This document shows positions 1 to 64,000 of a stretch of 64,000 nt of DNA, one piece after another; positions within the stretch are counted from its first letter, which is position 1, and every line of letters starts with the position of its first letter. Below the pieces are notes generated by a model. The model was not told the origin of the DNA. It worked only from the letters and a program-made list of their open reading frames with translations, and did no database searches. Source of the stretch: Candidatus Dojkabacteria bacterium (GTDB taxonomy: Bacteria; Patescibacteriota; Dojkabacteria; J137); contig JAUZRK010000025.1 in the NCBI GenBank assembly GCA_030950485.1, forward strand, positions 8,236-72,235, given 5' to 3'. The translations under genes and the position numbers were made by a program.

Positions 1-28
1 AGCTTCTGTTGGTGAAACATTATTAGAG

Positions 29-388
29 ATGCCAGGTATTGAAGTTTTACTGGGTAATCCAGATTATGGTACTAAGTTAAGTTATGATTCAGAATATGAA
101 CCTCTTTTAGACGACAATGGTACTGCTGTTGTACGATTTGCAGATGTAGAAACTGGTATATACCATTATTTCTTATGTATAGATATAAATAGATTTTTTA
201 AGGAAATAGAAGACAGAGAGCCATATGAATTATTTTATGGGAATGGGCTTCAAGAATTAATAGATGATCTTGGTTACAATGAAGATGGTAGATTACCAGT
301 TAGAGCAAATCTAGCAAATGCAATTCACGAAGGTCCACGAGGTGAAGATAGAAATACAGACGAATCAAAGATAAAATCAATAGTGTAA
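29..388 (+). CDS. hypothetical protein (reading frame open back to window start; possibly 5' partial)
   Basis: 119-aa ORF; no stop in frame between position 2 and the ATG at 29; no recognisable motif. Confidence 0.4.
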   Translation: MPGIEVLLGNPDYGTKLSYDSEYEPLLDDNGTAVVRFADVETGIYHYFLCIDINRFFKEIEDREPYELFYGNGLQELIDDLGYNEDGRLPVRANLANAIHEGPRGEDRNTDESKIKSIV

Positions 389-475
389 TCTAAAACTAAA
401 ATTAGTAATTGAAATTTAAATAAACTCTACATTTACCGAACGAACTCAATTTACTAAATTCCTATACTACATATA

Positions 476-1324
476 ATGGATAATAATTACGAACAAGGTA
501 AATCTCTTGATGATTTCAAATCATCCATTGGTAGCATTGTTGTAAACGAAGCGGGGAATATTTCTAGAGATTTAAGACAAAATTTAGAAGAAATAGAAAT
601 TCATTCTGAAGATGATTTTCGAAATATTGAATTAACCATCTTAGAAGTTCTTAACAAAGTAGATTTAATTGTAAAAGATCATATAACTAAATATGCAGAT
701 AGCTTTGATGTTGATAAAACTGACAATCAATTCACTGAAATAGTTATAGACTCTCAGCTTAAAGCTAGATTATCTATTCTAGATTCAATACTAATTACGT
801 ACATAAAATGCGACTTAAATCATTTTGTAAATAAATATGATTTTGAAAGTTTAGATCTTGCAGTTTCACCTCATGAAACAAATTACAATAAATATGTTCT
901 TGGAGCGCGGATGGTATTAGAAGACTTCTTTTCTCAGTTTCATCTGAATTTAAATTACAAAGAAAAGTTTTTAGTTTCAACATTAATTCAGGCTAAGCTA
1001 ACTAGCCATGAATTATTAGGAGATCCAATAAATGGTAGTAATGATTTAGATCAGATTTTAAAAGCAATATTAACAAATCTTACTAGTCTTGCTATTGCTT
1101 ATACTGAAAATGTTGACTTTAGATATGTACTAAGACTTCTAAATCAAGATGCTACTTACAATGAAGAGCAGTTATTTCAGTTACTAATGAATAGAACACC
1201 AGTTTTAGATAATGGTAGTAGAGGTTTTAATTTAGATAAGTTTGATCAACTAAGAAGAGGAGAAAAAGTTACAATGACTTGCAGCTCAAAAGTTTCTGGT
1301 AATGGTTCATTTAGAATGATTTAG
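476..1324 (+). CDS. hypothetical protein
   Basis: 282-aa ORF, no recognised domain. Confidence 0.45.
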   Translation: MDNNYEQGKSLDDFKSSIGSIVVNEAGNISRDLRQNLEEIEIHSEDDFRNIELTILEVLNKVDLIVKDHITKYADSFDVDKTDNQFTEIVIDSQLKARLSILDSILITYIKCDLNHFVNKYDFESLDLAVSPHETNYNKYVLGARMVLEDFFSQFHLNLNYKEKFLVSTLIQAKLTSHELLGDPINGSNDLDQILKAILTNLTSLAIAYTENVDFRYVLRLLNQDATYNEEQLFQLLMNRTPVLDNGSRGFNLDKFDQLRRGEKVTMTCSSKVSGNGSFRMI

Positions 1325-1407
1325 ATATAATCTATAATAAAATCTTTCCTAGACTAAAGAATACATTCTAAGATTTAGTGTAAAATGTCATATCAATTGA
1401 TTCAAGT

Positions 1408-2025
1408 ATGGACTTAAATCTTGCCACAACTCCAATTGTCTTCGTCGACTTAGAAACAACAGGCAAATATCCAGATAAGGATAAAGTTATAGAGATAGGG
1501 ATTGTAAAAATTTTAAATTGGAAAGTAATAGAAAAATATTCAAAGATTGTAAATCCTGAGTTACAACTTTCTGATTTTACAACTTCATTTACTGGTATAA
1601 AACAAAGTGATGTAGATAATGCTCTAACTTTTAGTACCTTAATTCCAGAACTTAATAAGATTCTTTCTGACTCATTATTTATTACTTAAAATATAAACTT
1701 TGACTACGGTTTTATTACTAAGGAATTTGAAAGAGCTGGAGAAATATTTAGCTCACCTAAAGTAGATACTATAAAGATTACTAAATATTTTTATAAAAAC
1801 CTTTTAAACTATAAACTAGATACTCTATGTAGGCTAGCTGGAATAGAGATAGAAAGTAGACACAGAGCATATGACGATGCTTATGCGTTATTAGCGTTAT
1901 TAGAGTTATTAGAATTTTTACGAAGAGAAAAAGGTGAAGAAAAACTATTAAAAGCTATTGAGGAAAATATTATTATTCCTGAAAAAGTTAATAATCCTAT
2001 AGATGATCAACTTTCTCTACTTTAG
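1408..2025 (+). pseudogene. DnaQ-like DEDD 3'-5' exonuclease interrupted by in-frame TAA (1687-1689)
   Basis: Exo I motif FVDLETTG; same frame continues after TAA with NINFDYGFI (Exo II ..N..FD) and HRAYDDAYA (Exo III); the stop sits where the conserved H/Y of the (H/Y)NxxFD motif is expected. Confidence 0.75.
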
Positions 2026-2027
2026 CT

Positions 2028-3692
2028 CTACTCAAATAAATTTCTAGCAACCATTGTAGCCGGAATATCCAATCCTAATTTTGTTAAAAGCGTAGGTGCT
2101 ACATCAGCAAGCATTCCCATTTGCACCTCTCTAGCGCTATTTTTATCTTTCGTAATATAGATAATAGGGACAGGATTAACAGAGTGCTTGGTATCAACTC
2201 CTCCAGTTATAAGATTTATAAGCTCCTCTATATTTCCATGATCTGCAGTGATAATTGCTTCTCCCCCTGCATTTTGAATTTCTTTAACTGCTCTTTTTAA
2301 ACATTGATCTGCGACTTCTACAGCTTTGATGGAAGCTTGAAGGTTTCCTGTATGAGCAACCATATCAGTTAGTGCATAATTTACTAATATGAAATCATAT
2401 TTTTTACTTTTTATAGCTTTTACTAAATTATCTGTAATTTCATATGAACTCATTTCTGGCTTTTCATCATAAGTTTTAACTTCTCTTGGAGAAGGAACTT
2501 CTAACCTCTCCTCTCTTTCAAAGATATCTTTTTTTCTACAGTTAAAGAAATAAGTTACATGTGGATATTTTTCTGATTCTGCTAGTCTTAATTGTGATAA
2601 ACCTGCATCTGAAATTAATCTACCTAAGGAATCATCTACTGCTTGAGGAGGGGAAATTTGTTTTTCTGGAAATTGTAGCGTAGCTTTAAGTTCTTGATTA
2701 AAAAGTTCTTTTACCATTTCTGATTCACCACCCTTATCATCAACATCTTCTGTTGCTCTATTCATAACTATTCCTTTTTCATAGTTTGAAAAACCAGCAA
2801 AATATAGATTTTTAAATCTTGTTACCGGAAAACCATAAAAGTTTGGATCTTCAAATGCTTTACTTAATTGTACAGCCCTATCTCCTCTATAATTAAAAAA
2901 TATTAATGCATCCCCTTCTTTTACAGTAGCAGTTGGCATATCTTTTGAAGTGACTACATATGGCTCCAGATACTCATCCCAAACATTTTCTGAATATGAC
3001 ATTTCCACAGCTTTTCTCCAGTTATCTACCATTGTTCCTTTACCACTAACCAATAGATCATATGCAAGTTTGGTCCTATCCCATCTATCATCTCTATCCA
3101 TTGCATAGTATCTTCCGATAACGGATGCAATCTTACCAACACCTATCATTTTTGTTTTTGATTCAATTGCTTCTAGAAAGTCAGCAGCTTTCTGAGGTGC
3201 TGTATCTCTACCATCTGTAAAAGCATGTATAAATACCTTATCTCCTTTTATTTTCTCTCTCTTACAAAACTCTAAACATGCATAAAGATGTTGTATAGAA
3301 GAATGAACTCTACCATCACTAGCAACTCCCATAAAATGAATATCACCTTTATTTTGTCTTGCATGATCTATCGCCTCTAAAAAAATTTCATTCTTATAAA
3401 AAGCACCATCATCTATCTCCTTATCTATTTTTGCTATTTCTTGATATATTATTCTTCCAGCTCCTAGACTCATATGTCCGACTTCACTATTACCTGTTAC
3501 GCCCTTAGGTAGACCTACATAGTTACCTGATGCTTCTAGATATGTGTGTGGAAACTCTGGCCATAGGGAATCTAGGTAGCTTGTATTTGCTAAAGTCACT
3601 GCATTACCTTTATTAGGATCTGCAACTCCAAGCCCATCTAAGATAATTAATACTAAAGGTTTTGGTATATCACTTCGATTTATTGTCTGCAT
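2028..3692 (-). CDS. gpmI: 2,3-bisphosphoglycerate-independent phosphoglycerate mutase
   Basis: 554 aa; LVLIILDGLG, SEVGHMSLGAGR, TADHGN motifs typical of iPGM. Confidence 0.9.
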   Translation of the reverse strand: MQTINRSDIPKPLVLIILDGLGVADPNKGNAVTLANTSYLDSLWPEFPHTYLEASGNYVGLPKGVTGNSEVGHMSLGAGRIIYQEIAKIDKEIDDGAFYKNEIFLEAIDHARQNKGDIHFMGVASDGRVHSSIQHLYACLEFCKREKIKGDKVFIHAFTDGRDTAPQKAADFLEAIESKTKMIGVGKIASVIGRYYAMDRDDRWDRTKLAYDLLVSGKGTMVDNWRKAVEMSYSENVWDEYLEPYVVTSKDMPTATVKEGDALIFFNYRGDRAVQLSKAFEDPNFYGFPVTRFKNLYFAGFSNYEKGIVMNRATEDVDDKGGESEMVKELFNQELKATLQFPEKQISPPQAVDDSLGRLISDAGLSQLRLAESEKYPHVTYFFNCRKKDIFEREERLEVPSPREVKTYDEKPEMSSYEITDNLVKAIKSKKYDFILVNYALTDMVAHTGNLQASIKAVEVADQCLKRAVKEIQNAGGEAIITADHGNIEELINLITGGVDTKHSVNPVPIIYITKDKNSAREVQMGMLADVAPTLLTKLGLDIPATMVARNLFE

Positions 3693-3730
3693 AAAAAAGT
3701 ATACAGTTTTGGGATATAAGACACAAGAAG

Positions 3731-3766
3731 TAAGAAAAACCCCAGAGCATTATTTTATGCTCTGGC
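3731..3766 (-). terminator. Rho-independent terminator for the BI-1 family gene
   Basis: 9-bp stem CCAGAGCAT/ATGCTCTGG with 6-nt loop, followed on the minus strand by GGTTTTTCTT. Confidence 0.55.
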
Positions 3767-3794
3767 GTTTGAATTGGTTTGTTTGAAATTCAAT

Positions 3795-4499
3795 CTATTT
3801 TCTTTTCCCAAAAATTCTAAGTAATAGAATGAATAGGTTAATGAAATCTAAGTACAAAGAAAGAGCTCCTCTTATGGCTAGTTTTGAGACATCAATATTT
3901 CTAGATTCAGCTTCTTCTGCAATGTTTTTAAGCTTTTGAGTATCGTACGCTATTAAAGCTATAAAAACAGCAATTCCGATATAAGTTGTTACCCAATATA
4001 AACCTTCACTTTTAAGGAAAAGGTTAATTATAGATGCAATTATGACTCCAAATAGACCCATTATTGCAATACTTCCATATTTTGTAAGGTCTTGTTTTGT
4101 AATGTATCCATAAAGAGCCATTACTCCAAAAGTTAAGAATGTTGCTCCAAATGTTAGCGTTAGACTTTCAGCAGTATAAACTGAGAATACAGCACCAAAG
4201 AATATTCCATTTGAAATTGAATATAATCCAAATAATAAAGCTGAAACACCTACACTAAATTTTTCAGCTCCAGCTGATATTGCTATTACTAAACCAAGTT
4301 CTAAAAAGAATAAAATAGGAAGAACAGTTGCTATAGTATTTGCTAAATCTGCATTATTACTAAGCATGTTTCCTAAACCTAGAACCACTAGAAAAGTAAT
4401 TAGTAAACCTCCAGCCATCCATGCGTATACTTGTGAGATGAATACCGGAAAGTTAGAAAATTTACTTGTTGATTTTTCTATAACCTGAGAATTGTCCAT
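3795..4499 (-). CDS. Bax inhibitor-1/YccA family membrane protein
   Basis: 234 aa, 7 predicted TM helices, C-terminal ...SLYLDFINLFILLLRIFG typical of the BI-1/TMBIM family. Confidence 0.7.
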   Translation of the reverse strand: MDNSQVIEKSTSKFSNFPVFISQVYAWMAGGLLITFLVVLGLGNMLSNNADLANTIATVLPILFFLELGLVIAISAGAEKFSVGVSALLFGLYSISNGIFFGAVFSVYTAESLTLTFGATFLTFGVMALYGYITKQDLTKYGSIAIMGLFGVIIASIINLFLKSEGLYWVTTYIGIAVFIALIAYDTQKLKNIAEEAESRNIDVSKLAIRGALSLYLDFINLFILLLRIFGKRK

Positions 4500-4633
4500 A
4501 TTTTCTAATTAATATATAAATCTAAATTAATTATACTCCATTTTCTCATTCTATAAAGTATTTATTCTGGCTTTTAGTTGTGAAGATGAAGTCTTTTAGT
4601 TATCATTAATTGTTAATTTTTACAGAGAATATA

Positions 4634-6034
4634 ATGTTATCAGATAAAAAGAATAAAATAGTTTGTACAATTGGTCCATCAAGTTGGGTACCGGAAGTTA
4701 TGGAGAAAATGATTGATGCCGGTATGAACTGTGCAAGATATAACGGTGCGTTCGCGGACTGGGATTCATTAGAGAAGGTAACTAAGTTGGTACGAGACTT
4801 AGATAGTAAAGTTGCTTTAATGATAGATGTTAAAGGTCCTCAGATTAGAATGAATAATTTTGCTGAGGCAGTTGAAGTTAAAATCGGAGACGAATTTGTT
4901 ATTGGTTCTAAAGCTGAACATGGTGTTTTTACAGAGACTTACCCTGATTTATATAAATACCTTAAGCCAGGGCAGAAACTTCTATTAGGTGATGGTGACA
5001 CTGAGCTTGAAATTGTTGAAATAAAAGACAGTAAAATGTTTACTAAAGTTACTTTTGGAACTAAAGTAAAACCAGGTAAAGGAATAACAGCTCCTGGAGC
5101 TGAGTATCCTACTGTAGTATTAACTGAGAAAGATAAAGAAAATATCGAGAATTGTAAAAAATTAGGTTGGGATTTTGTTTCAGCTTCTTTTATAAGAAAT
5201 GCTAAGGATGCCCTAGAAGTGAAAGAAGTTATAGATGGCGAAATGCAATTAATTGCAAAGATTGAGAATGAAGAAGGAGTTGAGAATATAAAGGAAATTG
5301 TTGATGAAGTTGACGGAATTATGATTGGTAGAGGTGATCTTGGTTTACAACTAGGTTTGGAGAGAGTTCCAATGGTTCAAAGAATTGCTGTTGCAGCTTG
5401 TAACGAAATGAGTAAGCCAGTAATTACAGCAACTCAAATGCTAGAGTCTATGATCGAGGCTCCTAAACCAACAAGAGGTGAAGCTAATGACGTTGCTACA
5501 GCAATTTTAATGGGTACAGACTGTACTATGTTGTCAGCAGAAACTACTACAGGAAAATATCCTGTTGAAGCAGTTAGTTTTATGACTAAAATTTCTTACG
5601 AAATTGAAAAGTACAATATGCCTCAGATTATTGACAGTGATTCAAATCATTCAGTAGTAGCTGAAGCATTAACTAAAGCTGGTGCGGAATTATGTATAAA
5701 TTTAGGTGATGAAATAAAAGCTATCATTTGTGTTACTTCAACTGGAAATATGGCTAGATTACTTAGTAGACATTCACTAGATCAGAATATGTATGCTTTT
5801 GTTGAAAATGAAAAAGTTATGAGACAGTTAGCTCTTACTAAAGGAGTTAATGAAGCATTCTTATTTGAAGGACTAGGAGATAAAAGCTCAGATAGAGATG
5901 TCAGTGTTGAAGTTGTAAGAGAAAAAGTAAAAGAATTAGGACTAGCAAAAGAAGGAGAGAAAATTTTCTTAATTTCTAAATCACATGAAGGATCTACATT
6001 CTTTACAGGTGTATTTGAAGTTGTAACTATATAA
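4634..6034 (+). CDS. pyk: pyruvate kinase
   Basis: KIVCTIGPSS N-terminus, MIDVKGPQIR, MIGRGDLG motifs; ORF opens at 4610 but conserved N-terminus starts at ATG 4634. Confidence 0.9.
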   Translation: MLSDKKNKIVCTIGPSSWVPEVMEKMIDAGMNCARYNGAFADWDSLEKVTKLVRDLDSKVALMIDVKGPQIRMNNFAEAVEVKIGDEFVIGSKAEHGVFTETYPDLYKYLKPGQKLLLGDGDTELEIVEIKDSKMFTKVTFGTKVKPGKGITAPGAEYPTVVLTEKDKENIENCKKLGWDFVSASFIRNAKDALEVKEVIDGEMQLIAKIENEEGVENIKEIVDEVDGIMIGRGDLGLQLGLERVPMVQRIAVAACNEMSKPVITATQMLESMIEAPKPTRGEANDVATAILMGTDCTMLSAETTTGKYPVEAVSFMTKISYEIEKYNMPQIIDSDSNHSVVAEALTKAGAELCINLGDEIKAIICVTSTGNMARLLSRHSLDQNMYAFVENEKVMRQLALTKGVNEAFLFEGLGDKSSDRDVSVEVVREKVKELGLAKEGEKIFLISKSHEGSTFFTGVFEVVTI

Positions 6035-6048
6035 ACTTTTTTGATTTC

Positions 6049-6080
6049 AAAAAGAGACAGGTTATAACCTGTCTCTTTTT
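6049..6080. terminator. bidirectional Rho-independent terminator between pyk and convergent LysR remnant
   Basis: AAAAAGAGACAGGT-TATA-ACCTGTCTCTTTTT perfect 10-bp stem flanked by A-run and T-run. Confidence 0.7.
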
Positions 6081-6086
6081 CTTTAT

Positions 6087-6937
6087 TCATCGAATTGATT
6101 CTTTAAGTTCTGTAATAAACTTTTCTACTTTTTTAGGTATATAGGCTCCATGTCTTTTTACTAAGACCATTTCTCTAGTAATACTAATATCAACTACTTT
6201 AATTTGATCGCTATCAAATTCTCTTACTGTTTCAATTGGCAGTACACTAAAAGCAATATTTTTTTCGAGTAATTTTAAGGTCACATAGGGGGATGATGAA
6301 TTAATTACTCTTTTTCTAATTTTGAATTTATATGCTTGAAACTATTAGATGAGTAATTGTAAGTAATTGCTAAGTGGTCTTCTAGATCGATAAGATTTTT
6401 ATATTTAATTTTCTTATTAAGAACAAGGCAAAGTTTTTCTTCAATGAACTTTTCTATATGAAAGTTTTTTTCTAAAGCTGAGTAATCAAACGGTTTTGTA
6501 GTAATTGCAGCATCAATTAAGTTTGAACTTATCATTTGTAATAAGTTCGTAGTTGTATCAACATGTATAATTAGATCACTTTCTTTATTAGATAGTTCAT
6601 TTAAGTTGAATAACTGACAGTTTGCTGCAAAGTTTGCAATACTATCAATTAGCCCGATTCTAAAGCTAGACTTTAAGTTGGCTGAGATATCGCTAACTTC
6701 ATTCAACAAATTTTGATAATTAGATTCTACCTTTTTAAATTTATCGTAAATTAATTTACCAGCCTCTGTAAGCTCGAACTTTGTTCTCTTTTTGATTATC
6801 AGTTTTAATCCAAGATATTTTTCTAAGTCATTAATAGACATAGAAATAGCTGGCTGTGATATATGTAGTTTCTTAGCAGCTTTAGTATAAGATTTTTCTT
6901 CTACTACTTTTAAATATTTCTATAAATTATCAAACAT
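6087..6937 (-). pseudogene. LysR-family transcriptional regulator, disrupted (in-frame TAG at codon 6 plus break separating C-terminal 65 aa)
   Basis: Minus-strand translation from ATG 6937 gives MFDNL*KYLKVVEEKSYTKAAKKLHISQPAIS (LysR HTH) with TAG at 6920-6922 where conserved Leu is expected; substrate-binding domain in ORF 6305-6841; C-terminal LysR tail in separate ORF 6087-6284. Confidence 0.75.
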
Positions 6938-7030
6938 AAGTAAAGGTTATTTATATATAAATACTATTTAATTTACTTATGATCATAACATAGCAATAAT
7001 CGTTAGTAATTAAATTCTTATATTTAAATA

Positions 7031-7954
7031 ATGAGTAATGACAAAATAAAAATTGCAATTGTCGGTTTAGGCAACTGTGCTTCATCATTAATCCAAGGTA
7101 TTGAATACTATAAAGATGCTAAGGATGATGAATTTATTCCAGGATTAATGCATACAAACTTTGGAGGATATCATATAAAAGATATTGAAGTTGTTTCAGC
7201 ATTTGATGTAAATTCTAATAAAGTAGGTAAAGATATCTCTGAAGCGATTTACGCTGAGCCAAACTGCACTACTATTTTTTCTCAAGTTCCAAAAAAAGGA
7301 GTTAAAGTTTCTATGGGACATAGACTTGATGGTGTTAATAAATATACTGAAGATGTAGTTCCAGTTTCTGACATGCCTGAAGTAGATGTGGTTAAAGTTC
7401 TTAAAGATTCAGGTGCTGAAATTTTAGTAAATTATCTTCCAGTTGGAAGTGAGATAGCAGCCAGATTTTATGCTCAAGCAGCAATTGATGCTGGTTGTGG
7501 TATGGTTAACTGTATTCCTGTATTTTTAGCTTCAACTAAAGAATGGTCAGATAAATTCGAAAAGGCTGGTTTACCAATTATCGGAGATGATATTAAATCA
7601 CAGGTTGGAGCCACTATTGTTCATAGAACTCTTACAAATCTGTACCTAGATAGAGGAATGAAGATACTTAAAACGTATCAACTAAATACTGGAGGTAATA
7701 CAGATTTCATGAACATGCTTGAAAGAGAACGACTTGAAAGTAAGAAGATTTCTAAGACTGAAGCAGTAACTTCAATTATCGAAGGACATAGAGATACTAT
7801 AGATCCAGAGAATGTTCATGTAGGGCCATCTGATTTTGTACCTTGGCAGAAAGACAATAAACTATGTTTCATTAGAATAGAAAGTAAACATTTCGGAGAT
7901 GTACCAACTTATATGGATGTTACTAAAAAAGTACTAGGTTTTTGTGTACTATGA
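7031..7954 (+). CDS. ino1: myo-inositol-1-phosphate synthase (bacterial/archaeal type), apparently C-terminally truncated by about 55 aa
   Basis: [50 protein letters not shown] match Ino1 closely; ORF ends about 20 aa after FGDVP whereas homologues continue about 75 aa; no continuation in other frames. Confidence 0.8.
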
Positions 7955-8316
7955 ACTACTGCTCCCTGTGTTGCTGCAATAAGCTCTAATGGCGTACATG
8001 TAAAACTATCTCCATTTATTCCATTAGGTGTATAGTAGGTTATCTTTCTAGCCTTATCCATTGGAACAATACCAGGCTCTCCTTCTCCTTCCAAAAGAAG
8101 ATCAGTGAAAATCTCAGATATTGTATCGCTATTGTAGGTACCTTGCGTTGCTGAACTTAGTTGTCCCTCTTTTTCTGTTACTTCTACTAAACTGTACTTC
8201 TCAACTAATGCATCATGAAATGAGGTAACCATACTTTGTAAAGTATTTCCTAACTGAGCTCCGTTTTGTTGTTCTAAATTAGTCTCTGTCTCTAATGCTC
8301 GTGATACTGGTGCCAT
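7909..8316 (-). CDS. hypothetical protein (convergent, overlaps 3' end of ino1 by 46 nt; may be spurious)
   Basis: 135-aa ORF, no recognised motif. Confidence 0.3.
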
Positions 8317-8435
8317 ATATTATTACTTAAAAAAAGATATAGCAATTATATCTACCAATACTTGGTAACAGAAATTCTTACATTAAAATTACATATCCCT
8401 AAATTTAGATTTAAATTTCTAGTATAATTCACTTA

Positions 8436-9539
8436 ATGAAAAAAATAATAGTTTTATTCTCTATATTAATACTAGGCGCTATTTCTTTAACACCTGCTTA
8501 TGCTCAGGATTCTAATATTCCTGGCGTTGCGGCAACAATCAAAGAGGTGAATGAATTTGAAGATAATGGAATTAGCTACTATAGAATTACACTCGAACTT
8601 GAAGGAGAGGATGTAATAAGTATAATCCCAAAAGATAGTTTGATATATACGCTAGATTATAAAGAAGGAGATAAGGTTAAGGTCAATGAAAGAACTATGG
8701 ATGGTGAAACTATCTACGATATAACTGATTTTAGAAGAACAGACTCGATTTTAATCTTATTTATACTTTTTATACTTATTACAGTATTAATAGGAAAATT
8801 AAAAGGTGGCCTATCATTATTTGGCCTTGGTATTTCTTTTGCAGTAATATTTTATTATATCTTGCCTGAAATATTAGATGGTAAAAACCCAGTGATAGTT
8901 GTAATCTTAGCCTCATTATTAATTATTCCAGTCAACTATTACATTGCACATGGATTTAATTACAAAAGTACTTACGCAGTTGTTAGTACATTAATCACAT
9001 TGATTATTACAGGATTTTTATCTACTTTCTTCGTCAGTTTTTCAAAGCTAAGTGGATTTGCTTCAGATGAAGCACGTGATCTAGTGAATCAAACATTTGG
9101 TGGAGTAAATATACAAAATATTTTACTAGCAAGTATAATAATTGGTCTCCTTGGAATTCTGGATGACATTACTATTTCACAAGCAAGTATAGCTGAACAA
9201 TTAAAGCTTACTAATAAGAAGATTGAATTTAAAGAATTATATTTTAGAACTCTTGAAGTTGGTAAAGACCATATAGCCTCTTTAGTAAATACTCTGATTT
9301 TAGTCTATACAAGTGCATCTCTACCACTTTTACTATTGGTATACAAAAACTATGATGGATTTATAAATACTATTAATGATGAGATGTTAGCAGAAGAAAT
9401 AGTTCAAATGTTGTTAGCAAGTATAAGTCTAATTCTTGCAGTTCCAATTAGCACTTTTATATCATGCTATTTTATAGATAGAAAAGATTGGTATAGCAAA
9501 AATAAAAATTTGGATAATGAGCATTTTCATTCTCATTAA
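8436..9539 (+). CDS. YibE/F-like multi-pass membrane protein with N-terminal signal peptide
   Basis: 367 aa; signal peptide ...AYAQD, soluble N-domain then 6-7 TM helices; overall architecture resembles YibE/F family. Confidence 0.5.
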   Translation: MKKIIVLFSILILGAISLTPAYAQDSNIPGVAATIKEVNEFEDNGISYYRITLELEGEDVISIIPKDSLIYTLDYKEGDKVKVNERTMDGETIYDITDFRRTDSILILFILFILITVLIGKLKGGLSLFGLGISFAVIFYYILPEILDGKNPVIVVILASLLIIPVNYYIAHGFNYKSTYAVVSTLITLIITGFLSTFFVSFSKLSGFASDEARDLVNQTFGGVNIQNILLASIIIGLLGILDDITISQASIAEQLKLTNKKIEFKELYFRTLEVGKDHIASLVNTLILVYTSASLPLLLLVYKNYDGFINTINDEMLAEEIVQMLLASISLILAVPISTFISCYFIDRKDWYSKNKNLDNEHFHSH

Positions 9540-9567
9540 TTTAAACAAATCAAGAAGTATTTTTTAA

Positions 9568-10356
9568 TTACTTTCTAAAAAGTTTTTTTTGTATTTCCTC
9601 CATAGCTTTTGTTCTTCTAAGACCGTTATCTTCTACTTTATTAAGATACCCCTCATATATTTGATTAATTCCATTTTCATCAGGATCTACCCATTCTTGA
9701 TCTTGAAGTGGCTTTTTCTGATCTTTTATAATAATTTCCCCAAATCTCATACCGTTATCCTTACCATAGTGTTCAGCTGAACAACCATACTCGATCTCTT
9801 TAGTTATTCCTTCTTCTCTTATTACCTTAGTAACAAGCAATACATGGTGAGAGTTTTTTCTTTTCCACTTAGATCTAACTAAATCACCTGGTAAGACATC
9901 TTTCAATGAAACTTTTTTAGAATTAGTTTTATTAGTAATTATCTCCGCACCTAGTTTTTCTACAGGTTTAAGAATATAAGCTATTTTATATAGAATGCCT
10001 TTTCCATATGGTTTGAATTTTCGCCATATATTACCTCCCTTTTCACTCTTATACCAAAAATTTAAAATATGCATTATAAAACCAGAACAATCTATTCCAA
10101 TACCTCTAGACATTAGAAATTCTCTTATTTCATTTTCAGTCATCTCATCAAGATTCATCTTTTTTGTTTTAGCAACAATCATAGCTTCCATTTCAATTTC
10201 CTCAGGAGTTCCTTTACCTACAAGAGCTCTTAAATCCTTAGATTTTTTTAAATTCATGTAGTATGGGCTTTTTACGTGAGTTTTTCCGATTTTTAGCTCA
10301 AAATAGTCATTTATCCTATTAGATATATTTTCAGGTAGTTTTAGTACTTCTTCCAT
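9568..10356 (-). CDS. NlpC/P60-family papain-like cysteine peptidase/amidase
   Basis: GIDCSGFIMHIL (catalytic Cys), PGDLVRS, HHVLLV (His) motifs; start ATG overlaps stop of upstream ATP-grasp gene (TGATG). Confidence 0.6.
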   Translation of the reverse strand: MEEVLKLPENISNRINDYFELKIGKTHVKSPYYMNLKKSKDLRALVGKGTPEEIEMEAMIVAKTKKMNLDEMTENEIREFLMSRGIGIDCSGFIMHILNFWYKSEKGGNIWRKFKPYGKGILYKIAYILKPVEKLGAEIITNKTNSKKVSLKDVLPGDLVRSKWKRKNSHHVLLVTKVIREEGITKEIEYGCSAEHYGKDNGMRFGEIIIKDQKKPLQDQEWVDPDENGINQIYEGYLNKVEDNGLRRTKAMEEIQKKLFRK

Positions 10357-11711
10357 CAGTCTTTTAATTCTTTTATAAAATTAAGTATATCATCTCTTAC
10401 TTTCCCTTCAGTAATAACTGAATCCTTTATTTGGACTCTAAGTATCTCTTCATATTTACTCTTAGTAGAACCTTTTTTTTGCGAACTAAGCATTAATTCA
10501 CTATTAGATTCAATATCTTTTATAGAGTACCCTTCTCTCACCCAATTATATGATGATTTACTAGCATTGTAATTATAAATACCAGATTTGTTATTATTCT
10601 TTACTACATAATTATCTTCAAAAGATCGTAAAAATACTTGAGCACCTTTTATATTAGGAACATGTTTATAATTACTAGCATATTCATCTATGTTTATCCC
10701 TAAAGCTAAAGCTAAGTTCAACATGTTTTGTGTTGGTTGCTCTATCTGGTCATTTTCCAAATAAGTCTGAAATGGAATATTTGCAGTTTGTCTTGCATTT
10801 ACTTCAATAATGTATATTGAATTTGAATCTAATATAAGATCTATTCCAAACAGTCCCTGATATCCAATTTTATTTAGTTCATTTGCTAATTTATCAGACA
10901 CCATTAAAATTGAATGCTTGATCTGTGTAGGTAATTCTGGCCCACTTATAAAATCATTACCAACTGTTGAATATAAACCTGGTGTTAATTCTCTTATTCC
11001 TGTAATTTGATATTGAATTGGACCTATAAAATTCTCATTTTTTCCAACTACAACATTTAAAGTAAATGTATCTCCGTTTATAACTTTAGAAAATTTTACT
11101 TGATTTCCACCTAATTTCTCTCTTAGTAAGTTGTATTGATCTTCATTTTTAATTAAATGAGTTCCAGAGCCAGTATGCCCCCTATCCTCTTGAATAACAA
11201 ATTCAGAACCAAAGCTATCATCTAAATCAGTGTATTCTACTTCGTCTATTCTAGTTATTAATGATGGTATTTTATTTATTCTTTTCTCTTTTAAGAAGTC
11301 ATCAAACCAGAATTTATTTTCGATATTCTTACAAATTTCAGGATCATTATTAATATATGTACCACCTAATTTCTCAATTTTAAATTTAGATACTGACGAT
11401 GGGAAAAATATTTGTCCATAAAATCCATTATCATTTGTAGTAGACTTAATCCATTCAATTACTAAGTTATGTGAAAGGAGTTTTGAAGTTGATGAAATAT
11501 CTAAACTACCAGATTCTGCTTCTAAACTAAAGATTGAAATTCCTTTAGATTTTAATGATCTATAGTAATAATCATCTTGAATACAACAAATGTGATAGTT
11601 TTCTAGCTCATCTTCTAAACCTAATGCTCTCTCAGCTTCTCTTGTAAAGAAAATTAAAGGTTTACTTTTTAATTCAGTGTTTATATTTTTTAGTAAAGTA
11701 TTTTTATCCAT
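10356..11711 (-). CDS. ATP-grasp superfamily carboxylate-amine ligase
   Basis: 451 aa; GHTGSGTHLI P-loop-like region and GLFGIDLILDSNSIYIIEVNARQT ATP-grasp C-terminal motif. Confidence 0.65.
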   Translation of the reverse strand: MDKNTLLKNINTELKSKPLIFFTREAERALGLEDELENYHICCIQDDYYYRSLKSKGISIFSLEAESGSLDISSTSKLLSHNLVIEWIKSTTNDNGFYGQIFFPSSVSKFKIEKLGGTYINNDPEICKNIENKFWFDDFLKEKRINKIPSLITRIDEVEYTDLDDSFGSEFVIQEDRGHTGSGTHLIKNEDQYNLLREKLGGNQVKFSKVINGDTFTLNVVVGKNENFIGPIQYQITGIRELTPGLYSTVGNDFISGPELPTQIKHSILMVSDKLANELNKIGYQGLFGIDLILDSNSIYIIEVNARQTANIPFQTYLENDQIEQPTQNMLNLALALGINIDEYASNYKHVPNIKGAQVFLRSFEDNYVVKNNNKSGIYNYNASKSSYNWVREGYSIKDIESNSELMLSSQKKGSTKSKYEEILRVQIKDSVITEGKVRDDILNFIKELKD

Positions 11712-11714
11712 CTT

Positions 11715-12239
11715 TTATTTTTTAATCTTATAGATATGAAATCTCTTGTAAGATTTATCAGGTTCAATATTTTTGAACTTAAAAGTATTAGTTAAGATAA
11801 TACTACCGTTTTTCATTTCTTCAAATAGTTTATCTTTAAGCTTATCCATATGCGTATTATAGATGTACATATAAACTATATCGTATTCTCCAAAGTTTTC
11901 TTTATAAAAGCTTTTATTCTTTATCTTTGCATTCTTAAGTCTGTATATAAAAATCTTTATTTTAGTAAAAAAGGTTAAAAAGGGATTCAATTCTATTCCA
12001 GTTGATTTCATTCCCATTCTCGCAGCCCATACAACTACTCTTCCATCTCCAGAACCTAGATCTACAAAATTTGTTGATTTAGTTACTTCTAAACCTAATT
12101 TTTGAAAAGCTTCTTTTAAGTGTTTAACTCTTGAAGGATAAAAAGGTGTTGAAAATAATAATGAATAAATATGATATCCTCCTAAAACTATCCAAAGAAT
12201 TGTTAAGTAAGAAACTATTGCTATAGCTAGTGTTCCCAT
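11715..12239 (-). CDS. class I SAM-dependent methyltransferase with N-terminal transmembrane anchor
   Basis: 174 aa; N-terminal hydrophobic helix; motif I VDLGSGDGRVV. Confidence 0.6.
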   Translation of the reverse strand: MGTLAIAIVSYLTILWIVLGGYHIYSLLFSTPFYPSRVKHLKEAFQKLGLEVTKSTNFVDLGSGDGRVVVWAARMGMKSTGIELNPFLTFFTKIKIFIYRLKNAKIKNKSFYKENFGEYDIVYMYIYNTHMDKLKDKLFEEMKNGSIILTNTFKFKNIEPDKSYKRFHIYKIKK

Positions 12240-12240
12240 A

Positions 12241-13167
12241 TTATCGTCCTGATGTTATACAAATTATATTAGTATTATTTAAGCTCTCTCTCATTCTTAG
12301 ATATCCTGCTATAGATAGTAAAGAAGTATATGAGAGATCTTCTATGTTATTAGAAGTCATAAATTCACTTGATTTTTTAAGCTCTTCATTAGTTATTGCT
12401 AGTACTTCTCCATTAGTTTGTCTTATAATTTTTTCAATTTGAGGTTTTCGCAAAAGTGATTTATCTACAATTGCATCTGCAAGTGAATCTTCAGTATTAC
12501 CAACATTCTGAACTAGTGGATGGCATTTTGTTGTCTGACACGCTACAAACCTAGGCATAGATACCTCAGTTTCAAGTTTGAAAAATAAGCCTCCTGCAAT
12601 ACCTACAAATGTACTTCCAGAAGAAACTTGAGCGAAAATGATCCAATTCTCATTCTTCTTATATTTAATTAGATCATATAACTCAAACCCTAGACTCCAA
12701 TATCCATATAATATATCCTCATCAATTGAAGATTTTAATAATGTTGCCTTATTTTCATTAGCAATTCTTACAGCAGCTCTTTTAGCTTTTGTATCATATA
12801 TTATTTTATGGACTGTACCCTCAAGTAAAGTTTCTAATTTTTCTTTCTTTTTATTATTTAAATTTGGAGATACAGCAATAATAACTTTGAAATTATCTAC
12901 AAGCTTAGAGTACTCCAACAAGCTTATTGCAGCATTACCGGATGAGGCAATAACAACTTCACTTATACCTTGTTGTTTTAATTTAGATATTTTAAATGCT
13001 GTTCCTCTATCTTTCCATGATCCTGTTGGATTTAAATCCTCTCTTTTTATAAAAAGTTTATTGTTTCCATCACTAAACTGAGAAACAGGAGTATTACCTT
13101 CATTTAGGCTAATTCTATTACTTTCTTGAGTAATATGTTTTTTTATTTCTTTATATTTCCAAATCAC
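12241..13167 (-). CDS. threonine synthase-like PLP-dependent enzyme (fold type II)
   Basis: 308 aa; EGNTPV and NPTGSWKDRG (PLP-lysine) signatures of ThrC/cysteate-synthase-like enzymes. Confidence 0.7.
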   Translation of the reverse strand: MIWKYKEIKKHITQESNRISLNEGNTPVSQFSDGNNKLFIKREDLNPTGSWKDRGTAFKISKLKQQGISEVVIASSGNAAISLLEYSKLVDNFKVIIAVSPNLNNKKKEKLETLLEGTVHKIIYDTKAKRAAVRIANENKATLLKSSIDEDILYGYWSLGFELYDLIKYKKNENWIIFAQVSSGSTFVGIAGGLFFKLETEVSMPRFVACQTTKCHPLVQNVGNTEDSLADAIVDKSLLRKPQIEKIIRQTNGEVLAITNEELKKSSEFMTSNNIEDLSYTSLLSIAGYLRMRESLNNTNIICITSGR

Positions 13168-13274
13168 AGCTAAATTATTTAACTAAATAGATTATAAACG
13201 AGTTTGAGATATTTTACATAAAATATGAATATGTTATATTTATATTAGAGAATTAAAATTTAAAAATAAATTAA

Positions 13275-13544
13275 ATGATTACAAATCAAAAACAATTAGA
13301 TGAAAACTGGATTCTAGTTTCTTCTGATAAAGACTTTACATGTGACGAGTGTGGTAATGAAGTAGATTTAAAGATAAGTAGTATTGAGGGTTTGGTTGAT
13401 GCAGATTTTACAAAAATAAAATCTGATTTAGAAGCTTTTCCGACTAAAATTATATACGGAGTTTGCCCAATTTGCGGAATGGAATATGTATTCCATTTAG
13501 TAGACGGCAATCTATACGTAGAGCCAAGTCAAGAAGAGAAATAA
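13275..13544 (+). CDS. small zinc-ribbon protein
   Basis: 89 aa with CDECG...CPICG paired CxxC motifs. Confidence 0.45.
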   Translation: MITNQKQLDENWILVSSDKDFTCDECGNEVDLKISSIEGLVDADFTKIKSDLEAFPTKIIYGVCPICGMEYVFHLVDGNLYVEPSQEEK

Positions 13545-13659
13545 GTCAACTAGATTGATCCACACTATCAACTTGTAGTGTGTCACTTCTGTTTATCTGC
13601 AGGGTATATCCACGCTTTTAACCTTTACTTTATATTACAAAAGTGTTATATTTATATAG

Positions 13660-13781
13660 CACTAGAGATAAAAGTTGAAACTCCAATACTAATCTTTTGG
13701 TCGGACCATATCGCATGTAGCCCGTGGGTTATATGTTGCGTTCGCATTTGTTGAAACGGGTAGTTTCAACAGTCTCTAGTG
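13660..13781. other. candidate structured RNA / alternative-hairpin element in convergent intergenic region
   Basis: CACTAGAGATAAAAGTTGAAAC pairs with GTTTCAACAGTCTCTAGTG 80 nt downstream; GC-rich core; internal perfect hairpin GTTGAAAC-gggta-GTTTCAAC. Confidence 0.25.
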
Positions 13782-13807
13782 CTGCTAAAAGCAAAATTTA
13801 CCATCTT

Positions 13808-14527
13808 TTACTTACACCTAGGATCTGGATATCTATTAATATTGTCGTTTATCATGTAAATAAGATAAGCTTTATTATCTTTTAGATCTGATCTAGAAAT
13901 ATCAAATTCTTTCAATATATCAATTTCTTTGTCTTCGACTTTAAATTTTATACTTTCCTCGTTCAACGGATACACTTTTAAGTTAGCATCATAAACATAC
14001 TTATAGCTATCATTATCAATCTCATTTTCTACAGCTGAACTGAACGAAGTTAAAAGCTCGTTACTAATAGCTTCTATTGGTTTTTCCGAATTTATTTGTA
14101 TTATTTTAGCTGCAAGAAAATCACAACCATTGTAAATCTCCTCTTCTACTTTAAAAGTATCTATCTCTTTAGCTTCTTTAAATTCTCCTGCTGGTGCTTT
14201 TTCTGCTTCTTCTTTCTTTTTTCTAGCTTCCTCTGCGTCTTGGATTCTCTTTTCTTCTCTTTTATTATTATCTATAATATTTCCTATTAGGTAGAAGTTA
14301 TTTCCAATTTCCTCAGCATCCTCTGGTAATTTTATGTCTTCAAATACCTCTTTAAAATGATCATATTCATTATTACTTAGAAAATAAGGTATTGGGAAAC
14401 CGAAAAGGAAAGACGTAAGTGCTAAAGGCTTTATTATCAAAAAGGGTATAAGCACTAAAAAAGTAAGTACTTTTGGATTGTATAATTTTCTTATTTTGTT
14501 TCTATCAATTTTCATTTTTCCATTCAT
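13808..14527 (-). CDS. hypothetical membrane-anchored protein with KE-rich low-complexity region
   Basis: 239-aa ORF, N-terminal TM segment; overlaps pth start by 23 nt. Confidence 0.4.
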   Translation of the reverse strand: MNGKMKIDRNKIRKLYNPKVLTFLVLIPFLIIKPLALTSFLFGFPIPYFLSNNEYDHFKEVFEDIKLPEDAEEIGNNFYLIGNIIDNNKREEKRIQDAEEARKKKEEAEKAPAGEFKEAKEIDTFKVEEEIYNGCDFLAAKIIQINSEKPIEAISNELLTSFSSAVENEIDNDSYKYVYDANLKVYPLNEESIKFKVEDKEIDILKEFDISRSDLKDNKAYLIYMINDNINRYPDPRCK

Positions 14528-15080
14528 TTTTGATGGTGTTAAATACTGAATAATTTAATTCTAATTCTTCTTTGCTAATCTTACCTAAAACGTAGTCTGC
14601 TCCAGATAAAAATTTTCGTTGTCTTTCATTTCTATTATCTACACCAATTCTAAGTCTCCAAAATCTTGTTGTGCCGAGATGCCTTTCAACTGAACTAATA
14701 CCATTATGAACTCTTGGACCTTTGTTAAATTGTAGTTTAAATTTACCTATATCAATATCTAAGTCATCATGTACAATTAAAACTTCATCAGCAGTAAACT
14801 TGTAGTAATCAGATATTGTCCTTACTGCCTCTCCCGATTTATTCATAAATGTAGAAGGCATAGAAAGTACTACTCTATTTTCTAATATTTTAGTTATTGA
14901 TATTAATGATTTGAACTTTGTTTCCATAACAAAGTCTGCCGTATTAATATCCTTAAGAAAATCAAAACCTACGTTATGCCTAGTATGATAGTACTTATCG
15001 TCTAGGTTTCCAAGACCTACTATAAGTTTTATATCTGCAATATTAAATTTTCTATCGTTTATGTGATTTGTATTAGTCAA
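14505..15080 (-). CDS. pth: peptidyl-tRNA hydrolase
   Basis: LIVGLGNLDDKYYHTRHNVGF N-terminal signature. Confidence 0.85.
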   Translation of the reverse strand: MTNTNHINDRKFNIADIKLIVGLGNLDDKYYHTRHNVGFDFLKDINTADFVMETKFKSLISITKILENRVVLSMPSTFMNKSGEAVRTISDYYKFTADEVLIVHDDLDIDIGKFKLQFNKGPRVHNGISSVERHLGTTRFWRLRIGVDNRNERQRKFLSGADYVLGKISKEELELNYSVFNTIKNEWKNEN

Positions 15081-15173
15081 TGTTATACTAGTTATACTTA
15101 TTTACCCTTTATTATACTTGGTATATAATAGTAATAAAAGTAATACATAAATTTATTTGTTAAGAAAATTGAA

Positions 15174-15515
15174 ATGGACAATATAGTAAAAAGAACTTCA
15201 CTAATAATATTTATAATAGTATTAGTTGTAGCTGTTGGATTAGGAGCTGGATTAGGTGGATATTTTTATGGTAAAGATACTGGTGAAGATACTACAAGAA
15301 ATACTTATGAGCAAAAGCTAGAAGAATTAAGGGATAAGAATGAGCAAAAATTATCAGAAGCTGAAGATAGAATTAGAGATGACTATAGAGCAGATATTGA
15401 CGGATTAAAGGCAGAAGTTGAAAGACTTGAAAGATTAAACGATAAGCTAAGTCAGATAAATAATTTACCTGGTAACGTTGAGGGAGTTAAAGATAGTATA
15501 GAAGTTACTGAATAA
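15174..15515 (+). CDS. hypothetical membrane-anchored coiled-coil protein
   Basis: 113 aa, N-terminal TM helix, charged coiled-coil C-terminus. Confidence 0.4.
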   Translation: MDNIVKRTSLIIFIIVLVVAVGLGAGLGGYFYGKDTGEDTTRNTYEQKLEELRDKNEQKLSEAEDRIRDDYRADIDGLKAEVERLERLNDKLSQINNLPGNVEGVKDSIEVTE

Positions 15516-15543
15516 TAAAATACCTTTGTTGTTAATAAGAAAA

Positions 15544-16629
15544 TCACTCTCTTAGAGGGTGATTTTCTCTATGTGATTTCTCTGCAAATTTATCAGATGC
15601 ATGTACGTATCTTGAGGTTGTTTGTAATGATGAATGACCTAATAATCTTTGAATTGCTGCTGGATTTGCACCTTCTTCTGCAATGTATGTTGCGAACCCA
15701 TGCCTTAAGCTATGAGCACTTGTTGGTAGAATTATCCCAATTCTCTTCCTATAATCAGCAATTTTCATCTGTATATAGTTTTGAGAAAGTCTTACTATGT
15801 AAGGATTTTCTGTAGCTCTTCTTGTACCTTTATTGGGAATGAACATTGCTGGATATTCATCTTTTCGTGTATCTAAATATTCCTGTAAATAATGAATTGA
15901 TCTATCAGTTAAATAAACAAATCTCTCTTTCTTTCCTTTACCTTGGATATACATTTTATTATCAGCAATCTTTCCATCAATTATTTTTATTTTATCTCTA
16001 TCTAGATTAACTGCTTCCGATATTCTCATACCAGTTGAAAAAATGAGTTCTAAAATTGCTCTATTTCTTTTCTTTACTTTTACGTTTGACTCAAAGTCAG
16101 TAGGAAATTCAATTAGCCTAATTAAATCTTCAAGTTCAGCTACTTGTTTTTCTTTTTTTTCTGTTTTTATCATTTTTATAGCATTTGCAGGAATTGGACC
16201 AGGTTTATCTATATCTTCTAGAAACGTTAAGTAAGATCTAAGTGCTGACAGCATTCTATTTACACTATTATCTGATAGCTGACCTTTATACATAGCTCTT
16301 TTTTTCTCAGATATATCATTTTTTGCTTTATCTATAGTTTCCTGACTTAAATCTTCTCCTTTATTATAAGAGTGAAGAATTGGAATATAGTTTATATCTC
16401 TTAAAAAACCTTTATATTCTATTATATCTACCTTTTCAATCTCATCGAAAGTTTTTTCAATGTAATACAAAAAAGAAGAAAAGATCTCTAAGTCTCTAGA
16501 ATAGTTTTTAAGTGTTTGTCTAGAATAGTTATCATTCTTTAAATTTAGAAGATACTGCCTTAAGTTTGGCAATGAATATTTCATTACAATTTTGCTACTT
16601 TTTTTTGTGTCTTCTCTGATTACATCCAT
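15544..16629 (-). CDS. tyrosine site-specific recombinase, XerC/XerD-like
   Basis: N-terminal SAM-like domain; C-terminal HSLRHGFATY...LLGHSSLQTTSRYVH with catalytic R..H..R..Y arrangement. Confidence 0.8.
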   Translation of the reverse strand: MDVIREDTKKSSKIVMKYSLPNLRQYLLNLKNDNYSRQTLKNYSRDLEIFSSFLYYIEKTFDEIEKVDIIEYKGFLRDINYIPILHSYNKGEDLSQETIDKAKNDISEKKRAMYKGQLSDNSVNRMLSALRSYLTFLEDIDKPGPIPANAIKMIKTEKKEKQVAELEDLIRLIEFPTDFESNVKVKKRNRAILELIFSTGMRISEAVNLDRDKIKIIDGKIADNKMYIQGKGKKERFVYLTDRSIHYLQEYLDTRKDEYPAMFIPNKGTRRATENPYIVRLSQNYIQMKIADYRKRIGIILPTSAHSLRHGFATYIAEEGANPAAIQRLLGHSSLQTTSRYVHASDKFAEKSHRENHPLRE

Positions 16630-16713
16630 ATTATATTTATAGTATAGTCTAAATGTTAATATTTTTTGTATAATCTAAATTAAGATAAGAAACTATTTAT
16701 TAAAAAATTACAA

Positions 16714-17133
16714 ATGGATACAGACAATACTAAAGAAAATAATGTAGATAATCAAACTCCAAAAGTCGAATCACTTGTTGAAGTTGTTTCAGAAGCAAAT
16801 AAAGTCGAAGGAGGTGTAAGTCCAACAGCAAAAGCTTTTGATATTAGTCAGAAAGGAAATTCTAATAATAATACTTTTATAGAACTAGCTAAAAAAACAC
16901 TATCTTTAATTTATACTTTTCTAAAAGCAGTATTTGAAATAGTTTTTACTAGTCTTAAAACTCTAGTTAAAGTTTTCTTCTCACTGGATTTAAGATCAAA
17001 ATTAACTTTTATAATTACTCTTGTTATAGTTGCATTCGCATTTCTTTATATAGGAATTAGAATGGGAGAGGGAAATATAAAAAATGAGGTTGAAACAGCT
17101 ACAGGTAAGGCTTATAGCAAAATCATTAAATAG
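16714..17133 (+). CDS. hypothetical protein with C-terminal TM segment
   Basis: 139-aa ORF. Confidence 0.35.
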   Translation: MDTDNTKENNVDNQTPKVESLVEVVSEANKVEGGVSPTAKAFDISQKGNSNNNTFIELAKKTLSLIYTFLKAVFEIVFTSLKTLVKVFFSLDLRSKLTFIITLVIVAFAFLYIGIRMGEGNIKNEVETATGKAYSKIIK

Positions 17134-17185
17134 ATATTAATTCTATATCATTTTTAACGTTTAGCTTAATTATTACTTTTTTATC

Positions 17186-18538
17186 GTGCATACAAAACTA
17201 CTAAAACTACTAGAAAAGGAGCAAGAAAGACAGAAATCAACTCTCGATTTGATAGCATCAGAAAATTATACTTCTAAATCCGTAAGGAGAGCTGTAGGTT
17301 CAGTTTTTATGCATAAGTATTCAGAAGGGTATCCAGGAGCTAGATATTATGAAGGGAATGAATTCATAGATGATCTTGAAAACTTAGCAATTAAGATGGT
17401 TAAAAAGGTATTCAAAGTAGATGATAAAGCTTGGCATGTAAATGTACAACCACCTAGTGGTTCAATTGCAAACCTAGCAGTCTATAATGCTATTTTAAAA
17501 CCTGGTGATAAAATTTTAGCTATGTATCTACCTGATGGAGGACATCTTAGTCATGGATGGAGTTATACACCTACAAAAGAGAGGACAAAAAAAGAAAAAG
17601 AAGAAATGGAATCATCAATGGTTTACTACGGTGGTAAAAAGAAGTTGACTTTAAATTCGAAGATTTTTAATGTAGTTCAATATAAGACTGACCCTAAAAC
17701 TAATCTTTTTGATTATGATTTTATTAGAAAACTTGCAAAAAAAGAAAAACCTAAATTGATAATAACAGGTGGAACTGCTTACCCTAGAGAGATTGATTAT
17801 AAGATTATTTCGGAAATAGCTAAAGAAGTTGGGGCTTACTACCTTGCAGATGTTGCTCATGAAGCAGGTCTAATTGCAGGAGGTGCAATGAATTCTCCTT
17901 TTGATTATGTAGACTTTGTTACATTTACTACCCATAAAACTCTAAGAGGCCCTAAAGGAGCAGTAATTATGTGTAGGAATGAATATGCAGATAAAATTGA
18001 CAGATCAGTAATTCCTGGATTTTTAGGAGGTCCATTGAACCACACTATTGCTGGAATAACTCAGGCTTTGTTTGAGGCAGATACTAATGAATTTAAAGAG
18101 TATTCAGCAAGAATAATACGAAATGCTAAGGCCTTAGGAGAGGAACTTAAAAAGAAAGGTTTTGATTTGGTATCAGGTGGAACTGATAAACATCTTCTTG
18201 TTATAGATCTAACAAATAAGAAAGTTTTAGGAAAAAAAGTTTCAAGAGCTCTATATTTAGCTGGTATTGTATCTAATAAAACAACAGTACCCTACGAGAA
18301 GAAATCACCTATAAATCCTTCAGGAATAAGATTAGGTACGCCATCTATAACTACAAGAGGGATGCATCCGGAGAACATGAGTGAGCTTGCTAATATTATT
18401 AGTGATGCAGTTGATGTTGCAGCGGAATTTCGAAAGTTAAAGTTTACTGAATTTCAAGAAGAATTAGAAAATGATTATAGAATTAAGGAATTAAGAGAGA
18501 AAGTACGTAAGATTTGTGATCAATTTCCTATTGAATAA
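17186..18538 (+). CDS. glyA: serine hydroxymethyltransferase (GTG start) with about 30-aa insertion
   Basis: LIASENYTS, GGHLSHG, TTHKTLRGPKG (PLP-Lys) motifs; extra segment WSYTPTKERTKKEKEEMESSMVYYGGKKKL between GHLSHG and the KIFNVVQY region. Confidence 0.9.
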   Translation: MHTKLLKLLEKEQERQKSTLDLIASENYTSKSVRRAVGSVFMHKYSEGYPGARYYEGNEFIDDLENLAIKMVKKVFKVDDKAWHVNVQPPSGSIANLAVYNAILKPGDKILAMYLPDGGHLSHGWSYTPTKERTKKEKEEMESSMVYYGGKKKLTLNSKIFNVVQYKTDPKTNLFDYDFIRKLAKKEKPKLIITGGTAYPREIDYKIISEIAKEVGAYYLADVAHEAGLIAGGAMNSPFDYVDFVTFTTHKTLRGPKGAVIMCRNEYADKIDRSVIPGFLGGPLNHTIAGITQALFEADTNEFKEYSARIIRNAKALGEELKKKGFDLVSGGTDKHLLVIDLTNKKVLGKKVSRALYLAGIVSNKTTVPYEKKSPINPSGIRLGTPSITTRGMHPENMSELANIISDAVDVAAEFRKLKFTEFQEELENDYRIKELREKVRKICDQFPIE

Positions 18539-18561
18539 TATAAAGTTTAATTTTACTCAGG

Positions 18562-19611
18562 ATGAATGTACTTGTTATTGGAGGTACTGGCTATATTGGA
18601 TCTGAAATAGTTAGAGAATTGTTAAAGCTAGATGCACTTAATATTACTGTAAGTACTAGAAATATTGATAGAGCTAAAAGAAAATATTTTTTAGATACTG
18701 GTGAAAAAAAAGTTGACTGGATTGAATTGGATTTTTCATCAACTGAATTAGTTTTTCCCAATCTTTCTGAATACGATGTAATTATAAACTCAGCGGGAAT
18801 TCTATATGAAACTAGTAAACTAAAATATGAACAGATCCACTTTACAGCTCCTGTAAAGCTCTTAAATGATTACATTAAAAATAGGCCAGATAGAAAAATC
18901 TTTATCAACATATCTATGAAGGATGTAGATATGAGAGCTGCTGTTAAAATTCCATTTACAGCTACAAAAAGTAAAGCTGATAATTTAATGCTTAATCTTG
19001 GTAAAGAAGCTAAAAATCTTGATGTCTTTATCTTACGTCCTTCAGTTGTATATGGAAACTATAGTTCAAAAGAAGAAATGGATAGACATGCTTTTCCTAG
19101 TTTTGCTGCTATGCCTATAAGACTTCTAATAGGAGGTTTAGGTTTCAGAATTGGTGATCTCAAATTGGGTAAACAAGGAGGTAATCAATCTGTACACCCT
19201 ATTCTTGCAAGTGAGATTGGAGAGGTAGTTTCTGGAATTATCTCAAATAAATCAGCACAACCTGGTGTTTATAAGTTAATAGGTCCTAGAATTAATGTTT
19301 CAGAACTCTTTTATTACTTACGCAAACTTGATGGTAAAAAAGGTGATACATTTTTTTCTATTAGCATACCTACTTTTATGGCTAGAGTTGGAGCGAAAAT
19401 TATTGACCTATTTTTTAAAATAATGGTTAAAGCTGGATTTGAAAAGTCCGTAGTAAATTTAAAATCAAGGTTTGCATATCTCCAAGTCTTTACTGAAGAC
19501 AATGTTAAAGTACTAACTGAACTAATGGCTGAAACTACTGAGCAAGATTATAATAACCTTTTTAATGCTTCAGGAATTAAAGTTAAAGCAATGTCAGAAG
19601 CTACATCATGA
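18562..19611 (+). CDS. NAD(P)-binding SDR-family epimerase/dehydratase-like protein
   Basis: N-terminal VLVIGGTGYIGSEIV Rossmann motif. Confidence 0.6.
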   Translation: MNVLVIGGTGYIGSEIVRELLKLDALNITVSTRNIDRAKRKYFLDTGEKKVDWIELDFSSTELVFPNLSEYDVIINSAGILYETSKLKYEQIHFTAPVKLLNDYIKNRPDRKIFINISMKDVDMRAAVKIPFTATKSKADNLMLNLGKEAKNLDVFILRPSVVYGNYSSKEEMDRHAFPSFAAMPIRLLIGGLGFRIGDLKLGKQGGNQSVHPILASEIGEVVSGIISNKSAQPGVYKLIGPRINVSELFYYLRKLDGKKGDTFFSISIPTFMARVGAKIIDLFFKIMVKAGFEKSVVNLKSRFAYLQVFTEDNVKVLTELMAETTEQDYNNLFNASGIKVKAMSEATS

Positions 19612-19811
19612 TTAGTATATAGTATTGTCAACTTGTGAAAACACAACATATTGTAGTTAACCAAATTTCATTGCACTACTAACATCTTAGATCTCGATAA
19701 TACTTATTGGGTAATTATTTGCGCCACGACGCAAATTTGACAATATTCAGAATTTTTGCGAGAATCTGGCAGACTCTACTGATAAAATCTTTACTTCTTA
19801 CTTATTAAAAT

Positions 19812-21679
19812 ATGTTAACTAAACTGCCCAGATACAGATCTAGTGATCTATATTCAATTATTCAGAGCAACAAATACAAGGTCGTAGGATTAATTTTGAC
19901 TGCATTTCTTGCAGTTTTTTTATTCTCAAATTTAGGTGGTAAAGAAAATAAGAGTAAGCAGGATAGAAAATAATTACTGCTGAAGAAGTATCAAAGTTCG
20001 TAAATTTAGAAGAAGGTAGAATTTCTGATGAAAGAAAATATACTCTAAGTTCTGCTGAACTTGATCAATATATAAGAGGAACTCAGGCAGTTGAATTGAA
20101 GAAATTAAAATATTCTGATAAAGATAAATTTGATAGTGTTGTAAATTACGTATCTGAAGATCAGATATTTGCAAGTAAGTATATTGACAAAAATGGAGGA
20201 ATGCTAAGTACAGATTTTATCAATGTAACATTTGAAGAGGATACAGTAAGCGAGCCTGTAATATTAACTTATCAAGTTATTAATGGAGAACCTAGTTCTT
20301 TAGGTAATAGTTTTGAGTTGACTGCTACAAACTTAGAAGGGGAAGAAGTAAATACGTTCAGCAAAGAAGTAATGATAAATGGAATACTGTGGATTTAAAA
20401 GCTGAAATAAGTGAAGAAGGTATAGTTATTGCTACTAATCACTTTACTGAATTTACTGTAAGTGAGACTTACCCTGTAGATTACCCAGTACCAGGGCCTG
20501 CTCCAACTCCCACTCCACCTGGAGAAGTAACACCTGAAGAAGAGGAATATATTTATAAAGATTGTACAACTTATTTTGTAGACGACTCGTATGCAGTTGA
20601 TGAAGATCCTGATGATGATATAGATAGAACACCATGTGTAATTGAGGGAAGTTCAAGTTTTGGTGGTAGCACAGATACAGTAGGTGCAATAGGAGGTTCA
20701 AGATATTCAATGTGGTTAGAACCTTTAGCTAGTTCTAAATATACTTGGCAACATGATTATAAAAATTTAAGTGGTACTTATAAGATTTTCGCTACAGTAC
20801 CTAATGTAGCTAGAGTCTTAAAATAATGATGAAGAGACAAATGACATTTACTATGTATTAGCAAATGTAACTTACCTTGTAAATTCTGCAGATGGTCTTG
20901 TCGAAGTCCCTATAGACCAAAAAGAGGTAGGTTTAGACAATGCTTTAGCTGAACTAGGCGAATTTAACTTTAGTGGAGAAGAAGGTGAAAATGTTTCTAT
21001 TGTATATTCATTTTTTGATAGTAGAGAGCTAGCTGATGATGAAATTGAAGCTGCAGAAGACAAATCAGTTGAAAATATAGCTGTAGCTTATGCTATATGT
21101 ATTACCTAAGAAGATGATTGTCCCGCTGGTCTAGGAGATGTTATACCTCCTACTATAGAGAATGTAGAAATAGGATTATACGATGGTAAAATGTATGTCA
21201 CCGCAACAATAACAGATAATAATGAGGTATCAACTGCAGTTCTATTTTTAAATGAAAAAATTGTACCTTTTGTAAGAATTGAAGGTGATCTATGGGGAGC
21301 GATTGGTGAATATGAAATAGGTTCTGACTTAGATTATCATATAGAAGCATATGATGCTTCTGGTAACACTGGTAAATGGTATCCAGATCGTGGTTATCCA
21401 ACTAGGGGTACAGAAAATACTTTATCAGGTATACCTGATTGGTCAGAATTTGTTGATATTGAACATTATGGAATGGTGATGAATGGTGTAGAAGATACGA
21501 CTAGCGACATGGTTAAGAGTTATGCAGGTGCTCATGAAAATTATACGTTTACTAATTTAGGTAATGGAAGTACTAAACTAGATATAAATGTAGATGTTGC
21601 TGAAGATTTTAAGAAAGATATGGAAGATTCTTGGCCAAAGGCTTTAGAGAAGTTAAAAGAAATTGCGGAGAGAGATTAA
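19812..21679 (+). pseudogene. large secreted protein gene broken into 5 segments (3 frameshifts and an in-frame TAA at 21107)
   Basis: Signal-anchor ORF 19812-19973, then protein-like reading continues in frame 2 (19967-20398), frame 1 (20389-20826), frame 2 (20825-21106) and after TAA 21107-21109 same frame to 21679. Confidence 0.6.
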
Positions 21680-21694
21680 TAATTTATATTTCTT

Positions 21695-22245
21695 ATGAGC
21701 AAAATTAAATTTTCAGCTTTTTCAGTATCTTTAGATGGATTTATGAAAATAAAGAAGGAGAAAAATGAATTGATAACGATTTTGCAATTTAATCCTTCGA
21801 AAATATAGGAGCGTGGATTATGGGAAGAAACATGTTTGGGCCAGTAAGAGGGGATTGGAAAGATGGGTCTTGGAAAGGCTGATGGGGAGAAAATCCACCA
21901 TATCATGCACCTGTTTATGTATTAACTAACTACCATCGTAAACCTTTGGAGTTGAAAGGTGGAACTACATTATATTTTGAAACTGAGGAAATTGAAGTTG
22001 CCCTAGGAAAAGCAAAACAATCAGCAAATGTTAGAGATATAAGAATTGGCCGAGGAGTTAGTACTATTAAACAATTTCTACAAGTGGGACTAATTGATGA
22101 AATGCACTTAGCAGTTTCTTCTGTCTTTCTTGGATCTGGAGAAAATTTGTATGAAGGAATTGATTTACCTAGCTTAGGGTTTCAAATTGAGAATGTTAAA
22201 CATGGCGAAAAAGCCACTCATGTTACTCTGATTAGACCTAATTAA
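21695..22245 (+). pseudogene. dihydrofolate reductase family (RibD C-terminal domain) protein, disrupted
   Basis: N-terminus MSKIKFSAFSVSLDGFM typical of RibD_C family ends at TAG 21806; C-terminal part (IMGRNMFGP...GGTTLYFETEEIEVALGKAK...LIDEMHLAVSSVFLGSGENLY) in another frame with in-frame TGA at 21880-21882; internal segment appears deleted. Confidence 0.7.
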
Positions 22246-22603
22246 TATCTGCAACTACATCATCTATATGCCAGGCTGGCGAGGAAATAGTAACTAGTTT
22301 GTTTTTCTCTGACGCATTTATTATTTGATGTTTCTCGAATGGTTCAAAAGTAATTAAATCTCCATCTTCTAATTTAGTAGAAGTCTTTTCTCCTGTTTTT
22401 ACATTTTCAATAACTAAATCAACCCATCCCTCTAACATCCAATAACACTTTTTAGATTCTTTATGATAATGAGCTTCTGTCGACCTTATATCTTCAGATA
22501 CAACTATGCCGAATGGAAAATCTTTTTGATTTAGGACTTCGATGAGTGATCCGCACATTTCACCTTGGATATTCTTTTGTTGATCTTTTTTTATCAGTTG
22601 CAT
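22238..22603 (-). CDS. cupin-domain protein
   Basis: 121 aa with two His-containing cupin motifs (HYHKES..., GDLITFEPFEKHQ). Confidence 0.5.
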   Translation of the reverse strand: MQLIKKDQQKNIQGEMCGSLIEVLNQKDFPFGIVVSEDIRSTEAHYHKESKKCYWMLEGWVDLVIENVKTGEKTSTKLEDGDLITFEPFEKHQIINASEKNKLVTISSPAWHIDDVVADIN

Positions 22604-22802
22604 ATTTGAATGAAAAATAATTCACTATATACTACCATTTTTGATAATATTATTCGACGAAATTTGGAGTGATTTGATAACCATTTTTAAATGAGATAGC
22701 GTCTCAGATGTAATATTGAGCTACTATAATTTTTAAAAACCTAGTAAAACTCACAATTTTGTATATTGGCGAGCAGAATTATTATCAAATTTAATCTGAT
22801 AG

Positions 22803-22843
22803 TCATATATAAATAAAGTTTAATAAACTATATTTATATATGA
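22803..22843. promoter_or_regulatory. 41-bp near-perfect palindrome in divergent promoter region (possible operator)
   Basis: TCATATATAAATAAAGTTTA/ATAAACTATATTTATATATGA, one mismatch; lies between divergently transcribed cupin gene and ORF 22904. Confidence 0.3.
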
Positions 22844-22903
22844 CACATTTATTTACTCAATTTAAGCTTATATGTTAGTATCCTATCTAAACTAAATATA
22901 CAT

Positions 22904-23293
22904 ATGAGTAAAGATTTTAACCTAATACCTGGTAACGATAATGAATCAGGTAGTGATGAGCTACTAGCTGAAAAACTATCCATCCAATTAGGTGATTCTA
23001 TCAGACGTCAAATTAATTCAGATGAAATAAGCGCTACTAATCCAGACAATAGAGACTTTCTTGAATTACTAGGTCTTACTAATATAGATTATACTCAAAA
23101 ATACGAAGGCCAACTGACAATAGAATTAGATACGCAAAATACTGAGTTTCCAGCTGCACATTTACTAATTGAATATTATCTTAAACGAATTGATATTGAT
23201 GGTAAACCAACGGAAAATTATAGATTAACATTAGGAGCAACTCTATCCTATACTCTACCTGAGGGAGCGGCTAATTTTGTTGTTGGCAGTTAG
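22904..23293 (+). CDS. hypothetical protein
   Basis: 129-aa ORF. Confidence 0.35.
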   Translation: MSKDFNLIPGNDNESGSDELLAEKLSIQLGDSIRRQINSDEISATNPDNRDFLELLGLTNIDYTQKYEGQLTIELDTQNTEFPAAHLLIEYYLKRIDIDGKPTENYRLTLGATLSYTLPEGAANFVVGS

Positions 23294-23313
23294 ATATAGA
23301 TAAACTTTCACAG

Positions 23314-23736
23314 ATGATTGCTGGTAATAAAGATTTAGATGTAGTACCAGCTATACCTTGGTATACAAATCTTTTCGTATTAGATGATTCTAATGCAGAA
23401 ACTAATTACGTATTGTTAAAAGATCATGATTCAGTATTTCCTCCTGAAGAGGAGGACGAAAAGAGAAGAAGAGCAAATGAAGCTGCTAATCTAGCAAAAA
23501 AAGAGAATGATTTAACTATATTATTTGATGCCCTTAAAATGACAAAAGAACAAATTGATCAGGCTTTTGAGGAGCAATGGCTTGGCTCAGTTCTGATATT
23601 TAACGAGGGTGGTCGAATAGGTGCACTTATATATAATACGGATGAAGCAAGTACAGCCATCCAGCACCCAATAAAAATGAAACTAGGTACAATTTTGCGT
23701 TATCAAAAGAGATTGGTAAGTCAGGAGACTCTGTAA
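23314..23736 (+). CDS. hypothetical protein (a third open frame 23646-23928 without start codon follows; possibly one frameshifted gene)
   Basis: 140-aa ORF; adjacent ORFs in three different frames with 20-nt gaps or overlaps. Confidence 0.3.
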   Translation: MIAGNKDLDVVPAIPWYTNLFVLDDSNAETNYVLLKDHDSVFPPEEEDEKRRRANEAANLAKKENDLTILFDALKMTKEQIDQAFEEQWLGSVLIFNEGGRIGALIYNTDEASTAIQHPIKMKLGTILRYQKRLVSQETL

Positions 23737-23927
23737 TCAATTTACAATTATTTGACTGGCATGAAACGACTTATTCAAAAAGTGATAGTAAAATATCTGA
23801 TCCAAAAGACCTTATACCTTTAGTTGAGTCTATACGATCAGTTGCTTCTGTAGTTAGTTCGCTCAATACTTGGATTAAATATCTAGGTGATCGTTATGAT
23901 TTCTAGAATTACTTTAGATGAAAATTA

Positions 23928-24004
23928 TGGGGTAGCTAGAGGGACTCGAACCCTCGACATCTGGTACCACAAACCAGCGCTCTACCAACTGAGCTATAGC
24001 CACC
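23928..24004 (-). tRNA. tRNA-His (GTG) with encoded G-1 and 3' CCA
   Basis: Cloverleaf derived by hand: extra 5' G pairing with discriminator C73, anticodon loop TTGTGGT, T-arm GAGGGTTCGAGTCCCTC, CCA encoded. Confidence 0.85.
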
Positions 24005-24233
24005 ATATTAAATTATACCAATTGTTCTAATTTCTAATTATTCTAAGTAATAATTTTAATGCAATCTTTTACTTTAGAGTAATTAAACCAATTAGGTTAA
24101 TTAGAATAATTCAGTTATTAATTTGCCTGTAATTTTATCATTAATAAGGTATTCAATAAAGTATAAAAGACTTTATATTACTACTAAATCCATATATCAT
24201 GTTCTCGTAAACATAAATTATGAAAGATACTAA

Positions 24234-25943
24234 ATGGAAGCATTCGTTGACTTAACAATACTAATCGGACTATCTTCAATTTTGGGAATAATATTAAATA
24301 GACTAAGGCAGCCACTAATACTAGGTTACATAGCATCAGGGATAATAATAAATTCATCAGGTCTTCTAGGATCACACTCTTTAGAGGGATTTGAACTATT
24401 TGCACAGATGGGAATAGTATTTTTACTTTTCCTTCTAGGTTTGGAACTAGATATTAAAGATCTAGGTAAAGTTGGTATATCAGCACTAGCTACTGGAATT
24501 GGACAAATACTATTTACATCTATATTCGGAACACTTATAGCCCTAGCTTTAGGCTATAGCGGCACTGCAGCTATAATTATAGCTATTGCGCTAACTTTTA
24601 GTAGTACTATCGTAATAGTTAAGTTATTGTCCCAAATAGAAGCCCTAGATCTTCTTTACGGTAAGGTTTCAATAAGTTTTCTTTTAGTTCAAGACTTAGC
24701 TGCAATAATAATCTTAATAGGCTTATCTGCATCATTTCAAGCAGACGGCGGTAATACTACATTAGAAGTTCTAAGATTACTGTCTACAATACCTCTTATA
24801 CTATCATTTCTATATCTATTTAATGATTTCATAATAGACTTTTTAATAAAAATAACAGGACACGATAGAGAGGTTTTATTTCTTTTAGTACTATCAATTG
24901 CTCTAACGTTTTCTGCTTTAATGGCAAGTGATTTCTTTGGACTTTCACTAGAGATAGGAGCTATAGCAGCTGGAATTTCATTATCAAATAAGCGAGAAGC
25001 ACTACAAATAGAGAGTTGGACTAAACCACTTAGAGATTTCTTTATAACTATATTTTTTGTAATATTAGGTTTTCAAATAGAAGTAAATTCTATAGGTGAC
25101 GCTATATTCCCAGCACTTATCTTCTCTGGTTTTGTTCTAATAGGAAATCCTCTAATAGTAATGGCTATTATGAGATTTTTAAAATTTGATTCTATTACTT
25201 CATTTAAAGCAGGGCTAACAGTAGCTCAAATTTCTGAGTTCAGTCTATTAGTAGCAGCTCTAAGTTTAGAGGCTGGAAAGATAGAAGACAAAGATATGAC
25301 AGTTCTTACACTTGTAGGAGGAATTACAATGACTATTTCAAGTTATATGATTATATATTCTGATCATTTATATGAAAAACTCAAACCAGTATTAAAGATA
25401 ATGAGGCTATATAAGAAAGAAGAATACGATACTTCGAATTTAAGAAGAAAACAAATTAAAAATAAAATAGTAGTATTTGGATTCAATAGAATGGCTAGGA
25501 GTATTAAAGATCTTATTAAAGAAAAAGAAATCAAATTTATAGTTATAGATAGAAGTCCTGAAAGACTAAAAAAAGCAGAAAGTATAGGAGCTACAGTTGT
25601 ATATGGTGATCTTAAGGATGATGATATTTTAAAGGGATTAAAACTTGAAGAAGCTGAAGTAATAGTATCTACTGTTCCTGATATAGCAGCAAATCTAAAT
25701 TTATTAAATCATTTAGAGGATCTTAATATAGAAGTACCTACTATACTAAATGCTTTTCACGATGAGGATGCTCTTGAATTATATGAGCATGGCGCAGACT
25801 TTGTACTACACCCTTATGTAGAAGTAAGTAGAGTTATTCATAGAATTCTAACAAATAAGGACGTAGCAGGCTCAGTAAAAAGAGCTTCAGTTAGAGATAT
25901 TGAGTATCTAAATTATCATGTAAAGGATGAGGAAGGGTTTTAA
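24234..25943 (+). CDS. monovalent cation:proton antiporter-2 (KefB/KefC-like) with C-terminal TrkA-N/RCK domain
   Basis: 12-13 TM helices; C-terminal KIVVFGFNRMARSIKDLI...IVIDRSPERL Rossmann-like RCK domain. Confidence 0.75.
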   Translation: MEAFVDLTILIGLSSILGIILNRLRQPLILGYIASGIIINSSGLLGSHSLEGFELFAQMGIVFLLFLLGLELDIKDLGKVGISALATGIGQILFTSIFGTLIALALGYSGTAAIIIAIALTFSSTIVIVKLLSQIEALDLLYGKVSISFLLVQDLAAIIILIGLSASFQADGGNTTLEVLRLLSTIPLILSFLYLFNDFIIDFLIKITGHDREVLFLLVLSIALTFSALMASDFFGLSLEIGAIAAGISLSNKREALQIESWTKPLRDFFITIFFVILGFQIEVNSIGDAIFPALIFSGFVLIGNPLIVMAIMRFLKFDSITSFKAGLTVAQISEFSLLVAALSLEAGKIEDKDMTVLTLVGGITMTISSYMIIYSDHLYEKLKPVLKIMRLYKKEEYDTSNLRRKQIKNKIVVFGFNRMARSIKDLIKEKEIKFIVIDRSPERLKKAESIGATVVYGDLKDDDILKGLKLEEAEVIVSTVPDIAANLNLLNHLEDLNIEVPTILNAFHDEDALELYEHGADFVLHPYVEVSRVIHRILTNKDVAGSVKRASVRDIEYLNYHVKDEEGF

Positions 25944-26002
25944 ATCCACTTTCTTATTCACTTCATTTTAAGCAATAATTGTGACGCCAAATACTGCAAA
26001 CA

Positions 26003-26011
26003 TGGTATAAT
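26003..26011 (+). promoter_or_regulatory. extended -10 promoter element (TGgTATAAT) upstream of 26033 gene
   Basis: TGGTATAAT located 22 nt upstream of ATG. Confidence 0.4.
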
Positions 26012-26032
26012 ATCGTAGTTATATACAATATT

Positions 26033-27151
26033 ATGCCTAATTTAAACGATATCAAAGATATAGAACCTAATATAGTAGATCAGATACTTGATGATTCAAG
26101 AAATGTATCTGATTGTAGAGAAAATGTGGGCTACAAAAATTCATTCTATGCTGCTGGCTCAGATAGTACAGCAATAGTAAAAGCTAGTATTGAAGCAAAG
26201 GTAGCGAGTAATGAAACTGGACTTCCAATTAAAGTAGCAATGGTAGCAAGTTCTGGAGATTCTATATTAGAAGCTATAGCTGAAGGCGTTAGTGAAATAG
26301 ATGCTTTTGATGTTTCGCAGCTAGCATTAGAATATATGAATTTGAAAATAGCTGCAGTAAAGTATCTTGAGTATGAGCAATACGTAGAGATTTTTGATTT
26401 AAGCCAGAAGTTGAAAGCAGATAATAGTATTGAAATACTAAATGATATTGATCTTCAAGTATTACAACCGATTCTTATAAATAATGGTTTATCTGAAACA
26501 TATAGATTATTTAGTACACTTGTAGAAGAAGGTCATCTTATATCCACTAGTAATCAAGAAGTAAAAAATACAATTACAACAGTTAGAACTAAGCATAAGG
26601 AAAGTAGATCAACCAATATACCAACTAGCCCAGATTTTGTAGATAATAGCGAAGACTTCTATAAAGCAAAGTCACAATTAGTAAATAGAAACGTTAAAGT
26701 TAATAGTAGACTAATATCAGTTGATAGTTTTTATGTAAATGAACAAGATCAAGCTGAATATGATTTTATATTTATTAGTAATATTGGAATTAATTCAGCA
26801 GCTACTATAGAAGTTGCACAAAAGATATTACTTTCAGGTATAACTGATTGTGTAATATTCACAACAGGTTTTACTTATTTAGGTAGAGATGAAATTAACC
26901 CGTCAAATACAGTTCTTAGATATTACGGAACAGATATGTATTTTATTGATGATTACTTAATCGAAGAAGGTAGGAGTACTAAAATTAAAGTTTATAGAGG
27001 AGTTTTTGATTCTAAGAATTTTTCGCCCTCTTATCTAGTCATTACTTGTAATGGTTTTGACTCAAGCGTTTTTGGTGGTGAAAATGTATTTACTGCAAGA
27101 CTATTGGGTGAGCCTGAAAGTATAAAACTTAATGAAGGAATACAAAGCTAA
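26033..27151 (+). CDS. BtaA-like/DUF3419-family putative SAM-dependent transferase (paralog 1)
   Basis: MVASSGDSILEAIAEG..IDAFDVSQLALEYMNLKIAAVKYLEYEQYVEIFD resembles the TSAGCN...DLNPAQNALLELKIAA core of DUF3419/BtaA; later YDFIFISNIG. Confidence 0.45.
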   Translation: MPNLNDIKDIEPNIVDQILDDSRNVSDCRENVGYKNSFYAAGSDSTAIVKASIEAKVASNETGLPIKVAMVASSGDSILEAIAEGVSEIDAFDVSQLALEYMNLKIAAVKYLEYEQYVEIFDLSQKLKADNSIEILNDIDLQVLQPILINNGLSETYRLFSTLVEEGHLISTSNQEVKNTITTVRTKHKESRSTNIPTSPDFVDNSEDFYKAKSQLVNRNVKVNSRLISVDSFYVNEQDQAEYDFIFISNIGINSAATIEVAQKILLSGITDCVIFTTGFTYLGRDEINPSNTVLRYYGTDMYFIDDYLIEEGRSTKIKVYRGVFDSKNFSPSYLVITCNGFDSSVFGGENVFTARLLGEPESIKLNEGIQS

Positions 27152-27177
27152 TTTTTTTTGGTGATTATATTAGATAT

Positions 27178-28260
27178 ATGAGTACAGTTGATTTCTATCA
27201 GAATGAAGAGATAGAAGATGTTTATGATTCAATACTAGATAGGGCTAAACAAGCTTTGTCTAATCCAGAAATTGAGGGGACATATTTGAACTCCTTCTAC
27301 CCTACTTCTTCAGATGGTCTTTTAAGAGTTAGGGATGAAATAAGTATAATTGTCCAGGAAGCTGAGGGTTCAGAGGTGAGCTCAGCTATGGTAGCAAGCT
27401 CCGGAGATGCAGTACTTCTTGCAATTTCAGAAGGGGTTAGAAAAATTGATGTTTTTGATGTATCTCAAATTGCTCTAGCATATACTCAGCTAAAATTAGT
27501 AGCAGTGAAGTATCTAGATTATGATGATTACATCTCAATCTTTGATATGAATCATAAATTAAATGAAAACACTGTTCTAACAGAAGGTGATATTGCTAAA
27601 TTGAAAATACCTTTGGAAACAGAAGGTTTAGTAAAGCTACACGATCTAATGGTTAATGTACTAGAAATCGGAGCTCTTAACTTAGACTACAATAAACTAG
27701 TAAGATACCGAGAAGTTAGAACTGAAACAAGTAGCATGGCTACTCCACCAGCATTTTCTGGAGATAGAAAAGCTTTCATGCATGCCAAGGCACAATTAAA
27801 AAATAATAATGTTGAAGCTAGTTTTAAAGAAATTGACGCTGAATATATAGTTACAGAAGAAGATGAAATATATGATTACATATTTTTGAGCAATATAGGA
27901 ATAGAATTCGAATCTACTGTCGGTTATGCAAATTGGCTACTGGCTAACGATATAACAAAAAAAGTTATATTTACAGGTGGATTTTGGTATGAAGATAGTG
28001 GTATTAATCCCACTAGAAATATTATTAAAATAGATGATCAACTGACTTTTCGAGGCAAGCCATTAGAAACTAATGCTGCTATTAAGCGAGTAAAAAGTAA
28101 GTATAATTATCCAATAACGGTTGTATACACAGATGGGAATCATAATATTCATGGTGGTGGTCTAGTTTTTGAGGCTACAAGAGCTGATAATCTGAATAAA
28201 AAGCTGTGGATTGAATCACGACTACAAAGGCTTCAAAGATTCTTAGGTCTTGAACAATAA
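27178..28260 (+). CDS. BtaA-like/DUF3419-family putative SAM-dependent transferase (paralog 2)
   Basis: Same motif set as upstream paralog (MVASSGDAVLLAISEG..IDVFDVSQIALAYTQLKLVAVKYLDYDDYISIFD; YDYIFLSNIG). Confidence 0.45.
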   Translation: MSTVDFYQNEEIEDVYDSILDRAKQALSNPEIEGTYLNSFYPTSSDGLLRVRDEISIIVQEAEGSEVSSAMVASSGDAVLLAISEGVRKIDVFDVSQIALAYTQLKLVAVKYLDYDDYISIFDMNHKLNENTVLTEGDIAKLKIPLETEGLVKLHDLMVNVLEIGALNLDYNKLVRYREVRTETSSMATPPAFSGDRKAFMHAKAQLKNNNVEASFKEIDAEYIVTEEDEIYDYIFLSNIGIEFESTVGYANWLLANDITKKVIFTGGFWYEDSGINPTRNIIKIDDQLTFRGKPLETNAAIKRVKSKYNYPITVVYTDGNHNIHGGGLVFEATRADNLNKKLWIESRLQRLQRFLGLEQ

Positions 28261-28398
28261 TAGTCAAAAGTTAACCTCTATATAATGATAATTGAGATAA
28301 TCTTTAATTCTTTATACCTTCAAAGTTATTCGGGACAGGCTTCTCGTCTTACTAGGAACGATTATATATTTAGTTCTATGTTACGGGAGTTTATTACT

Positions 28399-28473
28399 TG
28401 GTGAGCTGGGTGGGACTCGAACCCACAACCAATGCCTTAAGAGGGCACTGCTCTACCATTGAGCTACCAACCC
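28399..28473 (-). tRNA. tRNA-Lys (CTT), CCA encoded
   Basis: Hand-folded cloverleaf: acceptor GGGTTGG/CCAGCTC (2 GU), D-arm GCTCAATGGTAGAGC, anticodon loop CTCTTAA, T-arm GTGGGTTCGAGTCCCAC, ACCA 3' end. Confidence 0.85.
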
Positions 28474-28490
28474 ATGGAGGATTTTAAATA

Positions 28491-28563
28491 TACGCCAGGC
28501 ACGATTCGAACGTGCGACCTACTGCTTAGAAGGCAGTTGCTCTATCCACTGAGCTACTGGCGC
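28491..28563 (-). tRNA. tRNA-Arg (TCT), CCA not encoded
   Basis: Acceptor GCGCCAG/CTGGCGT, D-arm GCTCAGTGGATAGAGC, anticodon stem ACTGC/GCAGT with loop CTTCTAA, T-arm GCACGTTCGAATCGTGC. Confidence 0.85.
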
Positions 28564-28682
28564 ATAACTTTATAAGTGTACACTTATTTGTGAGTTTTTA
28601 AAAGAACTGTTAAAAAGTCTGGAAGAATTTTAACACTTTTTAGTGATCTATTAAAGTCTTTAAAACTAAGGTATAATTAATA

Positions 28683-29546
28683 GTGATGAAGATATCCGAT
28701 AAATATAAAAATAAAATAATTGATGGGAAAAAGCTATCTTTAGAAATCAACATAGCTACTAAAGAATTCATTGCTAGATCTACTAATAAGTTTAAATTAG
28801 CAATAATATTAGCTTCTAATGATAAATCAAGTGAGGTATATGTTCGCTTGAAGAAAAAGAAAGCAATTGAGCTTGGTATAGAAATTGAAATCGTATCTTT
28901 CGATAATTCAATAAGTAAGACTGGATTATTAAATAAAATAGAATCATTAAATAGCGATAAGTCTATCAATGGAATTTTACTTCAACTTCCCTTATATGAT
29001 CATTTAGAAGATAATCGATCTGAAATTATAAATTCAATAAAAGCAGAAAAAGATGTAGATGGACTAACTGCAATGCAACTTGGAATGAGTATTCATAGCA
29101 ATCCAAATAGTTTCCGTCCAGCTACAGTAGTAGCAATACTCGAGGCTCTTAAAAGTGTTGTAGAAGACTTTATTAAACTAAAGGGTAAGAATATAGTAAT
29201 TTTAAATAATTCTAATCTAATCGGAAAACCTCTGGCAATGATTTTAAGTAATTATGGAGCTATTGTTACTATTGCAAATGAAAATATTACAGATTTGAAT
29301 GATATTACAAAAAAAGCAGATGTCTTAGTAACAGCTACTGGTAAGACAAATCTTATGGATTATTCAATGGTAAAAAATGGTGCTATTTTAATTGATGTTA
29401 CTAGTGTCTCAACTAAAAATGGCGTACTTGGAGATATTATTCCAACCGAGGAGCTTTTAGAAAAATGTAGTTACTATACACCAGTTCCTGGAGGAATCGG
29501 ACCTATGACTATTGCTTGTTTACTTAGAAATGTTATAAAAACCTAA
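28683..29546 (+). CDS. folD: bifunctional methylenetetrahydrofolate dehydrogenase/cyclohydrolase
   Basis: 287 aa; ...VYVRLKKKK..., DVDGL, PVPGGIGPMTIACLL motifs. Confidence 0.9.
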   Translation: MMKISDKYKNKIIDGKKLSLEINIATKEFIARSTNKFKLAIILASNDKSSEVYVRLKKKKAIELGIEIEIVSFDNSISKTGLLNKIESLNSDKSINGILLQLPLYDHLEDNRSEIINSIKAEKDVDGLTAMQLGMSIHSNPNSFRPATVVAILEALKSVVEDFIKLKGKNIVILNNSNLIGKPLAMILSNYGAIVTIANENITDLNDITKKADVLVTATGKTNLMDYSMVKNGAILIDVTSVSTKNGVLGDIIPTEELLEKCSYYTPVPGGIGPMTIACLLRNVIKT

Positions 29547-29578
29547 TAAATAATTAGAATAAAAATGGATAAAATAGT

Positions 29579-30193
29579 TTGGGCAAAAGCAAAGAAAATG
29601 TAAAAGATGGAACTATATTCCAAATCAGAGATGCTGAAGCATTTGTTGATTTAAGAGAACAGCGAGGTAAAGTTATAATAGGCAACTCTTACTTAATTAT
29701 GATTATTGATAAAGAGAGTAAGAAGGAACTTATAGCTACAGAGAAGATCACAAATCATTTATTGGAAACTGTTGAGGAGGATTTGTACAAGAAAAATGAT
29801 AAAGTATCTGGATACATCTACCAGAAAACTCAGTTCGGACTTAAAGTTTGTTTCGATGAAAAATATAGTGGAGTTATATATGCTAACGAGATATTTAAAA
29901 ATTATAGAATCGGAGAGAAAGTTGATTTATACATTAAAGAAGTGCGCCCAGATTTAAAAGTTACTTTATCATTTCAACCTATAGGTTTCATAGCTGCAAT
30001 GGATGCAACGCAAGCTATTGTAATGGAGCGATTAAAGAGCGCGAATGGGTATTTAAGTGTTTCTGATAAGTCTTCACCAGAACTTATTAAAAAAGTTTTA
30101 GGTATTAGTAAGAAGAAATATAAAGACGCAATAGGAGGTCTTTATCGAGATAGAAAAATTCTTATAAAAGTAAACGGTATTGAACTCATATAA
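29579..30193 (+). CDS. CvfB/YitL-family S1-domain RNA-binding protein, N-terminally shortened (TTG start)
   Basis: C-terminal LSVSDKSSPELIKKVLGISKKKYKDAIGGLYRDRKILI matches CvfB winged-helix tail; only about 205 aa versus about 290, no room for first S1 domain between folD stop and this ORF. Confidence 0.6.
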   Translation: MGKSKENVKDGTIFQIRDAEAFVDLREQRGKVIIGNSYLIMIIDKESKKELIATEKITNHLLETVEEDLYKKNDKVSGYIYQKTQFGLKVCFDEKYSGVIYANEIFKNYRIGEKVDLYIKEVRPDLKVTLSFQPIGFIAAMDATQAIVMERLKSANGYLSVSDKSSPELIKKVLGISKKKYKDAIGGLYRDRKILIKVNGIELI

Positions 30194-30345
30194 TATTTTT
30201 TGCTTTGATTCAAACTAAAATAGAATTTAATAAAACTTATACGCTATTAATTTGTATTATTTACAATTATTAGCAAATTCGGAATATAATTAAAGTATTA
30301 GATAGTCTAATGATATCTAGTACTTTAATTTTTTAATGAAAAAAT

Positions 30346-30768
30346 ATGTTCGGATTAGGTAAAAAGAAGTCAAATGATCCTCAAGAAGCAGTGAATAATG
30401 CTAGTAAAACTATTAATAGTGGTTTACTTGGCGGACTTACAAAAGCATTCATGGGTAATGATTTTGTAAATAAAGCTAATGCTGGTTTAGGAGTAGCTCA
30501 AAATGCAATTAATGATACTCAGAAAAGAGCAGTTCTTATGGAAACTGGACTTAATGGTAAAGCTGTAGTTCTAAGTATTGAAGATACAGGAGCATTAGTT
30601 AACTTTAATCCTGTAGTTAAACTAAGCCTTAAAGTTACAGCAGATGATTCTAGTGAATTTGAGGCTACTTTAGAAACTATGGTTTCAAAAATAGCTATTC
30701 CTAGAGTTGGAGATGAGGTTAATGTTAAATATGATGCTACTGATAAGACAAATTTGATTATTGTGTAA
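30346..30768 (+). CDS. hypothetical protein
   Basis: 140-aa ORF. Confidence 0.4.
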   Translation: MFGLGKKKSNDPQEAVNNASKTINSGLLGGLTKAFMGNDFVNKANAGLGVAQNAINDTQKRAVLMETGLNGKAVVLSIEDTGALVNFNPVVKLSLKVTADDSSEFEATLETMVSKIAIPRVGDEVNVKYDATDKTNLIIV

Positions 30769-30831
30769 ATAGATTCGATATTTTAAATCTGTAGGATTAG
30801 CAGATCTGCGAGTCCTACAGTTTCATATATT

Positions 30832-31341
30832 TCAGCTTACTCTGGCAACTACTTCTTTAGGAAATTTCTCTGGCTCAGCTTTTATCTCTTCAAATGTATA
30901 TTTTTTACGATGATAATTTTTTTCTAACGGGTCTGTGTAATCAAATATTAGTACTAGTACGTAATTATCCATTAGGAAATATTGTTCCTTTTTCAAGCTA
31001 GTTTTATATTGATAAATCATTTCATTCACAGGAATCCAAAATGACGGATTTAATTCTAAATACTGTTTATTTGATTCTTGAAAGTCTTCCTCAGTGAAAT
31101 TTTCAGTAATATATTTAACTATTTCGTTATAAAGGTTATCTGGTAATAAATCTAATTTAGGCTTTTCTATAAATTTACCAAATGTTTGGTTATAAGTTTG
31201 ATAGACTCCAAATCTACGATTGTCTTCAGCTTTAAAGTGCCTGTCGGGGTTTTCAATTATATCTATTTCCCACCTTACTAACTTATCTTCAAATGAGACA
31301 ACTACTTTTGTTTCATTTTCTAAAGGGTATGACCAATTCAT
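30832..31341 (-). CDS. hypothetical protein (translationally coupled to upstream disrupted gene)
   Basis: 169-aa ORF; 4-nt overlap with ORF 31338-31619. Confidence 0.4.
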   Translation of the reverse strand: MNWSYPLENETKVVVSFEDKLVRWEIDIIENPDRHFKAEDNRRFGVYQTYNQTFGKFIEKPKLDLLPDNLYNEIVKYITENFTEEDFQESNKQYLELNPSFWIPVNEMIYQYKTSLKKEQYFLMDNYVLVLIFDYTDPLEKNYHRKKYTFEEIKAEPEKFPKEVVARVS

Positions 31342-32041
31342 TTATCTGTTTCTAACATATAATTTACATCAGTATTTATTCTACTGATATTAAGTTCTTT
31401 AATTTCATCCATTGATTTATCTCCGAAAGGTACTTTGGTTAGTCCTGCTAAATCAATCAGCTTAAGTTTTTGCTCATCTTTATCACAAATTACATGTGCA
31501 CCTGAATAAATAAACCCTTGCTCTGCAAGTGCTTGAGCAAGGTCTAAAATCTGTAGATCAAGCTTTCCGTTTTCTTTAAGCTCTCTTGCTTTTTTACTAC
31601 TCTGAGTTAGTAATTGCATGCCTATAATTTGATATGTTGCACCTTCTGATATGAAAGATAAAACTAACTTAGGTAGAAAACCTGTATTTTCTAAGGCTCT
31701 AAAGTTATCTATCTCTGTTTACATATAACCTCTTGCTTTAGACAAATCTGCCGTTTCATCAACAGTTGCTTTCATTTGCATGCTTGATACTTTATATAAA
31801 ATTGCTTCAAAAGGTATGTAAACCTTATATAAAACCTTATTACTATCTGTATAGATAAAGCCAGAACTTGATTCCATTTCTTTCTCAAAATTAATTCATC
31901 TTCATCTATTCCTAAATAGTTTGATAAGTTGCTTCTAGCAAATTTTTCTCGAGCATTGAATGCATCTAAAGCTATCTCATATGTAACTTCCTCAGATTTA
32001 ATTACTCTTACATTATCATTATCTTCAGGTAACTCTGCCAT
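31338..32041 (-). pseudogene. gene of unknown function disrupted by at least two frame breaks (between yaaA and 30832 gene)
   Basis: Protein-like translation switches frames near 31860 and again near 31715 (MAELPEDN...KKWNQV / SGFIYTDSNKVLYKV...SKARGYM / TEIDNFRALENTGFLPKLV...MQLLTQSSKKAREL...). Confidence 0.5.
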
Positions 32042-32045
32042 AATT

Positions 32046-32813
32046 TTAAATAATAGTTTTTACAAAAAATAAACTATTGTCATTTATTTGTTCAAGCTTA
32101 TAACCACCTAAATTAAATTTTTTAACACCTTCTATATCATTTATTTTATTTTTAATTAGGAAATCTATAAAACTTCCTCTTCCTTGTTTAGCATAAAGAC
32201 CTATATTTTTAGTAACAGAATTCTTAGTTTGTCTAAATTCTATATTAATAAATTTACCTTTAAGCTTTTTTATATCTATGACTTTAGAGTATTCACCGGA
32301 GGCCAAATTTATTACAAATCTACTTTCCTTTTTATATTTAACCATCTCTAAATTAAGATCATTAGTTACTAGAGTACTCCAAAATTTATAAAGTGTGGGT
32401 TTACTTAAATTTAATTTCTCAATATTAGCCTTCATTTCAAGCCTATAAGGTTTAATAAAATCATATGGTTTTAATATTCCATACATCCCTGTGATAATCC
32501 TTAAATGCTTTTGTAAGTATACATGATCTTGTTCATTGAAATTATGTGCTTCGAATTGTTTATAGATCTCTCCTTTATATACTTCAATAGCAGGCTTTTC
32601 TATAGCGGAGCTCCATGATTCAAATCTCTCATAATTCAAATCAGCTAATTTATCGCTCACCTTTAAAAATGATTTAAAAGCATTTTTATCTAGCTTTTTT
32701 ATATTAGTTGCTATTTTATTTGCTTTAGCTAAGTAAACTGGCTCGCTACTTAGTTTACTTATAATTTTCTTCGTAAAATCTTGAGTTTTTGCAGGTGAAG
32801 TTATAAAAACCAT
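32046..32813 (-). CDS. yaaA: YaaA-family (UPF0246/DUF328) peroxide-stress protein
   Basis: MVFITSPAKTQDF..., LRIITGMYGILKPYDFIKPYRLEM, VINLASGEYSKVID match YaaA closely. Confidence 0.85.
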   Translation of the reverse strand: MVFITSPAKTQDFTKKIISKLSSEPVYLAKANKIATNIKKLDKNAFKSFLKVSDKLADLNYERFESWSSAIEKPAIEVYKGEIYKQFEAHNFNEQDHVYLQKHLRIITGMYGILKPYDFIKPYRLEMKANIEKLNLSKPTLYKFWSTLVTNDLNLEMVKYKKESRFVINLASGEYSKVIDIKKLKGKFINIEFRQTKNSVTKNIGLYAKQGRGSFIDFLIKNKINDIEGVKKFNLGGYKLEQINDNSLFFVKTII

Positions 32814-32819
32814 CCAAAT

Positions 32820-33404
32820 TTATACAGAGAAAGTAGAAATCATCCTATTAACAAATTCTTTATCAATCAATGTATCTTCAGGCGTATTAGATTCACTATT
32901 ATTCCATTCAAAATAGAAATATAAACCTGATTCTTTATCATAGCCTAGTAATATACCTGGATATGCTTGAGATAATGCTACTTGATAATATTCTTCTTCG
33001 TTATATACATTAATGATAAAAGCTGTAGCAAAGCTAGATGGACAAAAATTGTCTATAAAGCTTGAATCTTTTGTTGATAAACAATAGATCATAGTATATT
33101 CATAAAAGCTTGTGTCTAAGAAAAAACTATCTGCGAGATCTCCTGCATCAAAACTATAACCAAATCTAGAATCACCAATATAATTATCTTTTGTGGCTAA
33201 TTCTGACTCATCTTGTATTTCTTCCAATGGTTCTACATTTATATCTTCTTCGGCTTCATTTTTCTCGTTAGAAGTTATCTCCTCAGTACTTACTTCATTA
33301 TTATTCTCTTTTATATTATTGGAAGATTTAAATAATAGTAATATTGACAGTAAAATTATTATCAATAATAGAAACATTGAATTCTTTATATTATCTTTGT
33401 TCAT
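32820..33404 (-). CDS. hypothetical secreted/membrane-anchored protein with acidic low-complexity region
   Basis: 194 aa; N-terminal hydrophobic segment, E/N-rich stretch. Confidence 0.4.
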   Translation of the reverse strand: MNKDNIKNSMFLLLIIILLSILLLFKSSNNIKENNNEVSTEEITSNEKNEAEEDINVEPLEEIQDESELATKDNYIGDSRFGYSFDAGDLADSFFLDTSFYEYTMIYCLSTKDSSFIDNFCPSSFATAFIINVYNEEEYYQVALSQAYPGILLGYDKESGLYFYFEWNNSESNTPEDTLIDKEFVNRMISTFSV

Positions 33405-33557
33405 TTTCTTTAGAGATATTAGAAAAAGTAATTTTATATTGAGGTGTTGTTTGTTAACTCAACTAATTTAAATACTACCATTTGAACTAACCGACATCAA
33501 TGAAACAATTATATATAAGCTAGAGCATAGTGTATAATCCTGCATATTTTTATCAAT

Positions 33558-34853
33558 ATGTCAGATAATCAACAAAATGCATATAGATCTGAGTTATCAG
33601 GCTCTCAAAGTTTAGATCTTAGAAGTAGGATGACTAGCTATGTAGATAGAAGTTTTGAAGATTATGTCCTAGCTAAACAAGAAGGTAGATATAATTGTGA
33701 ATATGATCAATATCAAGAACCTACTGCAGACTTTGAGTCTTTAATTAGTTATATAGAACTATTACTTGCTGAGAGAAGCAAGCACTTCTCTTTTAATACG
33801 ACAATAGGCTTTAAAGAAGGAGTTACAGATCAAGATAAGTTTGATCAGTCACTAAATGGAATGATTGAAGTATTTAGTGATTCTTCGAAGCTAATGGCTA
33901 ATCTTAATGACTTTGACTTATTAAAAAAAGCTGAATATATTATAAAAAATGAACATGAAAGAATTAATAGTTTCTTGAGAAAAAATGATTGGGGTGGTGA
34001 AAATGAAGATTATAACCAGTATAGAGAACTCAATAATAGAATGTATTCAATATTAAATGGGAACGGGGCTCGAATCTCTGATCTTATGAGAAGTAGTTCC
34101 ATAAGAGTTAGCATTACACCATATAATGAGAATTTAGATAAAGTATGTAGCCAAATATCTGATGCTTTAGAATCAATTGAGCAAGATTTAAATAAGAAGG
34201 GAATAAAATTTGACCAAAAATTACTTTATATTCTACGAGAGGGTCCAGCTCATGAAAAAAGTCATCAAGAAGCCTATATAAATTATATCCCTGATAGTGC
34301 TGATGGTAGAAGGGAGTATCTAAGAGAGGGAAGATCTGCCTTAGGTGGTTGGGTGAATTTCAGTGTAGAATTAGAAATTCAGAGACAAGGAGATACTATA
34401 GTAGCTGGAATGTCTGTAGGACTTCCTCATTTAATGTCTTTAGATGAAGCTATACATGTTTATCTAGCACCTGAAAAACCTTCCCTTGGAGACACACTTT
34501 TTACAGCTACGGAGATTTTTAGATATTTAGATACTAATTCACCACTTTATAATGAAGTTTTAGAAACTTTAACTGATGTTTGCATTGAACTTAACATTTT
34601 CAATATAGAGAACGATCCTAAAAACCTTATCTCTATTCCCATTCCCTTACAGATTGAACAAATACTTTTAAATAGAATTTTAAACATGAGAGATGGGCAA
34701 GAATTTATAGCGAATACACTGATGAGAAATATGAAATCTATTGAAGATATACTTGCTACAAGACTAGTAGAAATAATTAGAAAACATACTAAAAAAATAA
34801 TACTTCTTCACTATAATCAAAAAGCTTTTATTACCCCTAAATATTTAATCTAA
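33558..34853 (+). CDS. hypothetical protein
   Basis: 431-aa ORF, no recognised domain. Confidence 0.45.
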   Translation: MSDNQQNAYRSELSGSQSLDLRSRMTSYVDRSFEDYVLAKQEGRYNCEYDQYQEPTADFESLISYIELLLAERSKHFSFNTTIGFKEGVTDQDKFDQSLNGMIEVFSDSSKLMANLNDFDLLKKAEYIIKNEHERINSFLRKNDWGGENEDYNQYRELNNRMYSILNGNGARISDLMRSSSIRVSITPYNENLDKVCSQISDALESIEQDLNKKGIKFDQKLLYILREGPAHEKSHQEAYINYIPDSADGRREYLREGRSALGGWVNFSVELEIQRQGDTIVAGMSVGLPHLMSLDEAIHVYLAPEKPSLGDTLFTATEIFRYLDTNSPLYNEVLETLTDVCIELNIFNIENDPKNLISIPIPLQIEQILLNRILNMRDGQEFIANTLMRNMKSIEDILATRLVEIIRKHTKKIILLHYNQKAFITPKYLI

Positions 34854-34902
34854 AATAGTGAACTAATTCGAATAAGATTAATAAAATGATATACTTTAGC
34901 TC

Positions 34903-35505
34903 ATGAATGAATCAATAAAATATATTTCAAACAAATTAAGCATAGTTAGTAATAGCGTTAAAGCTACTATTGAACTGTTAGAAGACGGATCAACTGTACC
35001 ATTTATATCTAGATATAGAAAAGAAGCTACGGGAGGTTTAGATGAGGTCGAGATAAATGATATAAAAAATGAATTAGCTTTGTTTAAAGAAACTGAGGCG
35101 AGAAGATCTTTTATAATTAAAACTATAGATGAACAAGGAGAACTAACTGATGAATTAAAAATAAGTCTAGAGAAAGCTAGCGAACTGGCTGAATTAGAAG
35201 ATCTATACTTACCATACAAAAAGAAAAAGAAAACTAAGGGAACTATTGCTAAAAATAAGGGGCTAGAGCCTTTAGCTGAATTAATATTTGAACAAGGTGA
35301 TATTGACTTAAAAGTTGAGGCTTTAAAATTTATAACCTCCTCTGACGGTGTTAACTCTGAAACGAGTTCAGAGGAGCTTGCCGTCAACTCTATAGAGGAA
35401 GCTCTGGAGGGAACTAGGGATATAATTGCTGAATGGATTAATGAAGATATTGAAGCAAGGAATAAATTGAGAACATTATTTGAAAGAGAGGCAGAGTTGG
35501 ATTGA
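34903..35505 (+). pseudogene. tex: Tex (transcription accessory protein) N-terminal 200-aa fragment; remaining roughly 500 aa absent
   Basis: LEDGSTVPFISRYRKEATGGLDEVEI...LEDLYLPYKKKKKTKGTIAKNKGLEPLAE matches Tex N-terminal HTH/YqgF region; ORF ends at 35505 and is followed by an IS200-like remnant. Confidence 0.8.
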
Positions 35506-35542
35506 TGATGAAAGGATTGAATTAGGAATGAATTTCAATTGA

Positions 35543-35794
35543 TTGGAATGGATAGGGACAGGTTTCAAACCTGTCCCGACAGTCCCGACTAATAAAAATC
35601 ACACATTATCAGAAATAATCCGTGCTCTAAAAACCTTCTCTTCTCGAAGAATAAGCAAGATCTCAAATTCGAAATTCTGCTAGCAGCGATCATTCCACGA
35701 TAGAATAATCAGAAGCGAAAATGAATATATTAGAATTAAAGACTATATTCAAAATAACCCACGAAATTTAAAAAATAATAAACCTAATGATTAA
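35543..35794 (+). mobile_element. IS200/IS605-like (COG1943 transposase IS200-like / RAYT-like) tnpA C-terminal remnant with W-to-amber nonsense codon
   Basis: Frame-2 translation ...NHTLSEIIRALKTFSSRRISKISNSKFC*QRSFHDRIIRSENEYIRIKDYIQNNPRNL matches the ...GAIIRAFKSATTKRIN...VWQRNYYEHIIRNEKELNRIREYIINNP C-terminus; TAG 35681-35683 replaces conserved Trp; N-terminal catalytic part missing. Confidence 0.7.
35554..35576. repeat. perfect hairpin GGGACAGGTTT-C-AAACCTGTCCC (IS200/REP-like end structure)
   Basis: 11-bp perfect inverted repeat immediately 5' of the tnpA remnant. Confidence 0.5.
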
Positions 35795-36321
35795 TATATA
35801 CTCATTCAATTTATTTATCTTGCCTAACCTGTCATTTATCTGTAGAATCCAACACTTAAATAATACCTATGTACGGAATAACAAATCACTGTAAAGACTG
35901 TTCACAAGATACTAAATGTCCACTAATTCACGCAATGAAGTCAACGAGAAAGCCTGAAAATTTGTAACAACTTTTAGATCAATTACCTGGAGATAGTTCT
36001 GCCAAAATTGACGCTGGTAATTACTCTGAACTAGACGATACTACTAAAGTATATTTTGAAAATATATTAGCTGCAGCTGGTTTAGATATTAAAGTAGGAC
36101 AGTTTTTCCAAGCAGTTATAGCTAGCGATATAGAAGGTACTGCTTGTTATGGAGAGGACGATACAGGTTGGCTAGTTGCTTTTGAAGAAGCTTAACTAAT
36201 TACTTCTAATATCAGAAAAGCTCATCTACTATAGAAATAAAAATCATGTATTTAGCAGTATTACTATGTTGCCGAACTTTACCACCGATGATATAATCAA
36301 TATAGATTATAAAATTTCAAT

Positions 36322-36528
36322 ATGGCTCTGAATGATGTAATGCAACCAGATGACAACGAAGGTGGTAAAGAACCTAGTTTGTTTGAGATTATGAAGGAGG
36401 ATGAATTTCTTGAAGAAGTTTTGGCTCCATTTTTACCAATTATAAAAATTGAGAACTCTGCACAAAGAGAGGCTGCAAATACGCTAACTTTTAAAAAGTA
36501 CTCCACCTACTCAGTAACCCCCAGTTAG
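36322..36528 (+). CDS. hypothetical protein (may be N-terminal part of a frameshifted gene continuing in 36519-36938)
   Basis: 68-aa ORF ending 8 nt before next ORF in another frame. Confidence 0.3.
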   Translation: MALNDVMQPDDNEGGKEPSLFEIMKEDEFLEEVLAPFLPIIKIENSAQREAANTLTFKKYSTYSVTPS

Positions 36529-36536
36529 TACTTGAG

Positions 36537-36938
36537 GTGTTGAAAGATGAGGGGCTACAAAATTTCATACAAAACTTAGCTGTTTACGCTGATTCAGATA
36601 TTGAAGAAAAAAGAGGTGTTCCCCCTTATGAAACTCTAGAGTATGTTGCAAATGCATTAAATAACCATAGACAGAAACTAGTAAATCAAGCAAAAGTGCT
36701 AATTAGAACTGCAAGAAACGAAACTAGAGAATTATTAGTTGAAAAAAGACTTAGAAATGTAGATAATCAACAATTTTGTATTACAATACCATATGACTCT
36801 ATAGCAGAAGTAAATACAGTTTTTCTTTCAGAAGAAGATGCTCTAATTATAATTGCTGCTGGTATTAGATTAAGAGAATTAGGAGTAAAGCTATCGACAG
36901 AGACAATACACCACGAAACTCTACAAACAAACAAATAA
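36537..36938 (+). CDS. hypothetical protein (GTG start; frame open from 36519)
   Basis: 133-aa ORF. Confidence 0.35.
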   Translation: MLKDEGLQNFIQNLAVYADSDIEEKRGVPPYETLEYVANALNNHRQKLVNQAKVLIRTARNETRELLVEKRLRNVDNQQFCITIPYDSIAEVNTVFLSEEDALIIIAAGIRLRELGVKLSTETIHHETLQTNK

Positions 36939-36967
36939 CTACGAGACTTTTCAATGAAGAAGAAACA

Positions 36968-37222
36968 ATGGAGCTAAACGAAGATGAAAAAGAAGCAAGG
37001 TTATCAAGATTTGTAGCAATTAGACTAAAAACATTGTTTATGGTTTATAAATATACTGATCCCGAAATCTTTAATATCTCTCAAAGAGATGAAGAAGAGT
37101 ATAATACAGGTAATATTGACTTTACTGTAGATGAAGGAATGCATAAAATTTTAATGATTGGGTACAATAAGGATCTTTTTGATAGATGGCAAGATGGAGA
37201 TGAAATTGACGAATTAATTTAG
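36968..37222 (+). CDS. hypothetical protein
   Basis: 84-aa ORF. Confidence 0.3.
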   Translation: MELNEDEKEARLSRFVAIRLKTLFMVYKYTDPEIFNISQRDEEEYNTGNIDFTVDEGMHKILMIGYNKDLFDRWQDGDEIDELI

Positions 37223-37233
37223 TCTTGAGAGAA

Positions 37234-37959
37234 TTATTTATTGACAAAGTTCATAGCTCCTAGATCTGCTATTCTCTGAGCCTTTTGAAACAATACCTTA
37301 ATTTCTTCTTCATGTGAAATTAAACCTTGTTGACTAATGTGATTAGTACCAAAGAAATGAATAGTGTCTTCATTAATTAAGCCATATGACCATGAATGAC
37401 TACTCTCTTTATCCCCTAGATAAATAGTTGCCCTAATAGGTTGTCTAAATCGATTTCTAGCATAACTAAAGCCTATTGCAACTGAATAATTGCCATCTTT
37501 TGTCAAACCAATTCCTAAAGCCATAGGCAAATTATATTCTATGGGAGGAATAGGTAATTCTTCAGACGATTTAAAATTAAGCGAAGATTGGTTTATTGAT
37601 GGTTTTGTCGGACTAATTTCATGCAATGTATTTATTGAATAGCCTTTTATATCTCTTCCGCAATTACCATTCAGTGGATCTACTATTAGTATATTTTCTG
37701 AAAAATCTACTGGAGATGGTAGTTCAGGTAGTTTACCTGATAAATCAATTACAAAGTAAGCGTGACTTGCACCCTCCATAGAAAAATGAACTGAACTTGG
37801 CCCACCTACAAAAAAGAATCTAGCATTAGGATTACTTTGTTTTATATCAACTAATATATTATTATCTACCATTTCTGAAATATACCTCTGAGTAAGTCCA
37901 CTACATTGTCCTGCAGTTCTCTTATCGTTATTACTGTAAAATTCATCTATATGAATCAC
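37234..37959 (-). CDS. hypothetical protein with CHAP/papain-like GQCSG motif; probable frameshifted N-terminal extension (59-aa ORF 37966-38145)
   Basis: 241 aa, GTG start; upstream 59-aa ORF MDYIEDKNFGGMREL... ends where this frame opens. Confidence 0.4.
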   Translation of the reverse strand: MIHIDEFYSNNDKRTAGQCSGLTQRYISEMVDNNILVDIKQSNPNARFFFVGGPSSVHFSMEGASHAYFVIDLSGKLPELPSPVDFSENILIVDPLNGNCGRDIKGYSINTLHEISPTKPSINQSSLNFKSSEELPIPPIEYNLPMALGIGLTKDGNYSVAIGFSYARNRFRQPIRATIYLGDKESSHSWSYGLINEDTIHFFGTNHISQQGLISHEEEIKVLFQKAQRIADLGAMNFVNK

Positions 37960-38404
37960 AGGGGGAGCTTGCTCTGCTATTACAATGGAATGAAAATGTT
38001 ACCTTTTAACATCCCGTCTAAGTTTCCATCAGCATTTCTATATATTTGATGATATTCAATTGCTCTATCATGCATAGCTCTCATTGTGACTGAGTCAATT
38101 CCTAAATCTTTTCTGAGTTCTCTCATTCCTCCAAAGTTCTTATCTTCAATATAGTCCATTACTTGTACTAATAATAAGTTTGTAATTATAGATGACAGTA
38201 TATAATTTTGTAAATCAATTACCTTTTATTTATAATCACTTTAAACGCTTAAGTAAAAAGTACCTATTATTTTTTGACTAAGGTTTTTTTTTCAACAACT
38301 GCAGGACCTAGAGATTTCTCTTTCTCCTAAAATAATTTCATAATTCGTACTATAATGTTTCGCCGGCTTATACCTGCATATTGTATTTAATAATACCTAT
38401 ATAA

Positions 38405-39997
38405 ATGAGAAAATTATTAAAAAAATGGGAGCCTCTGATAATCATAAGTCTTGCGCTCTTTGTTGTAATAATCGACACAACAATAATTAACGTTTCAATT
38501 ACAGACGTTGTAAAAGATCTAGATACAGATATTGCAAGTATGCAGTGGGTTATTACTATTTACGCGCTTATTATGGCAGCTCTTCTAATTGTAGGAGGTA
38601 AACTTGGAGATATTTACGGAAGGAAGAGAATGTTTATGATAGGAAAGTTTACATACGGTGTTGGAACTTTTATAGCGTCTTTAAGTCAAAACCTGTTTAC
38701 ATTATTAATTGGATGGTCAATATTAGAAGGAATTGGAGGTGCATTAATAATGCCTGCTTCTCAAGCTCTATTAACTGACAATTATAAAGGAAGTGATAGA
38801 TCTATAGCTTTTGGTGTTTGGGGTGCAATAGCTGGTATAACTGTTGCTTTCGGTCCTATTGCAGGAGGATACCTAACTGCAAATGCAAGTTAGAGATGGG
38901 CATTTGCACTCGAACTAATAATAGTATTCTTAGTTCTTGCCTTCTCTACTAGATTAAAAGAGATTTATGTAAGAAGAGATATTAAATTAGACATTGTAGG
39001 TTCCGTACTTTCAATCTTAGGATTAGGTTTTCTAGTTTTAGAAGCGAGAGAATACGGATGGTTAAAAGCTAAAAAGGCTTATGAATTATTCGGAACTACT
39101 ATAAACTTGGGAGATTTATCTATTGCACCAGTTTTTATATCAATCGGTATATTACTAACTTCACTAATGGTGCTTTGGTTATATAAAAGAGAGGGAGGAG
39201 GAAAAGATACACTTTTCAGTCCTAAGATCTTTAAATTTAAAGACTTTGACTTTAGTCTAGCTACCATATTTATAGTTTTAATACCAATGTCTGGAATGAT
39301 GTTTACTCTACCAGTTTTCTGGCAATCAGTAAGACATTATGATGCATTCGAAACTGGTTTGACATTCTTGCCTTATTCAATAACTCTTTTCTTAATAGCT
39401 CCTTCTATGGGTAAGCTTGCATCAAAAGTTTCACCAAAATATATAATTCAAAGTGGAATTGTATTATCAATGGTAGGACTATGGTTAATGCACGATAGTT
39501 TCACTGTAGATTCAACTTGGAAAAGTGCAGCACTAAGTATTGGAGTTTATGGAGCTGGTATAGCAATGGTATTTTCACAAATCCAAAACTACTTACTATC
39601 TACAGTTGATAAAAAATATGTAGGTGAAGCTTCTGGGTTAAACTCAGCAGTTAGACAATTAGGAAGTGCCTTAGGTACTACAATTTTAGGAACAGTATTT
39701 TTAAGTATTGTCACTAGCACAATGACTACAAATATTAATGAAAGTGATATTCTTTCAAATGATATAAAAACAGAACTTATTCAAAGTGTTCAAGCAAGCA
39801 GCGGTTTCGGTGAAAGAAACAATAGTCAGGAAACTGAATTACCCGAATCTATTTCTAGTGAGATAGAAACTTTAAGTAATGAATCTATTTTGGAATCATT
39901 AAAAGATACTTTTTTAATAGGAATAGGAGTAACTGCAATATCACTTCTAGTAAGTTTTGGACTTCCAAAGAAGTTAGAAGAGGAAATCGAGGGATAA
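38405..39997 (+). pseudogene. MFS transporter, DHA2 (EmrB/QacA-like) family, interrupted by in-frame TAG at 38891-38893
   Basis: ORF 38405-38893 ends ...GGYLTANAS* and same frame continues RWAFALELII...; in DHA2 proteins this region reads GG(W/Y)LT..xSWRWIFLIN, so TAG replaces the conserved Trp; downstream ORF 39107-39997 carries TM7-14. Confidence 0.75.
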
Positions 39998-40020
39998 TAT
40001 TTTTTAAGAAAATAAACTAT

Positions 40021-40599
40021 ATGGCTGAATTACCAGATAAAGAATCAAAAACATTTGATGAAGCTGTAGAAACAGCTATTACGGAAGCAGACAATGATCA
40101 AATATCTCAGATAGAATTAATTTTAGAAGAAAGTGAAGCAAAAGCGAGAAAAGGACACAAAATTGCTATAGTACTTAATATGCCTGAAGAACCTTCTTTC
40201 AATTTGTCGAGTAAACACAGCTATTTTAGTAGAATTTATGAAATAACTTTAACCTTATTAGGTCTTGAAGTTGATGGTATTCGGACTTTTAAGTCAGAAT
40301 TATTGAGCGCTATAGATATACTAACTGATGAGAAAGTAGATCAAGTGAGACAAATTTCTCAAGATAAAACAATTTCAAAATATCTAAGAATGCATAAAGT
40401 TTTTAGAGAAGTACTAATTGATCTTGTTCCAAGTAACTACAGAGACGAAGATTTGCCAGAAAGAACTCTGGGTTTTATTATAAGTCGAAAATTGGGAATT
40501 AGAATTCCACCTATGGATACAGAAGAAAAAGGGAAGAAAAAGGGAAGAAAATTGGAAGAATTAGAAGTAATTCTTATAATAGGAGCAATGGCAAATTAA
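40021..40599 (+). CDS. hypothetical protein
   Basis: 192-aa ORF; C-terminal K/G-rich tandem 11-nt repeat. Confidence 0.4.
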   Translation: MAELPDKESKTFDEAVETAITEADNDQISQIELILEESEAKARKGHKIAIVLNMPEEPSFNLSSKHSYFSRIYEITLTLLGLEVDGIRTFKSELLSAIDILTDEKVDQVRQISQDKTISKYLRMHKVFREVLIDLVPSNYRDEDLPERTLGFIISRKLGIRIPPMDTEEKGKKKGRKLEELEVILIIGAMAN

Positions 40600-40735
40600 A
40601 AGAGTCTTAGGTGAAAACCTCAGTACTCTTACATCTAGTACTTAGACAAATACATAAACTTAGCACTATGGGATATAGTCTGGATTTCTTTAAAACTTAG
40701 CTAGAAGTTCAATACATGCAGTTTATGTTAGATTC

Positions 40736-42553
40736 TTAGCTAGCAATCTCTAACCACTTATTAGTTTTTAACTCCAACTCACTTTCCAACTCTTTTACCT
40801 TAATAGAGATTTTTTCAATTTTTTCAAAATCATCACCTAAATTGAACATCTTATTCTTAAGATCTTCTAGTTTATCCTCTATTCTTTTAATTTCTTTAAG
40901 TATTACCTTTTTCTCATCACTCTCAGACTTCTTAACTACAGCTACCTTAGGCGTCGGATCTTTTGGTTTATCAGAACCCTTTTTATTTATAAAATCACTA
41001 TAGTTTCCGGGAAAAACATCAATCTCACCATCACCTTTGAATACTAAAAGATGATCTACAGTTGTATCAATAAAATATCTGTCGTGAGAAACTATAATTA
41101 CACAACCCTTAAAGTTAATTAAAAATTCTTCTAAAACTTCTAAAGTCATTAAATCAAAATCATTTGTCGGTTCATCAAGAATCAAAAAATTTGGATTATT
41201 CATTAATACCTTTAATAAAGCTACTCTCTTTCTCTCACCTCCACTTAAATCTTCTATTTTAGTTCTTTGAATAGTTCCACTAAATAAAAACCTTTCAAGC
41301 ATTTTTCCAGCACTTATAAATTTTCCATCAGATAGTTTTATTTCAGAAGCTACTTCATTTATTGAATCTATAATTGTTAGATTTGGGTTTAGTTCTTCTT
41401 GGTGTTGAGAATAGTAACCAAAATTTACAGTTTCTCCTTTAACTATCTTTCCGCCATCAATTTCCTTTTTACCTAAAATAAGATCTAAAAATGTAGATTT
41501 ACCTGCTCCATTTTCACCAATTATTCCAATTCTTGAACCTTTTTCAAAAGTATAAGTAAATTTATCTAGAATTTTCTTTTCCCCAAAGCTTTTAGATACA
41601 TTATGTAGTTCTAGTATTTTTGAACCTAATCTATCTGAGACAACGTCTAGACTTACTTTATCAACAGTATTTTTTGAACCTAAATTTTCCCTTGCTAGCT
41701 GATTATCTCTAATCCTCGCGCCATCTTTTGATTGTCTTCCCTGTGGCTGCTTACTAATTATTTCATACTCTCTTTTTAAATAAGTTCTCGTCTTATCTAT
41801 ATTAATATTTTCATCTAATCTTCTTTTTTCTCTGTATTCTAGATATTGTGTATAGTTTCCAATATGTTTATAGAGTTGCCCTCGGTCTAGCTCTAAAATT
41901 GTATTACAAACTTTATCTAAAAAGTAACGATCGTGAGTTACTAATAGGATTGAAGCTTCTAAATTTCTCAGATAATTCCCTAGCCATTCAATCATTTCAA
42001 TATCTAAATGATTAGTAGGCTCATCTAGTAATAAAACATCTGCTTCATCTAGTAAAATTTTAACTAAAGCTAACCTTTTCTTCTGACCTCCAGAAAAGCT
42101 CGATATCTTTTCATCTCTATAGTCGCTTAACTTTAATCTCTCTAAAACTTCACTAACTACATTCTCATATTCCCAAGCATTCAACCTATTCATTTCATTC
42201 ATTGCAAGTTCCAATCTCTTTGGATCATTTATATCTTGTATAGCTTCCTCATATTCACTTACTGCCTTTAGAAATTTTGAACCTGTATTTCTTAACTCTT
42301 CATTTAAAGTATTGTTATCCTCAAGATCTGGGTTTTGTGAAAGATATGAAATGTGAATTCCATTCTGTGTAGTAATATCTCCTTTGTCGTACTCTATTAC
42401 ACCTGCTAGAATTTTTAAAATAGTAGATTTACCTTTTCCATTTTCTGCAACAAGTGCAATTTTCTCATTCTTTGCAATTGAGAAGTTTATATTCTCAAAT
42501 AGATTTCTACTTAAAATATCCTTTTTTAAATTTTCAACAACTATATAACTCAT
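40736..42553 (-). CDS. ABC-F family ATPase (two ABC domains, C-terminal coiled coil; EttA/Uup-like)
   Basis: Two Walker A (GKGKST, GAGKST), two LSGG signatures, no TM domain. Confidence 0.85.
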   Translation of the reverse strand: MSYIVVENLKKDILSRNLFENINFSIAKNEKIALVAENGKGKSTILKILAGVIEYDKGDITTQNGIHISYLSQNPDLEDNNTLNEELRNTGSKFLKAVSEYEEAIQDINDPKRLELAMNEMNRLNAWEYENVVSEVLERLKLSDYRDEKISSFSGGQKKRLALVKILLDEADVLLLDEPTNHLDIEMIEWLGNYLRNLEASILLVTHDRYFLDKVCNTILELDRGQLYKHIGNYTQYLEYREKRRLDENINIDKTRTYLKREYEIISKQPQGRQSKDGARIRDNQLARENLGSKNTVDKVSLDVVSDRLGSKILELHNVSKSFGEKKILDKFTYTFEKGSRIGIIGENGAGKSTFLDLILGKKEIDGGKIVKGETVNFGYYSQHQEELNPNLTIIDSINEVASEIKLSDGKFISAGKMLERFLFSGTIQRTKIEDLSGGERKRVALLKVLMNNPNFLILDEPTNDFDLMTLEVLEEFLINFKGCVIIVSHDRYFIDTTVDHLLVFKGDGEIDVFPGNYSDFINKKGSDKPKDPTPKVAVVKKSESDEKKVILKEIKRIEDKLEDLKNKMFNLGDDFEKIEKISIKVKELESELELKTNKWLEIAS

Positions 42554-42613
42554 TTTGATTTTATTTATCCTGTGAAAGTATAGCTTAAATACTACTAGTA
42601 AAGCTAAATAAAA

Positions 42614-43854
42614 TTAAGCATTATTTCCTGAAATATATCCGCTCGCCCAACAAATTTGTAAACTATAACCGCCAGAAGGTCTATCAATATTTAAAAGATC
42701 CCCTGTTATAAAAAGCTTAGGAACTTTTCTAGACTCCATAGTTTTAAAATTTACTTCATCTATATTTACTCCACCAGATGATACTACAGCTTTATTAGCA
42801 CCAAGTAGATTTTGAACATTTAACTCTATTGACTTAAATAAATTTAATAAACTCATTCTTTCTATTTTTGTAACACTATGATTAGATTTATCAGGATCTA
42901 TATTAGCTTGTTTTAAAAAAGGTTTAACAAGTGCTGGCTGAATGATTCTAGTTAAACTATTCTTTATTTTTTTATTACTATCTTCACTTAAAATACTATA
43001 AAGAGTCTCTTTCATAGATTTTGGATCTATATCGGGAAACAAGTCTAATTTTATAGTCACATCTCCTTCTTTTAACAGATCACCAACTCTACTACTCATG
43101 TTTAATACGGCAGGTCCACTTATTCCAAAGTGAGTAAATAAGAATTTGCCTCTAGTTCCAAAGTTTTTTTTCCATAGCTATAAACATTTAAACCTACATC
43201 AGCAAAACTTAACCCAGGAAGAGATTTAATCCACTCTGTTTTTATTGCTATTGGAACTAAAGCTAAAGAACTATCTATAATCGTATGTCCCAAATCTTCT
43301 AACCATTTAAACCCATCTCCGGTCGAACCAGTTTCTGGCCTAGATTTACCACCAACTGCAAGAATTAATGATTTGGATTTAAATGATCCATTATTTGTAT
43401 TAATTATAAATAAATCATTATTTTTCTGTACTGATATTACTGAAGAATTATTCATTATTTCAACATTATTATTACTTATATAATCTTGAAGCACTTGCCA
43501 GACAGAAACTGCACTATCTGATACTGGGAAAACTCTATCTTCAGCTTCTACTTTAGTTTCCATACCTCTTGAGTTAAAGAAATCTAACGTATCACCAGCT
43601 CCAAATTGAGAAAAGAGCGAATACAATGCTTTAGGTTTATCCTTATAGCTAGAAACTAGCAGATTAAAATCTAGCTTATTATTAGTAACGTTACATCTTC
43701 CACCTCCTGTAATTAAAAGTTTTTCTCCTAATCTATTGTTCTTTTCAAGAAGTAATGTAGTTTTACCCAGTTCTGCAGAACGACCTGCTGCAGTCATACC
43801 CGCAGGACCTCCTCCAACAACAATTGTATCCCAAACTTTATTTTCTAAATTCAA
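42614..43854 (-). pseudogene. HI0933/YhiN-family FAD flavoprotein with frameshift in poly(A)8 tract
   Basis: N-terminal VVGGGPAGMTAAGRSAE FAD motif (ORF 43120-43854); canonical GKFLFTHFGISGPAVLN continues in ORF 42614-43099 frame; shift maps to T8/A8 run at 43164-43171; one extra A restores frame. Confidence 0.7.
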
Positions 43855-43942
43855 TTATCGCATAATTAAATAATGCTTTCCTTATAGATGTCTCTTGAAA
43901 ATATAGTAAATTTTGCTATATTAATTCTTTCAAAATATAAAT

Positions 43943-44236
43943 ATGTCTGTTGATTTAGATTCTATAGGTAGTGATACTGAAATGTACCCAGATTATAACT
44001 TTACAAATGAGGATCCACAACAAGGTGGGAAAATTAGGGAGGCTGTAGAGCTACAGAAACAAGCTAGTTTGGAGATAATAGAAAACGGAGGAGTACCTAC
44101 TATATTCTTTGTAGGAAGCATGATATATAGAGGAGCTGAATACGTTTCAGCTGTAAATGAAGTGTTTGGGAAAGATATAGCCAGTATGTTCTGTTTTATC
44201 CAAATGGATATAACTTCATCAGATTTTAATAGGTGA
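43943..44236 (+). CDS. hypothetical protein
   Basis: 97-aa ORF. Confidence 0.3.
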   Translation: MSVDLDSIGSDTEMYPDYNFTNEDPQQGGKIREAVELQKQASLEIIENGGVPTIFFVGSMIYRGAEYVSAVNEVFGKDIASMFCFIQMDITSSDFNR

Positions 44237-44387
44237 AATAGATCTTGATAATATTGAAATTACACTAGAGCAAGTCTATAGTCTAGAAGAATATAGAGAC
44301 ATCGCAATTGTTCTTGCTAATAAAGATAAAGTCAAAAATGCTGTAAATTATTATAGAGAGCGGACTAGTTTTAGTAATTCAGATATT

Positions 44388-44651
44388 ATGACTTGGAGAG
44401 TAAATTTATTGGAGTTAGATGAATATGATCCTGCACTTACTGAATTAAAACAAGACATTCGCCTACCTGTAATAATTGATACCTCAAATATTAGCGAAGA
44501 TATTTATCTAGGTAGTGAAGAAGGTACTTTAAGATTTGTAAAGGGAGTAAGTATTTTACGTAAATTAAGTCCCAAATCTGTTATACATAACTACTCAAAA
44601 GGTCTTAGAAATGGTTCATTAGGATGGAATTATTTACAAGAAAAGCTATAA
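44388..44651 (+). CDS. hypothetical protein
   Basis: 87-aa ORF. Confidence 0.3.
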   Translation: MTWRVNLLELDEYDPALTELKQDIRLPVIIDTSNISEDIYLGSEEGTLRFVKGVSILRKLSPKSVIHNYSKGLRNGSLGWNYLQEKL

Positions 44652-44705
44652 CACCTTATTTATATTAAGTTTTTTGCTAAAATACATACTGATTAGATAA
44701 TAACT

Positions 44706-46151
44706 ATGGAAAAACAAGATAATGTTGTTAGATTTGATAATGTTTCATTTCAATATAACGACGACAAAATAATACTTGAGAAAACTAGTTTTAACATTAG
44801 ACGTTATTCAAAAATAACTATAATGGGACAAAACGGTGCGGGTAAAAGTACAATTTTCAAAATGTTAACAGGAGAGCTTCAACCAACTGAAGGAAGAATT
44901 TTCTTAGACGAAACTGCAACTGTTGCAATTGCTGAACAAAAAGTTAATGAAAAGTTTTTTGAATTAGATTTAACTGAATATTTTGAAACTGCTTTTAAAG
45001 ATAATGTTCCTCCAGACATAGGAAAGAAAATACATGATGTATTGGAGGTTGTAAATTTAGAAATTGATCTAGAAAAAAAAGTTAAAGAGTTATCGGGAGG
45101 ACAAAAAGCAAGATTATTACTTGCCTATGCACTTATTCAAGAACCAGACATACTACTTCTTGATGAGCCTACTAATAACTTAGATAAAGAAGGAATTGAA
45201 CATTTAACAAATTTCTTAATGTACTACTGGAATACAGTAGTGGTTATTTCTCACGATGCAGATTTCTTAAGCGCATTTACAGACGGAGTATTAAATTTAA
45301 ATATTTATAATCAAAAGGTGGAACAATTTGTTGGAAACTACTTTGATGTAATTGAACAGCTAGAAAGACATATTGAGAAACAGAGAATGTTAAATGCAAG
45401 AATTGAGAAAAGTATTAGAGATAGATTTACTAAAGTAAACAAGCTTGGTGGAAAAAGTGTTGAGTTAAGACGATATGCAAATAAGGTAAGAGATTCTATA
45501 GAAGAAGATAAAGATAAAATGGTAGAAATTAGGCAAGAAGATAAAACATTACCAGATTTCGAGATTCCTTACCATCATGTCTCAAATCCTATTGCTTTAA
45601 TAAATGAGGTAGAGTTCTTAAAAAATGGAAAACCTACAAGAGAAAAAGTTGAGAAGGTTGTTAATCGTGGAGATAGAATTATCATTTCAGGTCCTAACGG
45701 AATTGGAAAAAGCACTCTTCTTAAATCATTTTTAGATGGTAAATTTATTAAAGTAAGTGAAGATGTAAGAATTGGTTACTATAGCCAGGACTTTAGCGAA
45801 CTAGACTTCAATCAAACAGTATTAGAGTCGCTATATAGCGTTGCATATGATATTGAAGATCAGGATGCATTTACAGCAGCTGGTAGATTTATGTTATCAA
45901 AAGTATTAGAAAATAAAGTAGCTACTTTATCTGAAGGTCAAAAAGGTCTTTTATGCTATGCAAGATTTATGCTTCAAAAACCTGGACTTTTAATAATGGA
46001 CGAGCCAACTAATCATATCAACTTTAGACATTTACCTGTTATTTCAGAGGCAATTTCTAAATTTGAAGGAGGTTTAATTCTTATCTCTCATATTAGAGAG
46101 TTCGTAGAGCAAGTAAAGCCAACTGACGAGATTGATTTGACAAAATACTAG
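44706..46151 (+). CDS. ABC-F family ATPase (short form, two ABC domains)
   Basis: Walker A GAGKST and GIGKST, LSGGQK and LSEGQK signatures, no TM domain. Confidence 0.8.
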   Translation: MEKQDNVVRFDNVSFQYNDDKIILEKTSFNIRRYSKITIMGQNGAGKSTIFKMLTGELQPTEGRIFLDETATVAIAEQKVNEKFFELDLTEYFETAFKDNVPPDIGKKIHDVLEVVNLEIDLEKKVKELSGGQKARLLLAYALIQEPDILLLDEPTNNLDKEGIEHLTNFLMYYWNTVVVISHDADFLSAFTDGVLNLNIYNQKVEQFVGNYFDVIEQLERHIEKQRMLNARIEKSIRDRFTKVNKLGGKSVELRRYANKVRDSIEEDKDKMVEIRQEDKTLPDFEIPYHHVSNPIALINEVEFLKNGKPTREKVEKVVNRGDRIIISGPNGIGKSTLLKSFLDGKFIKVSEDVRIGYYSQDFSELDFNQTVLESLYSVAYDIEDQDAFTAAGRFMLSKVLENKVATLSEGQKGLLCYARFMLQKPGLLIMDEPTNHINFRHLPVISEAISKFEGGLILISHIREFVEQVKPTDEIDLTKY

Positions 46152-46218
46152 GATTCTTGACACTATTTAAATAATAATCTACTATTTATGTAGTAGATTA
46201 TTATTTATCCTTCTATAT

Positions 46219-46848
46219 ATGGAAATTCAACTCAATAGGGTTCAATTAAAAAAGTATTTTTTTTCGCTATTACTTCTTTTATTTTTCTTATAAATTATTC
46301 TATATAGATCTTCAGTAAATAATAAAGATGTAGCTAGTGGCAATCTAGATCTTTTAAATATCGCAAAAACTAATTGTCTACCAGCATTTAGAGATGGAGG
46401 AGGACCTTATTACCTCCCTAATCAGCCATTTAGAACTAACATTGCTGAAGGAAAAACCGAAGGTGAAAAACTAATAGTTGAAGGTTATCTATTAGATAGT
46501 GATTGTAGTAGTCAAATTAAAAATGCAGTAATAGATATTTGGCAAGCTAGTGCGGAAGGTGAATATGAAGATGAATTTTATCGAGGTCAGATTAAAACTG
46601 ATAAGAATGGATACTATAAATTTGAGACAGTAATGCCTGTAGGTTATGGAGAAGGTACAGCCTATAGACCTCCACACATTCATTTTAAAGTCTTTATTGA
46701 TAATAAAGAAATTGTAACTTCTCAAATGTTCTTTTCTGATGTAGAGGGTAGAGATGGCTTTAATGATGAATACATTATTAATGTTAAGAAGGCAGATAAG
46801 ATTTTAAAAGGAAACTATAATATAGTTCTTCCTGACTATAATAAATAA
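46219..46848 (+). pseudogene. secreted intradiol ring-cleavage dioxygenase-like protein with in-frame TAA in signal peptide (46291-46293)
   Basis: ATG 46219 then MEIQLNRVQLKKYFFSLLLLLFFL*IILY...; downstream same frame has intradiol dioxygenase core (EGYLLDSDC..IDIWQASAEGEY..RGQIKTDKNGYYKFETVMPVGY..RPPHIHFKV); no start codon after the stop until Met 46633. Confidence 0.7.
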
Positions 46849-46907
46849 GATATTTCAATTTTACTGCTAAGGGGTGTATGATTAGTTATATTTATTAAAG
46901 TATATTT

Positions 46908-47276
46908 ATGAATAAATCCCAGGTAGGTTATGTAGATAATATAGAGTCAGAGACTAAAAGTAACACAAGTTATAGAAAAGTTTTGTTTACTGGGAAAAGG
47001 ATGCAACTTGTATTAATGACTCTTAAACCAGGAGAAGAAATAGGTATGGAAGTTCATGAAGATCATGACCAATTCTTTAGAATAGAAAGTGGAACTGCTA
47101 AAATTATTATGAATGGGGAAGAAAGTATAGCAGAAGAAGATTTTGCTGCTATAGTTCCAGCAGGAGCTCAGCATAATGTAATTAATGCTTCAGATACTGA
47201 TTTGTTAAAACTTTATACAATCTATGCTCCACCAGAGCATCCAGAAGGAACTTTACAAGAAAATAAACCGGAATAG
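46908..47276 (+). CDS. cupin-domain protein
   Basis: 122 aa; GEEIGMEVHEDHDQFF and PAGAQHNVIN cupin motifs. Confidence 0.55.
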   Translation: MNKSQVGYVDNIESETKSNTSYRKVLFTGKRMQLVLMTLKPGEEIGMEVHEDHDQFFRIESGTAKIIMNGEESIAEEDFAAIVPAGAQHNVINASDTDLLKLYTIYAPPEHPEGTLQENKPE

Positions 47277-47281
47277 TTTCT

Positions 47282-48163
47282 ATGCTAAAAAGTATTAAGC
47301 AAAAAATTGAATCAACAGCTGATTTTATATCTTCTGATAAAGTAATTCATTTTGAAGAAAAAATGTTTGGATTTCTAGCAGGTATTTTATTACTAATTAA
47401 TATAGTAATACTATTTTTGGCTAAGAGAGATATTATTGAAAATGATTTACTAAATTCTCAGAGTTATATTTCAACTGTTGCTTTACCTTTTACTGTCATC
47501 TTAATAAGTGAAATTTTTGTCTTAATAAAGTCTTACAATCAACCCCTAGTCTATTCTTTAATGGTTCAAGTACAGATAGTCTCACTTATTTTTGCAAGAG
47601 ATATATTTAAAGTCTTTAGTGATCTTAATGGTGTTGGTAGCCAGAATTTCAATAGAGATATTTTTGAAATAGCAATTACTCTTGCTATAACTGTAACACT
47701 TTTTTTCGTAGCTGAATTTATGAAGAAGTTTATAGGTAATAAGAGAAACAAGAATTCAAGTATATTGCACGAACCAAAGATCTTAAAAAAAGCTAGAAAA
47801 TACATGTCTCTAAGACTTTTCTTTTCTGGAGTAGCTTTTCTTAGCTATTATTTATTAGCTAACGTTGTCTTCGATCCTATTGATTATCTTGCAAACGGCG
47901 TTAAACTCAACACCTTTTTTGAAAATGTATTTACTGTAATGATTCTTTCTGATGTACTACTCTTTCTTCTTGGATTTATTTACCATGAGGAATATCAACA
48001 TCTTTTTTCCAATGCTTTATTAATCATTTCTGCAATTTTGATTAGACTAGCAATAACTAATGACTTCCCTTCTAATGTATATCTTGTAGGAATTAGTGCT
48101 TTAATTCTAATGCTTGTCGTTATTTACAATTCTTCACTTAAATTAGGACTAAATCGGGAATAA
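47282..48163 (+). CDS. hypothetical multi-pass membrane protein
   Basis: 293 aa, about 7 hydrophobic helices. Confidence 0.45.
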   Translation: MLKSIKQKIESTADFISSDKVIHFEEKMFGFLAGILLLINIVILFLAKRDIIENDLLNSQSYISTVALPFTVILISEIFVLIKSYNQPLVYSLMVQVQIVSLIFARDIFKVFSDLNGVGSQNFNRDIFEIAITLAITVTLFFVAEFMKKFIGNKRNKNSSILHEPKILKKARKYMSLRLFFSGVAFLSYYLLANVVFDPIDYLANGVKLNTFFENVFTVMILSDVLLFLLGFIYHEEYQHLFSNALLIISAILIRLAITNDFPSNVYLVGISALILMLVVIYNSSLKLGLNRE

Positions 48164-48405
48164 TGTTTACAGTCTATATTCTAAAATGCTGTGATGATTC
48201 TCTTTATACCGGTTATACTAATGACTTAGTTAATAGACTTAAGAAACATAAAGAGGGTAAGGGATCTAAGTATGTTCGATCTAGATTACCTTTTGAGCTA
48301 GTTTATAAGGAAAAGTTTGAGACTAAGTCTGAGGCTATGAAAAGAGAGGCTGCTATTAAAAGTCTTGGAAGAGCTGAAAAAATTAAATTAATTCAGTCAA
48401 TATAA
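48163..48405 (+). CDS. GIY-YIG nuclease-domain protein (UPF0213/YhbQ-like)
   Basis: VYILKCCDDSLYTGYTNDLVNRLKKHKEGKGSKYVRSR...KSEAMKREAAIKSL. Confidence 0.75.
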   Translation: MFTVYILKCCDDSLYTGYTNDLVNRLKKHKEGKGSKYVRSRLPFELVYKEKFETKSEAMKREAAIKSLGRAEKIKLIQSI

Positions 48406-48492
48406 TACTAATATAAATATCAATCATTTATACTAATTCCTGTTAACAATTGTTGGTGATAATGATATAATAAAGATATATTATTAAAGTGT

Positions 48493-49260
48493 ATGTCTTT
48501 AGATAGCTTTAATCCCGATTCTCCTCACGAAGGAGTAACAACTCATGTAACAGGTACTTCTAAGAGTGATGTAAATGGAGTCGCACATGCGGAAACTATA
48601 GTTGGAGATGGTCTACTTTCGCCAAATAAGTATTGTATATCGTCATCCATTCCATTTACTGCTTTTTTGGGAAATAGGAATAGCAGATTATTAGCTTATA
48701 AAACAAATACTAAGCCTCAAGAAGAATTTACTAGACTTGAAGGAGGCCATGAATACGCAACAGAATCAAACAATAGAATTCCATATTCAAAAGTAAAAGC
48801 TTAACACCATGCAGCAGCTGCCTACTATCAAGATCACCATAACAGTTTTCCTATAGAGAATGACTGGAATTACTTTCCACCAGATGATCTTATGTTCTAT
48901 GTAGATATGACACCTGAAGGATCTGCAAGTTTTAGCTCTATTACAGAAGAAATGATAACTGAATTTAGAGAAGGAGAGATACTTGAAACTACTCTACTTA
49001 CAAGAACTGAGCAATTATTTGTAAATACACCAATTTATAATTCTAAAAAAGAGGAAATATCTGGAAAAGATAAGCGAGCAGCTCTAATGAGTTACACTGC
49101 TGCAGTATCGTATCATTCTTTGTTAATAGAGATTTCTAAAGTAGATTTAAAAACTGCTACACAACAAGATATACAAAGAATTGCGGATATTCAAACAGAA
49201 TATCCTGCAAGCTACAAAGCACAGCAAGAATTCTTGAGTAAATTTATATTCGAAGCCTAG
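48493..49260 (+). CDS. hypothetical protein; two ORFs in the same frame separated by a single TAA at 48802-48804 (possible nonsense-disrupted gene)
   Basis: ORF 48493-48804 and ORF 48892-49260 share a frame; the frame stays open between them except for one TAA. Confidence 0.3.
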
Positions 49261-49331
49261 TGTACTGGAATGTTTAAGTGTTAATAGTATCTAGTAATTA
49301 TAATATGATGAATATTGATTAGAAATCAAAA

Positions 49332-50207
49332 ATGAGTGACCCGTTAGACGATATAAATAAATCAGAAGATCCAGCAGCAGTATGCCCTTTACATACTAAA
49401 AGACCAGCGTACGCCGAAATTACAGGTATACTAGATATGATTGATACTGCGCAAGTAGAAAGTATAGTAGGTTCGATAAAAGTTGAAGAAGAAATTGTGG
49501 AGAGTTATATAGGTAAAATTGAAAGTGCCATAAGAAAAGTAAATCCTTCAGCAGATCTTGCTAAATATGATATAAGATTAGATGAATCAGCTCCAATTGA
49601 ATTTAGAGGTGTTCCTATATTAGCGCTACCTTTCGCCTATTTTGAAGGAATGGAAGAAAGACAGAATGCTAGTATGGTATTTAGTTACTCTATGGGTCTT
49701 GATATCGCAGACTCTACTTTTCCCAAATCATTTGAAGATCATCTTACAGAAGTGTCAGGTAAAGCCACTGATACTATGAAAAAGCTTATTTTTAATGATT
49801 TAACAGAAGTTGTAAGAGTAGGAATAGCTAATGCCTTACAAGCTGCTTCTTGGTTGGTTCTTTCGGAAGCTAAAACAACAGGTACACCTTATAATTTTAC
49901 AGCTAAATTGATAGATATACTAGAAAATCAAACTGAGCTAGTTTACTTTTTGTCTTATACTGGTCTTTATCAACTCTCAAATATTATAGAGAATGGAATA
50001 TTAGTTGATACTAGAGATGTTAAAAATCAAAAAGATTTAAAGGGACGAATTATACAAATTATAGATGATAAAACACTTCAGCTTGGAGATAATAAAGTAA
50101 GTTGCCCAGCAACAAAGAAATTGATTAATGCTGTAAGTAATGGTCTAGCCGCAGCATTAAGAGCTAATAACTCTAGAATGTTTGGATTAGATACTGAGGA
50201 AGCTTAA
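49332..50207 (+). CDS. hypothetical protein
   Basis: 291-aa ORF. Confidence 0.45.
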   Translation: MSDPLDDINKSEDPAAVCPLHTKRPAYAEITGILDMIDTAQVESIVGSIKVEEEIVESYIGKIESAIRKVNPSADLAKYDIRLDESAPIEFRGVPILALPFAYFEGMEERQNASMVFSYSMGLDIADSTFPKSFEDHLTEVSGKATDTMKKLIFNDLTEVVRVGIANALQAASWLVLSEAKTTGTPYNFTAKLIDILENQTELVYFLSYTGLYQLSNIIENGILVDTRDVKNQKDLKGRIIQIIDDKTLQLGDNKVSCPATKKLINAVSNGLAAALRANNSRMFGLDTEEA

Positions 50208-50358
50208 GGTTTGATAAAATTATCTGGTAGATCAACTAGAGTTGTTACAAATTGATACTTTGTAGTTTTATTTTTAAAATATCTATTAGAATTTGAATAC
50301 ACACATTATATATTTAAACTAGAAACAATGCTATAATCCTAGGCATCAAAAAAATACT

Positions 50359-52233
50359 ATGAATAAAGAAAATATAAGAAATATAGCAATCATTGCTCAC
50401 GTAGATCACGGTAAAACTACATTAGTAGACGCTTTCTTAAAACAATCAAATATCTTTAGAGATAATCAAGACGAAATGAGTCAGGAAATGATTCTAGACA
50501 CTGGAGAACTTGAAAGAGAAAAAGGTATTACTATTAAAGCAAAAAATATATCAGTTAATTATAATGAACATTTTATAAATATAATTGATACTCCAGGTCA
50601 CGCTGATTTCGGAGGAGAAGTTGAAAGAACTTTAAATATGGCTGACGGTTGTTTATTAATCGTAGATGCTGCTGAAGGACCAATGCCACAAACTAGATTT
50701 GTACTTAAAAAAGCTCTTGAATTAAACCTAAAACCAATCGTTGTAATTAATAAGATTGATAAACCAAGTACAGATATAAAAAGAACTACTAGTAAGATAC
50801 AAGATTTATTCTTAGATCTTGCTACAACTGAAGATCAACTAGAATTCCCAATCTTCTACGCTATTGGTAGAGATGGAAAAGTATGGGCAGAGATGCCAGA
50901 AAATAAGGAAGAAGAAGCAGATATAAGACCATTATTGGATAAAATAATAGATTATGTACCTTCACCTAAAGGAGATGAAGAAGCACCTTTTCAAATGCAA
51001 ATAACAACTTTAGATTTTGATGACTATACTGGTACATTCCTAATTGGTAAAGTAACTAAAGGAAGTATTAAACCAGGTAAAAATGTAGTTGTAGCAATGC
51101 CAAATGAGGAAGCTGGGTATGATATTGATTCAAAAGGAAGTGTAAAAAAGGTTCTAATTAAAAGCGGTCTTGTTTTTAAAGAAGTAGATTCTGCTTCAGT
51201 TGGAGAAGTCATAGCAATAGTTGGTATAGACTCTAAAGCTATTGGAGGTACTATTTGTGACCCTCAGAATATAGAAGTACTACCTAACATTAAAATTTCA
51301 GATCCTTCAGTAAGAATTAAAATTGAAGCTAATACTTCACCTTTTATGGGTAAAGAAGGAGAATTTGTAAGTGCTAAACAATTACAATCTAGACTTGAAA
51401 GAGAATCAGACATTAACATATCTTTAGATATTGAAAAAAATGATGATGGTTCATTCTATGTAGCAGGAAGAGGAGATCTTCAATTAGCTATTTTACTAGA
51501 AGAACTAAGAAGAGAAGGATATGAGTTACAAGTAAGAAGACCTGAAGTAATAATAAAAGTAATTGATGGAAAAAAACATGAACCTGTTGAAGAGCTGTTT
51601 ATTGAAGTTCCAGATGAATATTCTGGATCAGTAATGAATGAAGTAAACTCAAAGAAAGGAGAACTTATTTCTATGGAATCAAATAATTCTCAGACATCAA
51701 TGAGATTCAAGATACTAACAGCTAATCTTTTGAGATTAAGAAATACACTTTTAACTTTAACAAAAGGAAATCTAGTAATGAGTAATTACTTAGTAGAATA
51801 TGTTGAAGTAAAACATAAAGAAAAATTCTTCAGAAGAGGAGCAATTGTTTCAACAAATGATGGACCAGCAATGGGTTACGCTCTAAATATGATTCAAGAA
51901 AGAGGAGATCTTTTAATAAAGCCTGCAACAGAGGTTTACGAGGGTATGATTATTGGTATAAACAAATACGAGCAAGATTTAGATGTAAATCCTACTAAAG
52001 CTAGAGAAAAATCAGCAGTAAGAAGAAATCAATCTGAAATTACACAAATTCAACTTAAAGGAATTAAAGAAGTTACTTTAGAATTTGCACTTCTATTCTT
52101 AGCTGAGGATGAAATTTTAGAAGTTACTCCAAAAAATCTAAGACTTAGAAAGCAATATCTAAAACAACACGAAAGAGTTTGGTCTAAAAGGAAGAATTTA
52201 ACTGAAATAGCTAAGCAAGGTCTTAGTAAGTAA
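50359..52233 (+). CDS. typA: translational GTPase TypA/BipA
   Basis: NIAIIAHVDHGKTTLVD, DTPGHADFGGEVER, NKIDKP G-domain motifs and BipA-specific C-terminal domain. Confidence 0.9.
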   Translation: MNKENIRNIAIIAHVDHGKTTLVDAFLKQSNIFRDNQDEMSQEMILDTGELEREKGITIKAKNISVNYNEHFINIIDTPGHADFGGEVERTLNMADGCLLIVDAAEGPMPQTRFVLKKALELNLKPIVVINKIDKPSTDIKRTTSKIQDLFLDLATTEDQLEFPIFYAIGRDGKVWAEMPENKEEEADIRPLLDKIIDYVPSPKGDEEAPFQMQITTLDFDDYTGTFLIGKVTKGSIKPGKNVVVAMPNEEAGYDIDSKGSVKKVLIKSGLVFKEVDSASVGEVIAIVGIDSKAIGGTICDPQNIEVLPNIKISDPSVRIKIEANTSPFMGKEGEFVSAKQLQSRLERESDINISLDIEKNDDGSFYVAGRGDLQLAILLEELRREGYELQVRRPEVIIKVIDGKKHEPVEELFIEVPDEYSGSVMNEVNSKKGELISMESNNSQTSMRFKILTANLLRLRNTLLTLTKGNLVMSNYLVEYVEVKHKEKFFRRGAIVSTNDGPAMGYALNMIQERGDLLIKPATEVYEGMIIGINKYEQDLDVNPTKAREKSAVRRNQSEITQIQLKGIKEVTLEFALLFLAEDEILEVTPKNLRLRKQYLKQHERVWSKRKNLTEIAKQGLSK

Positions 52234-52446
52234 AGTAAATTCTTGTATAAAATGAGCATTCTAGATAAAGCAGTAGCAGACATTGGTGATTCAGCAACAT
52301 AATTTGCAAGAGATCTAGTAAGAGCTGCTGGGTTTAGTAAGTATGGAGAATACTACGTAGGAACTACAGTAGATGGTATCCCAATATTTGATAGACCACT
52401 AACAACAGAGAGTAGTAAGAATGATGATAATAGCTACTCTAACACT

Positions 52447-53055
52447 ATGCCCTCTTCAGCCAAATTACCCAAATCTCTAATTCAGTTAAACTCAAATTCA
52501 GTTCCTGAAATGCTAGACCCTAAAATCCATGGTGTCCTAACTATAGAAGAAATACTGAATAATCCAGAAGTTGTTGCAGTAGATATTGCGTGCGGTTTTG
52601 GTAGAGCTATGACAGAAGCTGCTTTAAAATATCCAGCCTCATTCATAGGATTGGACCTAAACTTAAGTATAGAAAACGATAGCAACAGCGTACTTACAAA
52701 AAGAATTGAGAATTTGCCTAAAAATCTAGCTTTAGTTCAGGGAAATTGGTCAAATTTACCTATTAAAACAAATTCTACTGATGTAATCTTTAATGTAGAA
52801 GGAGCAGGGGCTTGGCTAAGAACTGATGCTGCTCAAGTCGCAAGTGAACTTACTAGAATAGCGAAACCTGGATGCGTTATATATGGAACAGAGAGGGCCA
52901 AGGATGGAACTAAAAACTATGTCGAAGTTGTAGCAAATACTATTCTAAATGATGAGCTTACTAGATTAGGTTTGACTAAATATTTATTTTATACCGGCGA
53001 TATCGATGTAGATAAGTTTAATGTCTATTTTCCTGTTTGGGTATATAACGTCTGA
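52447..53055 (+). CDS. class I SAM-dependent methyltransferase (frame open upstream to ATG 52252 but interrupted by TAA 52300-52302)
   Basis: Motif I VVAVDIACGFGRA; in-frame upstream sequence MSILDKAVADIGDSAT*FARDLV... suggests either N-terminal truncation by nonsense mutation or use of Met 52447. Confidence 0.55.
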   Translation: MPSSAKLPKSLIQLNSNSVPEMLDPKIHGVLTIEEILNNPEVVAVDIACGFGRAMTEAALKYPASFIGLDLNLSIENDSNSVLTKRIENLPKNLALVQGNWSNLPIKTNSTDVIFNVEGAGAWLRTDAAQVASELTRIAKPGCVIYGTERAKDGTKNYVEVVANTILNDELTRLGLTKYLFYTGDIDVDKFNVYFPVWVYNV

Positions 53056-53058
53056 TAT

Positions 53059-53367
53059 TTAATCTTTATCAATAACTTTACTTACTCTAATGTACCCGTT
53101 CTTTGATCTCCCGTTAGTTGCATTGCTAAGTAGCTTTTCTTTACTTAATGTAGAAGCTTTTACTTCGTCTTTTCTTAAAACATTTCCATTATAGTCTGCT
53201 AAATTATGCTCAAACTCAAGTCCATCAGTAGCACATTCATCAATTAATGAAATATAACTTAAAATAGAGTTAAACTCTCCTTCATACTTATCTAATTCTT
53301 CTTCATTCAAATCTAATTTTGATAATTTTGCTATATGAGAAACTTGCTCTTTTGTAATTTTATTCAT
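53059..53367 (-). CDS. gatC: Asp-tRNA(Asn)/Glu-tRNA(Gln) amidotransferase subunit C
   Basis: 102 aa; ITKEQVSHIAKLSKLDLNEEELDKYEGEFNSILSYI typical GatC. Confidence 0.8.
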   Translation of the reverse strand: MNKITKEQVSHIAKLSKLDLNEEELDKYEGEFNSILSYISLIDECATDGLEFEHNLADYNGNVLRKDEVKASTLSKEKLLSNATNGRSKNGYIRVSKVIDKD

Positions 53368-53386
53368 ATATATCTCTTATAAAATT

Positions 53387-53995
53387 TTATACCTCCTCTA
53401 TACCTTTTAATTCAATTCTCTCTAGCTTTCTGTATATTGGGCTAAAATCTGGTTGAATTATACTTTCTACAAAATACATTTCATTTATAACTGCTGGTTT
53501 AAAATTTGGTATTTTAAAACCTTCAGTCATTTTAATGATCTCTTTTGAATTCTTAGTAGTTGCAGTATTTTTAAGTCTAGAAAGAGTTATATGGTTATTT
53601 ATTGAATATTTTTGCTTCCAATATATTGTATCGGATATTTTTAATTCTTTAATAACAGAATGTGTATCTTTAACTAAATTATTGAAAGAATCATTCTGTC
53701 TCAATCTAGCCATTAATATACGCTTTTGTTTTATATTCTGCATTTTAAATCCTAATTTCACTGAACTTATATGCAGTTTTATTGGTTTAAAAACATCTTC
53801 TCTTTTCTTAAACTCCTCAACTAAATAATCTTTAGTTTCTAGACTAACTCTTGGACCAATAAACTTAACTGTAAGATGCATTTGATCTACAGGTGTATGC
53901 TTTAAATTTCTTTTTTCTTTTGCGTATCTCCTTAAAGTATCTCTAAAATAATCTAGATATTCTTTTGGTGGAAATACTGCTAAAAATAATCTCAC
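53387..53995 (-). CDS. thpR: RNA 2',3'-cyclic phosphodiesterase (2H phosphoesterase, LigT/ThpR family)
   Basis: Two HxTx motifs (MHLTVKFIG and NHITLSRL). Confidence 0.7.
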   Translation of the reverse strand: MRLFLAVFPPKEYLDYFRDTLRRYAKEKRNLKHTPVDQMHLTVKFIGPRVSLETKDYLVEEFKKREDVFKPIKLHISSVKLGFKMQNIKQKRILMARLRQNDSFNNLVKDTHSVIKELKISDTIYWKQKYSINNHITLSRLKNTATTKNSKEIIKMTEGFKIPNFKPAVINEMYFVESIIQPDFSPIYRKLERIELKGIEEV

Positions 53996-54030
53996 TTCTT
54001 TTAATTTATAAATTTAATTACTACTTTAGA

Positions 54031-55077
54031 CTATACTAGGCTCTTCTGATCGTCTTCACTATCTTCTTCATCATTATCATCATGAACTCCATTATTCAAA
54101 TTAATAATTGGTCCCTTCTTATAATTCCAGATTTTTACATTCTCTAAATACCAAATTCTCTTACTAAAGTCTTCATCATCTTCCATTTGAGATTGAATAG
54201 TGTAAGCAGATCTTGGCTTAGCGGAAGTTTCATCTATGTATGATAGCATTAAAGCTTCAGTTGTTGCAGGATTTACTGGAGAACCATATTCATATTTACC
54301 ATGATGAGACAAAATAAGGTGTTTGATATGAATTAATTTATCTTCATCCATTTTAGCCTTAGCGTAACTATTAAAAAGTTCAGTACCTAAGTAAACATGA
54401 CCTAGTAAATTACCTTTTTTAGAATAAGGTAAACTAATGTTAGTTGCATCTATCTCGTCTAATTTACCTAAATCATGAAGTATTATTCCTGCCAAAAGTA
54501 TGCTGTAGTCTACATTTGGATAAAATCTTTCTAGACCCTTAGAAATAGCTATCATTTCAAGAATATGTTGTAAAAATCCTGATCTAAATCCATGATGAAT
54601 AAAAGTAGATGCAGGCCAGTACTTCAATTTTCTTTTAATTTCTGTATCATTTAAAATTTCTAAAAGAACTGCTTTAATTTCCTCATCTTCAGCTTTTTCT
54701 ACTTCTTCTAAAAGTTCAGCATACATTTCATCTGCATCAAATTCACTAGATTCGATAAATTCTTCTAATGAGCTTTCATCTACGCTTTCAAGAGAATAAA
54801 TAACTAATTGAGGTGCTCCTCTATATTCATCTACTTTTCCAGATAATTTTACTACTTTGCCTGCTGTTATTGCTTTTCTATCTACCTTTGGTAGCGCTGT
54901 AGACCAAATTTTTGCTGGTATTCGCCCAGTTTTATCTCCTATCACTAGATCATAATAAGGATTTCCATTCTTATCCTCTGATTGTTTTTTATCAAAAATT
55001 GCAAATGTTTCAGAATCGAACACCTGTCCCTTTTGTAAATCTTTTATATATAAAGTTTTCATAGAATTTATTAACAA
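54031..55077 (-). CDS. YhaM-like 3'-5' exoribonuclease (OB-fold + HD domain)
   Basis: N-terminal OB-fold region; HD motif region HHGF...ILHDLGK...HLILSHHGKYEYGSP. Confidence 0.65.
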   Translation of the reverse strand: MLINSMKTLYIKDLQKGQVFDSETFAIFDKKQSEDKNGNPYYDLVIGDKTGRIPAKIWSTALPKVDRKAITAGKVVKLSGKVDEYRGAPQLVIYSLESVDESSLEEFIESSEFDADEMYAELLEEVEKAEDEEIKAVLLEILNDTEIKRKLKYWPASTFIHHGFRSGFLQHILEMIAISKGLERFYPNVDYSILLAGIILHDLGKLDEIDATNISLPYSKKGNLLGHVYLGTELFNSYAKAKMDEDKLIHIKHLILSHHGKYEYGSPVNPATTEALMLSYIDETSAKPRSAYTIQSQMEDDEDFSKRIWYLENVKIWNYKKGPIINLNNGVHDDNDEEDSEDDQKSLV

Positions 55078-55097
55078 TGATTATTATACACTATCTT

Positions 55098-57062
55098 TTA
55101 TTTTTTTGATTTTTCGCTTAAATCTACTTCTACTCTTTCTTCAAAAGTTGAAACTGAAGAATGTTTATAAGCCTCTTGCATTACAAACTTTATTTCTTTA
55201 CCTCCAACCCTATATTTATAAGTAAGTACAGCTAAAAGCATGATTAAGATAGAAATTATTAAGTAAGTATAGTTTGATCCTCCACCTATGCTAGTTTTTG
55301 GAATTATTCCTCCTGTTGTTATTATTGTACATGTAATAGCTGTTCTTAAATCAAAGCTAGACTGATTATCCTGCTCTATAGATGTATCGTACTGGACTGT
55401 TGCAACATTATAAATACCATTTGTAAATAATGAAATATTTTCATTAGGTATAGTCACAGTATATGTATAAATTTTAGTTTCTCCAGCATTAAAACTACTT
55501 CCTCCCCAAGTAATGACACCTCCTGATAAACCTCCTGTTGGGTTTATACTTGAAGGAGTAACGCCTATTGACAATAATTTTGAATCATATCTATCCTCTA
55601 AAAAATCAATACTTCCTGTTACTGAACTAACATTTGTTACTGATACTCTATATGTAATAACCGCATCGCCATCTACTGAACAAGAGTTAGCTATTGCATC
55701 TTTAGTAATTACAAAATTAGGATCTATAACACCTGTATCTTCTACAGTTATAGTATCGTCAATACAACTTGATGATTGTGTGATTTCACTAGAAAGATCT
55801 AAAACATTTTCATATGCTTTTACATTAAAAGTACCAGCTGTTAACGTATTTGTAACAGTTCCTGTACTATCTGCTGCTTCCCAAACAAAAGTATATGTCC
55901 AAACATCATCTACATTATCAAAACTTGTTTCGAATGGACGTACATAGCTAAATCCTTTATTTTGATTATCACGTCCTCTACTACCTTCTACAATTATTCC
56001 TATATTTGGTAGTGGATTAGTACTTGATGAACTGCTGTACTGAAGGATATATGTTGCAGTGTTCCCAGAACCTAAACCTACTGAAGCAGTTGTCGTTTTA
56101 GCAAAATCTAAACAAGCTTCATTATCTTCAGATTCATCTGTAGGATCACATTCTCCTCCATCTCCATTACCATCAGGATAACAACCTGGATCCTCGTTAC
56201 CAGGGTTACAATCAATAGTACCATCATCGTCATTGTCTATCCCGTCACTACACTCTGTTGTAATCTCGCAAGTCGAGCTACAACCATCACCATTAATTAC
56301 ATTTCCATCGTCACAAGCTTCGTCATCTTCCATAACCCCATTTCCACAAATTGGATCACTCGTAGATTCAATTTTACATGTTGAATCACACCCGTCGCCA
56401 TTTACAATGTTTCCGTCATCGCACTGCTCTCCAGACTCCATATTTCCATTTCCACAAACTGGATTTAAAACCGGACAGTCCCCGCCATATGCAGCAGTAC
56501 CAAACCAAGTTCCACCTATTTGTATATCTATCTGTTTACATTGACCACAAGCAGCACCATTTGCATCGTATCTACCTGGTGAACTTGCAGTAAAAGTCTG
56601 TCGATTTGTACTAGTACCAACACAATCTTGATTAGTAATTTTCCCATCACCATTTTTATCAGATGCAGCGCCTGTAAAGCTAACAGCTTCATTAATATTA
56701 CAATTACTGCTTATATCTATATAAGATCCTGCAACTGAAGGATTATCTACATTACAATTATTGCCTCCAGGATCAGTTCCAGAACAATAAGATGGTGCTT
56801 GGTTATAGTTATAATCTGGTCTTACAGCTGAACCGACATTTGTACAGAATTCTGCTGCTCTTTCGTCACATGAGCCTTGCGGAGCACTACAGTCAGGCCC
56901 AAATTCAGAACCATCAAGACACGAACCTCCTATACAAGCTACACTCGCAGACGTATCTTCTGGTGCTGTTTCTTGAGAAGACTTATAGGCTATATAAATA
57001 GAAGCACTAGCTAAAACTAGTGTAAATATTAGTAAAAATGCAACTATAATTCTTTTTTTCAT
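55098..57062 (-). CDS. large secreted surface protein with Myxococcus-type cysteine-rich repeats and C-terminal TM anchor
   Basis: Signal peptide; three CGNG(x)ME..E(Q/A)CDDGN..NGDGC(D/S)STC repeats; Asp-rich region; C-terminal hydrophobic helix + basic tail. Confidence 0.65.
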   Translation of the reverse strand: MKKRIIVAFLLIFTLVLASASIYIAYKSSQETAPEDTSASVACIGGSCLDGSEFGPDCSAPQGSCDERAAEFCTNVGSAVRPDYNYNQAPSYCSGTDPGGNNCNVDNPSVAGSYIDISSNCNINEAVSFTGAASDKNGDGKITNQDCVGTSTNRQTFTASSPGRYDANGAACGQCKQIDIQIGGTWFGTAAYGGDCPVLNPVCGNGNMESGEQCDDGNIVNGDGCDSTCKIESTSDPICGNGVMEDDEACDDGNVINGDGCSSTCEITTECSDGIDNDDDGTIDCNPGNEDPGCYPDGNGDGGECDPTDESEDNEACLDFAKTTTASVGLGSGNTATYILQYSSSSSTNPLPNIGIIVEGSRGRDNQNKGFSYVRPFETSFDNVDDVWTYTFVWEAADSTGTVTNTLTAGTFNVKAYENVLDLSSEITQSSSCIDDTITVEDTGVIDPNFVITKDAIANSCSVDGDAVITYRVSVTNVSSVTGSIDFLEDRYDSKLLSIGVTPSSINPTGGLSGGVITWGGSSFNAGETKIYTYTVTIPNENISLFTNGIYNVATVQYDTSIEQDNQSSFDLRTAITCTIITTGGIIPKTSIGGGSNYTYLIISILIMLLAVLTYKYRVGGKEIKFVMQEAYKHSSVSTFEERVEVDLSEKSKK

Positions 57063-57065
57063 AAG

Positions 57066-57365
57066 CTAGAAGTCTAATAAGTCAGTATGTTCGCTTAAAT
57101 AATAACCCCAAATAAGAACTAAACTTATAATTTGTATACCTATAGAAATCATTATTCTACCAATTGCCCCGGGTTTTAATAATATTGTATTACCTAGGAT
57201 TTTGACTAGATTTAATCCAATTGAAACTAAGTTAACAAATAACAAAGCTAAACCAACTGCTATTAAAGCACCTTCTTCGCCTAAAGAAGTACTACTTAAA
57301 AGATATATTGCAGCTACTGGTATTGCAAATGCTCTTAAAACTATAAAAAATAATGTATTAATCAT
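57066..57365 (-). CDS. small membrane protein
   Basis: 99 aa, 3 TM helices. Confidence 0.4.
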   Translation of the reverse strand: MINTLFFIVLRAFAIPVAAIYLLSSTSLGEEGALIAVGLALLFVNLVSIGLNLVKILGNTILLKPGAIGRIMISIGIQIISLVLIWGYYLSEHTDLLDF

Positions 57366-57369
57366 TTTT

Positions 57370-58908
57370 TTAAATATTTTCTAAAATCTTAGAATATGCT
57401 ACTAATGAAAAAACTCCTAGTAACAAGATACCTAAAATTAATGAATAATGTAAGTATCTTTCCTTATCATTAGGAAGAAACTTAAATCTAGGAAGGGAAT
57501 TAGAAAAATCTAAATTATTAATATTACTTTTTTTAATTCTCAAATCTATAACATTTAGAGCAAGTATCACCCATAATATAATAATTGAGTATAGTCCTAT
57601 GTATATAAAGAATGATAGTATAAATAAAAAGATAGTAACAAAAAGATTAAAAGCATAAATATTTACTTTACTATTATTCTTAAGTTGTAAACTTTCTTTA
57701 AAAGATTTTCCGCTAGCAAAAATAAAGGTAGCAAATAAAAATAGATATCCTATAAAATTCACTAGCCCTCCTGATCTTAGTATATTTTCGAAAAATGATT
57801 TACTAGTCCTAACGTTAGTTATTCCAAGTCCTTTATCACCAGCTCCAATACCCATTAATAATTCTTTGGTGCTGTTATCAATTAATTTAAAACCTCTTTG
57901 AAATGAATCCTTAGCATCTAGAATAAAACTAGAATTATAATTTGAATTCATACTTGCAACTAAAAGTAATAATAACAAGAGAAAAGGAGATATTAAAATA
58001 AGTAGTTTAATGATGCTAATTACAGTTTCTTGAAAACTAACAGCTATATCAGATTCTGAATTCTTTAAGCTCTTAGAAAATCTTGTAAAAGAAGACTTAA
58101 TATTTTTAATACTTACTAAGAAATATCTTGGTCTAAAAAACAATACAATAGCTAGTAAAGAGAATGATGCAATTAGTGCTGAAAATATTATTTGTAAGAA
58201 CATATCATTACTTACAAGATCCTTTTCAAAAATTCTATAAGAAAAAGTAATTGCTCCTAAAAAGTAAATATAGTAATAATTCTTACTTTTTAATCCCAAC
58301 ATAATCAGTAAAGGTACTGAAAGAATAAGAGGTAAAATTTCTAGCCCATTCGTATCTATAAAAAATGAGGTTAGTGAAAAAATTATTAGTGAGTAAAGGA
58401 AACTTTTTCTAATAAAATCAAAACTTTTCTTTGAAAAGCTTAAATTCGTAAAAATACTAAAAATACCTATTAGTAATATTATAGTAAGAGCTGAGAAAGC
58501 TTTAATATCAATACTTCCAAAGGAATTATAGCTAGAGTTTTCTACAATTAGCGATGGAATTGATGTAATTAAAGCAAATACTAATACTGGTAGTATATAT
58601 GGCGTTGAGATACAATCATCTTTGTTCTTATCTTTAAGTATTAAATATTTAGAAACTACAAATAGTGTAAAGGATACTATTGTAATTTTACTAAAGAAAA
58701 CTAGTAAAGAGCCTTCAAAAGAATATTCACTATACAATTTATACGAAAATGGAAGTAAAATAAAAACTACGGATAGAAAAAGTATATTAAATCCATTAAT
58801 TAGCTTAAATATATTTGATACATCTTTATCTTTTACACTTGGAATTGGCATGTTTAGGCTTATTTTCTTGTTGTTGAGTGCTGGAACTTGTAATATAATT
58901 CTCTTCAT
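57370..58908 (-). CDS. polytopic membrane protein (possibly O-antigen ligase/polymerase-like)
   Basis: 512 aa, more than 10 TM helices; no firm motif. Confidence 0.45.
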   Translation of the reverse strand: MKRIILQVPALNNKKISLNMPIPSVKDKDVSNIFKLINGFNILFLSVVFILLPFSYKLYSEYSFEGSLLVFFSKITIVSFTLFVVSKYLILKDKNKDDCISTPYILPVLVFALITSIPSLIVENSSYNSFGSIDIKAFSALTIILLIGIFSIFTNLSFSKKSFDFIRKSFLYSLIIFSLTSFFIDTNGLEILPLILSVPLLIMLGLKSKNYYYIYFLGAITFSYRIFEKDLVSNDMFLQIIFSALIASFSLLAIVLFFRPRYFLVSIKNIKSSFTRFSKSLKNSESDIAVSFQETVISIIKLLILISPFLLLLLLLVASMNSNYNSSFILDAKDSFQRGFKLIDNSTKELLMGIGAGDKGLGITNVRTSKSFFENILRSGGLVNFIGYLFLFATFIFASGKSFKESLQLKNNSKVNIYAFNLFVTIFLFILSFFIYIGLYSIIILWVILALNVIDLRIKKSNINNLDFSNSLPRFKFLPNDKERYLHYSLILGILLLGVFSLVAYSKILENI

Positions 58909-58988
58909 AAAGGCTCATTTAAAATCTCTTATAAATAAAAGGATATATTAAAAAAATACTTATATCAATAATATATGTATTTTTTCGT

Positions 58989-59060
58989 TCAGGGGTCGTC
59001 TAATGGTAGGACTTTGGTTTCTGGTACCAACTATCGGGGTTCGAGTCCCTGCCCCTGAAT
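58989..59060 (+). tRNA. tRNA-Gln (CTG)
   Basis: Acceptor TCAGGGG/CCCCTGA (U1:A72), anticodon stem TTGGT/ACCAA loop TTCTGGT, T-arm CGGGGTTCGAGTCCCTG. Confidence 0.8.
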
Positions 59061-59064
59061 ATTA

Positions 59065-60183
59065 CTATCTAGGTTCGTATGGTACATAATCATACGGATT
59101 AATTGCTATTTTATCTTTCCAAAGAATAAAGTGAACATGTGTTCCCGTACTAAATCCTGTAGTTCCCATAAACATAAGTGGATCTCCTTGTAAAACAGTG
59201 TCACCTTTTTTTACGTAAAGAGTTCCATTTCCATGAAAATATTCAGTTTCAATACCTCCTCCGTGATCTAATCTTACATAATAACCTTGTCCTCCAGATC
59301 CCCAACCGGCATATGTTACAACTCCGTTTGCAACTGCTGATATTACACAACCTCTACCAAGAGCCATATCTACTCCATTGTGATAACTTAAGAATCCTCT
59401 TGAAATAATATATCCATCACATGACGGATCGTATAGCGGGTTTATGAATACATTTTTAGGTATGTCAATTGTTCCCTCTCCTCTTGTATCTTTCAAATTT
59501 CCATCAGGAATAAAAAGAGTTTGTCCGCCTTGAAGCTCATATGGAGGAGTAAGTCTATTAAACTCTACTATAGTAAATCTATTTGCTTCACTATTCTCTA
59601 CACTTGCATCAGCAATAATACTGTCTATAGTATCTCCTTTCTTAACATTATATATGACGCCATTAATTTCAGGTATAGTTAGTTCCCAGCCAGGTTCAAG
59701 TTTATCTGAAAAAGCAAGGCTTCCAACTCGTAAGTTAGCCCATCTAACTGTATCTTCTGTAATTCCATATTTTGCTGCAATATCTTGTAAAGTATCATCT
59801 TGATTAACTGTATATTTATATGTTTTAATTCCTCCAATACTTGGATCAGTTAATAAAACGGTTTCTATGCTACCACCTTGATCTAGAACATCGCTTTGAC
59901 CCAATACGTTAGCTGAAAATCCCTCTGAAGTAGCGTTTACATTTGAAGTTATCTTATAAACCAGACCAGATAAACCTATTGCAAGTGTTGTTATTAATAT
60001 AAACAGATGAGTAAAATTCCTGTAAAATTTACCTCTTCCCCAAAACATTCGACTCAAAACCTTTAGTTTTAGTTGTGTAAAAATTTCACTAATTATCTCT
60101 AGCTCTTTCATGCTTATTTTTTCCTTTCTGCTTGTCTTATTTCTCTCTACTACTCTACCAATTCTTAGATTTTTGTTATCCAC
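59065..60183 (-). CDS. M23-family metallopeptidase with LysM domains
   Basis: LysM-like segments (TYKYTVNQDDTLQDIAAKYGI...), C-terminal HxxxD...H..H M23 core (GIETEYFHGNG...GFSTGTHVHF). Confidence 0.75.
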   Translation of the reverse strand: MDNKNLRIGRVVERNKTSRKEKISMKELEIISEIFTQLKLKVLSRMFWGRGKFYRNFTHLFILITTLAIGLSGLVYKITSNVNATSEGFSANVLGQSDVLDQGGSIETVLLTDPSIGGIKTYKYTVNQDDTLQDIAAKYGITEDTVRWANLRVGSLAFSDKLEPGWELTIPEINGVIYNVKKGDTIDSIIADASVENSEANRFTIVEFNRLTPPYELQGGQTLFIPDGNLKDTRGEGTIDIPKNVFINPLYDPSCDGYIISRGFLSYHNGVDMALGRGCVISAVANGVVTYAGWGSGGQGYYVRLDHGGGIETEYFHGNGTLYVKKGDTVLQGDPLMFMGTTGFSTGTHVHFILWKDKIAINPYDYVPYEPR

Positions 60184-60259
60184 TTTCTATTATTTTAAAC
60201 AGCATTATTCTACCACAGTGCAAAAAAAAATATTTTAAAATAAGTAAAGATACATTAGA

Positions 60260-61027
60260 ATGGAGCTGATGAATATAGGTGATAAAAAAACAAGACAAAA
60301 TAACATAGCATTTGTATATGGCAAAAGAGCTATAAAGTCTGTTTGTTCGAATAAAAATGTATTTTTATCACAGATAATCTCTTCATTTGCAATATTACTT
60401 TTAGCTTTTTTTACTATTAAAGTAACTAAGGAAGAGTTTGATCAGTTTTATGTTAATGCAGAAAACAGTTTACAGTTAGAACTTACAGAAGCAAATGATG
60501 TGATTATTAGTAGAGATGAAAGTGTCAAACTTGAATATTCATCTTCAAAATCAAAACTAATTGAAGAAGATGTTCGAGTATATGTTTTAAATGAGTACTT
60601 TAAAAGCAGAAACTCTCCACTAGTTGGAGAAGCTCATCATTTTGTATACTACTGCGACTATTATGGAGCTCCGAAAGATTGTATTTCTGTAGCTGCTATA
60701 GCAAGGCATGAAACTGATCTGTGCAAATATCATACTTCTTATGATGAAAAGAACTGCTGGGGCTGGGGTGGCCCTCCTGGGTATAGATATAAGTTTGATA
60801 GCATAGAGCAAGGTATTGAAACGGCAACTAGGGTATTAGTTCAGCAATATGGTAATTATTACATGATAAATCCAGCGGAGATGGAAGATGTATTTTGTGG
60901 ACCAGGTCCAGAATGTATAGGATGGGGATTTCGAGTTTCGCAAATTATGAGAGAAATGGATGATTTCTCATATGCACTTGGCGTAGGTAGGCTTACAGAC
61001 TTCAATCAACCAGTGTTTAGATACTAG
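60260..61027 (+). CDS. putative cell-wall hydrolase (glucosaminidase/lysozyme-like) with N-terminal TM anchor
   Basis: AAIARHETDL...NCWGWGGPP...YGNYYM loosely resembles glucosaminidase domain. Confidence 0.35.
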   Translation: MELMNIGDKKTRQNNIAFVYGKRAIKSVCSNKNVFLSQIISSFAILLLAFFTIKVTKEEFDQFYVNAENSLQLELTEANDVIISRDESVKLEYSSSKSKLIEEDVRVYVLNEYFKSRNSPLVGEAHHFVYYCDYYGAPKDCISVAAIARHETDLCKYHTSYDEKNCWGWGGPPGYRYKFDSIEQGIETATRVLVQQYGNYYMINPAEMEDVFCGPGPECIGWGFRVSQIMREMDDFSYALGVGRLTDFNQPVFRY

Positions 61028-61788
61028 TTAAAAATAAACCCTAGAATAAAGGGAAGCCTTTTATTTTTACCAAATGCAATATCAGGATTGGTTCTTGAAT
61101 AAAGTGCGACTGAGGATCCACCATCCAAATTTAATACAGTTATGGGTTCATTTAATTCTTCCAAATCTAATAAATCATTAGTTAGATCTGTTAGAGAGTA
61201 TGGTGTTGTAGTAATTCCTATGAATTTTTTACTTCCTGATGTTCCTAAAAATGATCTAAAATGTTTTGTTTTTCCATTTAGAGAGTTATCTATTAACTCA
61301 GTCTGAATTAAATTATCTGAAATAAATAACGGGCCTGATTGAAATGCATTAGCTAGATTTTCATCTAGTTGGTAATATTCTTCTGTACTTAGAAAATCAA
61401 ATTTATCAAGATCTAATACATGAGTAAGTTGTTCGTCTCCTCTTGAAAGGCCAGAATAGACATTATTATCTATTACTAATAAACCCGCATGCTCGTTTTC
61501 CTTTGTAAAATAACCTGCGTTAATAGCTATATCAAATTCATTAACTTCTGAATAATCAGCGAAATTAAGCTCTAAATTTTCTCGCAAATTGAGAATATAA
61601 TCTGCTTCATTGAATATAAATAGGTGTATATTATTTCTTTTTAGATAAGTATATTTGTCCGTTGGATTCTTAGCTAAAACCTCGTTTTGATTTGAGGTAT
61701 TAACTTTAGGTTGGTCTCTATTTTGTGAGTCTTGGATTAAAACAAATGCAGTTATAATTAGAAGAATTAGTGTTAGTTTGAATTTCAT
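61024..61788 (-). CDS. phosphodiester glycosidase family (DUF2233/NAGPA-like) secreted protein
   Basis: Signal peptide; INAGYF...GLLVIDN...NLDGGSSVALY motifs. Confidence 0.6.
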   Translation of the reverse strand: MKFKLTLILLIITAFVLIQDSQNRDQPKVNTSNQNEVLAKNPTDKYTYLKRNNIHLFIFNEADYILNLRENLELNFADYSEVNEFDIAINAGYFTKENEHAGLLVIDNNVYSGLSRGDEQLTHVLDLDKFDFLSTEEYYQLDENLANAFQSGPLFISDNLIQTELIDNSLNGKTKHFRSFLGTSGSKKFIGITTTPYSLTDLTNDLLDLEELNEPITVLNLDGGSSVALYSRTNPDIAFGKNKRLPFILGFIFN

Positions 61789-61798
61789 TATATTGAAG

Positions 61799-61873
61799 TG
61801 GTGAGTTGGGCGTGACTCGAACCCGCAACCAATGGCTTAAAAGGCCACTGCTCTACCATTGAGCTACCAACCC
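61799..61873 (-). tRNA. tRNA-Lys (TTT), CCA encoded
   Basis: Near-identical to tRNA-Lys(CTT) at 28399-28473 except anticodon loop CTTTTAA and T-stem; ACCA 3' end. Confidence 0.85.
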
Positions 61874-61957
61874 TTGATTTTTAACTTCTATTTTAAACTG
61901 CGAAAGAATTATATCATCATTTTTTTTGAATAGCTATATTTTCTAAGAGCTACAACT

Positions 61958-62785
61958 CTAGTACATATACAGTAGTGACAAGATTAATATTAATACAACT
62001 ATGTACTCAAAGAAAATATCTTTATCGTATTTATGTTCTAGATCATGAACTATATAGCTACTTAATAAGTAGTAATAAATACTTGTTATTAGAGCATAGG
62101 CTATTGGTGCAACACTAATTTTATTCGCTAGTATCATTATGAAAAAATAACATGCTGTTCCAGTAAATGAATAGAGAATACTTTTCTTTGAGAGATTATG
62201 TCTAAATAGAGTCATGAAGTTTAAAAATAGAATTACACAAGTTCCTATAACTAAGCTAATGTAAAAGCTATAGTCATTTCTTTTACCAAAATTAAATATA
62301 TTATCAATCCATAAATATGAAAAGATAATACTCAAACTATCATAAATATAATTTGTTGATTTATTGATACTAATATTATTTTTATAGAACGAATGAATAT
62401 TTTCAAATAAAATTAAAAATAGAACAAAGCTTAATACTATAAAGAAAAGATAAAACTCAATTCCTTTATTAAAATATATAAAAATCACTATAGACCAATA
62501 AAGTAAGCTTGGAAAAAATAAGTGATGTATTACTTGTAATATGTTGTGATGTTTAAAATTATAGAAAATTTTCTTATTTGTTGTATGCTTCTCGTGATAA
62601 AAATTAGTTGTTATAAATAGTTCTAACAAAATTATTAAAAAGATAGTAATTGCGAATGTGAAGAAGTACTTATCTGGTAGAAGCTCGAATATTATTACTA
62701 ACAGACCTAAGCCGAAAGCTAAAAGAGCTGAATATACTATTGCTCTTTTCTCCCAATGTAAAATTTCTTTAGTTAAGTTTATCAT
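61958..62785 (-). CDS. hypothetical polytopic membrane protein
   Basis: 275 aa, about 8 TM helices. Confidence 0.45.
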   Translation of the reverse strand: MINLTKEILHWEKRAIVYSALLAFGLGLLVIIFELLPDKYFFTFAITIFLIILLELFITTNFYHEKHTTNKKIFYNFKHHNILQVIHHLFFPSLLYWSIVIFIYFNKGIEFYLFFIVLSFVLFLILFENIHSFYKNNISINKSTNYIYDSLSIIFSYLWIDNIFNFGKRNDYSFYISLVIGTCVILFLNFMTLFRHNLSKKSILYSFTGTACYFFIMILANKISVAPIAYALITSIYYYLLSSYIVHDLEHKYDKDIFFEYIVVLILILSLLYMY

Positions 62786-62786
62786 C

Positions 62787-64000
62787 TTATAAAATACTTC
62801 CTGTTATACCCCCAATTGATAGAGTAGTAAAAGCTATTAAGAGAATTGAAAGATGTAGATGTGATTTGCTCCTTCTTACATCTAGCATATTTGTCTTCTT
62901 TAAATAAAAATAGTCAATTAATAATAAAATTGCTAAATATAAAATAAATATTATTGCAACGCTTGATTTTAAACTTTTAACATTTATACCTTCTATTTCT
63001 TCTTTTTCGTCAGCAGTTTTATTCAACTCATTTAGAATATCTTTAGAAAAAAGCTCAAACTGTTGTTTATTACCTGCTAAATCTTCAATATAAAATAATG
63101 TTGATTCTGTATCCAGAATAGAAGAACTTACAGTTACTCTCCAAAAATCTTCAGCAATCTCCTTCATTTTATATCCTGATTTGTTTAGACTTAAAGTACT
63201 TATATCTTCACTAACTGGAATATAAATTAAAATATTGTCATTCTTTTTTTCATAAGTAATATCTGATAAGTACAAGAAAGGCTTTTCAGTATCTACTGAT
63301 ATCTTTATTTCCTTAGAATCTTGATTTATCTGAGATACGTTTATTCTATTTTCTCCTTCATTTAAATCAAAACTTGGTTTGTAATAGTAAGCTCCTCCAT
63401 TGGGAAGAATTCTACCCACTTCCTGTTGGTTTACCTTAAGTAGTACTTCATCTCCAGTAGGAGCCCCTCCATTGATCTCAGGTCTAAGTGTATTAATTAT
63501 GCTTCCGTCAACTGGACTGTCAATACTTAATTCCTGATTTAAAGAGTTTATATCTCCAGCAGCAGCCACCTGTAAGCTTTTGCTTGCTGGCTTTCCAAAA
63601 TGTACAATTAAGATAGTATTGTTAGACTTACCTTGATAGTCACCAGTTATAATTCCAAATCCGATTTCCTCATAGTTAGGGTTAAGTATATTATCTCTGT
63701 GAGTTTTACTGTTCATCCAAGCATTCATTGTTGAGTCAACTCCTGTAAAACCTTCAGCCAAATTTTCGCCAATATGAATATAATCATAATCAACGTCAAA
63801 AAAGAAATCTCTCCAATCTTTACCATCTGGACAATAATGTGACCAGCAGTTATTTTCTAACATTACCCTACCTTTATTACTTGCAGATATACTTAATTTT
63901 GTATTTAATTTTAGAGGACTTAATCCATTTGATTCCCTTACCTGGTTATGACTTTCTAGTAGCTCGTTTATTTCAAAAGAAGCACTAGTTTTAGTATAGG
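62787..64000 (-). CDS. CAP/SCP/PR-1-like domain secreted protein with C-terminal TM anchor (5' end beyond window)
   Basis: HIGENLAEGF...WMNSKTHRDNILNPNYEEIGFG CAP signatures; frame stays open upstream of Met 63863 to the window edge (..FEINELLESHNQVRESNGLSPL..). Confidence 0.65.
   Translation of the reverse strand, partial: YTKTSASFEINELLESHNQVRESNGLSPLKLNTKLSISASNKGRVMLENNCWSHYCPDGKDWRDFFFDVDYDYIHIGENLAEGFTGVDSTMNAWMNSKTHRDNILNPNYEEIGFGIITGDYQGKSNNTILIVHFGKPASKSLQVAAAGDINSLNQELSIDSPVDGSIINTLRPEINGGAPTGDEVLLKVNQQEVGRILPNGGAYYYKPSFDLNEGENRINVSQINQDSKEIKISVDTEKPFLYLSDITYEKKNDNILIYIPVSEDISTLSLNKSGYKMKEIAEDFWRVTVSSSILDTESTLFYIEDLAGNKQQFELFSKDILNELNKTADEKEEIEGINVKSLKSSVAIIFILYLAILLLIDYFYLKKTNMLDVRRSKSHLHLSILLIAFTTLSIGGITGSIL

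Follow-up and report, generated by a model that had tools for sequence, protein, structure and literature searches.

Nine broken genes backed by homology, with another three to six that are probable, lie among intact housekeeping genes in the stretch of Candidatus Dojkabacteria DNA analysed here, and it is likely that most of them are genuine pseudogenes at mixed stages of decay (Table 1). The stretch (henceforth the window) comprises 64 kb of an NCBI MAG from this CPR/Patescibacteria lineage and is part of a 72-kb contig. A sequence-only reading had proposed a dozen or more broken loci; about a dozen appear genuine, and eight of the nine lesions that it named are real, the exception being a CvfB-like gene. 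Pseudogenisation is in itself well known; what is unusual is the lineage, which belongs to a normally compact group.

Results

Broken and intact genes in the window

The organism is placed in the CPR by its TypA protein, which is 78% identical to Dojkabacteria/WS6 proteins; in the closest relatives TypA identity is 77-78%. An ABC-F protein searched against a genome collection found a best identity of 51%, with matches mostly to Bacteroidota. The GC content of the window (30.6%) compares with 30-32% in the closest relatives, so that low GC is shared with them and is not particular to this genome. About 70% of the window is taken up by intact ORFs, and about 21% falls in broken loci; 15 of 67 loci are broken, the fraction lying at roughly 15-22%. 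In nine of the broken loci a Pfam, NCBIfam or PDB alignment runs across the lesion or ends at it, within a conserved domain. The core genes, as had been claimed, are untouched: gpmI, pyk, pth, glyA, folD, typA, gatC and two ABC-F genes are all full length by NCBIfam.

Table 1. Broken loci in the window, and one short gene that is intact
Feature	Coordinates	Strand	Lesion or state
DnaQ-like DEDDh 3'-5' exonuclease pseudogene	1408..2025	+	lone in-frame TAA, 1687-1689
LysR-family regulator pseudogene	6087..6937	-	TAG at codon 6 (6920-6922); frameshift within 6305-6341
Myo-inositol-1-phosphate synthase (MIPS)	7031..7954	+	~60 C-terminal residues missing; homology stops near 7922
Membrane-anchored/surface protein gene, orphan	19809..21679	+	probably broken; five abutting pieces; frame changes at ~19967-19973, 20317-20398 and 20822-20826; in-frame TAA, 21107-21109
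RibD_C (DHFR-family reductase) pseudogene	21695..22245	+	frame change; deletion; TAA, 21790-21792, and TGA, 21880-21882, at 'WKG*WGENPP'
Two orphan ORFs (129 and 140 aa), different frames	22904..23736	+	ambiguous: frameshift or adjacent genes
Short-form CvfB-like S1/winged-helix protein	29579..30193	+	intact; 204 aa, closest homologues 210-226 aa
Tex remnant	34903..35505	+	200 of ~705 codons: Tex_N and start of central region
REP-associated tyrosine transposase (RAYT, IS200-like Y1) fragment	35543..35790	+	5'-truncated; TAG, 35681-35683
Orphan coding-like fragments, three frames	35968..37222	+	overlapping open frames at 35968-36195, 36313-36528, 36495-36938 and 36869-37222; codon score shifts
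Orphan ORF pair, different frames	37234..38225	-	ambiguous; 19-nt overlap
DHA2-type MFS transporter pseudogene	38405..39997	+	lone TAG, 38891-38893
HI0933-like FAD flavoprotein	42614..43854	-	1-nt frameshift at A8 run (T8 on plus strand, 43164-43171)
Orphan gene	43943..44651	+	probable frameshift in 44214-44236; codon score changes frame at ~44220
Intradiol dioxygenase (Dioxygenase_C) pseudogene	46219..46848	+	TAA, 46291-46293, in hydrophobic leader
Orphan ORF pair	48493..49260	+	split by in-frame TAA, 48802-48804; possible nonsense lesion

Three of these genes carry a single hit and are probably recent inactivations. In the DnaQ-like locus, Pfam RNase_T is matched at model positions 1-164 across the TAA, which aligns with the His of the HNxxFD motif in the T. 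maritima PolC exonuclease, DinG and PolC, in keeping with the earlier placement of this stop at the H/Y of the motif. The MFS_1 match of the transporter likewise runs through its stop; the pseudogene aligns to QacA residues 15-508, and the TAG aligns with the Trp of QacA 'SWHSAF'. The dioxygenase stop lies 24 codons into the hydrophobic leader, within the signal peptide as first described, and no ATG, GTG or TTG start 3' of it opens an ORF of at least 80 aa.

Other loci have been hit repeatedly. The HTH_1 and LysR_substrate domains of the LysR regulator appear only when two frames are joined. Its early TAG had been assigned to a conserved Leu; the stop is real, and is accompanied by the frameshift, but the register was wrong, as the codon aligns one residue past that Leu at a variable site (R in BenM, Y in OxyR). 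For the DHFR-family gene both the TGA and the internal deletion that had been described were recovered, and an N-terminal frame change besides: in a three-frame reading the first 28 codons lie in a different frame and some 50 residues are deleted, so that only positions 71-190 of the Pfam model remain, aligning to PDB 3kgy residues 113-230. These two genes, together with the orphan surface-protein gene and the cluster of orphan fragments in three frames, are multi-hit and probably older.

MIPS, Tex and the RAYT fragment would represent deletion remnants. Over its 307 aa, MIPS matches M. tuberculosis Ino1 (367 aa) from residue 14 to residue 304 (E 6e-104). The C-terminus is thus missing, as the sequence-only reading held, the loss amounting to about 60 residues; no remnant of the C-terminus was found in any frame, and the 3' end is overlapped by a convergent orphan ORF on the minus strand (7909-8316). 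The reported cut of Tex at 200 aa holds against related contigs, in which the protein has 705-717 aa; what is left matches Pfam Tex_N and positions 17-58 of the 178 of Tex_central_region. The adjacent RAYT fragment was found with a looser pattern, a strict 'V*QR' pattern having yielded no IS200, and reads 'FC*QRSFHDRIIR' around its in-frame TAG. The stop reported at a Trp of an IS200 gene is therefore present, in a gene that is additionally 5'-truncated. The fragment covers positions 67-131 of 146 of NCBIfam NF047646 (E 3e-8, with 33.6 bits against a cut-off of 80) and, weakly, positions 59-121 of 121 of Pfam Y1_Tnp (E 0.012), and a PDB search gave no match. Members of the REP-associated tyrosine transposase/IS200 Y1 family combine an N-terminal HUH motif with a C-terminal catalytic Tyr region; the fragment lacks the HUH half, and the locus is a gene remnant, not a complete transposase. 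A single deletion of approximately 1.7 kb would account for both the Tex and the RAYT remnants.

The CvfB-like gene, in contrast to the other named lesions, is not broken. Its product aligns to 3GO5 residues 156-285, lacks the first S1 domain and departs from the architecture of three S1 domains plus winged helix (~280 aa); as its closest homologues are equally short and align with it end to end, the short form is a conserved variant and no truncation.

Orphans make up six of the 15 broken loci: none of the six has a Pfam match that passes the curated cut-off, a homologue among 5.8 billion proteins or a tblastn match in the related loci gathered for comparison. As homologues are absent, their broken status rests on intrinsic evidence, namely frame continuity and codon usage. 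In the surface-protein gene the stop-to-stop ORFs abut without spacing and the codon-usage score changes frame at every junction. At 43943-44651, 58 open codons precede the first start codon of the downstream frame. The second ORF at 22904-23736, on the other hand, has its own ATG 21 nt past the first stop, and this locus, 37234-38225 and 48493-49260 may each be a pair of adjacent small genes.

Density and reach of the decay

Junctions at which open frames abut, counted automatically, number 10 in the window. The baseline, from comparable low-GC loci of metagenomes and genomes (870 kb in all), is 1.5 per 64 kb, so that the excess is roughly seven-fold. The lesions fall into five patches (1.4-8, 19.6-23.9, 34.9-39, 42.6-44.7 and 46.2-49.3 kb) that are separated by long stretches free of lesions. 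No obvious broken genes occur in the 8 kb that precede the window, read from a contig of a sibling MAG, and the lesion density may therefore be local. The proposed selectivity for accessory functions is upheld: regulators, transporters and catabolic genes are broken and housekeeping genes are intact. In favour of genuine decay, a syntenic relative retains an intact HI0933 gene.

The sequence-only reading had gone further, attributing these lesions to a whole genome in active reductive evolution after recent host restriction; Mycobacterium leprae and Sodalis are examples of such genomes. We regard this attribution as a tentative extrapolation from one 64-kb window, to which the evidence lends weak support. 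The proportion of broken loci, the 70% of intact coding sequence, the mixture of decay stages and the sparing of housekeeping functions would all be expected of such a genome, the more so in a group whose genomes normally contain few pseudogenes (PMC9166423). Against it stand the patchy distribution of the lesions and the clean upstream sequence, a GC content equal to that of relatives, and the membership of the lineage in a group that is reduced already and presumably symbiotic. Nor is there proliferation of insertion sequences or repeats: the sole mobile remnant in the window is the one degraded RAYT fragment, and a repeat search of the window found no repeat family except tRNA and ABC motifs. 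Accessory or island genes turn over routinely, and such turnover fits the observations equally well.

Mutation or assembly error

A separately assembled sibling MAG (GCA_030949735.1) covers approximately 50 kb of the window in five contigs at 99.7-99.9% identity, and reproduces every window lesion base for base, leaving none private to the window in the sequence compared. The DnaQ-like pseudogene and the 19809-21679 locus are identical in sequence in the two MAGs, as are the 307-aa MIPS product, the 162-aa N-terminal MFS fragment on record and the protein fragments of HI0933; both lesions of the LysR gene and the 200-aa length of Tex are also shared. Contig breaks differ between the two MAGs, and the libraries are presumably independent.

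If most lesions were consensus errors left uncorrected in a long-read metagenome assembly prone to error, the genes would be intact in the organism. The data of this project lend that possibility some substance, since they are indel-prone and systematic errors could be common to both assemblies. The sibling, from the same population, is indel-rich to the point that its TypA is in three pieces, an indication of how greatly public MAGs of one population vary in indel error, and its contigs 14 and 23 overlap unmerged with differing, long-read-like private errors. Random errors, however, would not recur, and the 72 differences private to the sibling, mostly 1-nt indels, neither coincide with nor repair any window lesion. 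They also fall differently: 23 of the 72 are in housekeeping genes, as against 0 of 23 shared lesions (Fisher P = 7e-4). The 19 point lesions, in 13 loci, are clustered relative to random placement (P = 0.03), although the statistics for housekeeping avoidance and clustering are modest when taken per locus (P about 0.03-0.04). Nonsense substitutions account for eight lesions, at sites that have no evident common sequence motif, and truncations or deletions of approximately 50 to 500 codons, beyond what base-calling can produce, for four; the repeat search found no mobile-element copies that could have led to misassembly where genes are truncated.

The junction contexts and a homopolymer census led us to reject homopolymer error as the overall cause. 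A run of at least 7 occurs at one of about 11 frameshift junctions (HI0933), whereas 35 A/T runs of at least 7 are in frame in intact genes. As no intact gene in the window has an A/T run of at least 9, the undercall rate at that length is unbounded, and the HI0933 break is exactly of the kind in question, a 1-nt poly-A deficit for which one added A restores the protein. On balance, consensus error is an improbable explanation for most lesions, and the agreement of the two assemblies supports real mutations over consensus errors.

The HI0933 frameshift

The frameshift in the HI0933-like gene is a lesion additional to those first named. Both halves match an intact 410-aa orthologue in a relative with syntenic arrangement (L082), and extension of the run from A8 to A9 yields a colinear protein of 413 aa, 58% identical to that orthologue. 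The gene may thus be a single-hit, recently broken one, and an undercall in the homopolymer is conceivable.

A further reading is that the gene is still expressed, transcriptional slippage correcting the poly-A frameshift in a fraction of transcripts. Such rescue of frameshifts in poly(A) tracts has reportedly been described for Buchnera and Blochmannia by Tamas et al. in 2008. The present case is similar in that a gene of an AT-rich genome is broken only by a 1-nt change in an A8/A9 tract, being exactly one base short, otherwise colinear with its orthologue and identically broken in both MAGs. It differs in being one case, known from DNA alone, in which a sequencing undercall fits equally; as an undercall or a very recent knockout predicts the same pattern, we consider slippage decidedly unlikely here.

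Stop codons and mutation spectrum

Some CPR lineages use code 25. Reading-through or recoding of the in-frame stops (by an alternative code, a suppressor tRNA, selenocysteine or pyrrolysine), which would leave the genes functional and for which the three stops at Trp positions (MFS, RibD_C, RAYT) might speak, is scarcely credible, given that intact ORFs in the window end in all three terminators (TAA 30, TAG 13, TGA 8), that the in-frame stops likewise include all three codons and fall at His, Trp and variable positions, that tRNA scans found no suppressor tRNA in the window, that its long housekeeping genes, checked with NCBIfam, contain no internal stops, and that LysR, RibD_C and RAYT also carry frameshifts or deletions. 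Reassignment under code 4 or code 25 was rejected on the terminators, the uninterrupted housekeeping genes and the tRNA scans.

Stop-generating events can be deduced in three cases, all from TGG, of which two gave TAG and one TGA. The AT-biased mutation spectrum claimed earlier would depend on these three, its two TGG to TAG changes having stood; the third example, TTG to TAG in LysR, was wrong in register, and the TAA of the DnaQ-like gene, although real, is two steps from a His codon.

Discussion

As to the cause, timing and genome-wide extent of this decay, we infer a process of ordinary gene loss. Selection would have been relaxed on dispensable genes (for regulators, transporters, enzymes of catabolism and surface proteins peculiar to the lineage), which would then accumulate nonsense mutations, small indels and deletions, part of the nonsense mutations arising as GC-to-AT changes at Trp codons, with purifying selection preserving the genes of translation, glycolysis and C1 metabolism.

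A bolder proposal is that this Dojkabacteria population is undergoing a burst of inactivation in which at least 15% of loci across the whole genome are dead or dying, and is the first clearly pseudogene-rich member of the CPR, a radiation credited with compact, long-streamlined genomes. We offer this as a speculation with perhaps more against it than for it; if true, a recent shift in host, niche or population size would be indicated, and inactivation of the proofreading-type DnaQ-like exonuclease could be a contributing mutator lesion. Were the decay both real and genome-wide, CPR genomes would not all be at a stable, streamlined end-point and could pass through pseudogene-rich phases, which bears on how and when episymbionts lose functions. 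It would also bear on the trust placed in MAG-based metabolic reconstructions. Automated annotation lists fragments as genes, among them an 'MFS transporter' of 162 aa and an 'inositol-3-phosphate synthase' of 307 aa.

Pseudogene-rich reductive genomes are familiar from Mycobacterium leprae, Sodalis glossinidius, Serratia symbiotica and recently host-restricted pathogens. The window resembles these genomes in its broken regulators, transporters and catabolic genes amid intact core genes, its mixed stages of decay and its reduced coding density. It differs in representing a single window of a CPR lineage whose genome is already small, in the absence of insertion-sequence expansion, and in a GC content that is not below that of relatives.

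The alternative point of reference is the 'extinction dynamics' of Kuo and Ochman, who are said to have described routine pseudogene turnover in free-living bacteria. With that process the window shares broken genes that can be dispensed with or are specific to the lineage, that occur in patches, that include many orphans and that in several cases bear single recent hits. The scale is different: routine turnover usually affects a few per cent, in contrast to 15 of 67 loci and 21% of bases here, and break junctions are some seven-fold commoner than in comparable contigs.

Measured finally against typical CPR/Patescibacteria, the window is unexceptional in its low GC, its many orphan proteins and its short-form CvfB, and departs from them in that intact coding sequence amounts to 70%, as against a median coding density of approximately 89% in genomes of this group (PMC9166423).

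Disrupted genes among intact housekeeping loci

The sequence-only reading had described a high density of inactivated genes interleaved with intact housekeeping genes, and this observation proves real and largely accurate. Of approximately 67 loci in the window, nine are broken with the backing of homology, about 12 are probably broken, and 15 at most can be counted as such; as much as 21% of the sequence lies in broken loci, and 70% in intact ORFs. Counted mechanically, junctions at which two open frames on the same strand adjoin and leave no space for a start codon number 10, versus a baseline of 1.5 per 64 kb across 870 kb of low-GC related loci. Point lesions also cluster by gene (19 in 13 loci, P = 0.03), a pile-up that is expected after gene death. 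Housekeeping genes, by comparison with NCBIfam models, are full length, in agreement with the claim that core genes are untouched.

Disrupted and candidate disrupted loci, with coordinates as window positions
Locus	Position	Strand	Lesion or status
DnaQ-like	1408-2025		TAA at 1687-1689; entire RNase_T model matched across the stop
LysR	6087-6937	minus	TAG at codon 6; frameshift within 6305-6341
MIPS	7031-7954		homologous to residues 14-304 of M. tuberculosis Ino1 (367 aa); alignment ends there
Orphan	19809-21679		probable pseudogene
RibD_C	21695-22245		first 28 codons in another frame; about 50 residues missing; TAA and TGA
Orphan	22904-23736		broken gene, or could be adjacent small genes
Tex			200 codons remain
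RAYT remnant	35543-35790		5'-truncated; reads FC*QRSFHDRIIR; TAG at 35681-35683
Orphan	35968-37222		probable pseudogene
Orphan	37234-38225		broken gene, or could be adjacent small genes
MFS			TAG at 38891-38893, opposite Trp of QacA 'SWHSAF'
HI0933-like flavoprotein	42614-43854	minus	frame broken where an A8 run (43164-43171) is 1 nt short
Orphan	43943-44651		probable pseudogene
Dioxygenase			TAA at 46291-46293 within hydrophobic leader
Orphan	48493-49260		broken gene, or could be adjacent small genes

Most of the individual lesions that had been proposed withstand comparison with homologues. Alignment to three solved exonuclease structures places the TAA of the DnaQ-like gene at the His of the HNxxFD motif, and alignment to QacA places the TAG of the MFS gene at a Trp. 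The stop reported in an IS200-type tnpA is likewise present, in what is a remnant of a REP-associated tyrosine transposase (RAYT), and both the TGA (within 'WKG*WGENPP') and the internal deletion attributed to a DHFR-family gene are found in the reductase RibD_C. The dioxygenase does carry its TAA in the signal peptide, and 3' of this stop no usable start yields an ORF of at least 80 aa. For the LysR gene the TAG lesion stands, but the proposed TTG-to-TAG change at a conserved Leu is off by one: in alignment to BenM and OxyR the stop lies one residue past that Leu, at a variable position. A CvfB-like ORF (29579-30193) had also been counted as damaged for want of its N-terminal S1 domain, and the first S1 domain of S. 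pneumoniae CvfB is indeed missing from it. With two S1-like domains followed by a winged helix, however, it is a short form that is itself conserved: in an exhaustive HMMER search most of its closest homologues measure 210-226 aa, versus approximately 280 aa in Firmicutes, and their alignments run the full length.

The large truncations are also present. Tex had been reported as cut at 200 aa; among 24 related contigs checked, 20 encode a Tex of 705-740 aa, and a contig end interrupts the gene in three of the remaining four. Its remnant closes with three consecutive TGA stops just 5' of the start of the RAYT remnant (35505-35543), and because the two adjoin, a single deletion of roughly 1.7 kb would account for both truncations. 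Myo-inositol-1-phosphate synthase (MIPS) lacks its C-terminus as claimed, no remnant of which was found in any frame. The surviving portion closely resembles Ino1 of M. tuberculosis (350 bits over 294 residues, E 6e-104) but has the 30% GC of its surroundings. The gene is thus of actinobacterial type and has resided in this CPR genome for a long time, and its affinity may be a clue to the host or donor lineage. Converging on and overlapping the truncated 3' end is an orphan ORF of 135 aa with good codon usage (7909-8316, minus strand), for which neither a Pfam family nor a homologue was found.

In six further orphan loci, open frames abut or overlap, and coding-like codon usage changes frame at the junctions. 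A search of 5.8 billion proteins returned no homologue for any of them, and none matched a Pfam family over the curated cut-off. Coding-like orphan sequence in the window amounts to approximately 6.5 kb, a large amount even by CPR standards.

Recoding and sequencing error

Stop-codon recoding is excluded, since TAA, TAG and TGA terminate 30, 13 and 8 intact ORFs, respectively, and all three occur in-frame at unrelated residue types.

The key evidence on whether the lesions are consensus errors comes from a sibling assembly. In GCA_030949735.1 (JAUZSD01) the region is spread over at least five contigs (L084, L083, L086, L167 and L085); across approximately 50 kb the sibling is 99.7-99.9% identical to the window, with 72 differences, mostly clustered single-base indels. 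The window lesions recur in it, and none of the 72 differences repairs one. Most break genes that are intact in the window, including TypA (in three pieces), a Kef-type antiporter, YibE/F, an ATP-grasp protein and both ABC-F genes; two are intergenic, and nine fall in window-broken loci, away from the window lesions. Two sibling contigs overlap (39565-41362) but carry different private errors; the sibling is therefore a low-coverage, long-read-like consensus with random errors. The different break points of the two assemblies show that they were assembled separately. Since random errors could not reappear at identical bases in two assemblies, the shared lesions must be either in the DNA or systematic errors.

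Of these, a systematic error is a plausible cause at the A8/A9 site alone: a long homopolymer occurs at just one of about 11 frameshift junctions, whereas 35 A/T runs of at least 7 are in-frame within intact genes. The data behind the assemblies are nevertheless visibly prone to indels, and caution is greatest for the HI0933 and orphan frameshifts. In eight cases a substitution has produced a stop codon, with no shared context evident, and four lesions are deletions of approximately 50 to 500 codons. Moreover, housekeeping genes received 23 of the 72 private errors of the sibling but none of 23 shared lesions (Fisher P = 7e-4), or, per locus, 9 of 35 clusters versus 0 of 15 loci (P = 0.04). 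The one homopolymer-associated frameshift is that of the HI0933-like flavoprotein. Once a single A is added, the gene encodes 413 aa that align colinearly, at 58% identity, with an orthologue that is intact in a syntenic relative. The missing base may reflect an undercall in sequencing or a knockout of very recent date, or the tract may be one at which transcriptional slippage can act.

In the sibling contigs JAUZSD010000006, 14, 22 and 23, the indels are clustered 1-nt events accompanied by A/G substitutions, and the 1.8-kb overlap between contigs 14 and 23 was left unmerged. Gene content in the annotation of GCA_030949735.1 is not to be trusted.

Host and other features of the window

The window is 30.6% GC. 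Its TypA shares 78% identity with proteins from Candidatus Dojkabacteria / candidate division WS6; the host is a CPR/Patescibacteria bacterium, known from metagenomes only. An Rfam scan of the window returned five ordinary tRNAs and nothing beyond them. An EttA-like ABC-F (40736-42553) has its top genome-collection matches at 49-51% identity in Saccharibacteria and Dojkabacteria, followed by many Bacteroidota at 39-45%, and the arrangement ABC-F, HI0933, ABC-F, TypA is also kept in the syntenic relative. Two intact tandem paralogues of approximately 370 aa show a DUF3419 match, weak when scanned directly in one (26033-27151) and taken from precomputed annotation of the sibling in the other (27178-28260). 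A 512-aa polytopic membrane protein without a Pfam match (57370-58908, minus strand) has a codon-usage score that locally prefers the opposite strand, probably owing to hydrophobic, AT-rich composition and not to a lesion.

Probable gene decay in an unusual lineage

The best-supported interpretation is that the window lesions represent genuine pseudogenes at several stages of decay. The broken functions are accessory: regulation, efflux, a dioxygenase and two reductases, the synthesis of inositol phosphate, a spare exonuclease, Tex, what is left of a transposase, and surface or orphan proteins specific to the lineage. Housekeeping genes, on this interpretation, are still under selection. The sequence-only reading went further and proposed a lineage that has recently become host-restricted and is in active reductive evolution, which is possible. 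However, the lesions fall in five patches separated by long clean stretches, the 8 kb upstream of the window looks intact, there is no IS expansion in the window, and GC content is the same as in relatives. The accompanying argument from AT-biased mutation has three inferable G-to-A changes behind it, all at Trp codons.

CPR genomes reportedly have a median coding density of approximately 89% and few pseudogenes (PMC9166423). The probable mechanism, gene decay, is an ordinary one, in an unusual host lineage.

Follow-up and report, generated by a model that had tools for sequence, protein, structure and literature searches.

In the LysW/LysX route based on an amino-group carrier protein (AmCP), found in Thermus and archaea, which leads to lysine and arginine and of which secondary-metabolite variants occur in Streptomyces, LysX joins the gamma-carboxylate of the terminal Glu of LysW, a small acidic zinc-ribbon protein ending in EDWGE, to the amine of the substrate. 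In glutathionylspermidine synthetase/amidase (GspSA) a carboxylate-amine ligase is paired with a Cys amidase of the papain superfamily, which could break the amide bond formed with a primary alkyl amine; in enterococci and lactococci, the D-aspartate ligase Aslfm together with aspartate racemase, like the VanT/VanC/VanXY systems, which include an additional peptidase, pairs an ATP-grasp ligase with a supplier of an unusual amino acid, both serving peptidoglycan precursor synthesis. Biotin carboxylase, PurK, PurD and PurT activate small carboxylates and pass them to an amine or ureido acceptor, biotin carboxylase acting on a group tethered to a lysine of a small carrier protein (BCCP), while in pearlin and mycofactocin-type pathways a small encoded protein with an invariant C-terminal residue lies beside modifying enzymes and a peptidase.

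The locus described here, which resembles each of these systems in part, belongs to a Candidatus Dojkabacteria bacterium (Patescibacteria/CPR) and lies in a stretch of 64,000 nucleotides analysed as a whole (the window). Its features are the following:

8436-9539, plus strand: YibE/F protein, flanking the operon
9568..10356, minus strand: papain/NlpC-P60-like Cys-His hydrolase (NLPC), 262 aa, NLPC_P60 match below the gathering score (GA); proposed isopeptidase freeing the product or the carrier
10356..11711, minus strand: ATP-grasp carboxylate-amine ligase (GRASP), 451 aa, Pfam ATP-grasp_3; proposed carrier loader
11715..12239, minus strand: small SAM-dependent methyltransferase (MT), 174 aa, Pfam DOT1, with an N-terminal TM helix; accessory component
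12241..13167, minus strand: ThrC-like fold-type II PLP enzyme, 308 aa, GTG start, Pfam PALP, PLP lysine in NPTGSWKDRG
13168..13274: divergent AT-rich intergenic region, 107 bp, between the LysW-like and PLP genes; presumed shared promoter region
13275..13544, plus strand: LysW-like zinc-ribbon protein, 89 aa, with two CxxC knuckles and the tail ...VEPSQEEK; proposed carrier or scaffold

The four minus-strand genes, all intact in the ORF list, span 9568-13167 in the order PLP enzyme, MT, GRASP and NLPC; read on the minus strand, the PLP enzyme/MT junction is TAA-T-ATG (1-nt gap), the MT/GRASP junction TAA-AAG-ATG (3-nt gap) and the GRASP/NLPC junction TGATG (1-nt overlap), exactly the tight packing noted in an earlier, sequence-only reading of this DNA. 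The intergenic region holds one promoter-like match (13213-13240, plus strand), such matches being no commoner than in shuffled sequence; the divergent arrangement of the LysW-like and PLP genes is conserved among related loci. The closest public record, JAUZSD010000006.1, is 99.94% identical over 20 kb and departs from the window at 12 sites, 10 of them indels of one or two bases and the other 2 substitutions; nine of the 12 fall in 8445-11972, and these split the MT, ATP-grasp and YibE/F genes of that record, the version of the genes that aligns over its full length with homologues being that of the window.

The arrangement is far beyond chance, the same genes recurring together in dozens of other genomes. 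In the 81 related loci compared, almost all of which come from records with Patescibacteria MAG titles, GRASP is followed by NLPC on the same strand in 66 and lies at most 5.5 kb from it in 6 more; where full flanks are available (38 loci), NLPC is found in 37 and PALP in 29, the PALP gene either adjoining the ligase-hydrolase pair or sitting 4-6 kb off. MT homologues occur in 21/81 loci, and synteny is kept across several Patescibacteria classes, so that the reading of the four genes as a functional unit, for which a failure to co-localise in other genomes had been named as the refutation, is borne out. It was also right to recall GspSA, since true ligase-hydrolase fusions exist in 19 of the 150 best family representatives (~13%), with the ATP-grasp domain N-terminal and the hydrolase C-terminal, and GRASP-NLPC fusions are also found in three loci (L040, L045 and L079); the domain order is, however, the reverse of that of GspSA, no sequence kinship to GSP_synth was detected in the Pfam search, and the module includes a PLP enzyme and a partner protein but has no known polyamine or thiol involvement. 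In two other loci (L050, L088) GRASP is fused to a Nudix domain. What does not hold is the idea of a self-contained four-gene pathway: the zinc-ribbon gene, which had been taken as the boundary, belongs to the module as its conserved fifth member. In 46 of 50 loci the PALP gene has next to it a small ORF with two CxxC motifs, the divergent or adjacent ones ending in Lys, and no partner of the PLP gene is more constant; in L014, L015 and L031 the LysW-like gene, divergent from PALP, also immediately precedes GRASP-NLPC on the same strand. When LysW-like proteins served as independent seeds, the neighbourhoods obtained (n=3) again contained PALP, NLPC and an ATP-grasp gene at the position of GRASP. 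The module is thus one of five genes, MT being present in part of the lineages only.

The PLP enzyme matches Pfam PALP (130.7 bits), and its best PDB sequence matches are ThrC structures (6cgq, 2zsj, 1uim); the best NCBIfam model, the threonine synthase PRK08329, gives 131 bits, its cut-off being 358. A segment conserved in the three ThrC structures, NSVNPxRxEGQK, aligns to KSSIDEDILYGYW in the PLP enzyme, which shows conserved motifs specific to its family across 50 orthologues. A true threonine synthase was rejected because of the missing segment and the low score, and a Ddl identity was rejected for GRASP, which has no Ddl signature; the housekeeping pair of ThrC and Ddl that the earlier reading had named as its refutation is therefore not what the Pfam/NCBIfam searches returned. 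A chance juxtaposition of housekeeping genes (a true threonine synthase, an rRNA or protein methyltransferase, a generic ligase and a cell-wall hydrolase) might be suggested by the fact that each domain family is common on its own and that the best-matching database entries are named 'threonine synthase' and 'biotin carboxylase'; with scores far under every equivalog cut-off, the ThrC segment lost, and synteny and gene fusions contradicting it, this explanation can practically be set aside.

GRASP is a member of a Patescibacteria-specific family, matched by Pfam ATP-grasp_3 at 42.3 bits, with invariant residues including D291 and, in the EINARQ motif, E303, N305 and R307. The nearest solved folds to its AF2 model (pLDDT 92.3) are biotin carboxylase, PurK, PurD and PurT (E ~1e-16, TM 0.55-0.6), at 10-14% identity, a likeness that is generic within the ATP-grasp superfamily; its nearest sequence relatives and models include carbamoyl-phosphate synthetase, biotin carboxylase and the PurK/PurD/PurT enzymes. 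The module differs from the systems served by these enzymes in having no biotinyl domain, carboxyltransferase partner or purine-pathway context. The 50 best fold matches include neither Ddl nor LysX nor RimK, and no Pfam Dala_Dala_lig match was obtained. These observations bear on a supply of the stem-peptide terminus after the Van or Ddl manner, in which the PLP enzyme would be a racemase, GRASP would make a D-aminoacyl-D-aminoacid dipeptide for MurF and the hydrolase would be a dipeptidase, as in a constitutive version of the VanT/VanC/VanXY logic. The module has the same combination of a PLP enzyme with an ATP-grasp ligase and a peptidase and lies in a dcw-like neighbourhood, and searches with E. 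coli queries found no Ddl or MurI homologue in 83 fetched loci or in the window, a result that covers loci of ~17 kb and says nothing on whole genomes; an Alr homologue is present in L022. Given that Ddl reaches only E 0.03 against the GRASP family profile, and that the LysW-like protein and MT would be left without a role, such a supply route is improbable.

The NlpC/P60 assignment of the last gene is weak: the protein is a papain-like Cys-His hydrolase, very divergent, and it matches NLPC_P60 at 19 bits (E 1.4e-3), under the gathering score of 23. C90, in GIDCSG, and H171 are invariant across 29 homologues, and the Cys motif finds local matches in LytE, Spr and MepS, while Foldseek with the AF2 model (pLDDT 93.3) returned weak papain-like and NlpC/P60 matches only. 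The sequence has no obvious N-terminal hydrophobic export signal, and the enzyme is therefore probably cytoplasmic. Two-component amidotransferases such as MurT/GatD or CarB/CarA are usually organised in this way too, a Cys-His hydrolase being closely paired with, or fused to, an ATP-dependent ligase, and NLPC might accordingly be pictured as a glutaminase giving ammonia with which GRASP would amidate a stem-peptide carboxylate; the kinship of GRASP with carbamoyl-phosphate synthetase and biotin carboxylase, as well as a cell-wall context, would suit this scheme, which is nonetheless very improbable, NLPC having no homology to known glutaminase domains and the PLP enzyme, the LysW-like protein and MT finding no explanation in it.

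The small zinc-ribbon protein is homologous to LysW, and its C-terminal Lys is invariant. The short LysW-like family matches Pfam Zn_ribbon_LysW (PF21344) at 31.5 bits (GA 27), and its best PDB matches are Thermus and Thermococcus LysW, with T. thermophilus LysW in first place (3wwl, E 9.7e-8); the window-type family, whose member in the window has a pI of 4.2 and an insert of ~20 residues between its CxxC knuckles, aligns with the short family through the terminal K (hhalign probability 97.1%, E 6.7e-11). Like LysW, these proteins are acidic (median pI 4.3), but where LysW ends in Glu they end in VDEGK, IEEEK or EEK: the terminal Lys is found in 18/18 aligned sequences and in all of the 120 best database homologues, 106 of which end in VDEGK, and Glu at position -3 is nearly invariant. 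MT, in turn, is related to archaeal protein-lysine N-methyltransferases (NCBIfam, E 7e-9; Pfam DOT1, 28 bits; PDB sequence matches 5bxy, 5fa8 and 5jwj), and the full-length homologues listed (19/19) have a hydrophobic stretch at the N-terminus and, after it, a P[FY][YFV]P[ST]-like motif.

The invariant terminal Lys, the nearly invariant Glu at -3 and the likeness of MT to lysine methyltransferases could also speak for a C-terminal lysine cycle on a scaffold protein, comparable to tubulin tyrosination or to the pearlin scaffold-peptide pathways. The encoded Lys would here be the substrate, its side chain being modified by the PLP enzyme, with the epsilon-amine as nucleophile, and by the lysine methyltransferase-like enzyme; the Cys peptidase would then clip the modified Lys and the ATP-grasp enzyme re-add a fresh one to the shortened C-terminus, a recharge cycle that opposed and often fused ligase and peptidase activities would fit. 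The known ATP-grasp enzymes that extend protein C-termini, RimK and TTL, belong however to other clades than GRASP, whose nearest folds are those named above and whose family profile is matched by TTL at E ~0.15 only, and we know of no ThrC-like enzyme in which a protein lysine acts as the nucleophile; unlike pearlin and mycofactocin-type pathways, moreover, the module has no PEARL/LanB-like or radical-SAM enzyme, its ligase is of the ATP-grasp type and its small protein folds as a LysW-family zinc ribbon. A lysine cycle is, all in all, rather unlikely.

The 'cell-wall modification' listed among the possible functions in the sequence-only reading fits the repeated embedding of the module amid cell-wall genes: murB, mraY, murC/mpl-like or murD-like genes are found in 49/81 loci, MurA, FemAB and ATE_C-like transferases also occur in or beside the cluster, and 2 of the 3 LysW-seeded neighbourhoods hold MraY and a MurC-like ligase together with MurB or MurD-like genes. 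No mur genes lie within reach of the module in the window or in its closest relatives, so that the link to the cell wall rests on other lineages. The module might also build peptidoglycan side chains or cross-bridges with UDP-MurNAc-peptide or lipid II as its direct substrate, as the enterococcal Asl D-aspartate ligase does. The PLP enzyme would supply a D- or non-canonical amino acid, GRASP would add it to the stem peptide (e.g. to the Lys epsilon-NH2), NLPC would be the cognate endopeptidase or proof-reader, MT would modify a lipid-linked precursor, and the LysW-like protein, instead of acting as carrier, would serve as regulator, chaperone or decoy. Such a system would agree with the position of the cluster between murB and mraY/murC-like/murD-like genes, beside FemAB or ATE_C-like aminoacyl-transferase homologues, with the GRASP-Nudix fusions, which suggest a nucleotide-diphosphate-linked substrate, with the membrane anchor of MT, lipid I and II being membrane-bound too, and with the gamma-D-Glu-diamino-acid bonds that NlpC/P60 enzymes typically cut. 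It gives no reason why the PLP gene should have as its most constant neighbour a LysW homologue whose terminal Lys is invariant, or why a biosynthetic ligase should so often be fused to a hydrolase of its own product, nor does it agree well with an NLPC devoid of an obvious export signal; the ligase, furthermore, is not specifically homologous to those of the Asl, Ddl or Van systems, and, in contrast to the Aslfm and Van systems, the module has a ThrC-like PLP enzyme of fold-type II and a LysW-like protein. We regard this possibility as worth keeping in view, if on the whole unlikely.

The reading that we tentatively prefer, while giving it somewhat less than an even chance, is that of a Patescibacteria-specific five-component module acting at the cytoplasmic stage of peptidoglycan precursor synthesis through a LysW/LysX-type carrier chemistry of reversed polarity. 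Since the LysW-like protein ends in Lys and not in Glu, the attachment, if this protein is a carrier, must join a carrier amine to a substrate carboxylate. The acceptor would be the epsilon-amine of the C-terminal Lys, to which GRASP would couple a small carboxylate, in all likelihood an amino acid, after activating it. The PLP enzyme, with MT where present, would transform the tethered amino acid, e.g. by racemisation or side-chain replacement, and NLPC would hydrolyse the N-epsilon-acyl-lysine bond, freeing the product and regenerating the carrier; the product might be a peptidoglycan building block destined for the Mur ligases or for cross-bridge formation. We infer in this scheme the tethering, the attachment site, the order of the steps and the product. 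A difficulty for the scheme is that PLP enzymes need a free alpha-amino group, which constrains the mode of tethering.

What the module shares with the AmCP pathway is an acidic zinc-ribbon LysW homologue of ~54 aa whose gene lies together with those of an ATP-grasp ligase, of modifying enzymes and of a hydrolase able, perhaps, to free the product, in an amino-acid-related pathway. It differs in its partners, which are a ThrC-like PLP enzyme, a papain-like amidase and MT, and in its neighbourhood of mur/mraY and not of lysine or arginine genes. The close coupling and conservation of the genes, the ligase-hydrolase fusions, the constant presence of a LysW homologue with its invariant terminal Lys, the cell-wall surroundings, the fold kin of GRASP and the likeness of MT to protein-lysine N-methyltransferases speak for the carrier pathway. 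Against it count a ligase outside the LysX/RimK family and the absence of LysZ/Y/J/K-type enzymes; the generic nature of the structural likeness of GRASP to its fold kin; the LysW-like gene having PALP rather than the ligase as its most constant neighbour; the Nudix fusions, hinting at a nucleotide-linked substrate, e.g. UDP-MurNAc-peptide, and not at a protein; the lack of mur genes near the module of the window; and three loci (L009, L012 and L036) in which the ligase is present with no PALP or LysW-like gene nearby.

No description of the five-gene module was found in the literature searched. What the comparison brings to light is thus an undescribed set of five genes, conserved across the ultra-small Patescibacteria and usually placed amid genes for cell-wall precursors.

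The operon consists of four genes packed on the minus strand, read in the order in which they are listed below, with a fifth, zinc-ribbon gene on the plus strand.

Genes of the module in the window (the four minus-strand genes as in the ORF list)
12241-13167, minus strand: PLP enzyme, ThrC-like; 308 aa, GTG start
11715-12239, minus strand: methyltransferase with a transmembrane (TM) anchor; 174 aa
10356-11711, minus strand: ATP-grasp ligase; 451 aa
9568-10356, minus strand: papain/NlpC-P60-like Cys-His hydrolase; 262 aa
13275-13544, plus strand, divergent from the PLP gene: LysW-like ORF with two CxxC motifs; 89 aa

The very tight spacing described in the sequence-only reading is borne out by the minus strand, on which the successive junctions are TAA-T-ATG (1-nt gap), TAA-AAG-ATG (3-nt gap) and TGATG (overlap). 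The spacer between the PLP gene and the LysW-like ORF is AT-rich and 107 bp long, and a YibE/F gene converges on the operon from its far side; a scan for promoters and terminators gave nothing exceeding the shuffled expectation, and Rfam found no riboswitch or leader, only tRNAs, in the window and in 8 representative loci. Proteins of a Candidatus Dojkabacteria MAG match the ligase and the hydrolase at 100% identity each, which places the organism in the Patescibacteria (CPR). A nearly identical record, JAUZSD010000006.1 (L084 among the homologous loci compared with the window, which carry handles of this form), shows 99.94% identity over 20 kb, with 10 single- or two-base indels, several of them at short homopolymer runs, and 2 substitutions; 9 of these 12 sites fall in 8445-11972, inside the YibE/F, ATP-grasp and methyltransferase genes, and in that record the methyltransferase is split (91+44 aa), the ligase shortened (404 aa) and YibE/F split (225+100 aa). 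Either the record is misassembled at these sites or it comes from a near-identical strain; since the intact versions of the window align over their full length with homologues, they are taken as the functional forms.

Some other genes of this stretch deserve mention. Between a peptidyl-tRNA hydrolase gene and the LysW-like gene lies an ORF (13808-14527, minus strand; 239 aa) with a hydrophobic N-terminal region, a Lys/Glu-rich middle and no Pfam or NCBIfam match; its tblastn homologues are limited to three of the closest relatives (L006-L008), which places it outside the conserved core. At a distance of about 2 kb from the module there is a tyrosine recombinase gene (15544-16629, minus strand; Phage_integrase according to the public record annotation), perhaps a housekeeping one of the XerC/D type. 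A homologue of inositol-3-phosphate synthase (7031-7954, plus strand; TIGR03450, 412.8 bits against a cut-off of 638) covers positions 1-294 of the 355 of the model, the C-terminal ~60 residues seemingly missing, and is overlapped by a minus-strand ORF (7909-8316); it may be truncated or frameshifted, and JAUZSD010000006.1 annotates the same 307-aa product.

The ligase and the hydrolase form a nearly invariant pair. A search of 5.8 billion proteins, in which the 8000 candidates sharing most words were scored, returned a small ligase family of 38 clusters among those candidates, and a scan of one genome per species gave at least 256 relatives. Of these 256 loci, 80 were retained, and almost all of them carry titles of Patescibacteria MAGs (Dojkabacteria, Magasanikbacteria, Paceibacterota, Uhrbacteria, Taylorbacteria); some MAGs labelled by machine have 'Saccharibacteria' or 'Gammaproteobacteria' in the title, and the titles are used here as given. 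Synteny was counted by tblastn with the window proteins over 81 distinct loci: the hydrolase gene was found in 74; in 66 it follows the ligase directly, in the same orientation, and in a further 6 it is no more than 5.5 kb away. Of the 38 loci with full flanks, 37 have the hydrolase gene and 29 the PLP gene. Dojkabacteria-like loci carry the PLP gene as the adjacent upstream gene, and in other classes it lies 4-6 kb downstream. The two proteins are moreover fused in L040 (690 aa), L045 (709 aa) and L079 (628 aa). Searching 1.84 billion representatives with a profile of the hydrolase gave 719 clusters (at 50% identity) at E<=1e-3, of which 522 reach E<=1e-10, and 19 of the best 150 representatives are fusions of 615-739 aa, each confirmed by blastp, with the ligase N-terminal and the hydrolase C-terminal. 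A chance adjacency of housekeeping genes is ruled out by this conserved gene order and by the fusions, and is left with practically no probability.

The ligase is recognized by Pfam as ATP-grasp_3 (42.3 bits), and its best NCBIfam model is a 'biotin carboxylase' (PRK06524, 90 bits against a cut-off of 684). Its invariant residues include D291, E303, N305 and R307 (EINARQ motif), plus an HTGxGT loop, and fit the usual ATP-grasp Mg/ATP site, so that the enzyme should be active. The nearest solved folds to its AF2 model (pLDDT 92.3) are biotin carboxylase domains, PurK, PurD and PurT (E ~1e-16, TM 0.55-0.6, 10-14% identity), a result with which the profile search agrees; PDB sequence and family-profile searches gave no informative relatives for either the ligase or the hydrolase. 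Of the D-Ala-D-Ala ligases, Ddl 3r23 matches the family profile at E 0.03 only; Ddl, as well as LysX and RimK, is absent from the top 50 fold matches, and Dala_Dala_lig_N/C give no Pfam match in the ligase at E<=0.01. A dipeptide supply of the Van/Ddl type is, in our estimate, highly improbable. Queries with E. coli DdlB and MurI detected no Ddl or MurI in the fetched loci or the window, a result that holds for these stretches and does not extend to whole genomes. The match to TIGR00768 (rimK_fam) is partial, at 28.7 bits against a cut-off of 143.

The hydrolase matches Pfam NLPC_P60 (PF00877) at 19 bits, under the gathering score of 23, and carries an invariant C90 (GIDCSG) and H171, together with a conserved N-terminal segment, PY.IN...DLRA.VGKGTPEE. 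Locally, the Cys motif resembles those of LytE, Spr and MepS; the model of the whole protein (pLDDT 93.3) is without a strong structural neighbour, the fold matches being weak (IdeS/Mac-1, E 4.6e-3; a Thermus NlpC/P60 protein, E 0.14). The protein seems to represent a new and very divergent lineage within the papain/NlpC-P60 superfamily, and it is presumably cytoplasmic, since no N-terminal hydrophobic export signal is visible. An amidotransferase, as which a ligase fused to a Cys enzyme might also be read, is less probable still than a Ddl-like ligase. The pair had been likened to glutathionylspermidine synthetase/amidase (GspSA), and the analogy stands in so far as ligase-hydrolase fusions do exist; it does not extend to homology, because neither the GSP_synth ligase domain nor the CHAP amidase has a Pfam match in the module proteins, and the domain order is reversed, GspSA being amidase-first whereas the fusions described here have the ligase at the N-terminus.

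The PLP enzyme (Pfam PALP, 130.7 bits) carries NPTGSWKDRG at residues 46-55, with the Lys kept in at least 90% of 50 orthologues, and retains an SSGN loop alongside this ThrC-type lysine motif. Its best NCBIfam models are threonine synthases, both scoring far under their cut-offs (PRK08329, 131.4 bits against 358; TIGR00260, 58.7 against 167). The segment NSVNPxRxEGQK, found in all three ThrC structures aligned and whose Ser and Arg we take to bind the substrate phosphate in T. thermophilus ThrC, is replaced by KSSIDEDILYGYW in the window protein and by the consensus LR.S.D..A..GY in the family, which carries conserved motifs of its own; as judged from these replacements and motifs the enzyme is not a threonine synthase and probably does not use O-phosphohomoserine. 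The module as a whole is not ThrC, not Ddl/Van and not GspSA.

The methyltransferase is an accessory component, a TM-anchored form occurring in 21 of the 81 loci, in more than one class; its gene is placed either between those for the PLP enzyme and the ligase or behind that for the hydrolase (L070, L082). It matches Pfam DOT1 (28 bits), the archaeal protein-lysine N-methyltransferase model NF041081 (35.9 bits, E 7e-9, cut-off 200) and, by PDB sequence, 5fa8 (E 9e-8) and 5jwj (E 1.1e-6). On these matches it appears to resemble archaeal protein-lysine N-methyltransferases, differing from aKMT by its N-terminal TM helix; a hydrophobic N-terminus is seen in the window protein and in all 19 full-length homologues listed.

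A fifth component emerged from a survey of small ORFs with two CxxC motifs in 50 loci containing the PLP gene: such an ORF is present in 46 of them, typically 25-240 nt from the PLP start and usually divergent from the PLP gene; in the L014/L015/L031 arrangement it also runs in the same direction as the ligase-hydrolase pair and lies immediately upstream of it. The short form of these proteins matches Pfam Zn_ribbon_LysW (PF21344) at 31.5 bits (GA 27), and the NCBIfam LysW/ArgW models with scores under their cut-offs; the best PDB matches of a profile of 18 LysW-like proteins are LysW of T. thermophilus (3wwl, E 9.7e-8) and of T. kodakarensis (5k2m, E 3e-6). The protein of the window is of a longer subtype, in which ~20 residues are inserted between the zinc knuckles and which hhalign aligns with the short subtype down to the last residue (97.1% probability, E 6.7e-11). 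By these comparisons, the small two-CxxC proteins are homologous to LysW. When LysW-like proteins, and not the ligase, served as seeds, the three neighbourhoods examined all showed the small gene divergent from the PLP gene and beside the hydrolase gene and an ATP-grasp gene in the ligase position; two of them, the Magasanikbacteria-type L088/L089 and the JGI contig 3300056388, also contain MraY, a MurC-like ligase and MurB or MurD-like genes, and the third, L090, has a compact PLP-ligase-hydrolase arrangement with MraY ~4 kb off.

The C-terminus is where these proteins part from LysW. Canonical LysW ends in EDWGE, the γ-carboxylate of the terminal Glu being the attachment point; the LysW alignment covers that protein up to residue 48 of its 54 and leaves out the last six, and in the LysW-like proteins this tail is replaced by one ending in Lys. 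Across the 18 aligned sequences, invariance is confined to the terminal Lys (18/18), the four Cys and a single Gly, with a Glu at -3 nearly invariant; a database search with the profile returned 1372 clusters (at 90% identity), and all 120 homologues listed end in Lys, 106 of them in VDEGK, 5 in IEEEK and the rest in close variants. The proteins are acidic (median pI 4.3), as is canonical LysW, and net charge does not discriminate among partners, the PLP enzyme, the methyltransferase and the hydrolase being basic and the ligase acidic too. Besides the shared globular zinc-ribbon domain, the comparison with the LysW/LysX system shows a loading ligase of the LysX/ArgX (RimK) family in that system and an ATP-grasp ligase nearest to biotin carboxylase, PurK, PurD and PurT here; LysZ kinase, LysY reductase, LysJ aminotransferase and LysK hydrolase types are absent among the annotated recurrent neighbours of the 81 loci. 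To judge from its proteins, then, the module fails to match LysW/LysX on tail, ligase family and accompanying enzymes. That the invariant Lys is itself the object of a C-terminal lysine recharge cycle is quite unlikely.

The genomic surroundings point to the cell wall, with at least one mur or mraY gene in 49 of the 81 loci. Outside Dojkabacteria the recurring order is murB (opposite strand), ligase, hydrolase, an mraY-like gene, an ATE_C-like gene, sometimes a class-I methyltransferase, a murC/mpl-like gene, the LysW-like gene (opposite strand), the PLP gene and a murD-like gene (opposite strand). Model searches gave 181 bits for the mraY-like gene (Glycos_transf_4/MraY, cut-off 192), a tie at 247 bits between the MurC and Mpl models, both under cut-off, for the Mur ligase, 138 bits for MurD (Pfam/NCBIfam), and confirmed MurB_C in the murB neighbour. 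L029 adds MurA and MurB, and one JGI contig reads FtsW and MurG, then LysW-like, PLP enzyme, ligase and hydrolase, then MraY, two FemAB genes and a Mur ligase. The recurrent annotated neighbours in the 81 loci include Mur ligases, MurB, MraY, ATE_C-like, Fic, Pth and DUF4015 proteins, several recurrent families being named by eye; in the fetched loci and the window, an E. coli Alr query gave one match (L022), and MurE/MurF queries matched only in L025 and L028. The 64 kb of the window contain no homologue of the CPR mur, mraY or ATE-like genes, and its closest relatives likewise have no mur gene within reach, so that for this genome the cell-wall link is by orthology only.

In L029, a 661-aa DUF4185 protein (6009-7994) is inserted between the PLP gene and the ligase, and the LysW-like, ATE-like, MurC-like, PLP, ligase, hydrolase, MraY, MurA and MurB genes lie within ~12 kb, all co-directional save one intervening unannotated ORF. 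The ATE_C-like gene (Pfam, 27.6 bits, GA 25; in 30 loci) belongs to the aminoacyl-tRNA transferase superfamily, which includes the Fem enzymes; it encodes a protein of 215-250 aa between mraY and the murC/mpl-like gene in ~30 loci (e.g., L076 12511-13161; L088 11274-12002) and is fused to a class-I methyltransferase in L052 (9799-11121). A class-I methyltransferase identity for the gene between mraY and the murC-like gene was rejected for most members, 30 of 35 being ATE_C-like. In many Dojkabacteria-type loci the module has a tRNA-Gly(CCC), often with a tRNA-Thr(CGT), in its vicinity: this tRNA-Gly is directly beside the LysW-like gene in L090 (9165-9339), L024 (6200-6273) and L016 (5965-6147), at the methyltransferase or PLP end in L014 (6086-6160) and L031 (6389-6464), ~1 kb or less from the LysW-like gene in L002, L013 and L017, and ~1.2 kb beyond the methyltransferase in L015; no such tRNA adjoins the operon of the window. 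This proximity may be inherited synteny; alternatively, as ATE_C/Fem-like genes occur in these clusters too, it could hint at a chemistry that depends on tRNA.

It is likely that the five genes form one Patescibacteria-specific module linked to peptidoglycan precursor synthesis. As for its mechanism, a carrier pathway analogous to LysW/LysX with reversed polarity is tentatively favoured. The fold relatives of the ligase activate small carboxylates and pass them to amine acceptors, which in the biotin carboxylase/BCCP case are on a carrier lysine; by analogy, the ligase would activate a small carboxylate and acylate the ε-amine of the terminal Lys of the carrier, the PLP enzyme, and the methyltransferase where present, would remodel the tethered amino acid, and the Cys hydrolase would cleave the N-ε-acyl-lysine bond. 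Chemically, the proposed cut is at the type of amide cleaved by Gsp amidase, and to this extent the GspSA analogy fits. The frequent loader-unloader fusion and the carrier gene between two enzyme pairs fit such a carrier; against it count the observation that the tightest partner of the carrier is the PLP enzyme, and the Nudix domains on some ligases, which hint at UDP-linked substrates. The latter would suit a direct action on UDP-MurNAc-peptide or lipid II, as would the mur neighbours; this alternative, which leaves the conserved terminal Lys of the LysW-like protein aside, is on balance unlikely. A C-terminal NUDIX domain (Pfam, 48 bits) is seen in the ligases of some Magasanikbacteria-type loci (L050 7926-9623; L088 14122-15765), and L088 has a separate NUDIX gene (9216-9767) beside the LysW-like gene.

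The obvious, if speculative, candidates for the product are an unusual diamino acid and a D-amino acid, destined for stem peptide or cross-bridge. It is conceivable, though we regard the conjunction as doubtful, that the module represents the first reversed-polarity carrier of the LysW family, a 'carboxyl-group carrier protein' with an amino acid bound to its C-terminal lysine ε-amine. In this view, loading and release of that amino acid would fall to the ATP-grasp ligase and the papain-like isopeptidase, whether fused or neighbouring, and its remodelling to the ThrC-like PLP enzyme, joined in some lineages by a methyltransferase; the outcome would be a peptidoglycan-specific building block (e.g., a D-amino acid or a non-canonical diamino acid) made across Patescibacteria. 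The module could belong with carrier-protein-mediated amino-acid chemistry, as a categorically new member if the reversed polarity is real. In the literature searched, whose coverage is incomplete, neither the module itself nor any LysW-like protein from Patescibacteria or tied to peptidoglycan is described; PMC12419801 is unrelated to the module.

The Patescibacteria (CPR) make up a large share of bacterial diversity and have tiny genomes with few biosynthetic pathways; the source of their special cell-wall amino acids is, to our knowledge, poorly understood. That such reduced genomes keep the module among mur genes makes it likely to be important for envelope synthesis. If the terminal-lysine carrier is true, carrier-mediated amino-acid chemistry would reach beyond the Glu-terminated LysW type, and the module would provide a new ligase/isopeptidase pair and a testable handle on the cell-wall chemistry of the CPR.

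Follow-up and report, generated by a model that had tools for sequence, protein, structure and literature searches.

Analysis of a 64-kb stretch of a Dojkabacteria (candidate phylum) genome, here called the window, revealed a truncated tex gene (tex') followed on the same strand by the 3' part of a RAYT gene (RAYT'), a locus that is probably an ordinary deletion scar uniting two gene relics (Table 1).

Table 1. Features of the tex'/RAYT' locus, in positions of the window.
Feature	Position	Strand	Description
tex'	34903..35505	+	200 codons plus TGA; ~26% of a Tex of ~707-785 aa
Junction, 40 nt	35506..35545		TGATGAAAGGATTGAATTAGGAATGAATTTCAATTGATTG; between the tex' stop and RAYT'
tnpA-REP' (RAYT')	35546..35794	+	Last 82 codons and TAA of a gene of TnpA-REP subclass 2.4 (RAYT group 4); HuH half absent
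Embedded double-foot REP	35552..35580	+	In frame, aTAG-GGACAGGTTT-C-AAACCTGTCC-CgAC
Partial tandem duplication of 3' arm and foot	35581..35589	+	AGTCCCGAC after TGTCCCGAC; peptide PVPT-VPT
TAG at invariant Trp codon of WQ motif	35681..35683	+	From alignments and codon reading
Half-site AACCTGTC	35826..35833		32 nt 3' of the RAYT' stop

The upstream ORF matches Pfam Tex_N (PF09371) over residues 3-76 (profile positions 2-75 of 75, E 4.2e-26) and the start of Tex_central_region over residues 158-199 (profile 17-58 of 178); it covers the helix-turn-helix domain at the N-terminus and the initial helices of the central region of Tex, an RNA-binding transcription accessory protein. It aligns with E. 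coli YhgF (residues 1-190 of 773, 39% identity, E 3e-33), P. aeruginosa Tex 3BZC/2OCE (E 8e-32, chain residues 23-195 of 780-785) and Bacteroidota Tex (residues 1 to ~185 of ~707), which bears out the truncation at residue 200 read in the initial annotation. The remainder of Tex was also correctly described there as missing: six full-length queries (E. coli Tex and five Bacteroidota Tex of 706-708 aa) gave no tblastn match beyond residue ~185-190 when all frames of the 64 kb were searched at E <= 10, and none to the YqgF-like, HhH and C-terminal S1 domains. Compared with Tex/YhgF/PA5201 (family references Pfam Tex_N, Tex_central_region, Tex_YqgF, HHH_3/HHH_9 and S1, and PDB 3BZC), tex' is colinear over the HTH domain and the first ~115 central-region residues at 39-56% identity, but lacks the YqgF-like, helix-hairpin-helix and S1 domains, which make up ~74% of the protein including its nucleic-acid-binding part. 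Judged by its domain content, the predicted Tex' product, without all three nucleic-acid-binding/nuclease-like domains, cannot perform Tex function. Its ORF contains no stop or frameshift and retains VPFISRYRKEATGGLDE; as an open frame of 200 codons, it may be made as an orphan HTH-domain protein. The closest Tex among 1.84 billion representatives is ~56% identical, with none above. A scan of genome contigs for Tex orthologues, with peptide patterns biased to AT-rich codings, returned Bacteroidota only, and no Dojkabacteria Tex other than tex' was among the matches found.

Homology to the Y1 family begins at 35546, 40 nt beyond the tex' stop, and the frame closes with TAA at 35792-35794, as expected from the COG1943/RAYT-type C-terminal remnant first reported in the initial annotation. 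The remnant matches Pfam Y1_Tnp (E 4e-5, profile 59-121 of 121) and, among NCBIfam models, REP_Tyr_transpos (E 1.2e-10) far better than transpos_IS200 (E 0.058). A RAYT family profile of 212 nodes, built from 63 intact relatives, matches it over nodes 111-192 (E 5e-29); nodes 1-110, which include the HuH motif (NH[IFV]H), are absent from all three frames of 35300-35546, and no RAYT or HuH match was found elsewhere in the window. RAYT' is 44-57% identical to its relatives, for which more than 500 loci were matched, and retains 20/21 invariant family positions. The C-terminal helix carries the Tyr motif KDYIQNNP, which fits YIxNNP, and the ORF ends nine codons past NNP, as in relatives P0121-P0128, without a C-terminal tail domain. 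In the W motif the Q is kept; the Trp position, occupied by Trp in 8/8 closest homologues, reads TAG, one transition from TGG, just as the initial annotation had noted, and a 2-codon deletion lies just upstream of it. This change is a plain G>A transition in an AT-rich genome. A reading of TAG as Trp, for which an MFS gene split at 'AS*RW' would have been the second case, was rejected, as TAG ends 22/90 long open stretches and read-through is seen in the MFS gene only.

TnpA-REP subclass 2.4 (Quentin, Siguier, Chandler & Fichant 2018, BMC Genomics 19:475, PMC6006769) corresponds to RAYT group 4 (Bertels et al. 2017); its genes average 1.5 copies per genome, are without IS features and carry an in-frame REP between the HuH and Tyr motifs, and short DNA repeats have been reported in the REP insertion (PMC6006769). 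Because the Q left of the WQ motif, the YIQNNP, the absence of a tail and the in-frame REP between HuH and Y of RAYT' match this description, the remnant is, on its motifs, a subclass 2.4 gene and not an IS200 transposase, and the IS200 label given to it at first has to be dropped. The gene is truncated and HuH is absent as a result, so RAYT' belongs to the subclass as a relic, not as a functional gene; with the metal-binding HuH motif gone, it is predicted that it cannot perform the function of the family.

The 11-bp perfect hairpin described previously was found at 35555-35577 (GGGACAGGTTT-C-AAACCTGTCCC, 11-nt arms, 100% complementary) and is the only one in the window, where 100 shuffles gave an expectation of 0, but it is not the IS200/REP end at the junction for which it had been taken. 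It lies within the RAYT' reading frame, with 35552-35580 encoding I-G-T-G-F-K-P-V-P-T, and directly precedes the alphaC helix (LSEIIRALKTF); both REP feet have decayed by one base each (aTAG and CgAC vs GTAG...CTAC). A perfect hairpin of at least 8 bp occupies this internal position in 68/80 metagenomic relatives, with at least one foot (GT[AG]G or C[TC]AC) in 62 of these and both feet in 39; their embedded REPs comprise 32 distinct stem sequences, all still complementary. One intact gene (L089) carries CGTAGGGACAGGTTTCAAACCTGTCCCTACG at the same place, translated VGTGFKPVPT, with a 23-nt core identical to that in the window, and the architecture is common to L002, L004 and L005. Arm and foot duplications are also present in relatives, as AAACCCGTCTCTAC x2 in L004 and as peptide repeats in L113 and L156. 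By frame and alignment, the hairpin is thus an in-frame double-foot REP of subclass 2.4, placed in the loop that links the HuH strand to helix alphaC, and not an element end.

Further REP copies were found outside the gene at 19 loci among the relatives. In the window, no other copy of the hairpin was present with up to three mismatches, and only one other hairpin shares its stem core (6049-6080, 29 kb away), so the 64 kb lack the REP population that a once active REP/RAYT system would be expected to leave, which counts against the history proposed below. The motifs GACAGGTT/AACCTGTC occur five times vs 0.92 expected. No flanking GT[AG]G REP was found within ~1 kb of RAYT' beyond the half-site downstream of its stop, which may, with some uncertainty, be a vestige of a 3'-flanking REP; in the intact relative L005, a REP stands just after the stop codon. 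A role of the hairpin as an intrinsic terminator was rejected, since it has no T-tract and 34600-36300 contains no terminator-like site; 50 nt past the tex' stop, it could at most serve as a 3' stem-loop on the tex' transcript.

RAYTs are normally single-copy domesticated genes and are not known to mobilise themselves. RAYT' resembles intact subclass 2.4 genes in the Q of its W motif, its YIxNNP motif (here YIQNNP) and its lack of a C-terminal tail, and in a variable beta3-alphaC insertion that is an in-frame double-foot REP (GT[AG]G...C[TC]AC) with short arm duplications. It differs in comprising only about 39% of the gene (the 3' part), in the loss of HuH, the TAG in place of Trp and the mutated feet, in having no flanking REPs within 1 kb apart from the one half-site, and in its host, a Dojkabacteria genome of ~31% GC, whereas most descriptions of the subclass come from Cyanobacteria and Bacteroidetes. 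E. coli TnpA-REP (RAYT group 2/subclass 2.2; PDB 4ER8) belongs to the same HuH/Tyr fold family, aligns with the RAYT' family over residues 73-123 of 4ER8 (E 1.7e-4, including WQ...R and the YI..NP helix) and likewise has a GTAG-footed REP hairpin as its target; it has, however, YIHYNP and DHLH motifs, its REPs are found in the flanks of the gene and not within it, and the enzyme is complete and has in vitro activity. IS200/IS605 TnpA (subclass 1.1) shares the Y1_Tnp domain and the recognition of DNA hairpins, but its Y[IV]ENQ and W[TS] motifs, subterminal hairpins at both ends, high copy number and frequent tnpB have no counterpart at RAYT', for which no second element end, target-site structure or other element copy was found in the 64 kb.

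A history is proposed where an ancestor of this Dojkabacteria lineage carried tex and a same-strand RAYT gene, adjacent or near, and where a single deletion began near tex codon 200 and ended no more than ~45 nt upstream of the embedded REP. This deletion would have taken the YqgF, HhH and S1 parts of Tex together with the HuH half of RAYT, and its RAYT-side endpoint was probably set by the REP, either through RAYT cleavage at the GTAG foot or through breakage or slippage at the hairpin; TGG>TAG, the 2-codon deletion and one mutation in each REP foot would have come later in RAYT'. The breakpoint would sit within the 40-nt junction, which matches neither Tex (tblastn) nor the RAYT family profile in any frame. 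Extension of the RAYT homology upstream through a decayed HuH ('GMNFN*LEWI') was rejected, as the family HMM stops at 35546 and the junction, compared as nucleotides with the HuH/beta3 coding region of 72 relatives, scored no better than shuffles (157/300 as good). The lack of stops and frameshifts in tex' and the 20/21 invariant positions kept by RAYT' suggest that the deletion is recent. Since no tex 3' sequence is present past the remnant or anywhere in the window, a single deletion suffices and no insertion into tex is needed. The initial annotation had invoked an IS insertion into tex followed by such a deletion; the loss of the tex 3' and tnpA 5' parts stands, the insertion is superfluous, and a single deletion works only if RAYT lay downstream of tex and not inside it. 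The initial annotation also called the genome IS-poor, a reading that a window of 64 kb is too short to support.

We consider it likely that the layout is explained by one deletion between mid-tex and the REP embedded in a downstream RAYT, although the history is inferred because no syntenic relative exists. Comparison of the tex locus in relatives, which had also been suggested, yielded none with a syntenic tex'/RAYT' arrangement; the ancestral order of tex followed by RAYT was not observed, and a RAYT lay within 10 kb of tex in 0/80 Bacteroidota tex loci. The orphan gene upstream had no relative in the metagenome scan, and the flanking orphan genes had no Pfam or PHROG matches. The nearest YaaA relative (L171) has 50% identity and lacks synteny; a yaaA-tex linkage, seen once (L087) but absent from the 80 tex loci and from L171, was dismissed as coincidence.

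The two fragments might instead have been acquired already fused or broken on a horizontally transferred, strain-variable island, so that neither tex nor RAYT was ever functional in this lineage. The second assembly of the same species (GCA_030949735.1) breaks at window position 33561, and 34103-41362 is matched at 99.70% by a 7.3-kb contig of its own (JAUZSD010000014.1), with substitutions and indels clustered at 34151-34703. The segment from 33.6 to 41.4 kb is full of orphan ORFs without Pfam or PHROG matches and includes several broken genes, and both fragments could have arrived together on such a variable island. The best-matching named Tex and the main hosts of the subclass are Bacteroidota, and the matches contained no further Dojkabacteria Tex. 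The GC3 of tex' (0.23) and RAYT' (0.27) is slightly above that of the window genes (0.176 +/- 0.023), which also fits a foreign origin; GC and GC3 are nevertheless near those of the host and far from the mean GC3 of 0.46 for the same RAYT core in relatives, thus indicating long residence or an AT-rich donor. As ~50% Tex identity to Bacteroidota is ordinary inter-phylum similarity and no sign of recent transfer, and as none of the 80 loci offers a donor-like tex-RAYT adjacency, we regard acquisition in the fused or broken state as unlikely.

Insertion of an IS200-like or REP/RAYT cassette at about codon 200 of tex, with later loss of the cassette's 5' half and of the tex 3' part and with the hairpin as an element end, appears quite unlikely. 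REPs are known to land within genes (PMC3733652), and in L002 a RAYT gene of this lineage separates the N-part of a TaqI_C-type gene from its C-terminal 50 aa, which shows that cassettes of this kind can come to lie within genes. If a left flanking REP recombined with the embedded one, exactly the order tex'-REP-RAYT 3' half would result; a similar REP-to-REP deletion is seen in L004/L109, and the half-site 32 nt past RAYT' would be compatible with a cassette. The hairpin is, however, in frame and at the internal REP position of the family, the motifs of the remnant are those of a RAYT and not of IS200, and subclass 2.4 RAYTs have few copies per genome. With no tex 3' sequence past the remnant, this model needs an insertion and two deletions, vs one deletion in the preferred history.

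It is distinctly improbable that Tex' is a maintained stand-alone HTH protein of 200 aa and that the RAYT part alone is a pseudogene. The ORF is unbroken and shows strong conservation (Tex_N 90.9 bits), is annotated as a protein by NCBI ('Tex-like N-terminal domain-containing protein [Candidatus Dojkabacteria bacterium]') and is shared by the two assemblies, between which it differs by a single nonsynonymous change (S13G); L086, an unrelated metagenome contig, also carries a Tex N-terminal ORF of ~195 aa without a downstream remainder. The homology breaks off, however, partway through the central helical region (profile position 58 of 178) and not at a domain boundary, and the ORF ends one codon past it, in unrelated sequence. 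Matches of similar length are expected from the length of the query, and 2/3 of those checked are split full-length genes; recurrent Tex fragments of ~200 aa were rejected as a natural split point, query-length bias being most likely. No population of close homologues was present among the 1.84 billion representatives.

That the junction or the TAG is a chimera or sequencing error is highly improbable, even though the sequence comes from a MAG, most differences between the two assemblies are indels (8 gap openings vs 1 mismatch in 11.5 kb) and frameshifts near homopolymers account for two gene disruptions in the window, because the independently assembled GCA_030949735.1 contig spans the finding with identical truncation, junction, hairpin and TAG, no indel and 34939 A/G as the sole difference within 34903-35794, and the composition is uniform across the junction; the assembly chimera named at the outset as a possible refutation is therefore rejected.

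Breaks seem to recur at the embedded REP. In L172, the sequence homologous to L002, an intact relative, begins exactly at the GTAG foot, directly past the stop of an unrelated gene, and in L004/L109 the HuH segment is deleted up to GTAG. Together with the window, these make 3 independent events, out of 4-5 truncations, that end no more than 10 nt from the foot; L100 stops ~50 nt before the REP, and L121 is an ambiguous case. With breakpoints spread uniformly across the 5' half, the rough P of this would be ~1e-4 to 3e-4, for 4-5 events picked by eye. A tentative and rather speculative extension is that the in-gene REP of subclass 2.4 may be a built-in fragile site that repeatedly yields deletions starting at the REP.

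For annotation, the public 200-aa 'Tex-like' protein is to be read as a truncated gene and the unannotated stretch 3' of it as a RAYT pseudogene, and the conspicuous hairpin should not be taken for an IS end. The locus implies that a subclass 2.4 REP/RAYT system was once present in, or reached, a Dojkabacteria (CPR) lineage and has since been lost; as such it is a minor record of how mobile elements turn over and genes are lost in streamlined genomes. If the embedded REP is indeed fragile, cleavage at the GTAG foot by RAYT or breakage at the hairpin would lead to deletions that kill the RAYT gene along with neighboring host genes such as tex, which would provide a self-limiting route for the loss of REP/RAYT systems and a source of collateral gene loss in small genomes.

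The locus is best read as a deletion scar that joins two pseudogene fragments, an N-terminal piece of tex (tex') and the 3' part of a TnpA-REP (RAYT) gene, in a window of about 31% GC from the candidate phylum Dojkabacteria (WS6). As proposed in the initial annotation, tex is truncated at residue 200: the product of tex', identical to GenBank 'MAG: Tex-like N-terminal domain-containing protein [Candidatus Dojkabacteria bacterium]', aligns with Pfam Tex_N (E 4.2e-26), Tex_central_region over its first third (profile 17-58 of 178), chain residues 23-195 of the P. aeruginosa Tex structures 3BZC/2OCE (E 8e-32) and residues 1-190 of the 773 of E. coli YhgF (39% identity, E 3e-33). Six full-length Tex queries (E. 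coli and five Bacteroidota proteins, 706-708 aa) had no hit past residue ~190 (E <= 10, all frames of the 64 kb), which confirms that the remainder is absent. Of the Tex architecture, the YqgF-like, HhH and S1 domains are missing from Tex'; the fragment has no stop or frameshift, retains the conserved core and may still be translated. Cuts near residue 186-202 also occur on three unrelated metagenome contigs, as an N-terminal ORF of 195 aa without the remainder (L086) or as two adjoining ORFs (186+529 aa in L087; 202+546 aa in L088), which is probably a bias caused by the 200-aa query length and not evidence for a natural split.

Positions of the features in the window
Feature	Position (strand)	Details
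ORF before palindrome	4610..6034	
Palindrome	6049-6080	AAAAAGAGACAGGTTATAACCTGTCTCTTTTT; 16 bp, perfect; begins 15 nt past stop of preceding ORF
Match to 166-kb contig of GCA_030949735.1	22045-33561	99.91% identity; contig ends exactly at 33561
Na+/H+ exchanger gene	24234-25943	intact, 569 aa
Tandem paralogous ORFs	26033-28260	372 and 360 aa
Upstream genes		FolD, CvfB-like protein, YaaA, orphan ORFs
Match to 7,256-bp contig of GCA_030949735.1	34103-41362	99.70% identity
Clustered substitutions and complex indels	34151-34703	within orphan 431-aa ORF
tex'	34903..35505 (+)	200 aa; Tex homology stops at 35499-35502, then TGA at 35503-35505
RAYT remnant	35546..35794 (+)	
Embedded REP	35552-35580	aTAG-GGACAGGTTT-C-AAACCTGTCC-CgAC
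Hairpin	35555-35577	perfectly complementary 11-nt arms, 1-nt loop
Duplicate of 3' arm and foot	35581-89	9 nt
Premature TAG of remnant	35681-35683	
Orphan ORF	35869-36195	TAA in frame at 35965-35967
Orphan ORF	36322-36938	frame shifts near TTTTAAAAAG (about 36489-36498)
MFS_1 transporter gene	38405-39997	single in-frame TAG at 38891-38893
HI0933-like flavoprotein gene	42614-43854 (-)	244-aa and 161-aa ORFs; frameshift in A8 run, about 43164-43171
Downstream genes		further orphan ORFs, broken MFS transporter, ABC-F protein

The second fragment, whose frame reads EWIGTGFKPVPTVPTNKNHTLSEIIRALKTFSSRRISKISNSKFC, a stop, QRSFHDRIIRSENEYIRIKDYIQNNPRNLKNNKPND and a final stop, matches the C-terminal half of Pfam Y1_Tnp (E 4e-5) and NCBIfam REP_Tyr_transpos (E 1.2e-10), in agreement with the degraded transposase annotated 40 nt past tex. 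Its IS200-like label is abandoned: the IS200 model scores just E 0.058, and the motifs YIQNNP and (W)Q, the latter with TAG at its Trp position, are those of TnpA-REP subclass 2.4. This subclass, which is Bertels' RAYT group 4, has the HuH motif NH[IFV]H, the W motif WQ, the Y motif YIxNNP, no tail domain and 'long' or 'double foot' REPs (Quentin, Siguier, Chandler and Fichant 2018, PMC6006769). The reported TGG to TAG change stands, as the TAG aligns with a Trp found in all eight closest homologues. Only nodes 111-192 of a 212-node family profile (63 intact relatives) match the window (E 5e-29), from the first nucleotide of the remnant, 6 nt ahead of the REP foot, and no frame matches the 110 N-terminal nodes. 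Nothing matched the 40-nt stretch that separates this point from the tex stop, and shuffled controls resembled the HuH/beta3 coding region equally well. The remnant retains 20 of 21 invariant family positions. It has no HuH motif and a premature stop, and Tex' is without the three domains named above; neither is capable of its family's function.

The hairpin is unique in the window (0 expected by chance) and folds stably as single-stranded DNA (35500-35600, 101 nt; -14.4 kcal/mol, z = -3.3). Each foot of the REP carries one mutation, and the adjacent duplication of the 3' arm is shared with relatives. In the closest homologues (44-56% identity), VETGFKPVST or RAGLEPAPT directly follows the HuH motif (MPNHVHGIIII), and this peptide is a translated palindrome with GTAG/CTAC feet: GTAGAGACAGGTTTCAAACCTGTCTCTAC in the metagenomic relative L002 and GTAGAGACGGGTTTCAAACCCGTCTCTAC, with the 3' arm then duplicated, in L004; in L005, GGGCGGGTT..AACCCGCCC occurs four times, once ahead of the gene, twice within it and once right past its stop. 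This pattern is a REP signature. In a survey of the 160 nt before helix alphaC in 80 metagenomic relatives, a perfect in-frame hairpin of at least 8 bp was found in 68, with at least one GT[AG]G or C[TC]AC foot in 62 and both feet in 39; the 32 different stem sequences all keep complementarity, and 19 loci have extra copies outside the gene. The best match, CGTAGGGACAGGTTTCAAACCTGTCCCTACG in L089 (translated VGTGFKPVPT), shares an identical 23-nt core with the window. The motifs and the in-frame REP identify the remnant as the 3' portion of a RAYT gene of subclass 2.4, with the hairpin internal to that gene; the annotated hairpin has its perfect arms but is not an IS200/REP end.

No T-tract accompanies the hairpin, 50 nt past the tex' stop, and no terminator-like site was found there. 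Elsewhere in the window, the palindrome at 6049-6080 includes both an A-tract and a T-tract and resembles a bidirectional terminator; it has the stem core GACAGGTT/AACCTGTC in common with the embedded REP (35557-35575), and its arm AGAGACAGGTT is the REP arm in L002. The likeness may be coincidental, or the palindrome may descend from a REP and have been co-opted as a terminator.

Since no tex 3' sequence lies past the remnant, this layout would be explained by one deletion that began at codon ~200 of tex and ended shortly before the embedded REP of a RAYT gene lying downstream on the same strand. The alternative in the initial annotation, insertion of an IS into tex with the hairpin as element end, is improbable: it takes an insertion and two deletions where one deletion suffices. 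Every factual element of that annotation was upheld, its interpretation only in part. Given the intact frame of Tex' and the conserved positions of the remnant, both fragments look young as pseudogenes. GC3 is 0.23 in tex' and 0.27 in the remnant (window genes, 0.176 +/- 0.023; same core in relatives, mean 0.46), which fits long residence or, alternatively, an AT-rich donor. No relatives of the upstream orphan gene were found and no Tex closer than ~56% identity among 1.84 billion representatives; the nearest other YaaA (50% identity) shows no synteny, and none of 80 Bacteroidota tex loci has a RAYT within 10 kb.

The initial annotation had raised the possibility of an assembly chimera. In a second assembly of the same species (GCA_030949735.1), a separate contig carries the same truncation point, junction, hairpin and TAG, the sole difference within the finding being 34939 A/G (S13G in Tex'), which makes a chimera or a sequencing error very improbable. 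The 166-kb contig of that assembly, which also carries the window's YaaA, ends upstream of the finding, and the segment at 33.6-41.4 kb assembles apart from its flanks. This separation and the clustered changes in the orphan 431-aa ORF suggest that the segment is strain-variable. Over the 11.5 kb aligned with the 166-kb contig (L169), the window differs by 1 mismatch and 8 gap openings (9 gap positions), and the exchanger gene is called on that contig as fragments of 180, 80 and 60 aa, which indicates uncorrected indel errors in at least one assembly.

Other reading frames nearby also look broken. Both orphan ORFs directly 3' of the finding, which may never have been genes, show the same disruptions in the second assembly and have no match in Pfam or PHROG. 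The MFS_1 gene is split (profile 2-148 and 152-347; local peptide TANAS, stop, RWAF) by a TAG also present in that assembly; reading TAG as Trp is rejected because, among 90 long open stretches, TAG is the stop of 22, which makes this an ordinary nonsense mutation. The HI0933-like frameshift, outside the compared contig, may be genuine or may come from a sequencing error in the homopolymer. Upstream, the tandem paralogues match the N-terminal part of DUF3419 weakly (E 9e-7 and 1e-5, under the Pfam cutoff).

Breaks at or near the REP also appear in some metagenomic relatives. In L172, a RAYT 3' half starts directly where an unrelated TaqI_C-type gene stops, and homology to the intact relative L002 starts exactly at the GTAG foot. 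L004 and L109 have lost the HuH-containing segment up to GTAG, and at the position of this deletion's left edge L005, L101 and L126 carry another in-frame REP, suggesting that REP-to-REP recombination may have removed the HuH motif. The second site of subclass 2.4 relatives lies in the N-terminal half, past FG(E/D)(I/V), and the segment from there to the HuH-proximal REP is exactly what L004 and L109 miss. Two further relatives of the 80 lack the 5' half, with a break about 50 nt upstream of the REP (L100) or an ambiguous one (L121). The closest relatives of the remnant adjoin or sit inside restriction-modification genes: between the N-part and last 50 aa of a TaqI_C-type gene (L002), after the complete C-terminus of one and before a short degenerate repeat of it (L172), and after hsdM-hsdS (L004); these copies (L002/L003, L172, L004) are all damaged themselves.

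Counting the window, three of 4-5 truncation or deletion events fall within 10 nt of the foot, with a probability of about 1e-4 to 3e-4 for breakpoints uniform over the 5' half, a rough figure from few hand-picked events. This hints at, but does not demonstrate, a deletion endpoint set by cleavage by the RAYT or by instability of the hairpin. The RAYT fragment is a new, decayed member of a described subclass in which in-gene REPs are already known, and the sole lead with some novelty is that the embedded REP is possibly a recurrent deletion endpoint.
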